NCBI GenBank assembly: GCA_002269645.1
Contig: NIVC01000183.1
Span: forward strand, 1 to 64,000
Direction: 5' to 3'
Source: Macrostomum lignano
Lineage: Eukaryota
Length of the DNA stretch: 64,000 nt
Positions within the stretch are counted from its first letter, which is position 1. Every line of letters starts with the position of its first letter. The notes under the pieces were generated by a model. The model was given only the letters and a program-made list of their open reading frames with translations, did no database searches and was not told where the DNA came from. Positions 1-64,000 of the stretch are shown piece by piece. A program made the position numbers and the translations under genes.

Positions 1-140
1 CATCGGCGCCCTCTCTGTATCTGGCGCTCTTTTTGTGTCTGGCGCCCCTTCTGTAGCTGGCGCCCTCTCTGCATCGGCGCCCTCTCTGTATCTGGCGCCC
101 CTTCTGTAGCTTTCTGTAAATGGCACCCCTTCTGTAGCTG
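1..140. repeat. Degenerate ~19-20 bp minisatellite (ggcgccctctctgtatct-like), cut by the window edge
   Basis: Repeated ggcgccc(c/t)(t)ctgta motif seen directly. Confidence 0.7.
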
Positions 141-341
141 GCAAGCTCTATGTTACCAAGCGCTCCCTGTCCATGACTCAGCACTATGCCATTCGCATAC
201 GATATTGATATAAATAAACATAGATGTATTAAACATTGCCCATTATCTATGCTGCCCACAACCTTTTTTCTATCTCTGTTGAAATACCTGTCCATTGTAT
301 TGACATTGCATAATAGTTATACCTTTCTCTATCTTTGTAGC

Positions 342-592
342 CTAGTCGGCCTCTGCCTGGCGAGCCCCGAGTTGGCGTTGACGTGCCAACGGGTAGAGCA
401 GCAACAGTTGCTGCCTGCTGCAGCAGCCCTGCCGCCGCATTGCTGTCACTTTGACGCCGCTAGGCGAGCCGCCGCTGCGTTCTGCGCGAAGAGTCACTGG
501 GACGTCAGCGGCTTCGGGTGCGGGAACTTCAACAATTTCGCTAGTTGCCGGCTCCGGTGGCGGCGGTATCGGTGCCTCGGTGGACACTTGTA
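342..592 (-). CDS. Terminal exon of a low-complexity Ser/Ala/Pro-rich protein (gene A)
   Basis: Acceptor ttcgcag|TA CAA GTG is phase 1 and matches the phase-1 donor at 2248 (G+TA=Val). Reads QVSTEAPIPPPPEP...AEAD to TAG at 344-342. Confidence 0.6.
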
Positions 593-712
593 CTGCGAAT
601 TTTAGTAGTTTTTTCAAGAAAAGTCTTATAGTAATGCTGTTATAATAAATGCAAGCGAGTCCTAACTCAAAATTTGATTTTTCATACTTGGACATGGGTT
701 GCTTAAATTTTG

Positions 713-2012
713 AGTTCAGTAGCTTAGGGACATAGACGCTATTTTTTCTGAGAATTTGATAGAACTTCCATGAATCAAATAAGAAGCTACTCAATCAAAC
801 TAAGAATGATGCATGCACTGCAGAAACTACTGGTGAAATAGAGTTCAGTAGCTTAGGGACATAGACGCTATTTTTTCTGAGAATTTGATAGAACTTCACA
901 TGAATCAAATAAGAAGCTACTCAATCAAACTAAGAATGATGCATGCACTGCAGAAACTACTGGTGAAATAGAGTTCAGTAGCTTAGGGACATAGACGCTA
1001 TTTTTTCTGAGAATTTGATAGAACTTCACATGAATCAAATAAGAAGCTACTCAATCAAACTAAGAATGATGCATGCACTGCAGAAACTACTGGTGAAATA
1101 GAGTTCAGTAGCTTAGGGACATAGACGCTATTTTTTCTGAGAATTTGATAGAACTTCACATGAATCAAATAAGAAGCTACTCAATCAAACTAAGAATGAT
1201 GCATGCACTGCAGAAACTACTGGTGAAATAGAGTTCAGTAGCTTAGGGACATAGACGCTATTTTTTGAGAATTTGATAGAACTTCCCATGAATCAAATAA
1301 GAAGCTACTCAATCAAACTAAGAATGATGCATGCACTGCAGAAACTACTGGTGAAATAGAGTTCAGTAGCTTAGGGACATAGACGCTATTTTTTGAGAAT
1401 TTGATAGAACTTCCCATGAATCAAATAAGAAGCTACTCAATCAAACTAAGAATGATGCATGCACTGCAGAAACTACTGGTGAAATAGAGTTCAGTAGCTT
1501 AGGGACATAGACGCTATTTTTTGAGAATTTGATAGAACTTCCCATGAATCAAATAAGAAGCTACTCAATCAAACTAAGAATGATGCATGCACTGCAGAAA
1601 CTACTGGTGAAATAGAGTTCAGTAGCTTAGGGACATAGACGCTATTTTTTCTGAGAATTTGATAGAACTTCACATGAATCAAATAAGAAGCTACTCAATC
1701 AAACTAAGAATGATGCATGCACTGCAGAAACTACTGGTGAAATAGAGTTCAGTAGCTTAGGGACATAGACGCTATTTTTTCTGAGAATTTGATAGAACTT
1801 CACATGAATCAAATAAGAAGCTACTCAATCAAACTAAGAATGATGCATGCACTGCAGAAACTACTGGTGAAATAGAGTTCAGTAGCTTAGGGACATAGAC
1901 GCTATTTTTTGAGAATTTGATAGAACTTCCCATGAATCAAATAAGAAGCTACTCAATCAAACTAAGAATGATGCATGCACTGCAGAAACTACTGGTGAAA
2001 TAGAGTTCAGTA
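713..2012. repeat. Tandem array, 128-130 bp unit, ~10 copies, in an intron of gene A
   Basis: gagttcagtagcttagggacatagacg recurs at 841, 971, 1101, 1231, 1359 and onward; length varies only in a T run. Confidence 0.97.
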
Positions 2013-2247
2013 GTTTTTTTTTCAAGTTTTTTCACATACGCTTCTATGGGCACATAAGCGGTTAATGAGTGGCCCATCTTGTGTATACATGATCTTTGGT
2101 CAAACGTATCTTAATTTACATTAAGATAGTAACTTTCTTTCTACCTATCTGTCTCTACCAGTCAAACAATCAATCTATCTTATTAACGGTGCAATATAGC
2201 CGGTCCTATCAATTAATATAAAACTATTATTAATTCAACCAGCTTAC

Positions 2248-2403
2248 CAGTGGGCAAATCCTCAGCTTTCCCAGGCTCCTTAGCAGCATCATTAACAACA
2301 TTGGGCTCGTCAGCGTTGCCGTTGCTATCAATTGAAGTTGTCAGCAGTTTGTTAGGCAGATTTTCACTGTGCAAAGCTTTGCCATCGGCTGTAGCCATGG
2401 TAA
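2248..2403 (-). CDS. Internal exon of gene A (156 nt, phase 1-1)
   Basis: tttacttcag|TT ACC ATG GCT ... CCC ACT G|gtaagc; reads TMATADGK...EDLPT. Confidence 0.65.
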
Positions 2404-3175
2404 CTGAAGTAAACAATTTGGTATTGTCACTATTAAAGAAACAGACAGGCAAGAAGCTAGAAAAATGTATGCATATTAAATATTATATAGAAGCCAGCTT
2501 GATAAAGCTAAGGACTATATATGATTTGCCACACAATCATTCCTTAATATAAATAGCATCCGTTATAATTAATACTGCGCAAATTTTGATAACACGCCAT
2601 TGCGATTGCATTACACTAGACTTGGCAGTAAAAATACGAGCATGTAACCAGTTTATTATTGCTGAGATAAGAATAGAGAAATTTGTTAAGCAAGAAGTAT
2701 CAATTTTTAAATAAGAACTTTTTTTTAATTTGTCAGCTAGCCAATAGACACCGAAATTACATGCACCGACGATGACAAAATCAGGGACGCTGTACACCCT
2801 GTCTGAGCGTGACAAGAATAAAGTCGCTGCTAGCCTTTTGGACCGTCGAGATATTCGACAATTCTGCCAACAGGTCGGATTTTTCCGATAAGCGCCAGTG
2901 TTTTCCAAGTGCCTTGCCAAGCCTCCAAATTTCATCAGCACATTGACCGCATGTGTCTGCATCAGCTCTGACTTCTTTGGTCACTGGCCTTCACCCAGGC
3001 GGAGCTTCTGGACCTTCAACAGATAGCACTAGGTGATAACGGACACCTCATATGCTGGACATCCTCAGCTACTCTCAAGCAATCAGCCCGTAGTAGCCAT
3101 CATACTTGGTAGTTCTACGGGCGAATTATATAGGCTTGGTATTTTTACCGTTAACAGTTCACTTTGATACCTCAC

Positions 3176-3459
3176 CTGTAACAATGGGGCTGAGCAGAGC
3201 AGGCTTTGCACTACTACTATTAGACTCAGTCCCAGCAAATGGTCCATCGGCAACTCCATTGGCAGTCGGAACTGTTGCACCAGAGTCCGCAGCCGGACTG
3301 GTCATACTGGCAGTTAAGTAAGCGGATGAAGAATCATCTGGCGAATCTGATGGAGCTTTAGCCGCCGTTGCTGTGTCTGGTAGGCCGTTGCTATGCGCTG
3401 CATCAGCGGCTGCGGGATGGAAACAGTCAGATTTAGATAACTCGATGCTATTTTTATCC
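3176..3459 (-). CDS. Internal exon of gene A (284 nt, phase 2-1); not in the ORF track
   Basis: ttgtag|G GAT AAA AAT ... GTT ACA G|gtgagg; open frame DKNSIELSKS...LLSPIVT; phase matches the exon at 2403. Confidence 0.65.
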
Positions 3460-3509
3460 CTACAATAAGCAATTAGACTTGGTAATATTAGTCAAGTTGA
3501 TAATTAAAC

Positions 3510-3576
3510 CGATCGAGTCGAGAATTCACATTCGCTCCAGCAGTAACTACCGGTTCCACGTTTCTTAGAAAACATA
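3510..3576 (-). CDS. Possible small linking exon of gene A (67 nt, phase 1-2)
   Basis: cctccag|TA TGT ... GAT CG|gtttaa bridges the phase-1 donor at 6262 to the phase-2 acceptor at 3459. The donor is weak. Confidence 0.35.
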
Positions 3577-4045
3577 CTGGAGGCTGGTTTAGCACCAAAA
3601 TATACTTACGAAGACAGGAACTTTTCAGATTTTTTTGACATAAAAACTGCGAGTTTATTGAAACATGCATGTCTTGTAGACTAGAAAAATCTCTTAAATT
3701 AAAGGCCCTTCTCTTGATAAAATAATGCATTTAAAGTAATATGGTCCCTTCAAATCAATTTAAACAAATTTGATTTAAGAATATGGCTATGCATCTTGTT
3801 TACAAATAAAAGTTCAAGCCTTCTATTTATATCCACAAAGATATAGTTAAACTTGTTTTCGTGTCCTATGTAAGTCGCGTGCTTGTGACTTGACTAAAAA
3901 CAATAAAGCCAACCAAGCTGATCAGACCTGCAAGCCAAGCAAATTCTTGAAAGCTATTGTCTCTCATTAAAAGAAAAAATCAAGTAGAGAATCCTAAATT
4001 GATTTCTAATGAAATTATCCGCCCGATTGGGCATTTACCAAAACT

Positions 4046-4460
4046 TGTCTATGGCCGAATGCAGTTCTGTAGCAGTGGCTTTGATGGGCTCTATTGTCTA
4101 TGGCCGAGTGCAGTTCTGTGGCAGTGGCTTTGATTGGCTTTATTGTCTATGGCCGAGTGCAGTTCTGTGGCAGTGGCTTTGATTGGCTTTATTGTCTATG
4201 GCCGAGAGCTGCTCTGTAGCAGTGGCTTTGATCGGCTTTATTGTCTATGGCCGAGTGCAGCTCTGTGGCGGTGGCTTTGATTGGCTTTATTGTCTATGGC
4301 CGAGAGCTGCTCTGTAGCAGTGGCTTTGATCGGCTTTATTGTCTATGGCCGAGTGCAGTTCTGTGACATCGACTTTAATCGGCCTCATTATCTATGGCTG
4401 AGAGCAGCTCTGTGGTGGTGGCTTTGATTGGCTTTATTGTCTATGACCTAATGCAGTTCT
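4046..4460. repeat. 49-bp minisatellite, ~8 copies
   Basis: ttgtctatggccgag(t)gcag... recurs at 4094, 4143 and onward. Confidence 0.95.
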
Positions 4461-5469
4461 GTGGCAGTGGCTGCTGCTGTTGCAGCGAACGGGGCATTCC
4501 CGACCTGATCGACTTAATTATTAACCTGACTGGCCGGGAATACGCGATGAGGGCTTGGACTTATTCTATACCCCAGTGCGAGTATCTTATCGCAGCTTCT
4601 CCATCATTGAATCGCGGCCCATCGAAAAAAATCTATTATCTGCAGTCTCTTTTGGTTAATTAAAAGCTTCGCGGAGTTTCTCCTCAGCTACAGCACAGAG
4701 ATAAAAATAATATTGGTAGGAAATGACCTTCAAAAGGCATTAGTTTGCTTGAATTGTTCTGTATCGGCAACCAGCTTGTGAAGGTTTAAAAAATAGTTCT
4801 AGTTCTTTTTTTATGGCGTCCGTGTTATGAACAACTTTGTTAACTTTTATTCCGGCAATCTGAATTTGGTCCAAGTTAGTTGAAGTTCTGTAGTTCTCTA
4901 AAAAAAGTATCGATAATTTAAGTAGTTTTATTTGATTATTGGTCTATACACTCTTACCAGCCAATAAAGCCATATTGAAGCTTTCCAAGTGCATCCCCGC
5001 AGCTGCATACATGTAAGGCGACAATTTTGCGAATCAGATCAACCACTTTCCATTTATACGAGTATGGTTGGAACTAGTTTCGATGGATACCCAAAGTAAA
5101 ATTTTGTTACACAAGCCGCGGCTGAGAGAGAGAGAGAGCGAGAGAGCTTAACGGAAGTTCCACTGACTAAGCAAATGAAGTGAAACCTGTGCGAGGTGAA
5201 CACCCATGCATCTCTGTGTGTATTAAATTGCAGCCAGCAGACGGGCTGTTCAGTCGTGCGACTAAAACAAAAAAACTATTTCTGTTGCAAAATTTTCTTT
5301 AAACTATACGCAGCTTTATTTATTAAACACCGACCGTCTGAGATTTTAAAACAGGATGCCGGCTCAAAACTTCTCTACGAAATTTTATGGCATAGCGCTA
5401 AGCAATAGCTTTGAGTAATTAAATTCTCTCTGATTATTTAGCTTATAGCGCTTATTGGGATTCCAGTCA

Positions 5470-6170
5470 AGGTCATTTGTGGTAGACATTTTGGAGTTCT
5501 AATTAAGGTCCATCCCAGTGGACATTGGGATTCTAATCTTGGTCCTTTGGGGTCGACATTGTTGGGATTCTAATCCTGGCCTTCGGGGTGAACATTGGTA
5601 TTCTAATCTTGGTCCTTCGGGGTAAACATTGGTATTCTAATCTTGGTCCTTCGGGGTAAACATTGGAATTCTAATCCTGGCCTTCGGGGTGGACATTGTT
5701 GGGATTCTAATCCTGGCCTTCGGGGTGGACATTGGAATTCTAATCCTGGTCCTTCGGGGTGGACATTGGGATTCTAATCCTGGTCCTTCGAGGTGGACAT
5801 TGGGATTCTAATCCTGGCCTTCGGAGTGGACATTGGAATTCTAATCCTGGCCTTCGGAGTGGACATTAGGATTCTAATCCTGGTCCTTCGGGGTGGACAT
5901 TGGAATTCTAATCCTGGCCTTCGGGGTGGACATTGGAATTCTAATCCTGGTCCTTCGGGGTGGACATTGGGATTCTAATCCTGGTCCTTCGAGGTGGACA
6001 TTGGGATTCTAATCCTGGTCCTTCGAGGTGGACATTGGGATTCTAATCCTGGTCCTTCGAGGTGGACATTGGGATTCTAATCCTGGCCTTCGGAGTGGAC
6101 ATTGGAATTCTAAAAGTGGTCCTTTGAGGTGAGCATTGGGATACTAATCTCAGTCTTTCAGGTGGGCATT
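5470..6170. repeat. 33-34 bp minisatellite, ~20 copies
   Basis: gtggacattgggattctaatcctggtccttcgag unit; period 34 measured at 6001/6035. Confidence 0.95.
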
Positions 6171-6261
6171 GGGAGTTCAGAGATTAAATAATTAAAATCT
6201 TAGGAATACCGGTATGAAATTCAAAGAATACGAAACGACAGCCCCCTCCCAGATGACTAAC

Positions 6262-7240
6262 CTCCATTTCCATCGGGCACAACAGTCGCCGCCTCATTCT
6301 TCGAATCCGTCGACTGAAATTTATTCTCATCAAGCGGCGATCGTTTGATCTTTTTAGGCATTCGCAACAGTTTTCTGAAGCTGGGGAAGCGCGAACTGTG
6401 CGACTTTTTCGGAGAAGCGGTGGCGGTGGAGGCGGCGGCGCCGGAGGAGCCGTCTTGACGGTGCTGCTGCTGCTGGCCGGATCTGAACCGGCTGAGGAAG
6501 CCGAATGTTCCTCTTTTGCCGCCGCTGGATTCGCCAACGCTGCTAGGCTGCTTTGCCGACCTGATTGGCGCCAGGCTGCCGGACGGTCTTGCGCCTTCAT
6601 CAAGTACACAATCGTTGGAGACGCTCTCGTTTAATTCAAGGTCAATATCGTCGGACAGATTCAAAGTGTCATCGGCTGATCGGCTTCGGCTTAGACGCGA
6701 GCTGTCAGATTTCTGTTCTTGCCTTTTCTGATTGTGCGCTGCGGCGCTTTGTCGACGCGGAGGCGGCGCCGGAGCGTCCTCGCTATTGACGTCGGCGCTG
6801 CCAGGCGCTGCCACCTGGCATTTGAGCAGGTAGGCCGCCTCCTTGTTGAGCTCGTCGCGTCTCTCTGCCATCATGGTCTGCAGGCGGGAGCTCAGCAGCT
6901 CCAAGCTGCCTAAAGAGGACTCGGCGGCCGGACCGGACGCTGCTGCTACGGACGGCTGGTCGAGCGAGGCGGCCGACACGGCCAGATTGTTGGCCGCTTT
7001 CAACGAATTCGGCTTACTGGAAGGTTTCGGCCTGGCCGGACTGCTACGACTATCAAGGAAGGACACTGGGGCATCGGTTGGTAGATAATGATTGGCCTGC
7101 GCGTGCCGGGTGATGCGATCCTGGGATTTGCCTGGCGTTATGGCGGTTTGGCTGCCAATAGAGTGCGCTGGAGCTCGACGGGACTGCAGCAGGGTGTACA
7201 GGCTTGTGTTGTTTGACTGCTGGCTGCGCATAAAACTCAT
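6262..7240 (-). CDS. Large exon of a disordered Ser/Ala/Gln-rich protein (probably the 5' part of gene A)
   Basis: 327-codon GC-rich ORF with a donor-like GGA G|gttagt just before the in-frame stop. No recognisable domain; true start uncertain. Confidence 0.65.
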
Positions 7241-7551
7241 CAGTGAATTGAGTAATTTCTTTGTTTACTTCAGTGTGAATTTGAATTTACAATATGTACA
7301 CAATATATTGCAATTTAACTAGCAAACAACTAGATACTGTTCACTAGCCTTCCATTATAATACAGGTCCTTCTACCATAAGCCTAGTCAGGCAAGACTAA
7401 CAGCTTTTTTTCTAAATCACCATATTTCTGTAGTTTTGTAGCTATAAAAGCAGTTATTCCATAGGCATTCACAGAGGCTATAAGTTACATATTTAACTAT
7501 AGTTGCTATAAACTAAAGTAGATCTAGATAGTGATAGACTGATAGCCATTG

Positions 7552-8309
7552 TATAGCATTTTGCAGCCCATTTGGGCTAACGCGCATTGAATTTAATCCA
7601 AGATACGTTTGCCAGTGTAACGGAGATTTTGTCTATGGTAGCAAGGCTGGCACAGCAGCATTTAATTTGGTCCAACAAGCATCAATTTGGTCCAAATGCT
7701 CGTGAGCCATTTGGCAAACTCCTGCCTTCTCGCTACCGTCTGCGGGTTGTTGCGTACCACTAGAATGTCAGCGTCTCTACCGACAATTTTCTGTTGCTGT
7801 TCCAGAGCTCTGCTGATAGCCGAACTCTGATAACCAACTGGAACTGTTCCTTCAACTTCTGCTGCATTTTCGGCACCGTCAACAAAGGGTTCGTCTCAAC
7901 TGCATCGAGCAGCAGTTGGACCTGAGGCTCTCGAGCAATTTGCCTTGGCGATTGCCACCCTTTCGCAGGCGATCTCTGCCGGCAGATTTTCAACGCGCTG
8001 CTGGATGCTGTAAACCATATTTTCTTTTACATTCAGCAGCCTTTGGGTGTTCACCTCTGTCGAGTGCTTCGATCACAAGTCAATGGCATTCGTTTGACAG
8101 CCTAGCATATGGTCCACAATTCTGGGGCTGATCTAGCTCCTCCGCAGCAGTTGCAAATGAAACTATGGACTAAACTGAATGCTTGTTGGACCAAATTAAA
8201 TGCCGCTGTGCCAGCCTTGCTACCATAGACAAAAGCTCCATTACATTGGCAAACATATCTTGGATTAAATTAAATGTGCATTAGCCCGAATGGGCTGCAA
8301 AAAGCTATA
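7552..8309 (-). mobile_element. Internally deleted Tc1/IS630-like DNA transposon with ~130-bp TIRs
   Basis: 7552-7682 is an imperfect inverted copy of 8179-8309, with TA at both outer ends. The interior has frameshifted HTH-region peptides (LLDAVETNPLLTVPKMQQKL; RNNPQTVARRQEFAKWL). Confidence 0.75.
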
Positions 8310-8976
8310 TTATTTTAATATAATATGGCCACCATTATATATTATATAACAAAACTACTTTTGTGAATTTTTTGAAACAGTTCTTTGGATCTTAATCTTA
8401 TTAACTAATATATACATATTTGTAACATTTTGATGATTTTAACTTTTCTAATAATCAAAGCTTTAAACCACAGTCAATAATTTCCATAGGCATATTATAT
8501 TTGTTGCTGCCATAAATACTCATTGTACTATAGGTGTCTATAAATAAAATTATATAGATAGAGTCATAATCATAATGAAAAAATATTATTTAGTAAATGA
8601 CAAAAATGGATTATAACTGCTATTTGGATGTTAAAGCTTAGGGAAAGGGAGGATTGGTAAGATTTCAAAGTTTATAGAGGGAATTGCTAAGATATATAAA
8701 AGGTTTAGGCCTACTAGGAGGAAATGCTAAGACTTCAAGACTGATAGTTTAGAAGCTACACAAGTTTATTAAAAAAATATTTTGTTGGGTCCCTTAATAG
8801 GAGGCACTAAATCAATGCTAGTTTGGTATCCTAAATTTTGAATACTAAATAAAATTACTCAAGATACTTATTGCTATCAGCAAAAAGTCAAAGTTTAACA
8901 TAATCTTTATTTTTATAATTTATCACATTTTTAATACTACACCATTTGATGTCCTATTTTGAACAAAGTCTTATTC

Positions 8977-10728
8977 AAAAGAAACAAGCAAAACTTTGAT
9001 TCAAACACTTTAAGAAAAATCAGCCCTTGCAAAAATTCAATTCAAACAAAGTCTATTAAAACAAAAGTCTATGAAACAAAAGAACTTCAATTCAGACTGT
9101 CTATGGCCAAAATTGTCCCCAAGAAACATACACTCACAAATTTGAAATTCAAAAAAACAAAGTCATATTCTACTTTGACAGAGACTCAAGAGATAAAAAC
9201 ACAATAAATTGACAAACCTAAGAGTAAAATGAAAAACAGGAACAAGACAGTGTCAGTTGGCCAACTTGCAACACCTAACCATCAATTGCCTGTCTATCAA
9301 GGCAACAAGGGACATATGTAAACACATGGTTGAACCACTCATTGCACTTGTCTGCAAAGATGCAGCCAATGGTTCTGTCCACCATGTACAGAATGTCTTG
9401 CCAATAGGCCACCATTGACTGATTCCCATGCTGCTCAGCTGTTGGAGCAATGAACTCTTGCTAGTCTGCTGCCAGTTCTCTTCAGAGCAGCCTTCTAACA
9501 GGAGATTAAGTTCTCTATAGGAGTCAAAAATGGACTGTATGGTGGAAGCTGCTTGACCTAAATGGTGTCCAGAATCTCATAGTCTTCAGTATCAATATGG
9601 TAAGAACTTACATTGTTGATGACAACATAAAAACATAAGACTAGGAACTTAGCTTGGAAGTTGCCAATGGTGATCTGCAGGAACTCATTAAACTTCTCTT
9701 TAGTCATGCCCTTATCATAAATTTGGTAATGCACAACACTAACACCTGGACAAATGGCCAAGTAGATGGTAACTTAAAGTCCCTTCTGAATAGCCACTTG
9801 CCTATATATGCATTCACCATGTCAAGAGCACCCTATTGATCGTCTCATCCATATATTGAAGCCAAATTCATCAATGAAAATCTTGTAACCAGATATGACA
9901 TCAACAGAACAAAGCGACTCATAAAACTCTCTCTTCACTTTGATCATATAACAGGAGTTGCGATTTGCAGGAGATCTTGTGCCAGCTTAGTGGTGTACAG
10001 AGCTCTATCAAGCTTAATGCTGATCATTTTCTCTGTTACATGTAGCTTTTCTAGGAGTTACTGGCACAGATTAGTATTTATTTCTTTTAGAATAATAAGC
10101 AGATTTGCTTAGATGAGACCAAGTTGTGGGCCTGCATTTTTTAATTCTACTTGAATCATTTGGCTCCATCTTTGGGCTGCTTTTCCACTCTCCCGGACCT
10201 CACAATTGTGTACGCCATTGACCTCTTGACTCCAAGTTGGCGCGCCAGTTCCACAAAGTCATCCCCATGTTCAGCAACCTTGATGATATGGTTTCTGTCA
10301 TTATTACTTAGAGTGACTGACAAGGCTGCTGTTCCAAAATATGTATCTTCATCAAATTCTACTTCAAATTTATTGATTTCATCTTTTTCCAACAATTCTT
10401 GTCTTCTTCAATCTGATCTTCAGCATTCATATCATTTCTTGTTGAGCAACAATTGTACAGTTCTGCAGTACAAGAAAAACAAAAAGTTAGATCAACGTAC
10501 TAAAAATGTACTCATATCTATGTGCATAAATTTGTTGAAATAGAATGTGACTTTGGTTTTTTTGAATTTCAAATTTGTGCATGCACGTCACTCAGGGACA
10601 GTTTTGGCCATAGACAGTTTGAATTGAAGTTTTTCTATTTCAATAGAAAGGGACTTTGTTTGAATTGAATTTCCATAAGCACTAATTTTTCTTAAAGTGT
10701 TTCAATTGAAGTTCTGCTTGTTTCTTTG
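8977..10728 (-). mobile_element. Decayed Tc1/IS630-type transposon with ~195-bp TIRs and a pseudogenised DDE transposase
   Basis: TIRs 8977-9172 and 10541-10728. Minus-strand remnants: HTH (DFVELARQLGVKRSMAYTIVR), IFIDEFGFNIW, VVINNVSSYH, LPPYSPFLTPIE; several stops and frameshifts. Confidence 0.9.
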
Positions 10729-11566
10729 TCTTGTATACTCCTAGCCCTAGGCCTATAGCATCTAGATGTTGGATGCAATTTTGCATTTTAGGATTAGCAA
10801 AAAAGCAAGAACCAATTAGGCCCTAGACTAAGGCAATAATTGGCAATTGCAGATATGATTATCAATAGGGCCTAAATATAGGCATTAACAATTAGAATTG
10901 GCACATGATGCAATTTCTATCTATCTACATAGATTATAGATAGAATATAAAAGAAAAAATGCTTGAAACCAATAAGAATTGCAAATATTGCCCTTTGTTG
11001 CATTTTTTTCTTTTTCTTTTTGTTTTGTTGCTTTGTTCAGGTTATGTTCAACTATAACATTTTTTGTGAACTTTTATTTTAAATCATGTGGTTGAGATTT
11101 ATAAGTGCCTATGCCTTTACACTTTACACTGAGTAGTTAGAGTGGCAAAATGATAAATTACCTAGCAATTTGACAATTTTTTATGTAGAACAAATATATT
11201 GCTTGTAGGATCATCAAATAGCTAAATAATGCAACAAATCAAAGGTTGCAGCACATGATAAAGAATTGCCTATAATGGCTTGCGCATCTAATGGTGCTTA
11301 TCAAACAATTGTTGTCATGCATCGAAAATGTAAGAACTGGGACTGCTAATTACTCTAGGGCTAGGCCTATCCATTGCTGCATGCTAGCTGATGCTTAGGC
11401 TATGGCATGACAATGCATGATATAATTGAGTGCTTATAAGATCAGCTAGACTGCAAGCAAGAAGTTATATAAACAATTCTAAAGTTAAAAATTGCCTTAG
11501 CCTTAGACATGTTTTTTTGATATTGATTCACTCAATGTGAAGATGTTATGCATGGTTTGCTTCACT

Positions 11567-12688
11567 GGGGCCCATGCTATAGAATCAGGAGTTAGGAATT
11601 AGGAGCTAGGACTTAAGAGTATTCTTGACAAGGAGTGATTGAATTTTGTGTGCTAAAGATTTCAGGAGTTAAGAGTTAGGAGCTAGTTCTTGCAAGGAGT
11701 GTAGCCTAGGAGTGGGGGTGTATTCAAGGAGTGTTGCACAATCATTTAAAGATGATAGAGAATTGTATGCTATATCACAATCCTAACTTTATGGTCTTTA
11801 AAGATTGAATCTCAGGAGTGAAAATGCAAATTGCTCAAAAAATATCATTTGTGAGAGCTGTCACTGCATGCAGAGGTTCTCTTTGGTGCATTTAGTACAA
11901 ATTTATAACAACAAAGCAGTGCCAATATGATAACCATTAATAGCATAATATGAAGCACATCTACGACTGCCTGTATAAATTATACCAGCATATTTACTCG
12001 TTTTATTATATGCATTGACCAAGCAATGCAGAAGAGTATCAAATGCTGTAATAATAATAAATAATAGTTGCATTCTAGTAATTTTTACTTTGTTACCAGA
12101 TAGGCCTAGCTGCATTCAAAATCATTGATTTCTTCAGTATTAAATACCACGCTATAATACGTGTATGAGTACGTGTACTGTAATTGTAGTAGTCACAAAA
12201 AAGTATGCATGGTCAAATTCAAAAGTAAGAAGTCTAAATGTACATGTATACTTGTAAATATCAATAAAGAAAATAATAACACCAGTCTAATTATCAAAGA
12301 ATTGTCTGAAAACATTATAATCCTAGCTTGTCTAAGAGTGAAAATTGGCCCTTGAACTCTTGCTTAGGAGTCAAGAGTTAGGAGCGAAATTTTCTCATTC
12401 TGTAGGACACACGCTCCTAGAATCACTCCTAAAAGCCAACTCCTAGCTCCTAGACTTCCTCTCCTAATTCTATAGCATGCCACGGACCTTAATGAGGTCT
12501 CCTAAATTCACCCAGGAGTCTCCTAACGTCCTTAAGGAGCCTCCTAGCTCTTAAAATTTACTCATGATTCTATAGCACAGAAAAGCCAGCTAGGAGCTAG
12601 GAGTTAGGACACTCTTAAGGATTTAGGAGTTAAGAGTATGAGTAAGTAGAGAGTTAAGAGTTAACATTCTATGGCCAGCACGGGCCCC
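11567..12688. mobile_element. Possible MITE-like element with AGGAG-rich nested inverted repeats
   Basis: gggcccatgctatagaatcaggag at 11567 has inverted counterparts near 12465-12480, 12565-12578 and 12665-12688. Confidence 0.4.
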
Positions 12689-12964
12689 TGTTCACTCATT
12701 CGATTTCCGGTGCATATATGGAATAATAATGACTGAAAAGTTTTTAGTAATGTAAATCTAATTTGTTGTTACTTTTCATATTCTTTAAATATAATTATTG
12801 CTAAAAGCAAGATATTAATTTTGTTTGTTAACATGCTTTGTTATACTGTGTACATATTTAATACTTTGGATTGGCGTCATTTTTAAATTGAACATGACTA
12901 AGTATGATGTTCCTGACAGAATATAGCCTGACAAGTACGTGTTAAAGTAAAGTACTATTGTACT

Positions 12965-13142
12965 CAGTGGCGCAATCAGGATGGGGCGGCCGGAGACCAG
13001 AAAAAAATCAAAGGGGGGCCAATAAAAATTTTCACAAAAAACAGAGCAGCCCCGTGGCCCATTCGCCCCCCCCCCATCTTGGGTCTTAACCGTCTTACCC
13101 TCCAGAATCAGCCGCCCCCACAAATTTCTGGTTGCGCTAATG
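12965..13142. mobile_element. Short hAT-like MITE
   Basis: Termini cagtggcgcaatcag ... ctggttgcgctaatg form an imperfect inverted repeat; 8-bp flanks attgtact/gctgttct match 5/8. Confidence 0.5.
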
Positions 13143-15020
13143 GCTGTTCTACATGAGTATAAAGATGCTAACAAGCTGTAATTCGCGAAGCAATTAGAAG
13201 CAGAATTAGAAAATACTTAGAAAAATAATAAAATTATTTTTATGGGTATACATTTGAATCAACTGAAACAATCAAACCTTTTGCTGGCTGCAATTATATG
13301 ACACAAAATTTGCGCGATTTTTAACGATGTACTGTGTACATGCAGATGCAGGATACATTTTTATAGGCGATACAAATGACCAGGCAAACCGTTTAGCTGA
13401 AGCTGTCTATTGGGTGTAATTTGAACTTTGACAGTATAATCCTGAGCATTTCAGTATGCGTTCAGTACATTATGTGTATGAATACTTTAAAAATCCCCAG
13501 ACTATATGCTGATAATGCTATTATGACTAATTGACAATAGAAGCATGAATTTTAATTTAGAAATAGTTTTAATAATTCCCTTCTACAGACAAAACTGCGC
13601 TATTTCACTAGCATTTTTGTGTCAAATTAAAAATACCCATACGAATTGTACTATATGTGCAAATTGTTTTGTACACTCTCCTCTCTCGTAAATTGAACTC
13701 AAGTTGAATTGCGGGAAGCAAAAACAGAGATAGACTCAATTTTACATGAATTTTACACACTCTGTACACGTATTTGGGCTTGCGTGTGTAATTTTTACAT
13801 TTATTGGCAGTTTTTAAAGCCAAGAAAGACAACTCGGCAAAATTCTTTCACGATCTTCAGGACATGATATCCATAGAAAACGCCCACACGAAAAGCAATT
13901 CCAACAAGCTGCCCTGCATGTGCGCAAGTTGCGAGGCTTTTAGCTACACTTTTTATGCATGTGGCCAAGAATAAAGACGAGAAGCGAAGAAGCGACTAAC
14001 AGTGCCAGTCTACGGTCGAATTTCCTTTGGCACAGAGACGCAAGGGTACAGCAGAAGTGTTCTACTGAAGTATTATAGTTCACGGGCAACAATTCGTACG
14101 GGTTCTGTGTTCGTTGTTCTCACAGAAAAGAAGTCACAGAAAATGAAAGCCTTAGGGTTTTGGACTAAGGCTACTCTTTTAGTCTTTTCTTGCTTACTTG
14201 AAGAAATGCAAAGTCTAGTTGGTGTTAGGGACAGAGGCACATTGTGAGCTCTGCGTAGTGGCGTATTCCAGCTGCATTGGTGGAGCATATAATGGCCCTC
14301 TTGAGTTCTCTCTTCTCTTGTCTTGGCTAAGCTTCTTCGAATTCGAATGTGTGGTCAGCTGGGTTTCCGAGCACACTTAGCAGTCGGACTGTACATCCAG
14401 ACTTTTAAGTGACAGAAAGAAGGGTAAGCGGAAAACTATTTTGGGAATAAAAACAGTGAACACCAGCCCCGGAAATTGAGGCCAGCGTGGCCCCGCACTG
14501 ACGTATAGGCGCGATTCTAATTTTAACTCTGTGTGTAACTCTTTCAACAATCTGAAACTGCAATGACGTTTGACGCCAAAAATTGGGCAATGGGAGGGGA
14601 GGTTGGTTAAACTATTCCGTATGCCCATCTGAGTGGGTGAGGGTGAGGTGCACCCGCCCATTGGAACTGCTACGAGCGTACATGCATGTACTCAGATTGC
14701 ACATTGGGTAAGAAATAGAAGTAGGGCTGGGCGCGCTGTTGGCATGCCAACGAGATGCAATGCAGGGACGAGGAGGGCCGCAGTGGAAGGGCTTTGCTTG
14801 GGGCACGAAGAGAGGGTAGAGAGGGCAGAAAGAGAATATAAACCCTCTCTCTTCTCTCACCGCCTTGCTACAGTGTAAAGTCGACGCGCGCACGGTTCTT
14901 ACCAACTAGACTTAGCCGTATTGCGTACACGAAACACGTATTTAATACGCCATACGCAACGCACATAAAGCTAGTAGGATAAGCACCAGTGCTCAGCAAA
15001 TATCTATTCAACAGACAGAT

Positions 15021-16773
15021 ATGACTACAGAGGAGCCAGTGTCGCTGTCGCTGCAAGAAATTCGTGTAGCAGATGGCTGCGATCAGACTGTCGAAAACGA
15101 ATTAACTCAGCTGAATCCGGACACAGCCACTGTTTCCGATCAGTCGGACAGTGCGTCGGACTCTGACAGCGCATCGGACGAAGAGCTAGCTGATGATCTA
15201 GACCTAGAACAGCTGGATGTTCTTGCTAAGCAGGACACGGAGGAGGCGCTGGAACGCCTTAAAATGTGGGTATGCAACAAATCTAGGAAGCTATCGCTAT
15301 CTAGTCAGGATCGTGAGATCTTCGCCCGGCTCACAGAGAAGTATTTTAGCGAACTCAAGTCGCTGAGCAGCAAGGAGGCGGAGGCTGAACCTGGCACTTC
15401 CAGTGTTGTTAGGGAGGCGGATGCGGTTCAATCCTCGAGTCAGCCCCCGAGTCGGACTTCCAGTCGAACGTCAAGCCCATTGCCCATGGATCCCGTCAGA
15501 CGCAGGTTTGCGAGCGACACATCTAGCGAGGCAACTCGGGATATGCCAGTGAATGTCGAAGGATCCGATTCGGCTTCAGGGTCGGAACGTTCTGCAAAGA
15601 TACTTCTGTTTCCTGAACACGCTGCCCTGTTCAATGACGACTCGGAAGAGCATCTCATTATGCTTGAGGCGCTGCAGAATTTTCTGTCGGAAGAGCGAGA
15701 CTACTTTCACTCGATCAGTTTAATTTCGCTCTTCAAGCTTTTCAAATACTTGCTAATGTATCACCTGGAAAGCGAGTACGACTTCGAGAGCCGTAGCAAA
15801 TCGGTGAATTTGTCTCGGACTACTGACACGCTGGTGTTCTACAAGCGCCTGTTTGACACGGGCCTCGCCCCGCACACCTTCAGACAGGTCTACGAAAAGC
15901 TGACCGAAACACAGTCGCATCTGCAGATTAATGTTATCAACGATCGCATAACACGCTGGGAAAACTATCATGACATCTTTATGCTTCACGGCATGCTAAC
16001 CGAGTGCTTTCAGGTGTACCAGTCGCGAACTGGAGTGGTCAGTGGCTTGGAGCGCATGAACTTCCGCTGCTCTGCCACGTGTTCCTTGTGCCTGCTCGAT
16101 GATCAGTTGGTGGTGGCTCGCACCTGCTGCGGGCAGCATGTCTGCTACGCCTGCTACAACGAGTGGGTCCGCACCAAAGTATATGCCCGCACCGTGGAAG
16201 TCGGCTGCCCCTGCTGTAGCTGCTTCCTCACCGTCAGCGAGATCATCGAATTCCTTGGCGACAGGGCTGATCGGTACTACGAAATCTTGACGGACCTCAA
16301 CGGCGATCCAAACAAGAAGACCTGCCCGCAGTGCAATATGGTGACGAAAAATCCAAATGAAAAGGCCAGCAAGCGGCTCGGTGGCGAGCTGACTCGCTGT
16401 CAGCGCTGCGAGTTCAGTTGGTGCTTCCGCTGCCACTCGCCGCCACACCCGAATATGTCCTGCAGCGCCAACAGTAGCGGCAAGCAGATGCTGCGCGACT
16501 GGGGTCTGGAGACCTACTTCGACGGGTCGCAGTTCATTCGGAAGGCTCGCAAGTGTCCGTCCTGCAAAGTGTACATCGAGAAGAATCAAGGCTGCAATCA
16601 CATGACCTGCAACCGATGCAGCTATCAATTCTGCTACGTGTGCGGCAAGAACTGGCGCGCTGGCAACTTTGTTTTCGGTCGGCACAGCAGTCGCCTCAGC
16701 ATATTCGGCTGCAAGCAGAAGCTGTTTCCGGGCAGACCGGCCCTGCGCAAGCTCGTCCGCGGAACACTCTTCG
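15021..16773 (+). CDS. RNF217: RBR (RING1-IBR-RING2) E3 ubiquitin ligase, RNF217-like, coding exon 1
   Basis: RING1 CSLC..TCCGQHVCYAC..CPCCSC; IBR CPQC..CQRC..WCFRCHSPPH..C; RING2 CPSC..EKNQGCNHMTC..C..FCYVC; tail FGRHSSRLSIFGCK..P.RPALRKLVRG as in the RNF217 family. Donor TTC G|gtaggt. Confidence 0.9.
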
Positions 16774-17379
16774 GTAGGTTGAGCCTAACTAAATAGAATT
16801 TTATTGACTTCTTGTTGAAATTACACTGCACTTCGAAGTATTTGGAAGAGAATTTAGGATATGTGGCAGCAAATTGTTAAGGCTCGTTTGCGCCGCCATG
16901 GAATGAACTCATCAGCTCACACGACTGATGCACAAGCGTGTGATCATGCAAACGATGGCGGTGCTATGAAGGATATTTAATATAGCTGGTTCATGTGGAA
17001 GAAATGGGCAGATATTTTCTAGATGGATTGTAACAAAATCTTCAGCAAGTCTAATTACGTTCGGTTGAATCTTAGTTTGGATAGCTGGAAACAATTTTCC
17101 TTTCGAGAACTAAATGAATACATGTAGTATTGTCAGTAAATGTATTCTTAAACAATCCGATAGCAGCCAATCTTGCAATAAGTTTACCTGCAATGATTTA
17201 CAAATTCGTAGCCTATGGCTGCATCGATAACGCTGGTGTTTGCCTAACAGCCTATAGCTAGCAGCGTTAGAGTTCGATCAGTTCGTTCGCCCGCCGAGTA
17301 GGTGTTATAGTTAGCCCCAACGCAATCTTCACTCTAATCTTTATTCGCTCCAATTCCCTTGTCTCATTGAATATTCCAG

Positions 17380-17498
17380 TCCTAGAGGCCACCGGTATAG
17401 TCATCGCCGTGCCAATCGGCCTCGCCCTGGTTATCGGCCTGAGCCCGATTCTCGGCGTCATTGGCCTGGGCGTGCTCATCTACAAATGCAAGCACTGA
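17380..17498 (+). CDS. RNF217: RNF217-like exon 2: C-terminal transmembrane anchor (total about 623 aa)
   Basis: ttccag|TC CTA GAG is phase 1 and matches the donor; reads VLEATGIVIAVPIGLALVIGLSPILGVIGLGVLIYKCKH-stop. Confidence 0.85.
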
Positions 17499-18864
17499 TG
17501 GCGAAGTTGACGCCTGATGCACTGATATGCTGGGCAAACTCTAACTGGCTCCCAACGCGATGGCTGCGACAAAGTTGGACTGATAAAACAAAAGGCCCTT
17601 TTTATTTTCTCTCTCTTAATCTTTGTTTTAACGCTCTGATACCTCGCGATTTAGGTATTGGCAACCAATTCATAAGCTCGTATAACATAAATGCGCACAT
17701 TGGTCTTTCTAAGCGCGCTTTACTCTTTCTTCGCCTCTCTTTTCGTCTTAATTTTTTCGCTGTGCTTAACGTTCGACTTTGTCATCGTTCATTCATCCGA
17801 TTCTCATTGTACCTCCGTATCCGGTCGCTTGCCTCGTGCGGATCAATTCAATGCCTTTTTTGTATTGAAATCAGAGCTCGATTTTCTCAATTGACACGAA
17901 CTATATGTTTAAATTAAAGTGAAATAATTTGCTATTTAATTGTTTAAAACACCCAATAAGTCAGTCTACTAGGTTTATTTTCCAACTATGCTTGTAATTG
18001 TAATGCCCATTCGTCATCTCTCTCTGATCATTATCCTGAGTCTCAAGCAGAAATATATATACACGGATGAAGCGTGATTGGCTTTGGCATCGATTGACAA
18101 CTTTGCAAGTCAAGCCAGATCATAAGTCACCCCTATATCAGTGTCAGCTGGTCAAAGCGTACATTTTGACAGAGTTCTGATTTTGTACACTCGTTTGAGC
18201 AGAAACCGGCCAGCAGGCCAGATGACTCAGAGATGAGCTGTGGCGGCGAGACAGCTGGAGTTCTCCGGCATCGATTGATGCAATTCCAATGCCCACCCCC
18301 TGTGTCGCAAGCTGTACTTTCCTCATCCTCTTCCCGGCCCTTGCTCTCTCCTAGCGGGTTACTAGCAGTTCAGACTCTCCCTCTTCCCACCCCAATGTCC
18401 CTCCCAGCCCCAATACACACAAAGCCGGGACTGCACTTATAACCCGAGGGACAACACTGGCTGCGGGGACGGAAGGCCCTGAATTGCCTCGTGAATAGGC
18501 GGTGGGAGCGCGCACTGGCCGGCAATGGAAAATCTTGCGTGATATTAACTGAACAGGTGCGTCTGCAGCTCCACGGCCGGGAGTCTAAAATCTTTCGACC
18601 TTTTATTCACCTTGCCGCAATCATGGAGAACTCGAGCCAGAACCTGGGAGTAACAAAATTTACTGCTTCGGAATCTCAAGTTTAAGCTGATTATACTATC
18701 TGCATTTGATTCGAAATTCATTGCACCTTTCAAGCTAGATATGAAAAAGTTTTGATGCAGAAAATGCTATTATCCTTTTGAACAGTGCATGGTCTAAGAT
18801 CGGTCTATGATTTTAGATTTTTAGTGAAGTGTCATTAAGAAGAGCCGACAGAGGGTCAAATAGG

Positions 18865-19640
18865 GGCCTGTAGCCTGATTGGGTGGGGGTCATATAACAG
18901 GGCCTGCGGTCTAACTGGGGGCCATAGGGGGTTTAAGCCTGACTGGGGGGTCATAGGGTGCCTGCGGTCTGATCAAGGGCCATAGGAGGGCCTGTGGTCT
19001 AACTAAGGTCATAGAGGGGCCTGACTAGTCGTCATAGAGGGGCCTTCAGCCTGACTGGGGGGGTCATAGGGTGCCTGCGGTCTGATCAAGGGTCATAGGA
19101 GGGCCTGTGGCCTGCCTGAGGGTCATAGGAGGGCCTGTGGCCTGCCTGAGGGTCATAGGAGGGCCTGTGGCCTGCCTGAGGGTCATAGGAGGGCCTGTGG
19201 TCTAACTAAGGGTCATAGAGGGGCCTGACTAGTCGTCATAGAGGGGCCTTCAGCCTGACTGGAAGTCATAGGGTGCCTGCGGTCTGATCAAGGGTCATAG
19301 GAGGGCCTGTGGCCTGCCTGAGGGTCATAGGAGGGCCTGTGGCCTGCCTGAGGGTCATAGGAGGGCCTGTGGTCTAACTAAGGGTCATAGAGGGGCCTGA
19401 CTAGTCGTCATAGAGGGGCCTTCAGCCTGACTGGAAGTCATAGGGTGCCTGCGGTCTGATCAAGGGTCATAGGAGGGCCTGTGGCCTGCCTGAGGGTCAT
19501 AGGAGGGCCTGTGGTCTAACTAAGGGTCATAGAGGGGCCTGACTAGTCGTCATAGAGGGGCCTTCAGCCTGACTGGGGGTCATAGGGGAGGTGCAGCCTG
19601 ATAGGGGGTCATAGGAGGGCCCTGCGGTCTAACTCAGGGG
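18865..19640. repeat. Compound G-rich minisatellite (~25-30 bp sub-units in ~180-210 bp blocks)
   Basis: gggtcataggagggcctgtggcctgcctga and variants recur in a repeating order. Confidence 0.9.
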
Positions 19641-20978
19641 CCAGCCCCCCCCCCCCCTGGCCCCCATTGGACGCGGCCCAGTGCTTTCTGGGCACAAAAT
19701 GCAACCATAACTATGACAATGCTTTTATGTCAAAGATAAAAAAATGTGAAATTCTGTTTTATCAATACTTCTGTCAGCAGTAAGCTCACAGGCTACATAT
19801 GCTCATATTGCTCAAAATGCAATGATTCTGAGAACTTAAGTAAGAATTTGAATACCAGGAAGAGTTTTACATGTAGGTATATGATGACACAGAAAGTTGC
19901 CTATCTTTCCTGTGTAAACTTAAAAACTGCAGTCAGCTTACAGTTGTCTGACCTTACTGGGGAGTATTCACCTCAGAACCTTGCTGCGAGTCTCCTTGCC
20001 TGTAGTAAATTGATTACACGCGCTGATGCATGGAAAATGCACATGTTTTGAGAACAGTCTCATATTTTATTCATTTTCACCTGATGCACTTTATTATAAT
20101 TCAACTTCCTGCATCCAACTAAGCAAGGTGTTTTTAGATATCTAATCTGAGGAGGGTGGAGTGGGCTGTTTCAAAACCAAAGATTATAACAAATCTATCG
20201 CTGGAAATGTTTATTTTCTCAAAAATTAAGCAATTTAATTAAAACAAAAGAAAACACACGTATTTTTTTAGATTGGGTGGCGTTTTAATAAAATGTACAC
20301 AGATGCAGCTCCTCTGTGATGTACGTTAAATATATTGTATTTACCTTGTTGAACGCGAGCCAGATTGCATATAATATTGCATAAAATTACAGTAGTACAA
20401 ATCCGACAGTAGTATAGTGTGCAGCTTTCGAGCATGTTAATTTTTCTGTGAAGTGTATGCATAAACTATTAAGAAATTTATTAGGCTTTTCTAAATATTT
20501 CTGTTATGAACGATCACGCCACATGTAGTGACGGTTAATACCAAAAACGTATTGCTATTTAATTTCTAAGAAAATAAAATGACTTTCCCGACAATTTTGT
20601 TAAAATATCTGTAAATATGAGCTCGCCTAACTCACTGGGGGGGGGGGGCGCACCGATTTGAAGTTAGCTATACCGCAAAGCAAATGAGGCAATTTACAAG
20701 TGAACTGCATTAACACTGATCAATAGGTTCAGTTGGCAGCTCAGTGAATATACATGCACTGTTTATAGTTAATCAAGTTGTTTCGCCCTGTTTTGAATCA
20801 TCTGACAGCAGATGCCGCAAAAGGTAGTCGGATCGTTCTGCTCGAGGCTCTGGCTAAGAGACTGAACAACGACTTGTCGGGACCTTAAAATTGCGGAGTT
20901 TTTACCTTTTTGCGAATTTAAGTAGCTCATATTTAATTATATTTAAATACAATCAAAGATAGATAGTTAAATAATTAC

Positions 20979-21095
20979 CTGATTTTCCAATTCAACATTG
21001 AGCAGACTGATATTGCCAGTGATGACTATCCATCTGGCGTCCTTAGGAGAGATGTCAGCTCTGTAGCTGGAGACTATTCGCTTGTTGACTACAAG
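20979..21095 (-). CDS. Giant gene B exon (117 nt, phase 0-0): end of the last galectin-like domain
   Basis: ttgcag|CTT GTA GTC AAC ... AAT CAG|gtaatt; LVVNKRIVSSYRADISPKDARWIVITGNISLLNVELENQ fits the galectin V.VNG..L.I.GD..L..V pattern. The final exon downstream was not resolved. Confidence 0.7.
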
Positions 21096-21170
21096 CTGCA
21101 ATGTAGCGGCTTCTTAAACTGTGATCACAATCTGTGCTCTGAACTAACAACCAGAGCACAGTGTTTTACT

Positions 21171-21397
21171 GAGGCTTGGAATGTTAGATTGAGGCTTGGA
21201 ATGTTAGATTGAGGCTTGGAATGTTAGATTGAGGCTTGGAATGTTAGAATGAGGCTTGAAATGTTAGAATGAGGCTTGGAATGTTAGATTGAGGCTTGGA
21301 ATGTTAGAATGAGGCTTGAAATGTTAAATTGAGGCTTGGAATGTTAGATTGAGGCTTGGAATGTTAGAATGAGGCTTGGAATGTTAAATTGAGGCTT
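21171..21397. repeat. 20-bp tandem array (gaggcttggaatgttagatt), ~11 copies
   Basis: Direct inspection. Confidence 0.97.
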
Positions 21398-21408
21398 GCA
21401 ATTGAAGT

Positions 21409-22757
21409 ATCAACTATCGGACAGGGAAATCAACTATCGGACAGGGAAATCAACTATCGGACAGGATAAGCAACTATCGGACAGGGAAATCAACTATCGG
21501 ACAGGGAAATCAACTATCGGACAGGATAAGCAACTATCGGACAGGATAAGCAACTATCGGACAGGGAAATCAACTATCGGACATGGTAAGCAACGATCGG
21601 ACAGGATAAGCAACTATCGGACAGGGTAAGCAACTATTGGACAGGGAAATCAACTATCGGACAGGGTAAGCAACTATTGGACGGGGAAATCAACTATCGG
21701 ACAGGATAAGCAACTATCGGACAGGGAAATCAACTATCGGAAATGGTAAGCAACGATCGGACAGGATAAGCAACTATCGGACAGGATAAGCAACTATCGG
21801 ACAGGGTAAGCAACTATTGGACAGGGAAATCAACTATCGGAAATGGTAAGCAACGATCGGACAGGATAAGCAACTATCGGACAGGATAAGCAACTATCGG
21901 ACAGGGTAAACAACTATTGGACAGGGAAATCAACTATCGGACAGGATAAGCAACTATCGGACAGGGAAATCAACTATCGGACAGGATAAGCAACTATCGG
22001 ACAGGGTAAGCAACGATCGGACAGGATAAGCAACTATCGGACAGGGAAATCAACTATCGGACATGGTAAGCAACGATCGGACAGGATAAGCAACTATCGG
22101 ACAGGATAAGCAACTATCGGACAGGGTAAGCAACTATTGGACAGGGAAATCAACTATCGGACAGGATAAGCAACTATCGGACAGGGAAATCAACTATCGG
22201 ACAGGGAAATCAACTATCGGACAGGGAAATCAACTATCGGACAGGGAAATCAACTATCGGACAGGGAAATCAACTATCGGACAGGGAAATCAACTATCGG
22301 ACAGGGAAATCAACTATCGGACAGGATAAGCAACTATCGGACAGGGAAATCAACGATCGGACAGGGAAATCAACGATCGGACAGGGAAATCAACTATCGG
22401 ACAGGGAAATCAACTATCGGACAGGGTAAGCAACTATCGGACAGGGAAATCAACATTTGGACAGGGAAATCAACGATCGGACAGGGAAATCAACGATCGG
22501 ACAGGGAAATCAACTATCGGACAGGGAAATCAACGATCGGACAGGGAAATCAACTATCGGACAGGGAAATCAACTATCGGACAGGGAAATCAACTATCGG
22601 ACAGGGAAATCAACTATCGGACAGGGTAAGCAACTATCGGACAGGGAAATCAACATTTGGACAGGGAAATCAACGATCGGACAGGGAAATCAACGATCGG
22701 ACAGGGAAATCAACTATCGGACAGGGAAATCAACGATCGGACAGGGAAATCAACTTT
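21409..22757. repeat. 20-bp tandem array (acagggaaatcaactatcgg / acaggataagcaactatcgg), ~67 copies, intronic
   Basis: Exact 20-bp phase kept over ~1.35 kb. Confidence 0.98.
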
Positions 22758-22773
22758 TTGCTTTGCCACTCAC

Positions 22774-22984
22774 TTTGCAATCGCCGTTATCCGCCAGCAG
22801 TAGGTCGATGGTTCGAATCTCGCTAAACAGCGGCACCGGGCACAGCTCAGCCACTCGAGTCTGGCGGGCGTCGTTCATCCAGGCCAGGGCCGCCTGCTGG
22901 CCGCTGTCGGTCAGGCAGAACTCGCAGATCAGCGGCTTGACGCCATCCGGATCGGCGCCGATGGCCAGCGAAACGGTGCGGCTG
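22774..22984 (-). CDS. Giant gene B exon (211 nt, phase 2-0)
   Basis: tttgcag|C AGC CGC ACC ... TGC AAA|gtgagt; SRTVSLAIGADPDGVKPLICEFCL...IRTIDLLLADNGDCK. Confidence 0.75.
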
Positions 22985-23054
22985 CTGCAAATAGGAAATT
23001 CTCAAGAAAATGAGAACGTTTCCCATCGAAAGAAGCTAAGCTGATGGGCGCAGT

Positions 23055-23140
23055 TGCATGTCTCAAGCCGCGCACGGAATCGAACCCCGGGCACTTCTGC
23101 GCTGCAGAATCAGACAGACGCGTTAACCGCTGATCTACTT
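23055..23140 (-). mobile_element. tRNA-derived SINE head, intronic
   Basis: Minus strand has an A-box-like TAGATCAGCGG and B box GGTTCGATTCC; no intact cloverleaf. Confidence 0.55.
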
Positions 23141-23423
23141 TGCCCTCATTTTTATTAAACATTAAAATAACATACACGTGTAAGACATGCGTCATACTAC
23201 TTGATAAGTAGCGTAGACTATCTAATTCGACTTTTTGAGGTAGCGCCCTACTTCATCAGTGGAAAACGGCTTGAAACACCAAGTTAAACTGTACCGGGTT
23301 TGCTTGGTCGTTGCTTCCATATCTCTTCCAAACCTGATGTCTCTTTCATCTTAAGATTTTCTGTAAAAAGGCCAAACTGCATGGGATACTGAAATCTGGA
23401 CCCTGGGCCTAATCGACACTTAC

Positions 23424-24010
23424 GCTCCGTAGTTGCCCCCGTCGGTCTCGGCCAGGTCGGCCCCGTCCGACAGACCGAGACGGATCAACCGGCCCGGCCG
23501 ACTCGGATCCATCGGCGGCAGGCGATTGGTGTAGGGAAGCCACAGGCTGGCTGGGAAGCTGACAAACAGAAAGGCGGTGGCGGCGCCAGCCAGGTGCAGA
23601 TGAGTCACCAGGTCCGGGTCGATCCGGTGGCGCAGGCTGGCGTTGTGCCCGCTGTCCAACACTACGTAGAAGTCCTTCAAGCGTCGGACGATCGTCGTCT
23701 CGAAGGCGAAGCCGTCCCTATCTTTTGCGTCGCTGCGGCTGGTGGCGTCCACTGCTTCGTCGCTCTGCTGACCGTTGACGATGGCGCTGAGGGCCAGACA
23801 GCCGACGGCGCCGCTGTCCGATTCTCTGCTGGGCGCCACCCGGGCAAGGAGGGCAAAGTCCGCTGAGCTCGGGTCAGCGCCGGTTCGAAGCGAAATTCGA
23901 CAGTTGTTGCCGGCCGGCATCGAAGCGGCCGACGGCAGCAACCGGGCCCAGATTCGAATCTGGCCGCCTACTGGCAGCTGCTTGGGAAGAGCCGTCAGTG
24001 GATTGGCTCG
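23424..24010 (-). CDS. Giant gene B exon (587 nt, phase 0-2): one complete galectin-like domain plus the start of the next
   Basis: ccctccag|CGA GCC AAT ... GGA GC|gtaagt; LPKQLPVGGQIRIW...FETTIVRRLKDFYVVLDSGHNASLRHRIDPDLVTHLHLAG. Confidence 0.8.
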
Positions 24011-24039
24011 CTGGAGGGAATGATGGGGCGAGGTAGTAA

Positions 24040-24245
24040 GTTCCGATTGGCTGAGCGGATAGCAGACACGATTCATCGGGCAGGGCTATGGGTGAGGTAG
24101 TGAGCTCCGATTGGCTGAGCGGATAGCAGACACGATTCATCGGGCAGGGCTATGGGTGAGGTAGTGAGCTCCGATTGGCTGAGCGGATAGCAGACACGAT
24201 TCATCGGGCAGGGCTATGGGTGAGGTAGTGAGCTCTGATTGGACG
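24040..24245. repeat. 64-bp tandem repeat, ~3.2 copies, intronic, each with a CCAAT motif on the minus strand
   Basis: tccgattggctgagcggatag at 24042, 24106 and 24170. Confidence 0.95.
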
Positions 24246-24343
24246 AGATATGGCAAGATATGAGAGATTTTTTGTTAAAAATTGTTAATTGCAATTAGGC
24301 ATGTGCTTTCTTAAAACAAAATTTTATAATTTCAAACTCTCAC

Positions 24344-24460
24344 CATCTCCTTGATTTTGAAATCCTCCAGCATTAGATCGCCTTCAATGTACAGGCTCTT
24401 CACTCTTCTAGCATCCAACTTCATCAAGTACGTCATTATGTACTCGCCATTAATATGAAT
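24344..24460 (-). CDS. Giant gene B exon (117 nt, phase 0-0): end of a galectin-like domain
   Basis: aattcag|ATT CAT ATT AAT GGC ... GAG ATG|gtgaga; IHINGEYIMTY...VKSLYIEGDLMLEDF is the clearest galectin-type segment. Confidence 0.8.
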
Positions 24461-25001
24461 CTGAATTCGGAGTTAACGAGAAATCTGCCTAATTGAAACT
24501 CATTATTAATGCATTTCAGACACAATAAACGAACACCGATCAGTCAATAATTCCTATTGGCACATATACTATAAATTACAAAATGTACTGTACTTCCAGA
24601 AAATGTAGGCGCACAGTTTCCCCCATACTTCTCCAATACGGCAGCATTTAGTCCTTGAGTTCTGGATAATGGTTTTGTCTATGGTACTTCCGAGCGACAA
24701 ATGGGTGGTTAGACGAAGGTCGGAACTCGGGATAATGGGTGGCGTACGAGTGTGCTAAATTCAGCAACGCCTAGATCACGCGCACAAGTCTATGGCGTTG
24801 CTGGATTCAACGCAGCCTCCAGCCCATTTCTAGGAAAATAAAGTTTCGTGTCCTTCTACTTTAATTGCCTATGCAAGTACATTAAAATGGTCTGATCTAT
24901 GTTGTCTAGTTCTATTATTAGACGCGGTGGATTAGCAGGTATCAGAGTGGAAAAACAGTCTGACCTAAAGACTACTTAAGAAACCTGAAACATTAAACTA
25001 C

Positions 25002-25543
25002 CCACATGCCTGTACATGCCCTACAAGGAGAATTCCAGGGCTATACTCGTACTTCTGCCTTCCTGTTAGCTGCGACTCCATTTTCGCCTTAATTGGCTGC
25101 AGCACCCCTGAGAAACTCACCCGAACCACCTGGCCGTGAATTGTCAGCAAAACGCTGCGCAGTTTCGCCAGCTGGTTTAAACCGCGTTTCTCCATCTCCT
25201 TGACGAAGCCGCCACCGTCGTCGCCGCCGTTGCTGCTGCAAGTGTCGTCCGGATCGGCTCGACCTACCGTAGCTGTCAGGCTGGCGATGCTGAGCGAGCA
25301 GGTCATGGCCGCGCCGTCGGCCAGGCCGAACAGGAGGCCGGTGGAGCTGCTGTCCGGCCGCAGGCCGAGCCGCACAGATTCAACCAGGCTGAGCGGGCAG
25401 GCCAGGCGTTCGCGTAGCGGCAGCTCCAGGCGTTCGTGAAACTCCACGCTAGTGTACTCGCAGTCGGGGTGCAGCACCAGGTGAGTGAAGTCGGACACCG
25501 GAATGTGATGCGGTAACACGCATTCCGTATCGGCGAGAGCCGT
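25002..25543 (-). CDS. Giant gene B exon: end of one galectin-like domain and most of the next
   Basis: ttttcag|ACG GCT CTC (phase 0); LPHHIPVSDFTHLVLHPDCEYTSVEF then LPLRERL..SVRLGL..VRVSFSG..ILLVGHV. The 3' donor is uncertain. Confidence 0.7.
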
Positions 25544-25765
25544 CTGAAAACCGGTTGAAAAAATAGTTCGTCAGGTTAAACCTACGCCAACTCAATGCCA
25601 AGACAGATCCTTCCAGATTGCAAACAACTTTTCGTCGCCTTTCGAATTAAACAAGAGTTGGATGAAAAAAACGGTGGACTCCTCATTAAATCCTCTTCAA
25701 ACTCCCAGCTGTTCTGGTCTGCGGCTACTCGTCAGATGCCCAAGAAGTAAGGTTAGAAATCTTAC

Positions 25766-25979
25766 GCTGAGTCCCAGTCGCTTGAAACAAATCACCAGAC
25801 GAAACTCGTCGTTCTGCTTTGGTGACAGCAGCGCCTTCGCCTCGCAGACGGGTTGCCCCCCAATTAGCTGGCAGGTGTGCATCAGCGACGGCTGGTCGGC
25901 TCCGCCAGGGAAGGAAATCAGCAACTCGAAGGCCTGGGCACCGGGCGAGTAATCGAGATTTTCCAAAGACAATTTAAGC
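25766..25979 (-). CDS. Giant gene B exon (214 nt, phase 2-0)
   Basis: cttcag|G CTT AAA ... CTC AGC|gtaaga; LKLSLENL..AFELLISF..DEFRLVICFKRLGLS. Confidence 0.75.
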
Positions 25980-26075
25980 CTGAAGAGCAGCAGTGTGATT
26001 TTTACCAATATTTTAAACGCTTGTTCAGCGCATGAAAAACTATATTTAAAGATACATTTTAACAGTTAGTCTCAC

Positions 26076-26167
26076 CCAGCTGAAGAGTAGTTGGTCATTC
26101 GGCCGTAAATCACAATGCTGTGTCCATACCGTATTTGCACTGGGAGTCGCGCTCGGAATGGAATTAT
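26076..26167 (-). CDS. Giant gene B exon (92 nt, phase 0-2): start of the first C-terminal galectin-like domain
   Basis: atacag|ATA ATT CCA TTC ... GCT GG|gtgaga; IIPFRARLPVQIRYGHSIVIYG matches PF...L...L..G..I.I.G. Confidence 0.75.
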
Positions 26168-26221
26168 CTGTATAGTTCAAAAATATATATATAGAGCTTC
26201 ATGTCACCTGTAGAATATCAC

Positions 26222-26308
26222 AGGTAAAGGAGCTTTCAACTTAATCGCCGGAATGCAGCCCAAAGTAAAGCTCCATACCGAACCGACTGTTATCGACAAC
26301 TTGTCGGA
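26222..26308 (-). CDS. Giant gene B exon (87 nt, phase 0-0)
   Basis: tcaaccag|TCC GAC AAG ... TTA CCT|gtgata. The donor was chosen for phase; the nearby stronger-looking AG|gtgaca would give a stop. Confidence 0.5.
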
Positions 26309-26322
26309 CTGGTTGAAAAAAA

Positions 26323-27870
26323 ATTCGGAGACATTCCATCTAGGTCACATCCTTGTTCTCCCTCGATTTCCTATTCCGAGACATCCCATTTAGGTCATAT
26401 CCTTGTTCTCCCTCGATTTCCTATTCCGAGACATTCCATCTAGGTCACATCATTGTTCTCCCTCGATTCCCTATCCCGAGACATTCCATTTAGGTCACAT
26501 CCTTGTTCTCCCTCGATTTCCTATTCCGAGACATTCCATCTAGGTCACATCCTTGTTCTCCCTCGATTTCCTATTCCGAGACATCCCATTTAGGTCATAT
26601 CCTTGTTCTCCCTCGATTTCCTATTCCGAGACATTCCATCTAGGTCACATCATTGTTCTCCCTCGATTCCCTATCCCGAGACATTCCATTTAGGTCACAT
26701 CCTTGTTCTCCCTCGATTTCCTATTCCGAGACATTCCATCTAGGTCACATCCTTGTTCTCCCTCGATTTCCTATTCCGAGACATCCCATTTAGGTCATAT
26801 CCTTGTTCTCCCTCGATTTCCTATTCCGAGACATTCCATCTAGGTCACATCATCGTTCTCCCTCGATTCCCTATCCCGAGACATTCCATTTAGGTCACAT
26901 CCTTGTTCTCCCTCGATTTCCTATTCCGAGACATTCCATCTAGGTCACATCCTTGTTCTCCCTCGATTCCCTATCCCGAGACATTCCATCTAGGTCACAT
27001 CATTGTTCTCCCTCGATTTCCTATCCCGAGACATTCCATTTAGGTCACATCCTTGTTCTCCCTCGATTTCCTATTCCGAGACATTCCATCTAGGTCACAT
27101 CATTGTTCTCCCTCGATTCCCTATCCCGAGACATTCCATTTAGGTCACATCCTTGTTCTCCCTCGATTTCCTATTCCGAGACATTCCATCTAGGTCACAT
27201 CCTTGTTCTCCCTCAATTTCCTATTCCTAGATATTCAATTTAGGTCACATCATTGTTCTCCCTCGATTTCCTATCCCGAGACATTCAATTTAGGTCACTC
27301 TTGTTCTCCCTCGATTTCCTATTCCGAGACATTCCATCTAGGTCACATCCTTGTTCTCCCTCGATTTCCTATTCCGAGACATTCCATCTAGGTCACATCC
27401 TTGTTCTCCCTCGATTTCCTATTCCTAGATATTCAATTTAGGTCACATCATTGTTCTCCCTCGATTTCCTATCCCGAGACATTCAATTTAGGTCACTCTT
27501 GTTCTCCCTCGATTTCCTATTCCGAGACATTCCATCTAGGTCACATCCTTGTTCTCCCTCGATTTCCTATTCCGAGACATTCCATCTAGGTCACATCATT
27601 GTTCTCCCTCGATTTCCTATCCCGAGACATTCCATCTAGGTCACATCATTGTTCTCTCTCGATTTCCTATCCCGAGACATTCCATCTAGGTCACATCCTT
27701 GTTCTCCCTCGATTTCCTATTCCGAGACATTCCATCTAGGTCACATCATTGTTCTCCCTCGATTTCCTATCCCGAGACATTCCATCTAGGTCACATCATT
27801 GTTCTCTCTCGATTTCCTATCCCGAGACATTCCATCTAGGTCACATCCTTGCTATCCCTCGATTTCCTAT
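26323..27870. repeat. 50-bp tandem array, ~31 copies, filling an intron; 4-mer higher-order repeat
   Basis: cgagacattccatctaggtcacatccttgttctccctcgatttcctattc; variant acatcccatt recurs at 26381, 26581 and 26781. Confidence 0.97.
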
Positions 27871-27886
27871 CTTAAAGAACTCTTAC

Positions 27887-28531
27887 CGGCTTCAGAGTTG
27901 AGAATCCTTTGGCATTTTTTCGCCGCTCCAAATCTTCAATGGCAGATTCGTTCGTCAGCTGGAACTCCAGAGTGTCCCCATGGCTGCCGTCGCCGAATTG
28001 CAGAGAATTGCTGAGCTCTCTGTCTGAGCCGGCTCGAGGCCCGTCCCCGCTAGGGCTGTTAAACGCCTCGCTTTGCCAGTGGTCTCCAGAGGGCTTTTTC
28101 CAGTTGACTTGCCGCCTACTCAACCTTAACGATGCTGGCTCAGCTGAGAACTTCTTAGCCAGTCGCTGTTTGAACGAATCTTCGCTACAGCTGCTGCTGT
28201 CGTCGCTGCTGCTGCCGTCAGTTTCGCTGCTGCAACCGGAGGCCAGACGGTCACCTTTCACAAATCCGCTGGCGCCTTGCAAGTTATAGGAACTGTATCG
28301 AAATACTCCGAACTTGGCAGCGTCTTGAGCCCTGGATGGCTTCTGATTCGCTCCAGGCATCTTGGTTAGTGTCGAAATCATAACATCAGTGCCGTTGGAC
28401 ATTATGGCATGGTGGTCTGCTTCTTCGACATGCGTGTTTGGACCGATCGGCTCCGGACTGCGACCATCCCGTAATTTGCTCTGCTCGGTCCATTTGGAAT
28501 TGAGCGTAGCGTTGGTCTGATTAGCGGCAAT
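27887..28531 (-). CDS. Giant gene B linker exon (645 nt, phase 0-0), Ser-rich
   Basis: ttcatag|ATT GCC GCT ... AAG CCG|gtaaga; extends track ORF 27872-28402 upstream without a stop. Confidence 0.8.
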
Positions 28532-28779
28532 CTATGAAGGAGTTACAAGAAAATCGCTTTTAGAGGCATTGCTTTAAAGCTGGAGCATTAAAATTTCATA
28601 CAAAGAATTTTTTCCGACGATATTTTTCCCATTAGTTTGTCTCATCAACTAAATCTCATCTCATCATCTAAATAAAAATATCGTAGTATATTTCCTTCGT
28701 AAACCTCAGCGGGAAAATCTTATTCACCCTTTGAAACTATTGCTTCTCAATATCTTCGAATATACTAAATCAGTTACTA

Positions 28780-29172
28780 TAGGCGCCCTTGCGAGGCACA
28801 TTTAAGGTAACGCATTTTTTATTAGAGGCAAAGGGGTTGTGTGCACCCTGGCGCACTTTAAGCGACATCAACACACAACCGGCGAAAGGCATTACTGCCC
28901 ATTCCGCCGACTCCCCTGAGCAGGCACACAAGCGCGCGGATACGTACGCAGGCACACACTCACACAGGAGTGTACAGCGGCCCTAACTTTATTTTATCGT
29001 TAGGCATGTACACTTCACTGTGCCTTGGGGGGTTGGCTCTCAAGGCCGTTAATTGCACGAGCAGAGCCAAGCCGAGATTCCAATTTAGCCCCAAATTAAT
29101 GTGACTGCACTTGGAATCGAGCCTGGGTCGCTGGCACACCAGAGCCTGCGCTAGACCGCTGGGCTACGGCCC
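28780..29172 (-). mobile_element. tRNA-derived SINE-like element, intronic
   Basis: Minus strand GCCGTAGCCCAGCGGTCTAGCG...GGCTCGATTCC has A and B boxes; the 3' extent is approximate. Confidence 0.55.
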
Positions 29173-29235
29173 CCCCCCCAAAAGAGACGATGCAAACTGA
29201 AACAAAAATAATTTAGTAGATTAAAAAAAGCTTAC

Positions 29236-32200
29236 ACTGCCGCCATCAAAGAAGTACGGAGGCTCGTCATTGTCCGCCTCGCTGTCCTCGTCCTCACTGG
29301 CAGACAGGCGACCCGGCTGCTGGACAACATCATCCAACTGGCCACGAGTGCCTGTGTCGGCGCCTTCTGCTGCAGAACTGGCAGACTCGATTACTGACTG
29401 GAGCGATTCTCTGGATTCGCACTCTTGGCGCACCAGTGTTGGGGTTCCATTGAGCACTTTTGGCAAACTGATTTCATGCGCAGTTGTAGCGGCACTTATC
29501 TCAATTGCAGTCAATTCAGGATCTGAAGAATTTTCTGCTTGCTCTTGTTCAAGCTCTGCTTGTTGAACCTCGGTTTGGACAAGTGCCTTATCATTCGAGA
29601 GTTTGTTATCGTTGCTTAGAGGTGAAGAATCCCGCAAATTTTCGTTGTTGGAACGTAGCGAATTCGAATCTTCTAAGCTGCACGACTTGCGTGAAGGCTG
29701 GTTGTCGTAGTAGTGAGACACAGTACTCGAGGGTGAAACGGTATCTACCACGCTACTGTTGGTATTTGAGTCAAACGGCTTATCCTCGCTGTGACCATCT
29801 TTAAAGCACGTTTCCACTTCTTCTGATTCAATGTCTTCTGGCTGAAAGCCTCCCTGAGTGACAGTGTGTACAGACAAACTGTGATTTTGATCCAATGACG
29901 CGGTCTCTGACTGAGGAGAGGCACCTTCAAATTCAGGACTGTTTTGACTAGTGTGCGATGCAGTTGATTTATCCGACTCTTCAGCTAGGTCCCTGTCGAG
30001 CAAGCCTTTGACTGACCTTTCAGTTTGAAGAGTCACATTTTCGACACCTGCAGCTGCTGGGGTTCTATTTGAAAAATCTGTCGACGTGTCGTCTAGACAA
30101 GTGAAATCCAACTTTCTCATCGGTTCCATGCCTTCTTTGATGGTCGGCTTTGCATAACTATAAGATGGCACGCTAGTGTTAGGATTATCATTGAACTCAA
30201 GGCAGCCTGATATATCTATGGCTTCACTTGGAAAATTAATTTTTTTAGTGTCCTTTTCAAGATCGCTTAAAGCTTTCTCTTGCCCCGAAGACACTTCCTG
30301 CAATTCAATCGAAATCTGTTGGTCCTCGTACTCGATCCGGACCTCATCGACGTCCTGGTCGAGGTGCTTCACCAAGTTCTTTATGTCGTCGACTTCTGCA
30401 CCAATGGACTCATCGCGCTGCTCAGCATCAGTACCCTGCTGCAGCTTTCGAGCAAGCACGCTTTCCTCGGTCTCTTCAGCGAGATCGGCTGACTGGCTTT
30501 CGTGACGAAGCTCTCGGATCGGAGGCTCCGAAATTTCGATTGACAGTTGCTGATCCTGTGTCGAAGCTTCTTTTGTTGCTGCATCGCTACTTCCGACTTG
30601 CTCCTGGTTGTCCTGTTCGCTACTTTTGGTTTGACTAACTGTATCTGGGTCTCTTGACATTGACGGCACTTGTGTTTTGTTAGTCTCGCTGTCATTTCTC
30701 TGTGCTAGTTGACTTGATTGCTTCCTACGGAAGCTCGCCTCGTTTTCCGCGTTTCCAGCTGTGTCCAAGTCGGAGACATTATACGATCCTCTGTGTCGCT
30801 TAAAAACACCCAGGAACTTTCCGAACACGTTCTTTTTGTGCTTTGGTGGGTATGATGACTCGAGTGGCATCGAGCTTAGAGAATCAGAGCTCTGACTTTT
30901 ATCGTCGTGCGTTCCAGTCACACTTACACTGTGGGGTCTCGTCTGAGGTTTTTCTCTCTTTTCCGAGCTCTCACCAGATGTGTGTCGCAGCCTTACTTTT
31001 GATTCGATGGGCGGAAACTCTGCACTTCCCAAAGACAAGCGTTTTACTATTTTTGATGACTTTGGCTCGGCCAGATCTATCGACCTACTCTCGTTTCTTT
31101 CGTCGACGGGTGCGTCCTTAATATGATGCAGGAGATCGTCTGACTGCCAGGATCGATCGCTCTCCTTGGAAATTTGACTATCGCGATCAAACGAGTGCCC
31201 GTAGCGGGGAGGCTCGTGGATGATAGGCTCCGGCAATTCCATCGAAATCTGTTGGTCCTCGTACTCGATCCGGACCTCATCGACGTCCTGGTCGAGGTGC
31301 TTCACCAAGTTCTTTATGTCGTCGACTTCTGCACCAATGGACTCATCGCGCTGCTCAGCATCAGTACCCTGCTGCAGGTTTCGAGCAAGCACGCTTTCCT
31401 CGGTCTCTTCAGCGAGATCGGCTGACTGGCTTTCGTGACGAAGCTCTCGGATCGGAGGCTCCGGCAATTCCATCGAAATCTGTTGGTCCTCGTACTCGAT
31501 CCGGACCTCATCGACGTCCTGGTCGAGGTGCTTCACCAAGTTCTTTATGTCGTCGACTTCTGCACCAATGGACTCATCGCGCTGCTCAGCATCAGTACCC
31601 TGCTGCAGGTTTCGAGCAAGCACGCTTTCCTCGGTCTCTTCAGCGAGATCGGCTGACTGGCTTTCGTGACGAAGCTCTCGGATCGGAGGCTCCGGCAATT
31701 CCATCGAAACCTGTTGGTCCTCGTACTCGATCCGGACCTCATCGACGTCCTGGTCGAGGTGCTTCACCAAGTTCTTTATGTCGTCGACTTCTGCACCAAT
31801 TGACTCATCGCGCTGCTCAGCATCAGTACCCTGCTGCAGGTTTCGAGCAAGCACGCTTTCCTCGGTCTCTTCAGCGAGATCGGCTGACTGGCTTTCGTGA
31901 CGAAGCTCTCGGATCGGAGGCTCCGGCAATTCCATCGAAACCTGTTGGTCCTCGTACTCGATCCGGACCTCATCGACGTCCTGGTCGAGGTGCTTCACCA
32001 AGTTCTTTATGTCGTCGACTTCTGCACCAATTGACTCATCGCGCTGCTCAGCATCAGTACCCTGCTGCAGGTTTCGAGCAAGCACGCTTTCCTCGGTCTC
32101 TTCAGCGAGATCGGCTGACTGGCTTTCGTGACGAAGCTCTCGGATCGGAGGCTCCGGCAATTCCATCGAAACCTGTTGGTCCTCGTACTCGATCCGGACC

Positions 32201-35200
32201 TCATCGACGTCCTGGTCGAGGTGCTTCACCAAGTTCTTTATGTCATCGACTTCTGCACCAATGGACTCATCGCGCTGCTCAGCATCAGTACCCTGCTGCA
32301 GCTTTCGAGCAAGCACGCTTTCCTCGGTCTCTTCAGCGAGATCGGCTGACTGGCTTTCGTGACGAAGCTCTCGGATCGGAGGCTCCGAAATTTCGATTGA
32401 CAGTTGCTGATCCTGTGTCGAAGCTTCTTTTGTTGCTGCATCGCTACTTCCGACTTGCTCCTGGTTGTCCTGTTCGCTACTTTTGGTTTGACTAACTGTA
32501 TCTGGGTCTCTTGACATTGACGGCACTTGTGTTTCGTTAGTCTCGCTGTCATTTCTCTGTGCTAGTTGACTTGATTGCTTCCTACGGAAGCTCGCCTCGT
32601 TTTCCGCGTTTCCAGCTGTGTCCAAGTCGGAGACATTATACGATCCTCTGTGTCGCTTAAAAACACCCAGGAACTTTCCGAACACGTTCTTTTTGTGCTT
32701 TGGTGGGTATGATGACTCGAGTGGCATCGAGCTTAGAGAATCAGAGCTCTGACTTTTATCGTCGTGCGTTCCAGTCACACTTACACTGTGGGGTCTCGTC
32801 TGAGGTTTTTCTCTCTTTTCCGAGCTCTCACCAGATGTGTGTCGCAGCCTTACTTTTGATTCGATGGGCGGAAACTCTGCACTTCCCAAAGACAAGCGTT
32901 TTACTATTTTTGATGACTTTGGCTCGGCCAGATCTATCGACCTACTCTCGTTTCTTTCGTCGACGGGTGCGTCCTTAATATGATGCAGGAGATCGTCTGA
33001 CTGCCAGGATCGATCGCTCTCCTTGGAAATTTGACTATCGCGATCAAACGAGTGCCCGTAGCGGGGAGGCTCGTGGATGATAGGCTCCGGCAATTCCATC
33101 GAAATCTGTTGGTCCTCGTACTCGATCCGGACCTCATCGACGTCCTGGTCGAGGTGCTTCACCAAGTTCTTTATGTCGTCGACTTCTGCACCAATGGACT
33201 CATCGCGCTGCTCAGCATCAGTACCCTGCTGCAGGTTTCGAGCAAGCACGCTTTCCTCGGTCTCTTCAGCGAGATCGGCTGACTGGCTTTCGTGACGAAG
33301 CTCTCGGATCGGAGGCTCCGGCAATTCCATCGAAACCTGTTGGTCCTCGTACTCGATCCGGACCTCATCGACGTCCTGGTCGAGGTGCTTCACCAAGTTC
33401 TTTATGTCGTCGACTTCTGCACCAATTGACTCATCGCGCTGCTCAGCATCAGTACCCTGCTGCAGGTTTCGAGCAAGCACGCTTTCCTCGGTCTCTTCAG
33501 CGAGATCGGCTGACTGGCTTTCGTGACGAAGCTCTCGGATCGGAGGCTCCGGCAATTCCATCGAAACCTGTTGGTCCTCGTACTCGATCCGGACCTCATC
33601 GACGTCCTGGTCGAGGTGCTTCACCAAGTTCTTTATGTCGTCGACTTCTGCACCAATGGACTCATCGCGCTGCTCAGCATCAGTACCCTGCTGCAGGTTT
33701 CGAGCAAGCACGCTTTCCTCGGTCTCTTCAGCGAGATCGGCTGACTGGCTTTCGTGACGAAGCTCTCGGATCGGAGGCTCCGGCAATTCCATCGAAACCT
33801 GTTGGTCCTCGTACTCGATCCGGACCTCATCGACGTCCTGGTCGAGGTGCTTCACCAAGTTCTTTATGTCGTCGACTTCTGCACCAATGGACTCATCGCG
33901 CTGCTCAGCATCAGTACCCTGCTGCAGGTTTCGAGCAAGCACGCTTTCCTCGGTCTCTTCAGCGAGATCGGCTGACTGGCTTTCGTGACGAAGCTCTCGG
34001 ATCGGAGGCTCCGAAATTTCGATTGACAGTTGCTGATCCTGTGTCGAAGCTTCTTTTGTTGCTGCATCGCTACTTCCGACTTGCTCCTGGTTGTCCTGTT
34101 CGCTACTTTTGGTTTGACTAACTGTATCTGGGTCTCTTGACATTGACGGCACTTGTGTTTCGTTAGTCTCGCTGTCATTTCTCTGTGCTAGTTGACTTGA
34201 TTGCTTCCTACGGAAGCTCGCCTCGTTTTCCGCGTTTCCAGCTGTGTCCAAGTCGGAGACATTATACGATCGTCTGTGTCGCTTAAAAACACCCAGGAAC
34301 TTTCCGAACACGTTCTTTTTGTGCTTTGGTGGGTATGATGACTCGAGTGGCATCGAGCTTAGAGAATCAGAGCTCTGACTTTTATCGTCGTGCGTTCCAG
34401 TCACACTTACACTGTGGGGTCTCGTCTGAGGTTTTTCTCTCTTTTCCGAGCTCTCACCAGATGTGTGTCGCAGCCTTACTTTTGATTCGATGGGCGGAAA
34501 CTCTGCACTTCCCAAAGACAAGCGTTTTACTATTTTTGATGACTTTGGCTCGGCCAGATCTATCGACCTACTCTCGTTTCTTTCGTCGACGGGTGCGTCC
34601 TTAATATGATGCAGGAGATCGTCTGACTGCCAGGATCGATCGCTCTCCTTGGAAATTTGACTATCGCGATCAAACGAGTGCCCGTAGCGGGGAGGCTCGT
34701 GGATGATAGGCTCCGGCAATTCCATCGAAATCTGTTGGTCCTCGTACTCGATCCGGACCTCATCGACGTCCTGGTCGAGGTGCTTCACCAAGTTCTTTAT
34801 GTCGTCGACTTCTGCACCAATGGACTCATCGCGCTGCTCAGCATCAGTACCCTGCTGCAGGTTTCGAGCAAGCACGCTTTCCTCGGTCTCTTCAGCGAGA
34901 TCGGCTGACTGGCTTTCGTGACGAAGCTCTCGGATCGGAGGCTCCGGCAATTCCATCGAAACCTGTTGGTCCTCGTACTCGATCCGGACCTCATCGACGT
35001 CCTGGTCGAGGTGCTTCACCAAGTTCTTTATGTCGTCGACTTCTGCACCAATTGACTCATCGCGCTGCTCAGCATCAGTACCCTGCTGCAGGTTTCGAGC
35101 AAGCACGCTTTCCTCGGTCTCTTCAGCGAGATCGGCTGACTGGCTTTCGTGACGAAGCTCTCGGATCGGAGGCTCCGGCAATTCCATCGAAACCTGTTGG

Positions 35201-38200
35201 TCCTCGTACTCGATCCGGACCTCATCGACGTCCTGGTCGAGGTGCTTCACCAAGTTCTTTATGTCGTCGACTTCTGCACCAATTGACTCATCGCGCTGCT
35301 CAGCATCAGTACCCTGCTGCAGGTTTCGAGCAAGCACGCTTTCCTCGGTCTCTTCAGCGAGATCGGCTGACTGGCTTTCGTGACGAAGCTCTCGGATCGG
35401 AGGCTCCGGCAATTCCATCGAAACCTGTTGGTCCTCGTACTCGATCCGGACCTCATCGACGTCCTGGTCGAGGTGCTTCACCAAGTTCTTTATGTCGTCG
35501 ACTTCTGCACCAATGGACTCATCGCGCTGCTCAGCATCAGTACCCTGCTGCAGGTTTCGAGCAAGCACGCTTTCCTCGGTCTCTTCAGCGAGATCGGCTG
35601 ACTGGCTTTCGTGACGAAGCTCTCGGATCGGAGGCTCCGGCAATTCCATCGAAACCTGTTGGTCCTCGTACTCGATCCGGACCTCATCGACGTCCTGGTC
35701 GAGGTGCTTCACCAAGTTCTTTATGTCGTCGACTTCTGCACCAATGGACTCATCGCGCTGCTCAGCATCAGTACCCTGCTGCAGGTTTCGAGCAAGCACG
35801 CTTTCCTCGGTCTCTTCAGCGAGATCGGCTGACTGGCTTTCGTGACGAAGCTCTCGGATCGGAGGCTCCGGCAATTCCATCGAAACCTGTTGGTCCTCGT
35901 ACTCGATCCGGACCTCATCGACGTCCTGGTCGAGGTGCTTCACCAAGTTCTTTATGTCGTCGACTTCTGCACCAATTGACTCATCGCGCTGCTCAGCATC
36001 AGTACCCTGCTGCAGGTTTCGAGCAAGCACGCTTTCCTCGGTCTCTTCAGCGAGATCGGCTGACTGGCTTTCGTGACGAAGCTCTCGGATCGGAGGCTCC
36101 GGCAATTCCATCGAAACCTGTTGGTCCTCGTACTCGATCCGGACCTCATCGACGTCCTGGTCGAGGTGCTTCACCAAGTTCTTTATGTCGTCGACTTCTG
36201 CACCAATTGACTCATCGCGCTGCTCAGCATCAGTACCCTGCTGCAGGTTTCGAGCAAGCACGCTTTCCTCGGTCTCTTCAGCGAGATCGGCTGACTGGCT
36301 TTCGTGACGAAGCTCTCGGATCGGAGGCTCCGGCAATTCCATCGAAACCTGTTGGTCCTCGTACTCGATCCGGACCTCATCGACGTCCTGGTCGAGGTGC
36401 TTCACCAAGTTCTTTATGTCGTCGACTTCTGCACCAATGGACTCATCGCGCTGCTCAGCATCAGTACCCTGCTGCAGGTTTCGAGCAAGCACGCTTTCCT
36501 CGGTCTCTTCAGCGAGATCGGCTGACTGGCTTTCGTGACGAAGCTCTCGGATCGGAGGCTCCGGCAATTCCATCGAAACCTGTTGGTCCTCGTACTCGAT
36601 CCGGACCTCATCGACGTCCTGGTCGAGGTGCTTCACCAAGTTCTTTATGTCGTCGACTTCTGCACCAATTGACTCATCGCGCTGCTCAGCATCAGTACCC
36701 TGCTGCAGGTTTCGAGCAAGCACGCTTTCCTCGGTCTCTTCAGCGAGATCGGCTGACTGGCTTTCGTGACGAAGCTCTCGGATCGGAGGCTCCGGCAATT
36801 CCATCGAAACCTGTTGGTCCTCGTACTCGATCCGGACCTCATCGACGTCCTGGTCGAGGTGCTTCACCAAGTTCTTTATGTCGTCGACTTCTGCACCAAT
36901 GGACTCATCGCGCTGCTCAGCATCAGTACCCTGCTGCAGGTTTCGAGCAAGCACGCTTTCCTCGGTCTCTTCAGCGAGATCGGCTGACTGGCTTTCGTGA
37001 CGAAGCTCTCGGATCGGAGGCTCCGGCAATTCCATCGAAACCTGTTGGTCCTCGTACTCGATCCGGACCTCATCGACGTCCTGGTCGAGGTGCTTCACCA
37101 AGTTCTTTATGTCGTCGACTTCTGCACCAATGGACTCATCGCGCTGCTCAGCATCAGTACCCTGCTGCAGGTTTCGAGCAAGCACGCTTTCCTCGGTCTC
37201 TTCAGCGAGATCGGCTGACTGGCTTTCGTGACGAAGCTCTCGGATCGGAGGCTCCGGCAATTCCATCGAAACCTGTTGGTCCTCGTACTCGATCCGGACC
37301 TCATCGACGTCCTGGTCGAGGTGCTTCACCAAGTTCTTTATGTCGTCGACTTCTGCACCAATGGACTCATCGCGCTGCTCAGCATCAGTACCCTGCTGCA
37401 GGTTTCGAGCAAGCACGCTTTCCTCGGTCTCTTCAGCGAGATCGGCTGACTGGCTTTCGTGACGAAGCTCTCGGATCGGAGGCTCCGGCAATTCCATCGA
37501 AACCTGTTGGTCCTCGTACTCGATCCGGACCTCATCGACGTCCTGGTCGAGGTGCTTCACCAAGTTCTTTATGTCGTCGACTTCTGCACCAATTGACTCA
37601 TCGCGCTGCTCAGCATCAGTACCCTGCTGCAGGTTTCGAGCAAGCACGCTTTCCTCGGTCTCTTCAGCGAGATCGGCTGACTGGCTTTCGTGACGAAGCT
37701 CTCGGATCGGAGGCTCCGGCAATTCCATCGAAACCTGTTGGTCCTCGTACTCGATCCGGACCTCATCGACGTCCTGGTCGAGGTGCTTCACCAAGTTCTT
37801 TATGTCGTCGACTTCTGCACCAATTGACTCATCGCGCTGCTCAGCATCAGTACCCTGCTGCAGGTTTCGAGCAAGCACGCTTTCCTCGGTCTCTTCAGCG
37901 AGATCGGCTGACTGGCTTTCGTGACGAAGCTCTCGGATCGGAGGCTCCGGCAATTCCATCGAAACCTGTTGGTCCTCGTACTCGATCCGGACCTCATCGA
38001 CGTCCTGGTCGAGGTGCTTCACCAAGTTCTTTATGTCGTCGACTTCTGCACCAATTGACTCATCGCGCTGCTCAGCATCAGTACCCTGCTGCAGCTTTCG
38101 AGCAAGCACGCTTTCCTCGGTCTCTTCAGCGAGATCGGCTGACTGGCTTTCGTGACGAAGCTCTCGGATCGGAGGCTCCGGCAATTCCATCGAAACCTGT

Positions 38201-41200
38201 TGGTCCTCGTACTCGATCCGGACCTCATCGACGTCCTGGTCGAGGTGCTTCACCAAGTTCTTTATGTCGTCGACTTCTGCACCAATGGACTCATCGCGCT
38301 GCTCAGCATCAGTACCCTGCTGCAGGTTTCGAGCAAGCACGCTTTCCTCGGTCTCTTCAGCGAGATCGGCTGACTGGCTTTCGTGACGAAGCTCTCGGAT
38401 CGGAGGCTCCGGCAATTCCATCGAAACCTGTTGGTCCTCGTACTCGATCCGGACCTCATCGACGTCCTGGTCGAGGTGCTTCACCAAGTTCTTTATGTCG
38501 TCGACTTCTGCACCAATGGACTCATCGCGCTGCTCAGCATCAGTACCCTGCTGCAGGTTTCGAGCAAGCACGCTTTCCTCGGTCTCTTCAGCGAGATCGG
38601 CTGACTGGCTTTCGTGACGAAGCTCTCGATCGGAGGCTCCGAAATTTCGATTGACAGTTGCTGATCCTGTGTCGAAGCTTCTTTTGTTGCTGCATCGCTA
38701 CTTCCGACTTGCTCCTGGTTGTCCTGTTCGCTACTTTTGGTTTGACTAACTGTATCTGGGTCTCTTGACATTGACGGCACTTGTGTTTTGTTAGTCTCGC
38801 TGTCATTTCTCTGTGCTAGTTGACTTGATTGCTTCCTACGGAAGCTCGCCTCGTTTTCCGCGTTTCCAGCTGTGTCCAAGTCGGAGACATTATACGATCC
38901 TCTGTGTCGCTTAAAAACACCCAGGAACTTTCCGAACACGTTCTTTTTGTGCTTTGGTGGGTATGATGACTCGAGTGGCATCGAGCTTAGAGAATCAGAG
39001 CTCTGACTTTTATCGTCGTGCGTTCCAGTCACACTTACACTGTGGGGTCTCGTCTGAGGTTTTTCTCTCTTTTCCGAGCTCTCACCAGATGTGTGTCGCA
39101 GCCTTACTTTTGATTCGATGGGCGGAAACTCTGCACTTCCCAAAGACAAGCGTTTTACTATTTTTGATGACTTTGGCTCGGCCAGATCTATCGACCTACT
39201 CTCGTTTCTTTCGTCGACGGGTGCGTCCTTAATATGATGCAGGAGATCGTCTGACTGCCAGGATCGATCGCTCTCCTTGGAAATTTGACTATCGCGATCA
39301 AACGAGTGCCCGTAGCGGGGAGGCTCGTGGATGATAGGCTCCGGCAATTCCATCGAAATCTGTTGGTCCTCGTACTCGATCCGGACCTCATCGACGTCCT
39401 GGTCGAGGTGCTTCACCAAGTTCTTTATGTCGTCGACTTCTGCACCAATGGACTCATCGCGCTGCTCAGCATCAGTACCCTGCTGCAGGTTTCGAGCAAG
39501 CACGCTTTCCTCGGTCTCTTCAGCGAGATCGGCTGACTGGCTTTCGTGACGAAGCTCTCGGATCGGAGGCTCCGGCAATTCCATCGAAACCTGTTGGTCC
39601 TCGTACTCGATCCGGACCTCATCGACGTCCTGGTCGAGGTGCTTCACCAAGTTCTTTATGTCGTCGACTTCTGCACCAATTGACTCATCGCGCTGCTCAG
39701 CATCAGTACCCTGCTGCAGCTTTCGAGCAAGCACGCTTTCCTCGGTCTCTTCAGCGAGATCGGCTGACTGGCTTTCGTGACGAAGCTCTCGGATCGGAGG
39801 CTCCGGCAATTCCATCGAAACCTGTTGGTCCTCGTACTCGATCCGGACCTCATCGACGTCCTGGTCGAGGTGCTTCACCAAGTTCTTTATGTCGTCGACT
39901 TCTGCACCAATTGACTCATCGCGCTGCTCAGCATCAGTACCCTGCTGCAGGTTTCGAGCAAGCACGCTTTCCTCGGTCTCTTCAGCGAGATCGGCTGACT
40001 GGCTTTCGTGACGAAGCTCTCGGATCGGAGGCTCCGGCAATTCCATCGAAACCTGTTGGTCCTCGTACTCGATCCGGACCTCATCGACGTCCTGGTCGAG
40101 GTGCTTCACCAAGTTCTTTATGTCGTCGACTTCTGCACCAATTGACTCATCGCGCTGCTCAGCATCAGTACCCTGCTGCAGCTTTCGAGCAAGCACGCTT
40201 TCCTCGGTCTCTTCAGCGAGATCGGCTGACTGGCTTTCGTGACGAAGCTCTCGGATCGGAGGCTCCGAAATTTCGATTGACAGTTGCTGATCCTGTGTCG
40301 AAGCTTCTTTTGTTGCTGCATCGCTACTTCCGACTTGCTCCTGGTTGTCCTGTTCGCTACTTTTGGTTTGACTAACTGTATCTGGGTCTCTTGACATTGA
40401 CGGCACTTGTGTTTTGTTAGTCTCGCTGTCATTTCTCTGTGCTAGTTGACTTGATTGCTTCCTACGGAAGCTCGCCTCGTTTTCCGCGTTTCCAGCTGTG
40501 TCCAAGTCGGAGACATTATACGATCCTCTGTGTCGCTTAAAAACACCCAGGAACTTTCCGAACACGTTCTTTTTGTGCTTTGGTGGGTATGATGACTCGA
40601 GTGGCATCGAGCTTAGAGAATCAGAGCTCTGACTTTTATCGTCGTGCGTTCCAGTCACACTTACACTGTGGGGTCTCGTCTGAGGTTTTTCTCTCTTTTC
40701 CGAGCTCTCACCAGATGTGTGTCGCAGCCTTACTTTTGATTCGATGGGCGGAAACTCTGCACTTCCCAAAGACAAGCGTTTTACTATTTTTGATGACTTT
40801 GGCTCGGCCAGATCTATCGACCTACTCTCGTTTCTTTCGTCGACGGGTGCGTCCTTAATATGATGCAGGAGATCGTCTGACTGCCAGGATCGATCGCTCT
40901 CCTTGGAAATTTGACTATCGCGATCAAACGAGTGCCCGTAGCGGGGAGGCTCGTGGATGATAGGCTCCGGCAATTCCATCGAAATCTGTTGGTCCTCGTA
41001 CTCGATCCGGACCTCATCGACGTCCTGGTCGAGGTGCTTCACCAAGTTCTTTATGTCGTCGACTTCTGCACCAATGGACTCATCGCGCTGCTCAGCATCA
41101 GTACCCTGCTGCAGGTTTCGAGCAAGCACGCTTTCCTCGGTCTCTTCAGCGAGATCGGCTGACTGGCTTTCGTGACGAAGCTCTCGGATCGGAGGCTCCG

Positions 41201-44200
41201 GCAATTCCATCGAAACCTGTTGGTCCTCGTACTCGATCCGGACCTCATCGACGTCCTGGTCGAGGTGCTTCACCAAGTTCTTTATGTCGTCGACTTCTGC
41301 ACCAATTGACTCATCGCGCTGCTCAGCATCAGTACCCTGCTGCAGCTTTCGAGCAAGCACGCTTTCCTCGGTCTCTTCAGCGAGATCGGCTGACTGGCTT
41401 TCGTGACGAAGCTCTCGGATCGGAGGCTCCGGCAATTCCATCGAAACCTGTTGGTCCTCGTACTCGATCCGGACCTCATCGACGTCCTGGTCGAGGTGCT
41501 TCACCAAGTTCTTTATGTCGTCGACTTCTGCACCAATGGACTCATCGCGCTGCTCAGCATCAGTACCCTGCTGCAGGTTTCGAGCAAGCACGCTTTCCTC
41601 GGTCTCTTCAGCGAGATCGGCTGACTGGCTTTCGTGACGAAGCTCTCGATCGGAGGCTCCGGCAATTCCATCGAAACCTGTTGGTCCTCGTACTCGATCC
41701 GGACCTCATCGACGTCCTGGTCGAGGTGCTTCACCAAGTTCTTTATGTCGTCGACTTCTGCACCAATTGACTCATCGCGCTGCTCAGCATCAGTACCCTG
41801 CTGCAGGTTTCGAGCAAGCACGCTTTCCTCGGTCTCTTCAGCGAGATCGGCTGACTGGCTTTCGTGACGAAGCTCTCGGATCGGAGGCTCCGGCAATTCC
41901 ATCGAAACCTGTTGGTCCTCGTACTCGATCCGGACCTCATCGACGTCCTGGTCGAGGTGCTTCACCAAGTTCTTTATGTCGTCGACTTCTGCACCAATGG
42001 ACTCATCGCGCTGCTCAGCATCAGTACCCTGCTGCAGGTTTCGAGCAAGCACGCTTTCCTCGGTCTCTTCAGCGAGATCGGCTGACTGGCTTTCGTGACG
42101 AAGCTCTCGGATCGGAGGCTCCGGCAATTCCATCGAAACCTGTTGGTCCTCGTACTCGATCCGGACCTCATCGACGTCCTGGTCGAGGTGCTTCACCAAG
42201 TTCTTTATGTCGTCGACTTCTGCACCAATGGACTCATCGCGCTGCTCAGCATCAGTACCCTGCTGCAGGTTTCGAGCAAGCACGCTTTCCTCGGTCTCTT
42301 CAGCGAGATCGGCTGACTGGCTTTCGTGACGAAGCTCTCGGATCGGAGGCTCCGGCAATTCCATCGAAACCTGTTGGTCCTCGTACTCGATCCGGACCTC
42401 ATCGACGTCCTGGTCGAGGTGCTTCACCAAGTTCTTTATGTCGTCGACTTCTGCACCAATGGACTCATCGCGCTGCTCAGCATCAGTACCCTGCTGCAGG
42501 TTTCGAGCAAGCACGCTTTCCTCGGTCTCTTCAGCGAGATCGGCTGACTGCCAGGATCGATCGCTCTCCTTGGAAATTTGACTATCGCGATCAAACGAGT
42601 GCCCGTAGCGGGGAGGCTCGTGGATGATAGGCTCCGGCAATTCCATCGAAATCTGTTGGTCCTCGTACTCGATCCGGACCTCATCGACGTCCTGGTCGAG
42701 GTGCTTCACCAAGTTCTTTATGTCGTCGACTTCTGCACCAATTGACTCATCGCGCTGCTCAGCATCAGTACCCTGCTGCAGCTTTCGAGCAAGCACGCTT
42801 TCCTCGGTCTCTTCAGCGAGATCGGCTGACTGGCTTTCGTGACGAAGCTCTCGGATCGGAGGCTCCGGCAATTCCATCGAAATCTGTTGGTCCTCGTACT
42901 CGATCCGGACCTCATCGACGTCCTGGTCGAGGTGCTTCACCAAGTTCTTTATGTCGTCGACTTCTGCACCAATTGACTCATCGCGCTGCTCAGCATCAGT
43001 ACCCTGCTGCAGGTTTCGAGCAAGCACGCTTTCCTCGGTCTCTTCAGCGAGATCGGCTGACTGGCTTTCGTGACGAAGCTCTCGGATCGGAGGCTCCGGC
43101 AATTCTATCGAAACCTGTTGGTCCTCGTACTCGATCCGGACCTCATCGACGTCCTGGTCGAGGTGCTTTACCAAGTTCTTTATGTCGTCGACTTCTGCAC
43201 CAATTGACTCATCGCGCTGCTCAGCATCAGTACCCTGCTGCAGGTTTCGAGCAAGCACGCTTTCCTCGGTCTCTTCAGCGAGATCGGCTGACTGGCTTTC
43301 GTGACGAAGCTCTCGGATCGGAGGCTCCGGCAATTCCATCGAAACCTGTTGGTCCTCGTACTCGATCCGGACCTCATCGACGTCCTGGTCGAGGTGCTTC
43401 ACCAAGTTCTTTATGTCGTCGACTTCTGCACCAATGGACTCATCGCGCTGCTCAGCATCAGTACCCTGCTGCAGGTTTCGAGCAAGCACGCTTTCCTCGG
43501 TCTCTTCAGCGAGATCGGCTGACTGGCTTTCGTGACGAAGCTCTCGGATCGGAGGCTCCGGCAATTCCATCGAAACCTGTTGGTCCTCGTACTCGATCCG
43601 GACCTCATCGACGTCCTGGTCGAGGTGCTTCACCAAGTTCTTTATGTCGTCGACTTCTGCACCAATTGACTCATCGCGCTGCTCAGCATCAGTACCCTGC
43701 TGCAGGTTTCGAGCAAGCACGCTTTCCTCGGTCTCTTCAGCGAGATCGGCTGACTGGCTTTCGTGACGAAACTCTCGGAGCGGAGGCTCCGGCAATTCCA
43801 TCGAAATCTGTTGGTCCTCGTACTCGATCCGGACCTCATCGACGTCCTGGTCGAGGTGCTTCACCAAGTTCTTTATGTCGTCGACTTCTGCACCAATGGA
43901 CTCATCGCGCTGCTCAGCATCAGTACCCTGCTGCAGGTTTCGAGCAAGCACGCTTTCCTCGTCTCTTCAGCGAGATCGGCTGACTGGCTTTCGTGACGAA
44001 GCTCTCGGATCGGAGGCTCCGGCAATTCCATCGAAATCTGTTGGTCCTCGTACTCGATCCGGACCTCATCGACGTCCTGGTCGAGGTGCTTCACCAAGTT
44101 CTTTATGTCGTCGACTTCTGCACCAATGGACTCATCGCGCTGCTCAGCATCAGTACCCTGCTGCAGCTTTCGAGCAAGCACGCTTTCCTCGGTCTCTTCA

Positions 44201-47200
44201 GCGAGATCGGCTGACTGGCTTTCGTGACGAAGCTCTCGGATCGGAGGCTCCGGCAATTCCATCGAAACCTGTTGGTCCTCGTACTCGATCCGGACCTCAT
44301 CGACGTCCTGGTCGAGGTGCTTCACCAAGTTCTTTATGTCGTCGACTTCTGCACCAATTGACTCATCGCGCTGCTCAGCATCAGTACCCTGCTGCAGGTT
44401 TCGAGCAAGCACGCTTTCCTCGGTCTCTTCAGCGAGATCGGCTGACTGGCTTTCGTGACGAAGCTCTCGGATCGGAGGCTCCGGCAATTCCATCGAAACC
44501 TGTTGGTCCTCGTACTCGATCCGGACCTCATCGACGTCCTGGTCGAGGTGCTTCACCAAGTTCTTTATGTCGTCGACTTCTGCACCAATTGACTCATCGC
44601 GCTGCTCAGCATCAGTACCCTGCTGCAGCTTTCGAGCAAGCACGCTTTCCTCGGTCTCTTCAGCGAGATCGGCTGACTGGCTTTCGTGACGAAGCTCTCG
44701 GATCGGAGGCTCCGAAATTTCGATTGACAGTTGCTGATCCTGTGTCGAAGCTTCTTTTGTTGCTGCATCGCTACTTCCGACTTGCTCCTGGTTGTCCTGT
44801 TCGCTACTTTTGGTTTGACTAACTGTATCTGGGTCTCTTGACATTGACGGCACTTGTGTTTTGTTAGTCTCGCTGTCATTTCTCTGTGCTAGTTGACTTG
44901 ATTGCTTCCTACGGAAGCTCGCCTCGTTTTCCGCGTTTCCAGCTGTGTCCAAGTCGGAGACATTATACGATCCTCTGTGTCGCTTAAAAACACCCAGGAA
45001 CTTTCCGAACACGTTCTTTTTGTGCTTTGGTGGGTATGATGACTCGAGTGGCATCGAGCTTAGAGAATCAGAGCTCTGACTTTTATCGTCGTGCGTTCCA
45101 GTCACACTTACACTGTGGGGTCTCGTCTGAGGTTTTTCTCTCTTTTCCGAGCTCTCACCAGATGTGTGTCGCAGCCTTACTTTTGATTCGATGGGCGGAA
45201 ACTCTGCACTTCCCAAAGACAAGCGTTTTACTATTTTTGATGACTTTGGCTCGGCCAGATCTATCGACCTACTCTCGTTTCTTTCGTCGACGGGTGCGTC
45301 CTTAATATGATGCAGGAGATCGTCTGACTGCCAGGATCGATCGCTCTCCTTGGAAATTTGACTATCGCGATCAAACGAGTGCCCGTAGCGGGGAGGCTCG
45401 TGATGATAGGCTCCGGCAATTCCATCGAAATCTGTTGGTCCTCGTACTCGATCCGGACCTCATCGACGTCCTGGTCGAGGTGCTTCACCAAGTTCTTTAT
45501 GTCGTCGACTTCTGCACCAATGGACTCATCGCGCTGCTCAGCATCAGTACCCTGCTGCAGGTTTCGAGCAAGCACGCTTTCCTCGGTCTCTTCAGCGAGA
45601 TCGGCTGACTGGCTTTCGTGACGAAGCTCTCGGATCGGAGGCTCCGGCAATTCCATCGAAACCTGTTGGTCCTCGTACTCGATCCGGACCTCATCGACGT
45701 CCTGGTCGAGGTGCTTCACCAAGTTCTTTATGTCGTCGACTTCTGCACCAATTGACTCATCGCGCTGCTCAGCATCAGTACCCTGCTGCAGCTTTCGAGC
45801 AAGCACGCTTTCCTCGGTCTCTTCAGCGAGATCGGCTGACTGGCTTTCGTGACGAAGCTCTCGGATCGGAGGCTCCGGCAATTCCATCGAAACCTGTTGG
45901 TCCTCGTACTCGATCCGGACCTCATCGACGTCCTGGTCGAGGTGCTTCACCAAGTTCTTTATGTCGTCGACTTCTGCACCAATGGACTCATCGCGCTGCT
46001 CAGCATCAGTACCCTGCTGCAGCTTTCGAGCAAGCACGCTTTCCTCGGTCTCTTCAGCGAGATCGGCTGACTGGCTTTCGTGACGAAGCTCTCGGATCGG
46101 AGGCTCCGGCAATTCCATCGAAACCTGTTGGTCCTCGTACTCGATCCGGACCTCATCGACGTCCTGGTCGAGGTGCTTCACCAAGTTCTTTATGTCGTCG
46201 ACTTCTGCACCAATTGACTCATCGCGCTGCTCAGCATCAGTACCCTGCTGCAGGTTTCGAGCAAGCACGCTTTCCTCGGTCTCTTCAGCGAGATCGGCTG
46301 ACTGGCTTTCGTGACGAAGCTCTCGGATCGGAGGCTCCGAAATTTCGATTGACAGTTGCTGATCCTGTGTCGAAGCTTCTTTTGTTGCTGCATCGCTACT
46401 TCCGACTTGCTCCTGGTTGTCCTGTTCGCTACTTTTGGTTTGACTAACTGTATCTGGGTCTCTTGACATTGACGGCACTTGTGTTTTGTTAGTCTCGCTG
46501 TCATTTCTCTGTGCTAGTTGACTTGATTGCTTCCTACGGAAGCTCGCCTCGTTTTCCGCGTTTCTAGCTGTGTCCAAGTCGGAGACATTATACGATCGTC
46601 TGTGTCGCTTAAAAACACCCAGGAACTTTCCGAACACGTTCTTTTTGTGCTTTGGTGGGTATGATGACTCGAGTGGCATCGAGCTTAGAGAATCAGAGCT
46701 CTGACTTTTATCGTCGTGCGTTCCAGTCACACTTACACTGTGGGGTCTCGTCTGAGGTTTTTCTCTCTTTTCCGAGCTCTCACCAGATGTGTGTCGCAGC
46801 CTTACTTTTGATTCGATGGGCGGAAACTCTGCACTTCCCAAAGACAAGCGTTTTACTATTTTTGATGACTTTGGCTCGGCCAGATCTATCGACCTACTCT
46901 CGTTTCTTTCGTCGACGGGTGCGTCCTTAATATGATGCAGGAGATCGTCTGACTGCCAGGATCGATCGCTCTCCTTGGAAATTTGACTATCGCGATCAAA
47001 CGAGTGCCCGTAGCGGGGAGGCTCGTGGATGATAGGCTCCGGCAATTCCATCGAAATCTGTTGGTCCTCGTACTCGATCCGGACCTCATCGACGTCCTGG
47101 TCGAGGTGCTTCACCAAGTTCTTTATGTCGTCGACTTCTGCACCAATGGACTCATCGCGCTGCTCAGCATCAGTACCCTGCTGCAGGTTTCGAGCAAGCA

Positions 47201-50200
47201 CGCTTTCCTCGGTCTCTTCAGCGAGATCGGCTGACTGGCTTTCGTGACGAAGCTCTCGGATCGGAGGCTCCGGCAATTCCATCGAAACCTGTTGGTCCTC
47301 GTACTCGATCCGGACCTCATCGACGTCCTGGTCGAGGTGCTTCACTAAGTTCTTTATGTCGTCGACTTCTGCACCAATGGACTCATCGCGCTGCTCAGCA
47401 TCAGTACCCTGCTGCAGCTTTCGAGCAAGCACGCTTTCCTCGGTCTCTTCAGCGAGATCGGCTGACTGGCTTTCGTGACGAAGCTCTCGGATCGGAGGCT
47501 CCGGCAATTCCATCGAAACCTGTTGGTCCTCGTACTCGATCCGGACCTCATCGACGTCCTGGTCGAGGTGCTTCACCAAGTTCTTTATGTCGTCGACTTC
47601 TGCACCAATGGACTCATCGCGCTGCTCAGCATCAGTACCCTGCTGCAGGTTTCGAGCAAGCACGCTTTCCTCGGTCTCTTCAGCGAGATCGGCTGACTGG
47701 CTTTCGTGACGAAGCTCTCGGATCGGAGGCTCCGGCAATTCCATCGAAACCTGTTGGTCCTCGTACTCGATCCGGACCTCATCGACGTCCTGGTCGAGGT
47801 GCTTCACCAAGTTCTTTATGTCGTCGACTTCTGCACCAATGGACTCATCGCGCTGCTCAGCATCAGTACCCTGCTGCAGCTTTCGAGCAAGCACGCTTTC
47901 CTCGGTCTCTTCAGCGAGATCGGCTGACTGGCTTTCGTGACGAAGCTCTCGGATCGGAGGCTCCGAAATTTCGATTGACAGTTGCTGATCCTGTGTCGAA
48001 GCTTCTTTTGTTGCTGCATCGCTACTTCCGACTTGCTCCTGGTTGTCCTGTTCGCTACTTTTGGTTTGACTAACTGTATCTGGGTCTCTTGACATTGACG
48101 GCACTTGTGTTTTGTTAGTCTCGCTGTCATTTCTCTGTGCTAGTTGACTTGATTGCTTCCTACGGAAGCTCGCCTCGTTTTCCGCGTTTCTAGCTGTGTC
48201 CAAGTCGGAGACATTATACGATCCTCTGTGTCGCTTAAAAACACCCAGGAACTTTCCGAACACGTTCTTTTTGTGCTTTGGTGGGTATGATGACTCGAGT
48301 GGCATCGAGCTTAGAGAATCAGAGCTCTGACTTTTATCGTCGTGCGTTCCAGTCACACTTACACTGTGGGGTCTCGTCTGAGGTTTTTCTCTCTTTTCCG
48401 AGCTCTCACCAGATGTGTGTCGCAGCCTTACTTTTGATTCGATGGGCGGAAACTCTGCACTTCCCAAAGACAAGCGTTTTACTATTTTTGATGACTTTGG
48501 CTCGGCCAGATCTATCGACCTACTCTCGTTTCTTTCGTCGACGGGTGCGTCCTTAATATGATGCAGGAGATCGTCTGACTGCCAGGATCGATCGCTCTCC
48601 TTGGAAATTTGACTATCGCGATCAAACGAGTGCCCGTAGCGGGGAGGCTCGTGGATGATAGGCTCCGGCAATTCCATCGAAATCTGTTGGTCCTCGTACT
48701 CGATCCGGACCTCATCGACGTCCTGGTCGAGGTGCTTCACCAAGTTCTTTATGTCGTCGACTTCTGCACCAATGGACTCATCGCGCTGCTCAGCATCAGT
48801 ACCCTGCTGCAGGTTTCGAGCAAGCACGCTTTCCTCGGTCTCTTCAGCGAGATCGGCTGACTGGCTTTCGTGACGAAGCTCTCGGATCGGAGGCTCCGGC
48901 AATTCCATCGAAACCTGTTGGTCCTCGTACTCGATCCGGACCTCATCGACGTCCTGGTCGAGGTGCTTCACCAAGTTCTTTATGTCGTCGACTTCTGCAC
49001 CAATGGACTCATCGCGCTGCTCAGCATCAGTACCCTGCTGCAGGTTTCGAGCAAGCACGCTTTCCTCGGTCTCTTCAGCGAGATCGGCTGACTGGCTTTC
49101 GTGACGAAGCTCTCGGATCGGAGGCTCCGAAATTTCGATTGACAGTTGCTGATCCTGTGTCGAAGCTTTTTTTGTTGCTGCATCGCTACTTCCGACTTGC
49201 TCCTGGTTGTCCTGTTCGCTACTTTTGGTTTGACTAACTGTATCTGGGTCTCTTGACATTGACGGCACTTGTGTTTTGTTAGTCTCGCTGTCATTTCTCT
49301 GTGCTAGTTGACTTGATTGCTTCCTACGGAAGCTCGCCTCGTTTTCCGCGTTTCTAGCTGTGTCCAAGTCGGAGACATTATACGATCGTCTGTGTCGCTT
49401 AAAAACACCCAGGAACTTTCCGAACACGTTCTTTTTGTGCTTTGGTGGGTATGATGACTCGAGTGGCATCGAGCTTAGAGAATCAGAGCTCTGACTTTTA
49501 TCGTCGTGCGTTCCAGTCACACTTACACTGTGGGGTCTCGTCTGAGGTTTTTCTCTCTTTTCCGAGCTCTCACCAGATGTGTGTCGCAGCCTTACTTTTG
49601 ATTCGATGGGCGGAAACTCTGCACTTCCCAAAGACAAGCGTTTTACTATTTTTGATGACTTTGGCTCGGCCAGATCTATCGACCTACTCTCGTTTCTTTC
49701 GTCGACGGGTGCGTCCTTAATATGATGCAGGAGATCGTCTGACTGCCAGGATCGATCGCTCTCCTTGGAAATTTGACTATCGCGATCAAACGAGTGCCCG
49801 TAGCGGGGAGGCTCGTGGATGATAGGCTCCGGCAATTCCATCGAAATCTGTTGGTCCTCGTACTCGATCCGGACCTCATCGACGTCCTGGTCGAGGTGCT
49901 TCACCAAGTTCTTTATGTCGTCGACTTCTGCACCAATGGACTCATCGCGCTGCTCAGCATCAGTACCCTGCTGCAGGTTTCGAGCAAGCACGCTTTCCTC
50001 GGTCTCTTCAGCGAGATCGGCTGACTGGCTTTCGTGACGAAGCTCTCGGATCGGAGGCTCCGGCAATTCCATCGAAACCTGTTGGTCCTCGTACTCGATC
50101 CGGACCTCATCGACGTCCTGGTCGAGGTGCTTCACCAAGTTCTTTATGTCGTCGACTTCTGCACCAATGGACTCATCGCGCTGCTCAGCATCAGTACCCT

Positions 50201-53200
50201 GCTGCAGGTTTCGAGCAAGCACGCTTTCCTCGGTCTCTTCAGCGAGATCGGCTGACTGGCTTTCGTGACGAAGCTCTCGGATCGGAGGCTCCGAAATTTC
50301 GATTGACAGTTGCTGATCCTGTGTCGAAGCTTCTTTTGTTGCTGCATCGCTACTTCCGACTTGCTCCTGGTTGTCCTGTTCGCTACTTTTGGTTTGACTA
50401 ACTGTATCTGGGTCTCTTGACATTGACGGCACTTGTGTTTCGTTAGTCTCGCTGTCATTTCTCTGTGCTAGTTGACTTGATTGCTTCCTACGGAAGCTCG
50501 CCTCGTTTTCCGCGTTTCCAGCTGTGTCCAAGTCGGAGACATTATACGATCCTCTGTGTCGCTTAAAAACACCCAGGAACTTTCCGAACACGTTCTTTTT
50601 GTGCTTTGGTGGGTATGATGACTCGAGTGGCATCGAGCTTAGAGAATCAGAGCTCTGACTTTTATCGTCGTGCGTTCCAGTCACACTTACACTGTGGGGT
50701 CTCGTCTGAGGTTTTTCTCTCTTTTCCGAGCTCTCACCAGATGTGTGTCGCAGCCTTACTTTTGATTCGATGGGCGGAAACTCTGCACTTCCCAAAGACA
50801 AGCGTTTTACTATTTTTGATGACTTTGGCTCGGCCAGATCTATCGACCTACTCTCGTTTCTTTCGTCGACGGGTGCGTCCTTAATATGATGCAGGAGATC
50901 GTCTGACTGCCAGGATCGATCGCTCTCCTTGGAAATTTGACTATCGCGATCAAACGAGTGCCCGTAGCGGGGAGGCTCGTGGATGATAGGCTCCGGCAAT
51001 TCCATCGAAATCTGTTGGTCCTCGTACTCGATCCGGACCTCATCGACGTCCTGGTCGAGGTGCTTCACCAAGTTCTTTATGTCGTCGACTTCTGCACCAA
51101 TGGACTCATCGCGCTGCTCAGCATCAGTACCCTGCTGCAGGTTTCGAGCAAGCACGCTTTCCTCGGTCTCTTCAGCGAGATCGGCTGACTGGCTTTCGTG
51201 ACGAAGCTCTCGGATCGGAGGCTCCGGCAATTCCATCGAAACCTGTTGGTCCTCGTACTCGATCCGGACCTCATCGACGTCCTGGTCGAGGTGCTTCACC
51301 AAGTTCTTTATGTCGTCGACTTCTGCACCAATGGACTCATCGCGCTGCTCAGCATCAGTACCCTGCTGCAGCTTTCGAGCAAGCACGCTTTCCTCGGTCT
51401 CTTCAGCGAGATCGGCTGACTGGCTTTCGTGACGAAGCTCTCGGATCGGAGGCTCCGGCAATTCCATCGAAACCTGTTGGTCCTCGTACTCGATCCGGAC
51501 CTCATCGACGTCCTGGTCGAGGTGCTTCACCAAGTTCTTTATGTCGTCGACTTCTGCACCAATGGACTCATCGCGCTGCTCAGCATCAGTACCCTGCTGC
51601 AGCTTTCGAGCAAGCACGCTTTCCTCGGTCTCTTCAGCGAGATCGGCTGACTGGCTTTCGTGACGAAGCTCTCGGATCGGAGGCTCCGGCAATTCCATCG
51701 AAACCTGTTGGTCCTCGTACTCGATCCGGACCTCATCGACGTCCTGGTCGAGGTGCTTCACCAAGTTCTTTATGTCGTCGACTTCTGCACCAATGGACTC
51801 ATCGCGCTGCTCAGCATCAGTACCCTGCTGCAGCTTTCGAGCAAGCACGCTTTCCTCGGTCTCTTCAGCGAGATCGGCTGACTGGCTTTCGTGACGAAGC
51901 TCTCGGATCGGAGGCTCCGGCAATTCCATCGAAACCTGTTGGTCCTCGTACTCGATCCGGACCTCATCGACGTCCTGGTCGAGGTGCTTCACCAAGTTCT
52001 TTATGTCGTCGACTTCTGCACCAATGGACTCATCGCGCTGCTCAGCATCAGTACCCTGCTGCAGCTTTCGAGCAAGCACGCTTTCCTCGGTCTCTTCAGC
52101 GAGATCGGCTGACTGGCTTTCGTGACGAAGCTCTCGGATCGGAGGCTCCGAAATTTCGATTGACAGTTGCTGATCCTGTGTCGAAGCTTTTTTTGTTGCT
52201 GCATCGCTACTTCCGACTTGCTCCTGGTTGTCCTGTTCGCTACTTTTGGTTTGACTAACTGTATCTGGGTCTCTTGACATTGACGGCACTTGTGTTTTGT
52301 TAGTCTCGCTGTCATTTCTCTGTGCTAGTTGACTTGATTGCTTCCTACGGAAGCTCGCCTCGTTTTCCGCGTTTCTAGCTGTGTCCAAGTCGGAGACATT
52401 ATACGATCGTCTGTGTCGCTTAAAAACACCCAGGAACTTTCCGAACACGTTCTTTTTGTGCTTTGGTGGGTATGATGACTCGAGTGGCATCGAGCTTAGA
52501 GAATCAGAGCTCTGACTTTTATCGTCGTGCGTTCCAGTCACACTTACACTGTGGGGTCTCGTCTGAGGTTTTTCTCTCTTTTCCGAGCTCTCACCAGATG
52601 TGTGTCGCAGCCTTACTTTTGATTCGATGGGCGGAAACTCTGCACTTCCCAAAGACAAGCGTTTTACTATTTTTGATGACTTTGGCTCGGCCAGATCTAT
52701 CGACCTACTCTCGTTTCTTTCGTCGACGGGTGCGTCCTTAATATGATGCAGGAGATCGTCTGACTGCCAGGATCGATCGCTCTCCTTGGAAATTTGACTA
52801 TCGCGATCAAACGAGTGCCCGTAGCGGGGAGGCTCGTGGATGATAGGCTCCGGCAATTCCATCGAAATCTGTTGGTCCTCGTACTCGATCCGGACCTCAT
52901 CGACGTCCTGGTCGAGGTGCTTCACCAAGTTCTTTATGTCGTCGACTTCTGCACCAATGGACTCATCGCGCTGCTCAGCATCAGTACCCTGCTGCAGGTT
53001 TCGAGCAAGCACGCTTTCCTCGGTCTCTTCAGCGAGATCGGCTGACTGGCTTTCGTGACGAAGCTCTCGGATCGGAGGCTCCGGCAATTCCATCGAAATC
53101 TGTTGGTCCTCGTACTCGATCCGGACCTCATCGACGTCCTGGTCGAGGTGCTTCACCAAGTTCTTTATGTCGTCGACTTCTGCACCAATGGACTCATCGC

Positions 53201-54163
53201 GCTGCTCAGCATCAGTGCCTTGCTGCTGCTTTGGAATAGTCGTGGCGTCTTTGGTGGGATTCAATAGCGTTGTCGATGGCAATCCACTGGATTTTTCGTC
53301 TCTTTTTTGGGGTCGTTTTTGCTGGAATTGATGAAGTTTTGAGAATTTCATCATAGATTTGATCGATGATGGGGTTCCGCTTTGGCTGAGATGGCTTTTA
53401 TGTTTTCGCGTAAGTTTTGTGGATTTACTATGTTCCTGCTCATATTTAAATAATCGTATTTCTTCTTTGCTTGGACGCTCGTCAACTGTCACCGCGAGAC
53501 ATTCATAGGTGTCGATTTGGATACTCATATTTTCGTTTTTTCTTTGAAAATTCTTGACGTGGGATGTTTTTACACCAGTTTCATTCTTGTTGTCGTCGTC
53601 ATTTGCTTTGGATACGATTTCTCTGCCAGTTCGCAACATGACTGTCTCAATTGCTTCCTTTGCTGGATCGTCTAATTCCAACCAGGCAGACTCAATGACG
53701 TCTTTACCTACGTTGTTTGCTGACGTTTTCCTGACGTTCTCCTGAGCTTTCGCGTTGGCTTCATTAACGTTAACTGTTTGATGCGTGTCTCGTTTGTACA
53801 AAGCTGTTGAAAATTTCGGCTCAATGAAAGTTTTCGAATCTACCGGATCAAATTCTACCACGCTGCTGAAGTTTGAGCTTGGTTTGATGTAGGCCGTGTC
53901 TGCGTTCCTAAGTTGACATCGTCGTAGCCTTGCATTCTCGGCATCAAGATCCGATTTCGGCATCGTTTGAACACTGCTATGCGAGATTTCGTGGTTCAGT
54001 CTATCGTCATTTTTGAGTTCGCATTCGCTTTCTTCGCTGAAAATGGGGATCGGCTTCCAGATTGAGTTCTCAACTCTAGGCAGTGAGAGGCGGAGTCGCT
54101 TGACGTGACTCGGCGTGCCGGGTTGCCTTGCCGAATGTACTGTAATTTGGCGCATAGAATTGT
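29236..54163 (-). CDS. Giant gene B giant exon, 24,928 bp (~8,310 codons after restoring four 1-nt deletions)
   Basis: Acceptor cttatag|AC AAT TCT ATG (phase 1) and donor GGC AGT|gtaagc (phase 0). Five track ORFs abut at frameshifts near 38628, 41648, 43961 and 45402; length +4 nt gives the exact phase. Confidence 0.8.
30300..53230 (-). repeat. Coding array: ~66 x 231-bp (77-aa) A units and 11 x 702-bp (234-aa) B modules
   Basis: B-to-B spacings of 1164, 1626 and 1857 bp equal 702 + n x 231 (n = 2, 4, 5); two long runs of ~16 and ~17 A units. Confidence 0.95.
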
Positions 54164-54218
54164 CTATAAGTTAAGCGTGAAGATGATTAAAATTGATAAC
54201 AGCCTGGCAGAAGCTCAC

Positions 54219-54390
54219 CGAGCTGGACATTTAAATACGGGTTCTCCGGTTCTGTGGCAACTTTTGGCTCTTCGGAGTCGCAAATCTCCAGCTCGGTGAA
54301 GTCGGCCTCTCCGCCCAGTATAACGGTGCAGATTGCCGAGTAGTTCCCGTTGTGGCTGAGCTCCGCCAGGTGCTTTTCTTGTAGGCTTAT
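54219..54390 (-). CDS. Giant gene B exon (172 nt, phase 0-1): end of the N-terminal galectin-like domain
   Basis: ttttag|ATA AGC CTA ... CTC G|gtgagc; ISLQEKHLAELSHNGNYSAICTVILGGEADFTELEI; joins the giant exon across a 55-nt intron (G+AC=Asp). Confidence 0.8.
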
Positions 54391-55232
54391 CTAAAAAATT
54401 AATCACATTTCTATGGTGCGCTCTCAGACTACTTGCTGATTCAAATGATCGTCTCTTTGATTAGAATATTTTGAAGCCAGATTTATCGTATCAATATTGC
54501 AATTGCAACGTATTGTAAGACTTTATTCGGCGAAGTACATCAGGTACTTGTATCTGCTCCGGTTTATTCAGAGAATCTACAGAGGTCCATTCAGTAGTTT
54601 CTAGTGGTCCTTGATGTGATTGTTCACCCATTGTCCACAACAGTTAGTCTGCATTCACAATCAAACGGTTCCTGTCCAGTTTAGGACTTTTCCCCGAACG
54701 GGACCGGGTGAAGCGTTCGAAACTGTCAGGTTTGCATCTGGAAACGCCACAATATTTTGTTTCGAACGTGCCAACCTGCTGAAGCGGAACCAGACCGAAA
54801 TCGCTTGATTGTGAAAGCAGCATTACTCTTGATGAAATTTCAATCTCCCCTCAGGTTTGAGTACTCAACACATAGCCAGAAAATTATTTCATGACTGTTC
54901 CGTCAATGGTTCGATTCTACGACTATTTATACCTGTCCCCAATCGCTGGTAGTGACAATTTCCTGTGGTGAAATCGCAAAAAATCAATTAAACAGCTGAA
55001 CATTGGTTGTTTAAGGCTCAAACCAATTGGGTAAGATTTGCGGCAAAAATAAGTTTGTGTTCTTGATTTAGTGTGATTCGGACGCTACTCAGTAGTTACA
55101 GTATTACGCTCGTATTACAGGTTAAGATAGACATTAAACGCATTTTCTGGCTTTTCTGGCGTAAATAGATGTCAAAATAATTTTGAAAAACATATCATAT
55201 AGACAGCTATGAAATAATTTTGGCTAACTCAC

Positions 55233-55425
55233 ATCGTAGCCGAGCGGTTGCACGGTAACTTTGATGACAAAGGAGTACGGCGTTACAATCACTTCGCTGA
55301 GTCTTCCGCGCCTGTCTGTCTGCTTGCCTTTGCTTCGATAACTGATCTCAAACTGGCCGTTGCTGCTCAAGCTAATGTTTATAGATTCTAACTGCCAGTT
55401 TTCGGCTGAGAGGGTGACATTGAGG
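55233..55425 (-). CDS. Giant gene B exon (193 nt, phase 2-0)
   Basis: ttttcag|C CTC AAT GTC ... TAC GAT|gtgagt; LNVTLSAEN...PYSFVIKVTVQPLGYD. Confidence 0.8.
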
Positions 55426-55538
55426 CTGAAAAGAAAACAGTGGGCATTGACTGCTACGGTCTAGCGGTTTCTATGGAGTGTGTAAGAAAAAGTGGCTTGA
55501 AAAGTAAAACAACAAACAAGTATAACAAATCTACTTAC

Positions 55539-55618
55539 TACTGTCCGTGCAGAATGCCTTTGGCTACGACACCTTCGCCAACAAACAGCTCGCTGGACAT
55601 CTTGTGCTCTATGTGGCT
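55539..55618 (-). CDS. Giant gene B exon (80 nt, phase 0-2)
   Basis: ctttcag|AGC CAC ATA ... CAG TA|gtaagt; ELFVGEGVVAKGILHGQY. Confidence 0.75.
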
Positions 55619-55692
55619 CTGAAAGTGAGGGTGCACTCGTATCTGTGCTTTTCCGTCTGCACTACTCTCATTGTGCAATTTTCCTGACTTAC

Positions 55693-55776
55693 ACTATCGG
55701 ACCATTGACTCTCCGGTGTCACTCGATGCTCCGTGTTTAATTCCGAGGCCCTGTCGGGCTCGCGAAATTTCATCAT
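55693..55776 (-). CDS. Candidate first coding exon of giant gene B (MMKFREPDR...WSDS)
   Basis: Phase-0 donor GAT AGT|gtaagt. ATG at 55776 in an aaaagcATG context is a guess; the frame is open further upstream. Confidence 0.5.
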
Positions 55777-58551
55777 GCTTTTATTGTTGACTCTCCCCGC
55801 TGTCTGAACAGCGAGGATCAAATGCGTCTCTGTTTGCTTTCCAGGTGAGGAATTGACTCTGGTGCTAGTCAGAGACAGCAACAAATGCTTTTTTCACCTC
55901 TGCTCAGGTATTTGTGCAGGCTATCGTTTATAGCTGCAGCAACATTGAGTGTCTGACAGCTAGATAATGAATATCTGCTGTGTCAAGCTGAAAAACGCCT
56001 CTAGCAATTACCGTTATCTCTTAATTTCACGAATGCTTTTTCGACATTGCAGCTTGCTAGAATACAGGCCGCGCGCGTGTGCTGATAAGATTAAGAAAAC
56101 AGAAAGCGCGCTTTTTATAGGCACTGCTGAAACTCGACATAAATCAAACGAGCACGCGCTCCTGCTGGCCATCGTAGCCGAAGCTGTGGCTACATTTACA
56201 TGTATCTGATCTGTTGTTGTCAAAAGTGTGTAAATTCAATGCCTGTGAGGCTATGACCTTATTTCTGTATCAATTTTTAGCTGTCAAGTCATGCATGATC
56301 AACTATAATTACTCAGCATGAGCTCAAAATGTACCGCCCTACGGCAAGTTTTGCCGTTAAGTTAACCTATAAGCACAATTAAAAGCTGCATGAAAAAAGT
56401 TACCCTGCAGTAAGTCGTGCAATTTTTCACAGTTGGTGCAGCTAGCTATTATTACATATTAAGGAGGGGGTGTGCAAGGATTACATCATTAATACGTGAG
56501 TATGAATGAAATAATACGAAGGGGGTAAGTAAGGCCAATATGCATGGCATACTATACAATTTTTGTTCTAGAAGTCAACTTCGCTTAAAACAATGAAAGC
56601 CTTTGGTTTTTGTCTGATATTAGTATTCTAAGATCGAATACATGTACCACTTTTAGTTTTAGCAACAAAAAACGAATACATGTACGACTTTTAGCAACTT
56701 TGCTCTACATTTATATATACTACCCACAGCCTAAAAACGGCTCTACATTTATATATACTGTCTAATATTTGCCAGCGATCGATCGAATAAACTTCAAACG
56801 CCTTCAGAATTCTCAGCAGCTACTTACTGCCTACTGTGGACGCATAGTTAATATAATGTAAGCAAACTTTAGTTCAAAGGCTTCTGGAGTAAAAGCATAA
56901 AAAAGCGCCACTTTTAGGGCAACTACTAAATAAAATCGTTTGAAGCATATGTAGAATAGTTATCTACAGTGATCCTTAAGAAAAAATTACTTTGAAGTCT
57001 AGTTGTAACATTCTCGTACTGACTAGAGGTTCTGCAAAATCTAAAAACAATTCGTCTTTAATTTTAATTTATGCCGGAAACACTGTCGGAAAATCATAAA
57101 ATAATAAAATAACTAACCTCCGGAATTAATGGTACTATAATCATAACAAAGCTGCTTGTACTCAAGTCATTCTTAGATCTGAAACTTAGTTGCTGTTAGT
57201 TGATTTCTGTTTTATCATCTCTTTTTATTAACTCATTGTTCATATTAAAGTGCAAACGTGTAAAGACTCTCGTAAATTGAGTCATTTTAACTTCCAAACC
57301 TATTTGATTCATATCAAAAATGGATGACTAACTACTGAATTCACCGGCACTTGGGTTCACCGGATTTTTTACTTTATTTTTAAGGCTTAAAAATATACAT
57401 AATCGATAGCGCAAGTAAAACTAGAGATGCGCCTAGATTTTTGGCTCTGCGCGTTGCCCCTGGACATCAGGAGGGCGATTTTTGTTATTTTTTGGGGGGT
57501 GAAACCGGCGGTGAACCCAATAAATCCTTCCAGAGAGCTGAAAACCTGTCATGCAATATTTCAAAGCAAAATATAGCCAGATTTCGACGTGCGCATAAAA
57601 TTTCAGCGTTGCGCGTTGCTCCTGAACTGCAGGAGAACGTTTTTTGTTAAATTCCGGTGTTGAATGACTGCCGCTGAACTCCGCGGTGAACGAAATTAAG
57701 TGCGTTTCCCGAGTCGAAAAATAGTAAATTTTCCTATTAAAAAAGTTATCAAAGTAAAGTTTTATCACTTTCATCAGCATTTTTGCACTCACTTTTGTGT
57801 TGACTGTTAAGCTATTTATTTTAATGCAAAGCGAAAACATTAAAAAATATTTCGAACTGCGAGTCTTTATTGCGCAACGTGGCAGCAGGCAGTTACAGCG
57901 CACTTGCGCATAAAAAATACATTATATTTATACGCCGTGTGGTATTTTTGTGGCCATACTTAATAATGAAGCCTTTTATGCTGTTTTACTTCCTATATTT
58001 TTAGATTTATTTTTCAATTACGACTTGAAACATGCAGTCAAAGTGTTAATATCAGTATAGGCAATAAAATAAAATTGGCATTTCTTGGCTTGATGCTTTT
58101 TACAACTTGTTAAAACCTCTATTTTAATATTTCTTCTCTTCTAATAAGTCAAATTATAAACATAATATCTATTTAAGATTCCATAGTGCTTTTCCATTAA
58201 GTATAAATTCAATTATATCAGGCAGGCACTCAGTATACTTTTATAAAATAATAACTATAACATGCAATAAAAATATTGACTATACTAGCCTATTTAATTA
58301 CTTGTAATTTTATGTAATATTACTAGCCAATAAATATTTTTATATTTGATTTCATTGTAATTATAAAAAATTTAAAAAATTCTGTATATTTATAACATTG
58401 TTGACTCATAAAATTCTTTCTTGTTTTTTCTCCTAACCATAATTAATATTTCAAAAAATAAGTTATTAATTTTTCTTGATTTGTAAATAAAAATATTACC
58501 CTGCAATTTTCAATATTTTTCATGTATTTTATGTAAAATGTGCAATTTCAT

Positions 58552-60660
58552 GTGTTTTTTGTGTTTCCATCAGTTTAGCCTGTTATTGGGCTATCTAGAA
58601 ACTGAAGACTGACAGAATGCATTTCTTTCTCCGGGATATTGCTTCTTTCTAAGTTAAAGAGACCAATATGCTCATTAGGAGTAGCTTTATGCCCAGAAGC
58701 ACAGTACGCACAATAAATTGTGTTTTTTGTGTTTCCATCAGTTTAGCCTGTTATTGGGCTATCTAGAAACTGAAGACTGACAGAATGCATTTCTATCTCC
58801 GGGATATTGCTTCTTTCTAAGTTAAAGAGACCAATATGCTCATTAGGAGTAGCTTTATGCCCAGAAGCACAGTACGCACAATAAATTGTGTTTTTTGTGT
58901 TTCCATCAGTTTAGCCTGTTATTGGGCTTTTTAGAAACTGAAGACTGACAGAATGCATTTCTATCTCCGGGATATTGCTTCTTTCTAAGTTAAAGAGACC
59001 AATATGCTCATTAGGAGTAGCTTTATGCCCAGAAGCACAGTACGCACAATAAATTGTGCTTTTTGTGTTTCCATCAGTTTAGCCTGTTATTGGGCTTTCT
59101 AGAAACTGAAGACTGACAGAATGCATTTCTATCTCCGGGATATTGCTTCTTTCTAAGTTAAAGAGACCAATATGCTCATTAGGAGTAGCTTTATGCCCAG
59201 AAGCACAGTACGCACAATAAATTGTGTTTTTTGTGTTTCCATCAGTTTAGCCTGTTATTGGGCTTTCTAGAAACTGAAGACTGACAGAATGCATTTCTTT
59301 CTCCGGGATATTGCTTCTTTCTAAGTTAAAGAGACCAATATGCTCATTAGGAGTAGCTTTATGCCCAGAAGCACAGTACGCACAATAAATTGTGTTTTTT
59401 GTGTTTCCATCAGTTTAGCCTGTTATTGGGCTATCTAGAAACTGAAGACTGACAGAATGCATTTCTATCTCCGGGATATTGCTTCTTTCTAAGTTAAAGA
59501 GACCAATATGCTCATTAGGAGTAGCTTTATGCCCAGAAGCACAGTACGCACAATAAATTGTGTTTTTTGTGTTTCCATCAGTTTAGCCTGTTATTGGGCT
59601 ATCTAGAAACTGAAGACTGACAGAATGCATTTCTATCTCCGGGATATTGCTTCTTTCTAAGTTAAAGAGACCAATATGCTCATTAGGAGTAGCTTTATGC
59701 CCAGAAGCACAGTACGCACAATAAATTGTGTTTTTTGTGTTTCCATCAGTTTAGCCTGTTATTGGGCTTTTTAGAAACTGAAGACTGACAGAATGCATTT
59801 CTTTCTCCGGGATATTGCTTCTTTCTAAGTTAAAGAGACCAATATGCTCATTAGGAGTAGCTTTATGCCCAGAAGCACAGTACGCACAATAAATTGTGTT
59901 TTTTGTGTTTCCATCAGTTTAGCCTGTTATTGGGCTATCTAGAAACTGAAGACTGACAGAATGCATTTCTTTCTCCGGGATATTGCTTCTTTCTAAGTTA
60001 AAGAGACCAATATGCTCATTAGGAGTAGCTTTATGCCCAGAAGCACAGTACGCACAATAAATTGTGTTTTTTGTGTTTCCATCAGTTTAGCCTGTTATTG
60101 GGCTATCTAGAAACTGAAGACTGACAGAATGCATTTCTTTCTCCGGGATATTGCTTCTTTCTAAGTTAAAGAGACCAATATGCTCATTAGGAGTAGCTTT
60201 ATGCCCAGAAGCACAGTACGCACAATAAATTGTGTTTTTAGTGTTTCCATCAGTTTAGCCTGTTATTGGGCTATCTAGAAACTGAAGACTGACAGAATGC
60301 ATTTCTATCTCCGGGATATTGCTTCTTTCTAAGTTAAAGAGACCAATATGCTCATTAGGAGTAGCTTTATGCCCAGAAGCACAGTACGCACAATAAATTG
60401 TGTGTTTTGTGTTTCCATCAGTTTAGCCTGTTATTGGGCTATCTAGAAACTGAAGACTGACAGAATGCATTTCTTTCTCCGGGATATTGCTTCTTTCTAA
60501 GTTAAAGAGACCAATATGCTCATTAGGAGTAGCTTTATGCCCAGAAGCACAGTACGCACAATAAATTGTGTTTTTAGTGTTTCCATCAGTTTAGCCTGTT
60601 ACTGGGCTTTCTAGAAACTGAAGACTGACAGAATGTATTCCTTTTTCAGGGATACTGTTT
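58552..60660 (+). repeat. 167-bp satellite array, ~12.5 copies (left arm)
   Basis: Period 167 measured at 58552/58719; highly homogeneous. Confidence 0.97.
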
Positions 60661-60859
60661 CTTTCCAAGTTAAAGAGACGAATCTGCTTCATACCAACGT
60701 CTTGATCGCTAAAATCACAGTAACACAATAAATTCGGAACGCACTTTCCCTTTTTACTCGCGTTTATTAACGATGCGTACACTGTTTTCGAAGCGCAAGG
60801 TCCTCTACCTGCGAATGCTGCTTTTTGTCGGCGTTTGAGTTGAGTTGATGTTCAAGAAG

Positions 60860-61125
60860 CGACAGCTCTAGGACCAGATGGACAAGATGTCTATGCCACG
60901 TTTCCTACTGCGGAAGTGAAAAAGTACGAGGATTTGATCAAGAAGTTTGATGTCTACTGCCAGCCTCTCTCCAACGAGACATTTGAAAGCTATCAGCTGC
61001 GCACCAGAATGCAAGGAGAAGCGGAGGACTTCGACCAGTTTATGGGTTCTCTACGCCAGCTCGTGAAGCGCTGCAACTACAGCAAACCTGACAACGACGA
61101 GATCAAGAACAGCATCTTCGATATC
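60860..61125 (+). mobile_element. Ty3/gypsy-like gag fragment
   Basis: KKYEDLIKKFDVYCQPLSNETFESYQLRTRMQGEAEDFDQFMGSLRQLVKRCNY matches the gypsy gag capsid pattern; truncated. Confidence 0.75.
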
Positions 61126-61679
61126 TTCGATAGCTTACAGCCTGTCCTTCTGGCTGTTGGGGTGAAGCGCGAGAAGCGCGGGCCCGCTCACGATACGCCC
61201 GAAGGTTCTTGGCCTGGTCCAGCGCGCGCTGGATCAGGCCGGACCTCCGGGTGCTCCTGGCGGGTCTGCGATTGCGATTTCCGGTTTCAGCAGCGCGAAC
61301 TGCCCTACCAGGCATAGGATCGGCCGTTTGCCTCGGCTTCTTTGCCGGAGGAGCCTAGGCCCCAATTCCGGTTTCGGAAGCCTTGGCATTCTTGGCTTCA
61401 TCAGCTTTCCGCTCCTCGCAACAGAGGATGGTCAGCTGAGTCAGACCAAGAGCCTCTTCACGGCAATCGATTCTCGAACCAGAATCGGTTCGGATTTCCA
61501 AGAAAAAAAGCAGTATAACTATTTAACTTTGTTGAATGTTTGACTGCCTTAACAGCCTCAATTCGCACTATTTTTCACTTTCTTCTTGGCTATTGCCATT
61601 TAATAATCACAATTTTAAAGCACTAATATCCCTCTAGTTTAGGAGACAAAAAGTTATACTTTACAAATTGGTTCTGGTT

Positions 61680-62195
61680 CTAGAACCAGAACAAGCAATA
61701 TGAAGAGCCTTCAATATGGATTGTGGACTTAGGCGGCAAGTGCTCAGCCCAGTCATTAGAGAGCCCTAGGATCACCGTAGCCCCCTTCTCCTTGCGGGAA
61801 GTGGCGTGGTGTAGGAGCCCGTTGACCTCAAGGTCAGGGTGCAGCTTTAGCAATATTTGCCTAAGCTGATCTCCGGACTTAATGGCACTGCCGGCCGGGA
61901 TCCAGACGCGAAAGCGCTGGCGAAGACGAGCTTGCCGAGCTTCTTGGGCCAGTTCAGCTTTGCAGAAGCTCGCGTAGACTGCGGCTGCTCTCCTCCGAGC
62001 TGCCCAGCTCACCAGCGGGGGTTGTATCCTTGGGGGCAGGGGTTGCTGTGGCTCCTTTCGGGCCAACAGCAGCCTCGTCCTCCCTAGGTTCCCCCTCCGC
62101 CGGTGGTCGGCCCGCAGTCGCCGTCGCCGCTCGTTGCGGCGTTGGTTGCGGGCGCGTCGGGCTTCAGCGGAGGGCCCGGTTGCGCGTGCGGGCAT
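61680..62195 (-). other. Arg-rich GC-rich ORF of unknown origin, possibly a retroelement ORF1/RNA-binding fragment
   Basis: 171-codon ORF with a basic helical N-half and an alpha/beta-like C-half; no motif recognised. Confidence 0.3.
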
Positions 62196-62344
62196 GTCAC
62201 CGGCCGAGCCGGCGGCAAGCCCATCTGCCCCAGTGGGGCGGCGCTCGTGCCAGAGTCACCGGCCGGAGTTGCCGGGGCCCCGGCTTCAGCGGGGTTGAAA
62301 GAGGCGGATGACGCCATAGCTGAAAGCGGGAAGGATGAGATGAG

Positions 62345-62950
62345 GCACGGTGCTGATGAGATGAGACGCTTCGCTTCGCTGAAGGCCATCTCGCATTTTG
62401 CGTCCCAGTTCCATGGCGTGTCCTTGCGCAGGAGCGCTGTTAGCGGCTCGGCGACGTGAGACAGGTTCTTGATGTAGAACTGGAAGAACTTTGCAAAGCC
62501 AAGGAATGAGGCTAACTTTGCCGTATTGGTGGGTGCCTTAAGTCCCGATACGGACTCGGTGTGCGACTGGAGAGGTTGAATTCCCGCTGCGCTGACGCGG
62601 TGTCCAACGAACTCGATCTCCGACGCCTTGAAGGTTGCACTTCTTGAGGTTGACGGTTACTCGATGCTGCAGCAGCTTGTCCAGTACCTGAAGTACGCGA
62701 CTTTCGTGCTCAGCTTTAGTACCGGCGTGAACGGCGATGTCGTCTTGATAGTGAACGACGCCTCTGATGCCTTGGAGGATCTTGCCGACGAGCTTCTGGA
62801 AGGCCGCCGGATCCGAGCTGATGCCGAACGGCATGCGTCTGAAACGGTAGAGGTCGAATTCGGTGTGGAAGCAGGTCAGATTCTTGGCGTCATCGTGCAG
62901 AGGCAGCTGTAGATACGACTGGTTGATGTTGATTCGTGAGAAAAACTTCG
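62345..62950 (-). mobile_element. Ty3/gypsy reverse transcriptase fragment, frameshifted
   Basis: YRFRRMPFGISSDPAAFQ, HYQDDIAV, then after a frameshift near 62630 EIEFVGHRVSAAGI..SFLG..EPLTALLRKDTPWNW. The first catalytic Asp position reads Asn (SRININQ). Confidence 0.92.
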
Positions 62951-63230
62951 AATTGTAAACCTCAAATATATTACTAATTAAAAATTTTAAAACACGTTTC
63001 CATTCTTTTGAATTAGAATAGCAGGTATGTTCAGAGCTAAAATAATTCTGGTTTAACAATTTTATGCCTTACTTTATTTCATTCACAACTCTCGCTGCAC
63101 TACTCATAGTAAAGTAGTAAAGATGTATCAATGTTGTTGAAACAACATTGCCAATTTTGACAATGGCACGACAAAAAATTTCTTGTGACAACATTGATGT
63201 CAACAATTCAGCAACACGAGGAATATCCGT

Positions 63231-64000
63231 AAAAAGGAATACATTCTGTCAGTCTTCAGTTTCTAGAAAGCCCAATAACAGGCTAAACTGATGGAAACAC
63301 AAAAAACACAATTTATTGTGCGTACTGTGCTTCTGGGCATAAAGCTACTCCTAATGAGCATATTGGTCTCTTTAACTTAGAAAGAAGCAATATCCCGGAG
63401 ATAGAAATGCATTCTGTCAGTCTTCAGTTTCTAAAAAGCCCAATAACAGGCTAAACTGATGGAAACACAAAAAACACAATTTATTGTGCGTACTGTGCTT
63501 CTGGGCATAAAGCTACTCCTAATGAGCATATTGGTCTCTTTAACTTAGAAAGAAGCAATATCCCGGAGATAGAAATGCATTCTGTCAGTCTTCAGTTTCT
63601 AGATAGCCCAATAACAGGCTAAACTGATGGAAACACAAAAAACACAATTTATTGTGCGTACTGTGCTTCTGGGCATAAAGCTACTCCTAATGAGCATATT
63701 GGTCTCTTTAACTTAGAAAGAAGCAATATCCCGGAGATAGAAATGCATTCTGTCAGTCTTCAGTTTCTAGAAAGCCCAATAACAGGCTAAACTGATGGAA
63801 ACACAAAAAACACAATTTATTGTGCGTACTGTGCTTCTGGGCATAAAGCTACTCCTAATGAGCATATTGGTCTCTTTAACTTAGAAAGAAGCAATATCCC
63901 GGAGATAGAAATGCATTCTGTCAGTCTTCAGTTTCTAGATAGCCCAATAACAGGCTAAACTGATGGAAACACAAAAAACACAATTTATTGTGCGTACTGT
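63231..64000 (-). repeat. Same 167-bp satellite in inverted orientation (right arm), runs off the window
   Basis: Reverse complement of the 58552-60660 unit. Confidence 0.97.

What the first reader, a model, noticed from the sequence alone, without database searches (positions are those of the whole stretch)
20979..55776. Giant (>9,300 aa) galectin-fold dumbbell protein hidden across fragmented ORFs
Canonical splice sites chain in phase from 55776 through a galectin-like domain, into the 24.9-kb acidic repeat exon, a Ser-rich linker, and about five more tandem galectin-like domains. One gap (24461-25001) and the last exon are unresolved. The layout is folded head, very long acidic multivalent spacer, multi-domain tail, and no signal peptide is visible. 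I know of no described family with this architecture. It suggests a giant intracellular scaffold or molecular ruler, analogous in design (not homology) to AHNAK or giant ankyrin isoforms.
Basis: partly seen in the sequence, partly recalled or inferred. Interest (0 to 1): 0.9.

Follow-up and report, generated by a model that had tools for sequence, protein, structure and literature searches.

The report
Giant acidic galectin-capped flatworm protein gene
The window holds a real gene of the flatworm Macrostomum lignano that very probably encodes a protein of about 9,300 residues: one galectin-like domain, about 8,300 residues of acidic repeats and disordered sequence, then four more galectin-like domains. 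Public databases hold it only in uncharacterised pieces, and its function is unknown.

Summary
The window is Macrostomum lignano contig NIVC01000183.1 (assembly Mlig_3_7). On the minus strand, 14 coding exons (55776 to 20769) chain through canonical GT-AG introns. Public gene models confirm head to giant exon, and giant exon to Ser-rich linker to tail.

The '24.9-kb exon' is not one ORF as assembled. Four single-base deletions, each CC to C, split it into five ORFs. The sister locus carries five more breaks of the same kind. There are no nonsense codons, and the assembly was Canu plus Pilon only, so these are probably consensus errors. Restoring four bases gives one ORF of 9,307 aa (1.05 MDa, pI 4.5, net charge about -1,130).

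The tail has four galectin-fold domains, not five. Public models use acceptors 54139 and 26167, not 54163 and 26308. All five domains are homologous to galectin carbohydrate-recognition domains (CRDs) by Pfam, HMMER, hhalign and AlphaFold+Foldseek. None keeps the canonical sugar-binding residues.

A paralogue (PAA47915.1) has the same head, disordered spacer and four-domain tail plan. No orthologue was found outside M. lignano. The function is untested. An end-capped polyanionic tether or scaffold is the best guess. This is a new variant of a known kind, of moderate interest.

The parts
55693..55776 (-). Coding exon 1. ATG at 55776-55774; product MMKFREPDRASELNTEHRVTPESQWSDS.
   Evidence: The exon chain reproduces the first 240 aa after the Met of public model P0023 exactly. 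The open upstream frame in P0023 has no ATG.
54219..55618 (-). Head galectin-fold domain, protein aa about 29-160. Encoded by exons 55618-55539, 55425-55233 and 54390-54219.
   Evidence: Exons. hhalign against a 24-sequence galectin CRD profile: E 4.1e-6 over 118 columns. hhalign against tail domain D1: E 2.1e-5. AlphaFold2 pLDDT 89. Foldseek: galectin-8 C-CRD, TM 0.80, E 6e-9. Pfam alone is only E 0.079.
29236..54139 (-). Giant exon, 24,904 nt as assembled. An alternative in-frame acceptor lies at 54163. It encodes about 380 aa of unique disordered sequence, the repeat array, and about 330 aa of unique acidic sequence.
   Evidence: Five abutting ORFs. Acceptor; donor at 29236. One ORF results after four bases are restored.
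30229..53012 (-). Two-tier tandem array. It has 65 A units (231 bp, 77 aa, net charge about -16) and 11 B units (702 bp, 234 aa, Ser-rich, each with a basic-hydrophobic patch KHKKNVFGKFLGVFKRHR), plus a 51-bp B remnant at 42565-42515.
   Evidence: TRF. Unit spacing. B copies are at least 99.4% identical, and the 65 A copies comprise 16 distinct sequences. Composition and charge-hydropathy.
45402..45402 (-). Frame break 1: one C lost from ATCATCCACGAG. Coordinate accurate to a few bases.
   Evidence: Alignment to an intact unit. ORF change 45261-54155 to 43873-45222.
43961..43961 (-). Frame break 2: one C lost from GAGACCGAGG.
41648..41648 (-). Frame break 3: one C lost from CCGATCCGAGAG.
38628..38628 (-). 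Frame break 4: the same deletion as break 3, at the same position in the unit.
27887..28531 (-). Ser-rich linker exon (215 aa). It contains an optional in-frame GT-AG intron of about 210 nt (about 28291-28082) that some models remove.
   Evidence: P0025 keeps the whole exon.
25436..26167 (-). Tail domain D1. Encoded by exons 26167-26076 and 25979-25766 and the start of exon 25543-25121.
   Evidence: Exon mapping. hhalign against galectin CRDs: E 1.3e-12 over 127 columns.
24344..25435 (-). Tail domain D2. Encoded by the rest of exon 25543-25121 and exon 24460-24344.
   Evidence: Pfam PF00337 stretch. hhalign E 1.8e-5. This is the best-modelled part of the AlphaFold2 tail model, with pLDDT 60-87.
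23555..24010 (-). Tail domain D3, within exon 24010-23424.
   Evidence: Pfam PF00337 covers profile positions 4-123 of 132. phmmer hit to galectin-8 in the PDB, E 0.004. hhalign E 1.4e-11.
20979..23554 (-). Tail domain D4. Encoded by the end of exon 24010-23424 and exons 22984-22774 and 21095-20979.
   Evidence: Exon mapping. hhalign E 1.6e-6 over the C-terminal 47 columns.
20769..20849 (-). Last coding exon (SLEQNDPTTFCGICCQMIQNRAKQLD, then stop). This is the ML2-model version. The sister-locus transcript model ends differently (VPTSRCSVS), so the 3' end is uncertain.
26323..27870 (.). Intronic 50-bp minisatellite, 31 copies, inside intron 27886-26168. The matching intron in the sister locus is only 427 nt, against 1,719 nt here.
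21170..22755 (.). Intronic 20-bp minisatellites (11.6 and 67.3 copies) inside intron 22773-21096. The array length differs between the two loci.

Best explanation
SHOWN:
- The region is one protein-coding locus of Macrostomum lignano (transcript family Mlig001996). It is one of two copies in the assembly that are about 97% identical.
- It has 14 coding exons on the minus strand with canonical introns.
- The product has one N-terminal galectin-fold domain and about 8,300 residues on the disordered side of the charge-hydropathy plot. Of the whole protein, 82% is a two-tier array of acidic 77-aa A units and Ser-rich 234-aa B units. A Ser-rich linker and four consecutive C-terminal galectin-fold domains follow.
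- There is no signal peptide and no TM segment.
- None of the five beta-sandwich domains keeps the canonical galectin sugar-binding residues (H-N-R, V-N, W-E-R).

INFERRED, likely:
- The four frame breaks are consensus errors of a PacBio/Canu assembly polished only with short reads.
- The true gene therefore encodes a single polypeptide of about 9,307 aa and 1.05 MDa, with pI 4.5 and net charge about -1,130.

INFERRED, mechanism, speculative:
- The protein works as an end-capped polyanionic tether. The 1 + 4 degenerate galectin domains act as protein-binding or non-canonical-ligand-binding anchors at the two ends.
- The centre is an extended, strongly hydrated spacer, up to about 3 micrometres if fully stretched.
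- The centre is a block polyampholyte: 65 acidic blocks interspersed with 12 basic-hydrophobic patches. It could bind cations or basic partners and self-associate weakly.
- The protein is most likely cytoplasmic, as galectins are when made.
For: Identity and gene structure:
- The window is NIVC01000183.1, positions 1-64000.
- The head exons reproduce P0023 exactly.
- The tail exons reproduce P0021 with 1176 of 1177 residues identical.
- All eight mapped tail-region introns, from the giant exon to exon 21095-20979, are GT-AG in both loci.
- The GenBank models are built from assembled transcripts: StringTie, TACO, TBONE and TransDecoder (PMC5730564).

Single ORF:
- Restoring four C's gives 27,924 nt with no other stop.
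- All 9 frame breaks in the two loci are 1-bp deletions in 2-3-nt homopolymers. There are no insertions and no nonsense codons.
- The assembly was Canu 1.4 plus Pilon only.

Domains:
- Pfam.
- A full HMMER scan of 1.84 billion proteins finds M. lignano paralogues first and true galectins next.
- hhalign with shuffled controls.
- AlphaFold2 plus Foldseek.
- No H.N.R or W..E.R string in any domain.

Architecture is conserved:
- Paralogue PAA47915.1 has a homologous head (BLASTP E 8e-12), about 1,000 aa of disordered sequence and a four-domain tail in one CDS.

The array is real:
- Substitutions fixed in every repeat of one locus are absent from the other, which indicates concerted evolution.

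Constraint:
- Linker and tail exons differ at 8 of 2,406 sites between the two loci. Introns differ by 1.4% and the unique acidic segment by 3.3%.
Against: - No public model and no read evidence available here spans head to tail for this gene.
- As assembled, the ORF is broken four times. Two of the breaks are the identical deletion at the same position in the unit. That could reflect a real variant spread by gene conversion.
- At this locus GenBank annotates only a 530-aa fragment in the stretch inspected (window 29741-51330).
- The AlphaFold2 tail model is of low confidence (mean pLDDT 50).
- The alignment used for the head model included classical galectins, so that model is partly circular.
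- The constraint signal rests on few substitutions: pN/pS is about 0.5 with 3 synonymous and 5 non-synonymous changes.
- Nothing here bears on expression site, localisation, ligands or phenotype. The mechanism rests on composition and analogy alone.
Confidence: 0.6

Rival explanations
1. Decaying duplicate. The frame breaks are real, and this copy (perhaps both copies) is a young pseudogene or encodes only truncated products. Examples would be head plus about 2,960 aa of repeats, or an internally initiated repeat-plus-tail protein like the 3,568-aa GenBank model.
For: The sequence as given has four frameshifts and the sister locus has five. Two breaks are identical, which fits spread of a real variant. 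The DV1 line carries extra chromosome copies and the assembly has much duplicated sequence (PMC5730564), so redundancy would tolerate gene loss.
Against: All nine lesions are 1-bp deletions in short homopolymers. There are no nonsense mutations or insertions, and every unit stays open in its own frame over about 25 kb. The assembly had no long-read consensus polishing. The tail exons are more conserved than the introns.
Confidence: 0.12
2. Two or more genes rather than one dumbbell. The head-plus-repeat and repeat-plus-tail parts are separate mature mRNAs, cut from one transcriptional unit by spliced-leader trans-splicing or driven by an internal promoter.
For: Every public model is a fragment: head models P0003 and P0023, tail models P0001, P0021 and P0025, and the internal fragment P0004. 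M. lignano has frequent trans-splicing, and about 7% of its assembled transcripts encode several proteins (PMC5730564).
Against: The fragments end inside the repeat, where short reads cannot be assembled, not at stops. After repair there is no stop codon between head and tail. The paralogue, which has a non-repetitive spacer, is annotated head-to-tail as one CDS.
Confidence: 0.1
3. Extracellular lectin or polyanion. The protein leaves the cell by a non-classical route or by cell lysis. Outside, it cross-links glycans or acts as a polyanionic matrix or counter-ion, for example for the extremely basic adhesive protein Mlig-ap1.
For: Galectins as a class lack signal peptides and yet act outside cells (general knowledge). 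Mollusc and fish multi-CRD galectins are the nearest non-flatworm hits. The M. lignano adhesion model postulates an unidentified negatively charged releasing factor for Mlig-ap1 (PMC6410801).
Against: All five domains lack the sugar-binding residues. A 1-MDa protein is a poor candidate for unconventional secretion. The adhesion paper predicts a small molecule. No expression data link this gene to gland cells.
Confidence: 0.1

Closest known systems
Sister copy and paralogues in M. lignano: PAA89866.1 (BOX15_Mlig001996g2, 3,568 aa), PAA47915.1 (Mlig025793g1, 1,637 aa, partial), PAA52624.1 (Mlig013397g1), A0A1I8GPB3
   Same: The sister locus is 96-97% identical, introns and the neighbouring IBR gene included. 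The paralogues share the four-domain tail at 31-35% identity. PAA47915.1 also has a homologous head. So the plan is a head, a long disordered spacer and four galectin-fold domains.
   Different: The paralogue spacer is about 1,000 aa, Lys/Gln/Ser-rich and not a tandem array. Here it is about 8,300 aa, acidic, and mostly a 65 + 11 unit array. In paralogue D1 the W..E.R motif survives (NRWTAEER); here it is lost. All of these proteins are uncharacterised.
Tandem-repeat and multi-CRD galectins: galectin-4, -8 and -9, Toxascaris leonina galectin, the four-CRD Patella protein KAK6181409.1, and fish 12- to 20-CRD lgals4-like proteins
   Same: Several galectin beta-sandwiches in one chain with no signal peptide. 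These are the best sequence and structure matches outside the flatworm family.
   Different: Those proteins keep H-N-R / V-N / W-E-R in nearly every CRD and have short linkers. Here all five sites are degenerate, and one domain is separated from the other four by about 8,500 residues.
Chimera-type galectin-3
   Same: A disordered, repetitive region is fused to a galectin domain, and multivalency comes from the disordered part (general knowledge).
   Different: The galectin-3 tail is about 120 aa, Pro/Gly-rich and N-terminal to one functional CRD. Here the disordered part is about 70 times longer, polyanionic, and capped at both ends.
Galectin-related proteins without lactose binding: GRIFIN, GRP/LGALSL, galectin-10
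   Same: Galectin fold with a degenerate sugar site. Chicken GRIFIN (5nld), human GRP (3b9c) and galectin-10 are among the Foldseek hits.
   Different: Those are small, single-domain proteins.
AHNAK and other giant repeat scaffolds (analogy only)
   Same: Small folded ends and a multi-thousand-residue central tandem array encoded by one giant exon, with no signal peptide (general knowledge).
   Different: No sequence relationship. No PDZ domain, and the repeat units are unrelated. AHNAK's repeats are not polyanionic.
Mlig-ap1 and Mlig-ap2, the giant adhesive proteins of the same species
   Same: They show that M. lignano makes repetitive proteins of 5,407 and 14,794 aa (PMC6410801).
   Different: Both are shown to be secreted by the adhesive gland cells, Cys-rich, and carry vWD, TSP-1, EGF and C-type lectin domains. 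Mlig-ap1 is extremely basic. This protein is acidic, Cys-poor (0.3%) and galectin-capped.

Membership tests
Galectins (PF00337, Gal-bind_lectin) | Sequence homology to the galectin CRD | tested here: met
   The tail scores 38.3 bits against a gathering cut-off of 22.1. HMMER hits to fish, eel and limpet galectins: E 3e-25 to 6.5e-4. hhalign of head and D1-D4 against a 24-CRD profile: E 4e-6, 1e-12, 2e-5, 1e-11 and 2e-6, with shuffled controls at 0.14-0.79. The head alone fails Pfam (E 0.079).
Galectins (PF00337, Gal-bind_lectin) | Galectin-type beta-sandwich fold | tested here: met
   Head model: pLDDT 89, TM 0.75-0.80 to galectin-8C, -9C and -3 CRDs. Tail model: pLDDT only 50, but its top Foldseek hits are tandem-repeat galectins at E 8e-12. 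Caveat: the head alignment contained classical CRDs.
Galectins (PF00337, Gal-bind_lectin) | Conserved carbohydrate-binding residues (His-Asn-Arg, Val-Asn, Trp-Glu-Arg) | tested here: not met
   Each of the five domains keeps at most 2 of 8 positions, against 6-8 of 8 in classical CRDs in the same alignment. No H.N.R or W..E.R string occurs in head or tail. The alignment is uncertain at this identity level.
Galectins (PF00337, Gal-bind_lectin) | Affinity for beta-galactosides | not testable with these tools
   Needs recombinant domains tested on lactose-agarose or glycan arrays.
Galectins (PF00337, Gal-bind_lectin) | No classical signal peptide | tested here: met
   The N-terminus is hydrophilic. 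The highest 19-residue Kyte-Doolittle window is 1.66, and it lies inside a beta-sandwich domain. No dedicated signal-peptide predictor was available.
Tandem-repeat-type galectins | Two or more CRDs in one polypeptide joined by a linker | tested here: met
   Four contiguous domains plus one distal domain. That all five sit on one polypeptide depends on repairing the four frame breaks.
AHNAK family | N-terminal PDZ domain and central repeats of about 128 aa | tested here: not met
   Pfam finds no PDZ or AHNAK-related family in the head, the unique regions or the repeats. The units here are 77 and 234 aa. The resemblance is an analogy of design only.
M. lignano head-spacer-four-galectin-domain family (Mlig001996, Mlig025793, Mlig013397; not a named family) | Homologous head domain, long disordered spacer, and a collinear four-domain tail | tested here: met
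   Head against the PAA47915.1 N-terminus: BLASTP E 8e-12. The tail aligns end to end with two paralogues at 31-35% identity. No member was found outside M. lignano in 1.84 billion representative proteins.

The most novel reading that the evidence does not exclude
This gene family defines a new class of megadalton 'end-capped polyanion' proteins. Degenerate galectin domains anchor the two ends of a micrometre-scale acidic block-polyampholyte. The protein would then act as a molecular ruler, an entropic spring, or the seed of a condensate or matrix for a flatworm-specific intracellular structure. Alternatively, it could be the polyanionic partner of the extremely basic adhesive protein Mlig-ap1 in granule packing or in release.
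Probability: 0.12. Interest if true: 0.75.

Novelty: new variant of a known kind. Interest (0 to 1): 0.5.

Why it matters
If the single 9,307-aa product is real, it is by far the largest galectin-fold protein seen in this work. The fish multi-CRD proteins found here reach about 3,200 aa. It would be a natural example of galectin domains re-used as sugar-independent end-caps on a giant polyanionic disordered chain.

It also shows how tandem arrays and unpolished long-read consensus errors fragment giant genes in annotations. This one gene appears in public databases as several unrelated-looking entries, misnamed 'CAP-Gly', 'SCAR', 'EMC1' and 'NPL domain' proteins.

M. lignano supports RNAi, in situ hybridisation and transgenesis, so the function can be tested directly.

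Tried and rejected
- The acceptor at 26308. It gives 34 aa and then a stop, and no public model uses it; all join 27887 to 26167.
- 'About five' tail domains. The tail is 613 aa, made of four units, and the paralogues also have four.

Searches with no useful result:
- Pfam on unspliced ORF fragments gave only sub-threshold galectin hits.
- Pfam on the A and B repeats, the unique regions and the linker gave only sub-threshold noise, such as DUF7084 and FKBP26_C.
- PDB sequence search: no hit for the head and none of meaning for the repeat.
- A profile search for more head homologues found only another M. lignano fragment.
- Literature and supplementary-table searches for the gene identifiers, or for galectin in M. 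lignano, returned nothing.

Results of limited value:
- AlphaFold2 of the whole tail with a 3-sequence alignment was of low confidence (pLDDT 50). It was used only through its Foldseek hits.
- Ka/Ks between the two loci is based on too few changes to be decisive.

Other points dismissed:
- UniProt names such as 'CAP-Gly domain-containing protein', 'Protein SCAR' and 'ER membrane protein complex subunit 1'. For the two models scanned here (P0003 and, through the tail, P0001/P0021) Pfam finds no such domain. The others were not scanned, but they overlap the same sequence, so the names are judged spurious.
- Long plus-strand ORFs inside the array, such as 35052-38654 (1,200 aa). They are antisense artefacts of a stop-free repeat.

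Full report
**Source.** The tail query hit UniProt entries of Macrostomum lignano at 78-82% BLASTP identity over the concatenated, unspliced query; the individual exons match at about 93-100%. An exact-protein look-up placed the window on GenBank contig NIVC01000183.1 of assembly GCA_002269645.1 (Mlig_3_7), and window coordinates equal record coordinates 1-64000. The assembly paper states that PacBio reads were assembled with Canu 1.4 and polished only with Pilon, using Illumina and RNA-seq reads. It also states that the annotation is a genome-guided transcriptome (StringTie, TACO, TBONE) with TransDecoder ORFs (PMC5730564). GenBank models of this assembly are therefore transcript-based, but repeats are hard for them.

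**Gene structure.** Mapping public proteins onto the window gives the following coding exons on the minus strand:
- 55776-55693
- 55618-55539
- 55425-55233
- 54390-54219
- 54139-29236 (the giant exon)
- 28531-27887
- 26167-26076
- 25979-25766
- 25543-25121
- 24460-24344
- 24010-23424
- 22984-22774
- 21095-20979
- 20849-20769

The head chain reproduces P0023 (A0A1I8GNL9) exactly over 240 residues. The C-terminal 1,177 residues match P0021 (A0A1I8GNN0) at 1,176 positions, apart from one optional in-frame intron in the linker exon. All eight introns mapped between the giant exon and exon 21095-20979 are GT-AG in this locus and in its sister locus.

- Models use acceptor 54139.
- Models join 27887 to 26167, not 26308.
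- The 'gap' is an intron between 25121 and 24460.
- The last exon is 20849-20769 in ML2-derived models. The transcript-based model at the sister locus ends in another frame, so the 3' end remains uncertain.

**The giant exon is broken as assembled.** The region holds five abutting ORFs in three frames: 2964, 449, 812, 1032 and 3116 aa. Alignment of the odd-length units to intact ones shows that each break is the loss of one C from a CC, near 45402, 43961, 41648 and 38628. The last two are the identical deletion.

The sister locus is L003 (NIVC01000133.1), which ends inside the array. It has five more breaks, all 1-bp deletions in runs of 2-3 identical bases. That makes nine deletions, no insertions and no nonsense codons. 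Restoring four bases yields a single 27,924-nt ORF. Given that the assembly had no long-read consensus polishing, I judge these to be consensus errors with a probability of about 0.8, but this is not proven.

**The conceptual product.** It is 9,307 aa and 1.05 MDa, with pI 4.47 and 23% Asp plus Glu. Net charge is about -1,130. There is no hydrophobic N-terminus and no TM-like window outside the beta-sandwich domains.

**Repeat anatomy.**
- There are 65 A units of 231 bp (77 aa, 23 acidic and 7 basic residues).
- There are 11 B units of 702 bp (234 aa, 23% Ser plus Thr). Each contains a basic-hydrophobic patch, KHKKNVFGKFLGVFKRHR. A 51-bp B remnant is also present.
- Runs of 1 to 17 A units separate the B units.
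- B copies are at least 99.4% identical, and the A copies comprise 16 distinct sequences.
- The array covers residues 553-8148, which is 82% of the protein.
- On the charge-hydropathy plot, the array, both unique flanks and the linker fall on the disordered side. The five end domains fall on the folded side.
- Two nucleotide positions are fixed in all units of this locus and differ in all units of the sister locus. This shows concerted evolution within each array, and that the two arrays were assembled separately.

**Domain identity.**
- Pfam PF00337 passes its threshold on the spliced tail (38.3 bits against 22.1).
- An exhaustive HMMER scan of 1.84 billion representative proteins with the 613-aa tail found only six proteins. 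They were the gene itself, two M. lignano paralogue clusters (E 5e-61 and 8e-38), and then multi-CRD galectins of a fish, an eel and a limpet (E 3e-25, 7.5e-8 and 6.5e-4).
- Profile-profile comparison against 24 classical CRDs gave E 4e-6 for the head over 118 columns. It gave 1e-12, 2e-5, 1e-11 and 2e-6 for D1 to D4. Column-shuffled controls gave 0.14-0.79.
- The head also matches tail domain D1 (E 2e-5).
- AlphaFold2 modelled the head at pLDDT 89, and Foldseek matched galectin-8C, -9C and -3 CRDs at TM 0.75-0.80. That alignment included classical CRDs, so it is supportive rather than independent.
- The tail model was poor (pLDDT 50), yet its best Foldseek hits are tandem-repeat galectins at E 8e-12.
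- None of the five domains keeps the canonical H-N-R / V-N / W-E-R residues. In the paralogues, D1 still has W..E.R.

These are therefore galectin-related domains with degenerate sugar sites.

**Relatives.**
- The sister locus carries PAA89866.1 (BOX15_Mlig001996g2, 3,568 aa). That model starts at an internal Met just after a frame break and runs through repeats, linker and tail. The locus is 96-97% identical to the window, including the introns and the neighbouring IBR gene.
- Paralogue PAA47915.1 is 5'-partial because its contig ends. It has a head homologous to ours (BLASTP E 8e-12), about 1,000 disordered residues, and the four-domain tail, all in one CDS. This shows independently that the dumbbell plan is a real gene architecture.
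- No member was found outside M. lignano.
- No paper or supplementary table examined mentions these genes.

**Constraint.** Between the two loci the linker and tail exons differ at 8 of 2,406 sites. Introns of conserved length differ by 1.4% and the unique acidic segment by 3.3%, with pN/pS about 0.5. The counts are small, so this is only mild support for purifying selection on the folded tail.

**Mechanism (inference).** The best-supported reading is a bipolar, multivalent tether.
- One degenerate galectin module at one end and four at the other would bind protein or non-canonical ligands.
- They are joined by a polyanionic disordered chain with a contour length of up to about 3 micrometres.
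- The alternation of strongly acidic blocks with basic-hydrophobic patches suggests cation or basic-partner binding and weak self-association.
- The missing signal peptide fits cytoplasmic synthesis. Because galectins can act outside cells, the site of action is open.

I put about 0.85 on the gene and its architecture, about 0.8 on a single ORF, and about 0.3 on the specific mechanism. The rivals are a young pseudogene, separate head and tail mRNAs, and an extracellular polyanion or lectin, including a link to the unidentified negatively charged releasing factor of the adhesion model (PMC6410801).

**Verdict.** The object is a new, extreme variant of galectin-related proteins and belongs to a small family so far found only in M. 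lignano. It is already public in uncharacterised and misnamed fragments. Interest is moderate.

Noticed in passing
window 14946-16796 (+): An open frame of about 600 aa encodes an IBR (RBR-type E3 ubiquitin ligase) domain protein (Pfam PF01485, E 5e-15). Its counterpart (618 aa) sits next to the sister copy of the giant gene, so the duplication covers at least both genes.
   Followed up: partly
window 60800-63100, e.g. 62538-63059 (-): Fragments of a retroelement. One ORF matches reverse transcriptase RVT_1 (E 5e-15), with several broken overlapping ORFs around it.
   Followed up: no
window 26323-27870, 21170-22755 and 24026-24242: Three introns of the gene carry minisatellites: 50 bp x 31, 20 bp x about 79, and 64 bp x 3.4. 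In the sister locus the intron carrying the 50-bp array is 427 nt against 1,719 nt here, and the intron carrying the 20-bp arrays is 2,763 nt against 1,678 nt.
   Followed up: partly
window 41648 and 38628: Two of the four frame breaks are the same deletion (GATCCGAG to GAT-CGAG) at the same position in the unit, about 3 kb apart. This could be a context-specific consensus error or a real variant copied within the array.
   Followed up: partly
window about 28291-28082 (-), inside the Ser-rich linker exon: This is an in-frame GT-AG segment of about 210 nt. Some public models (P0021, P0002) splice it out and P0025 retains it, so it may be an optional internal intron.
   Followed up: partly
public entries A0A1I8J923, A0A1I8HL23, A0A1I8GNL9 and A0A1I8FHR1: Fragments of this gene family carry automatic names: CAP-Gly domain-containing protein, Protein SCAR, ER membrane protein complex subunit 1, and NPL domain-containing protein. 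Pfam gave no family for A0A1I8J923 (P0003), the only one scanned here. The other names are judged spurious because the entries overlap sequence that was scanned.
   Followed up: partly
L002 19373-27176 (+), paralogue locus NIVC01004292.1: A MACPF-domain gene lies downstream of the paralogue PAA47915.1.
   Followed up: no
window 6257-7264 (-): An ORF of about 330 aa in a GC-rich stretch has no Pfam match.
   Followed up: no
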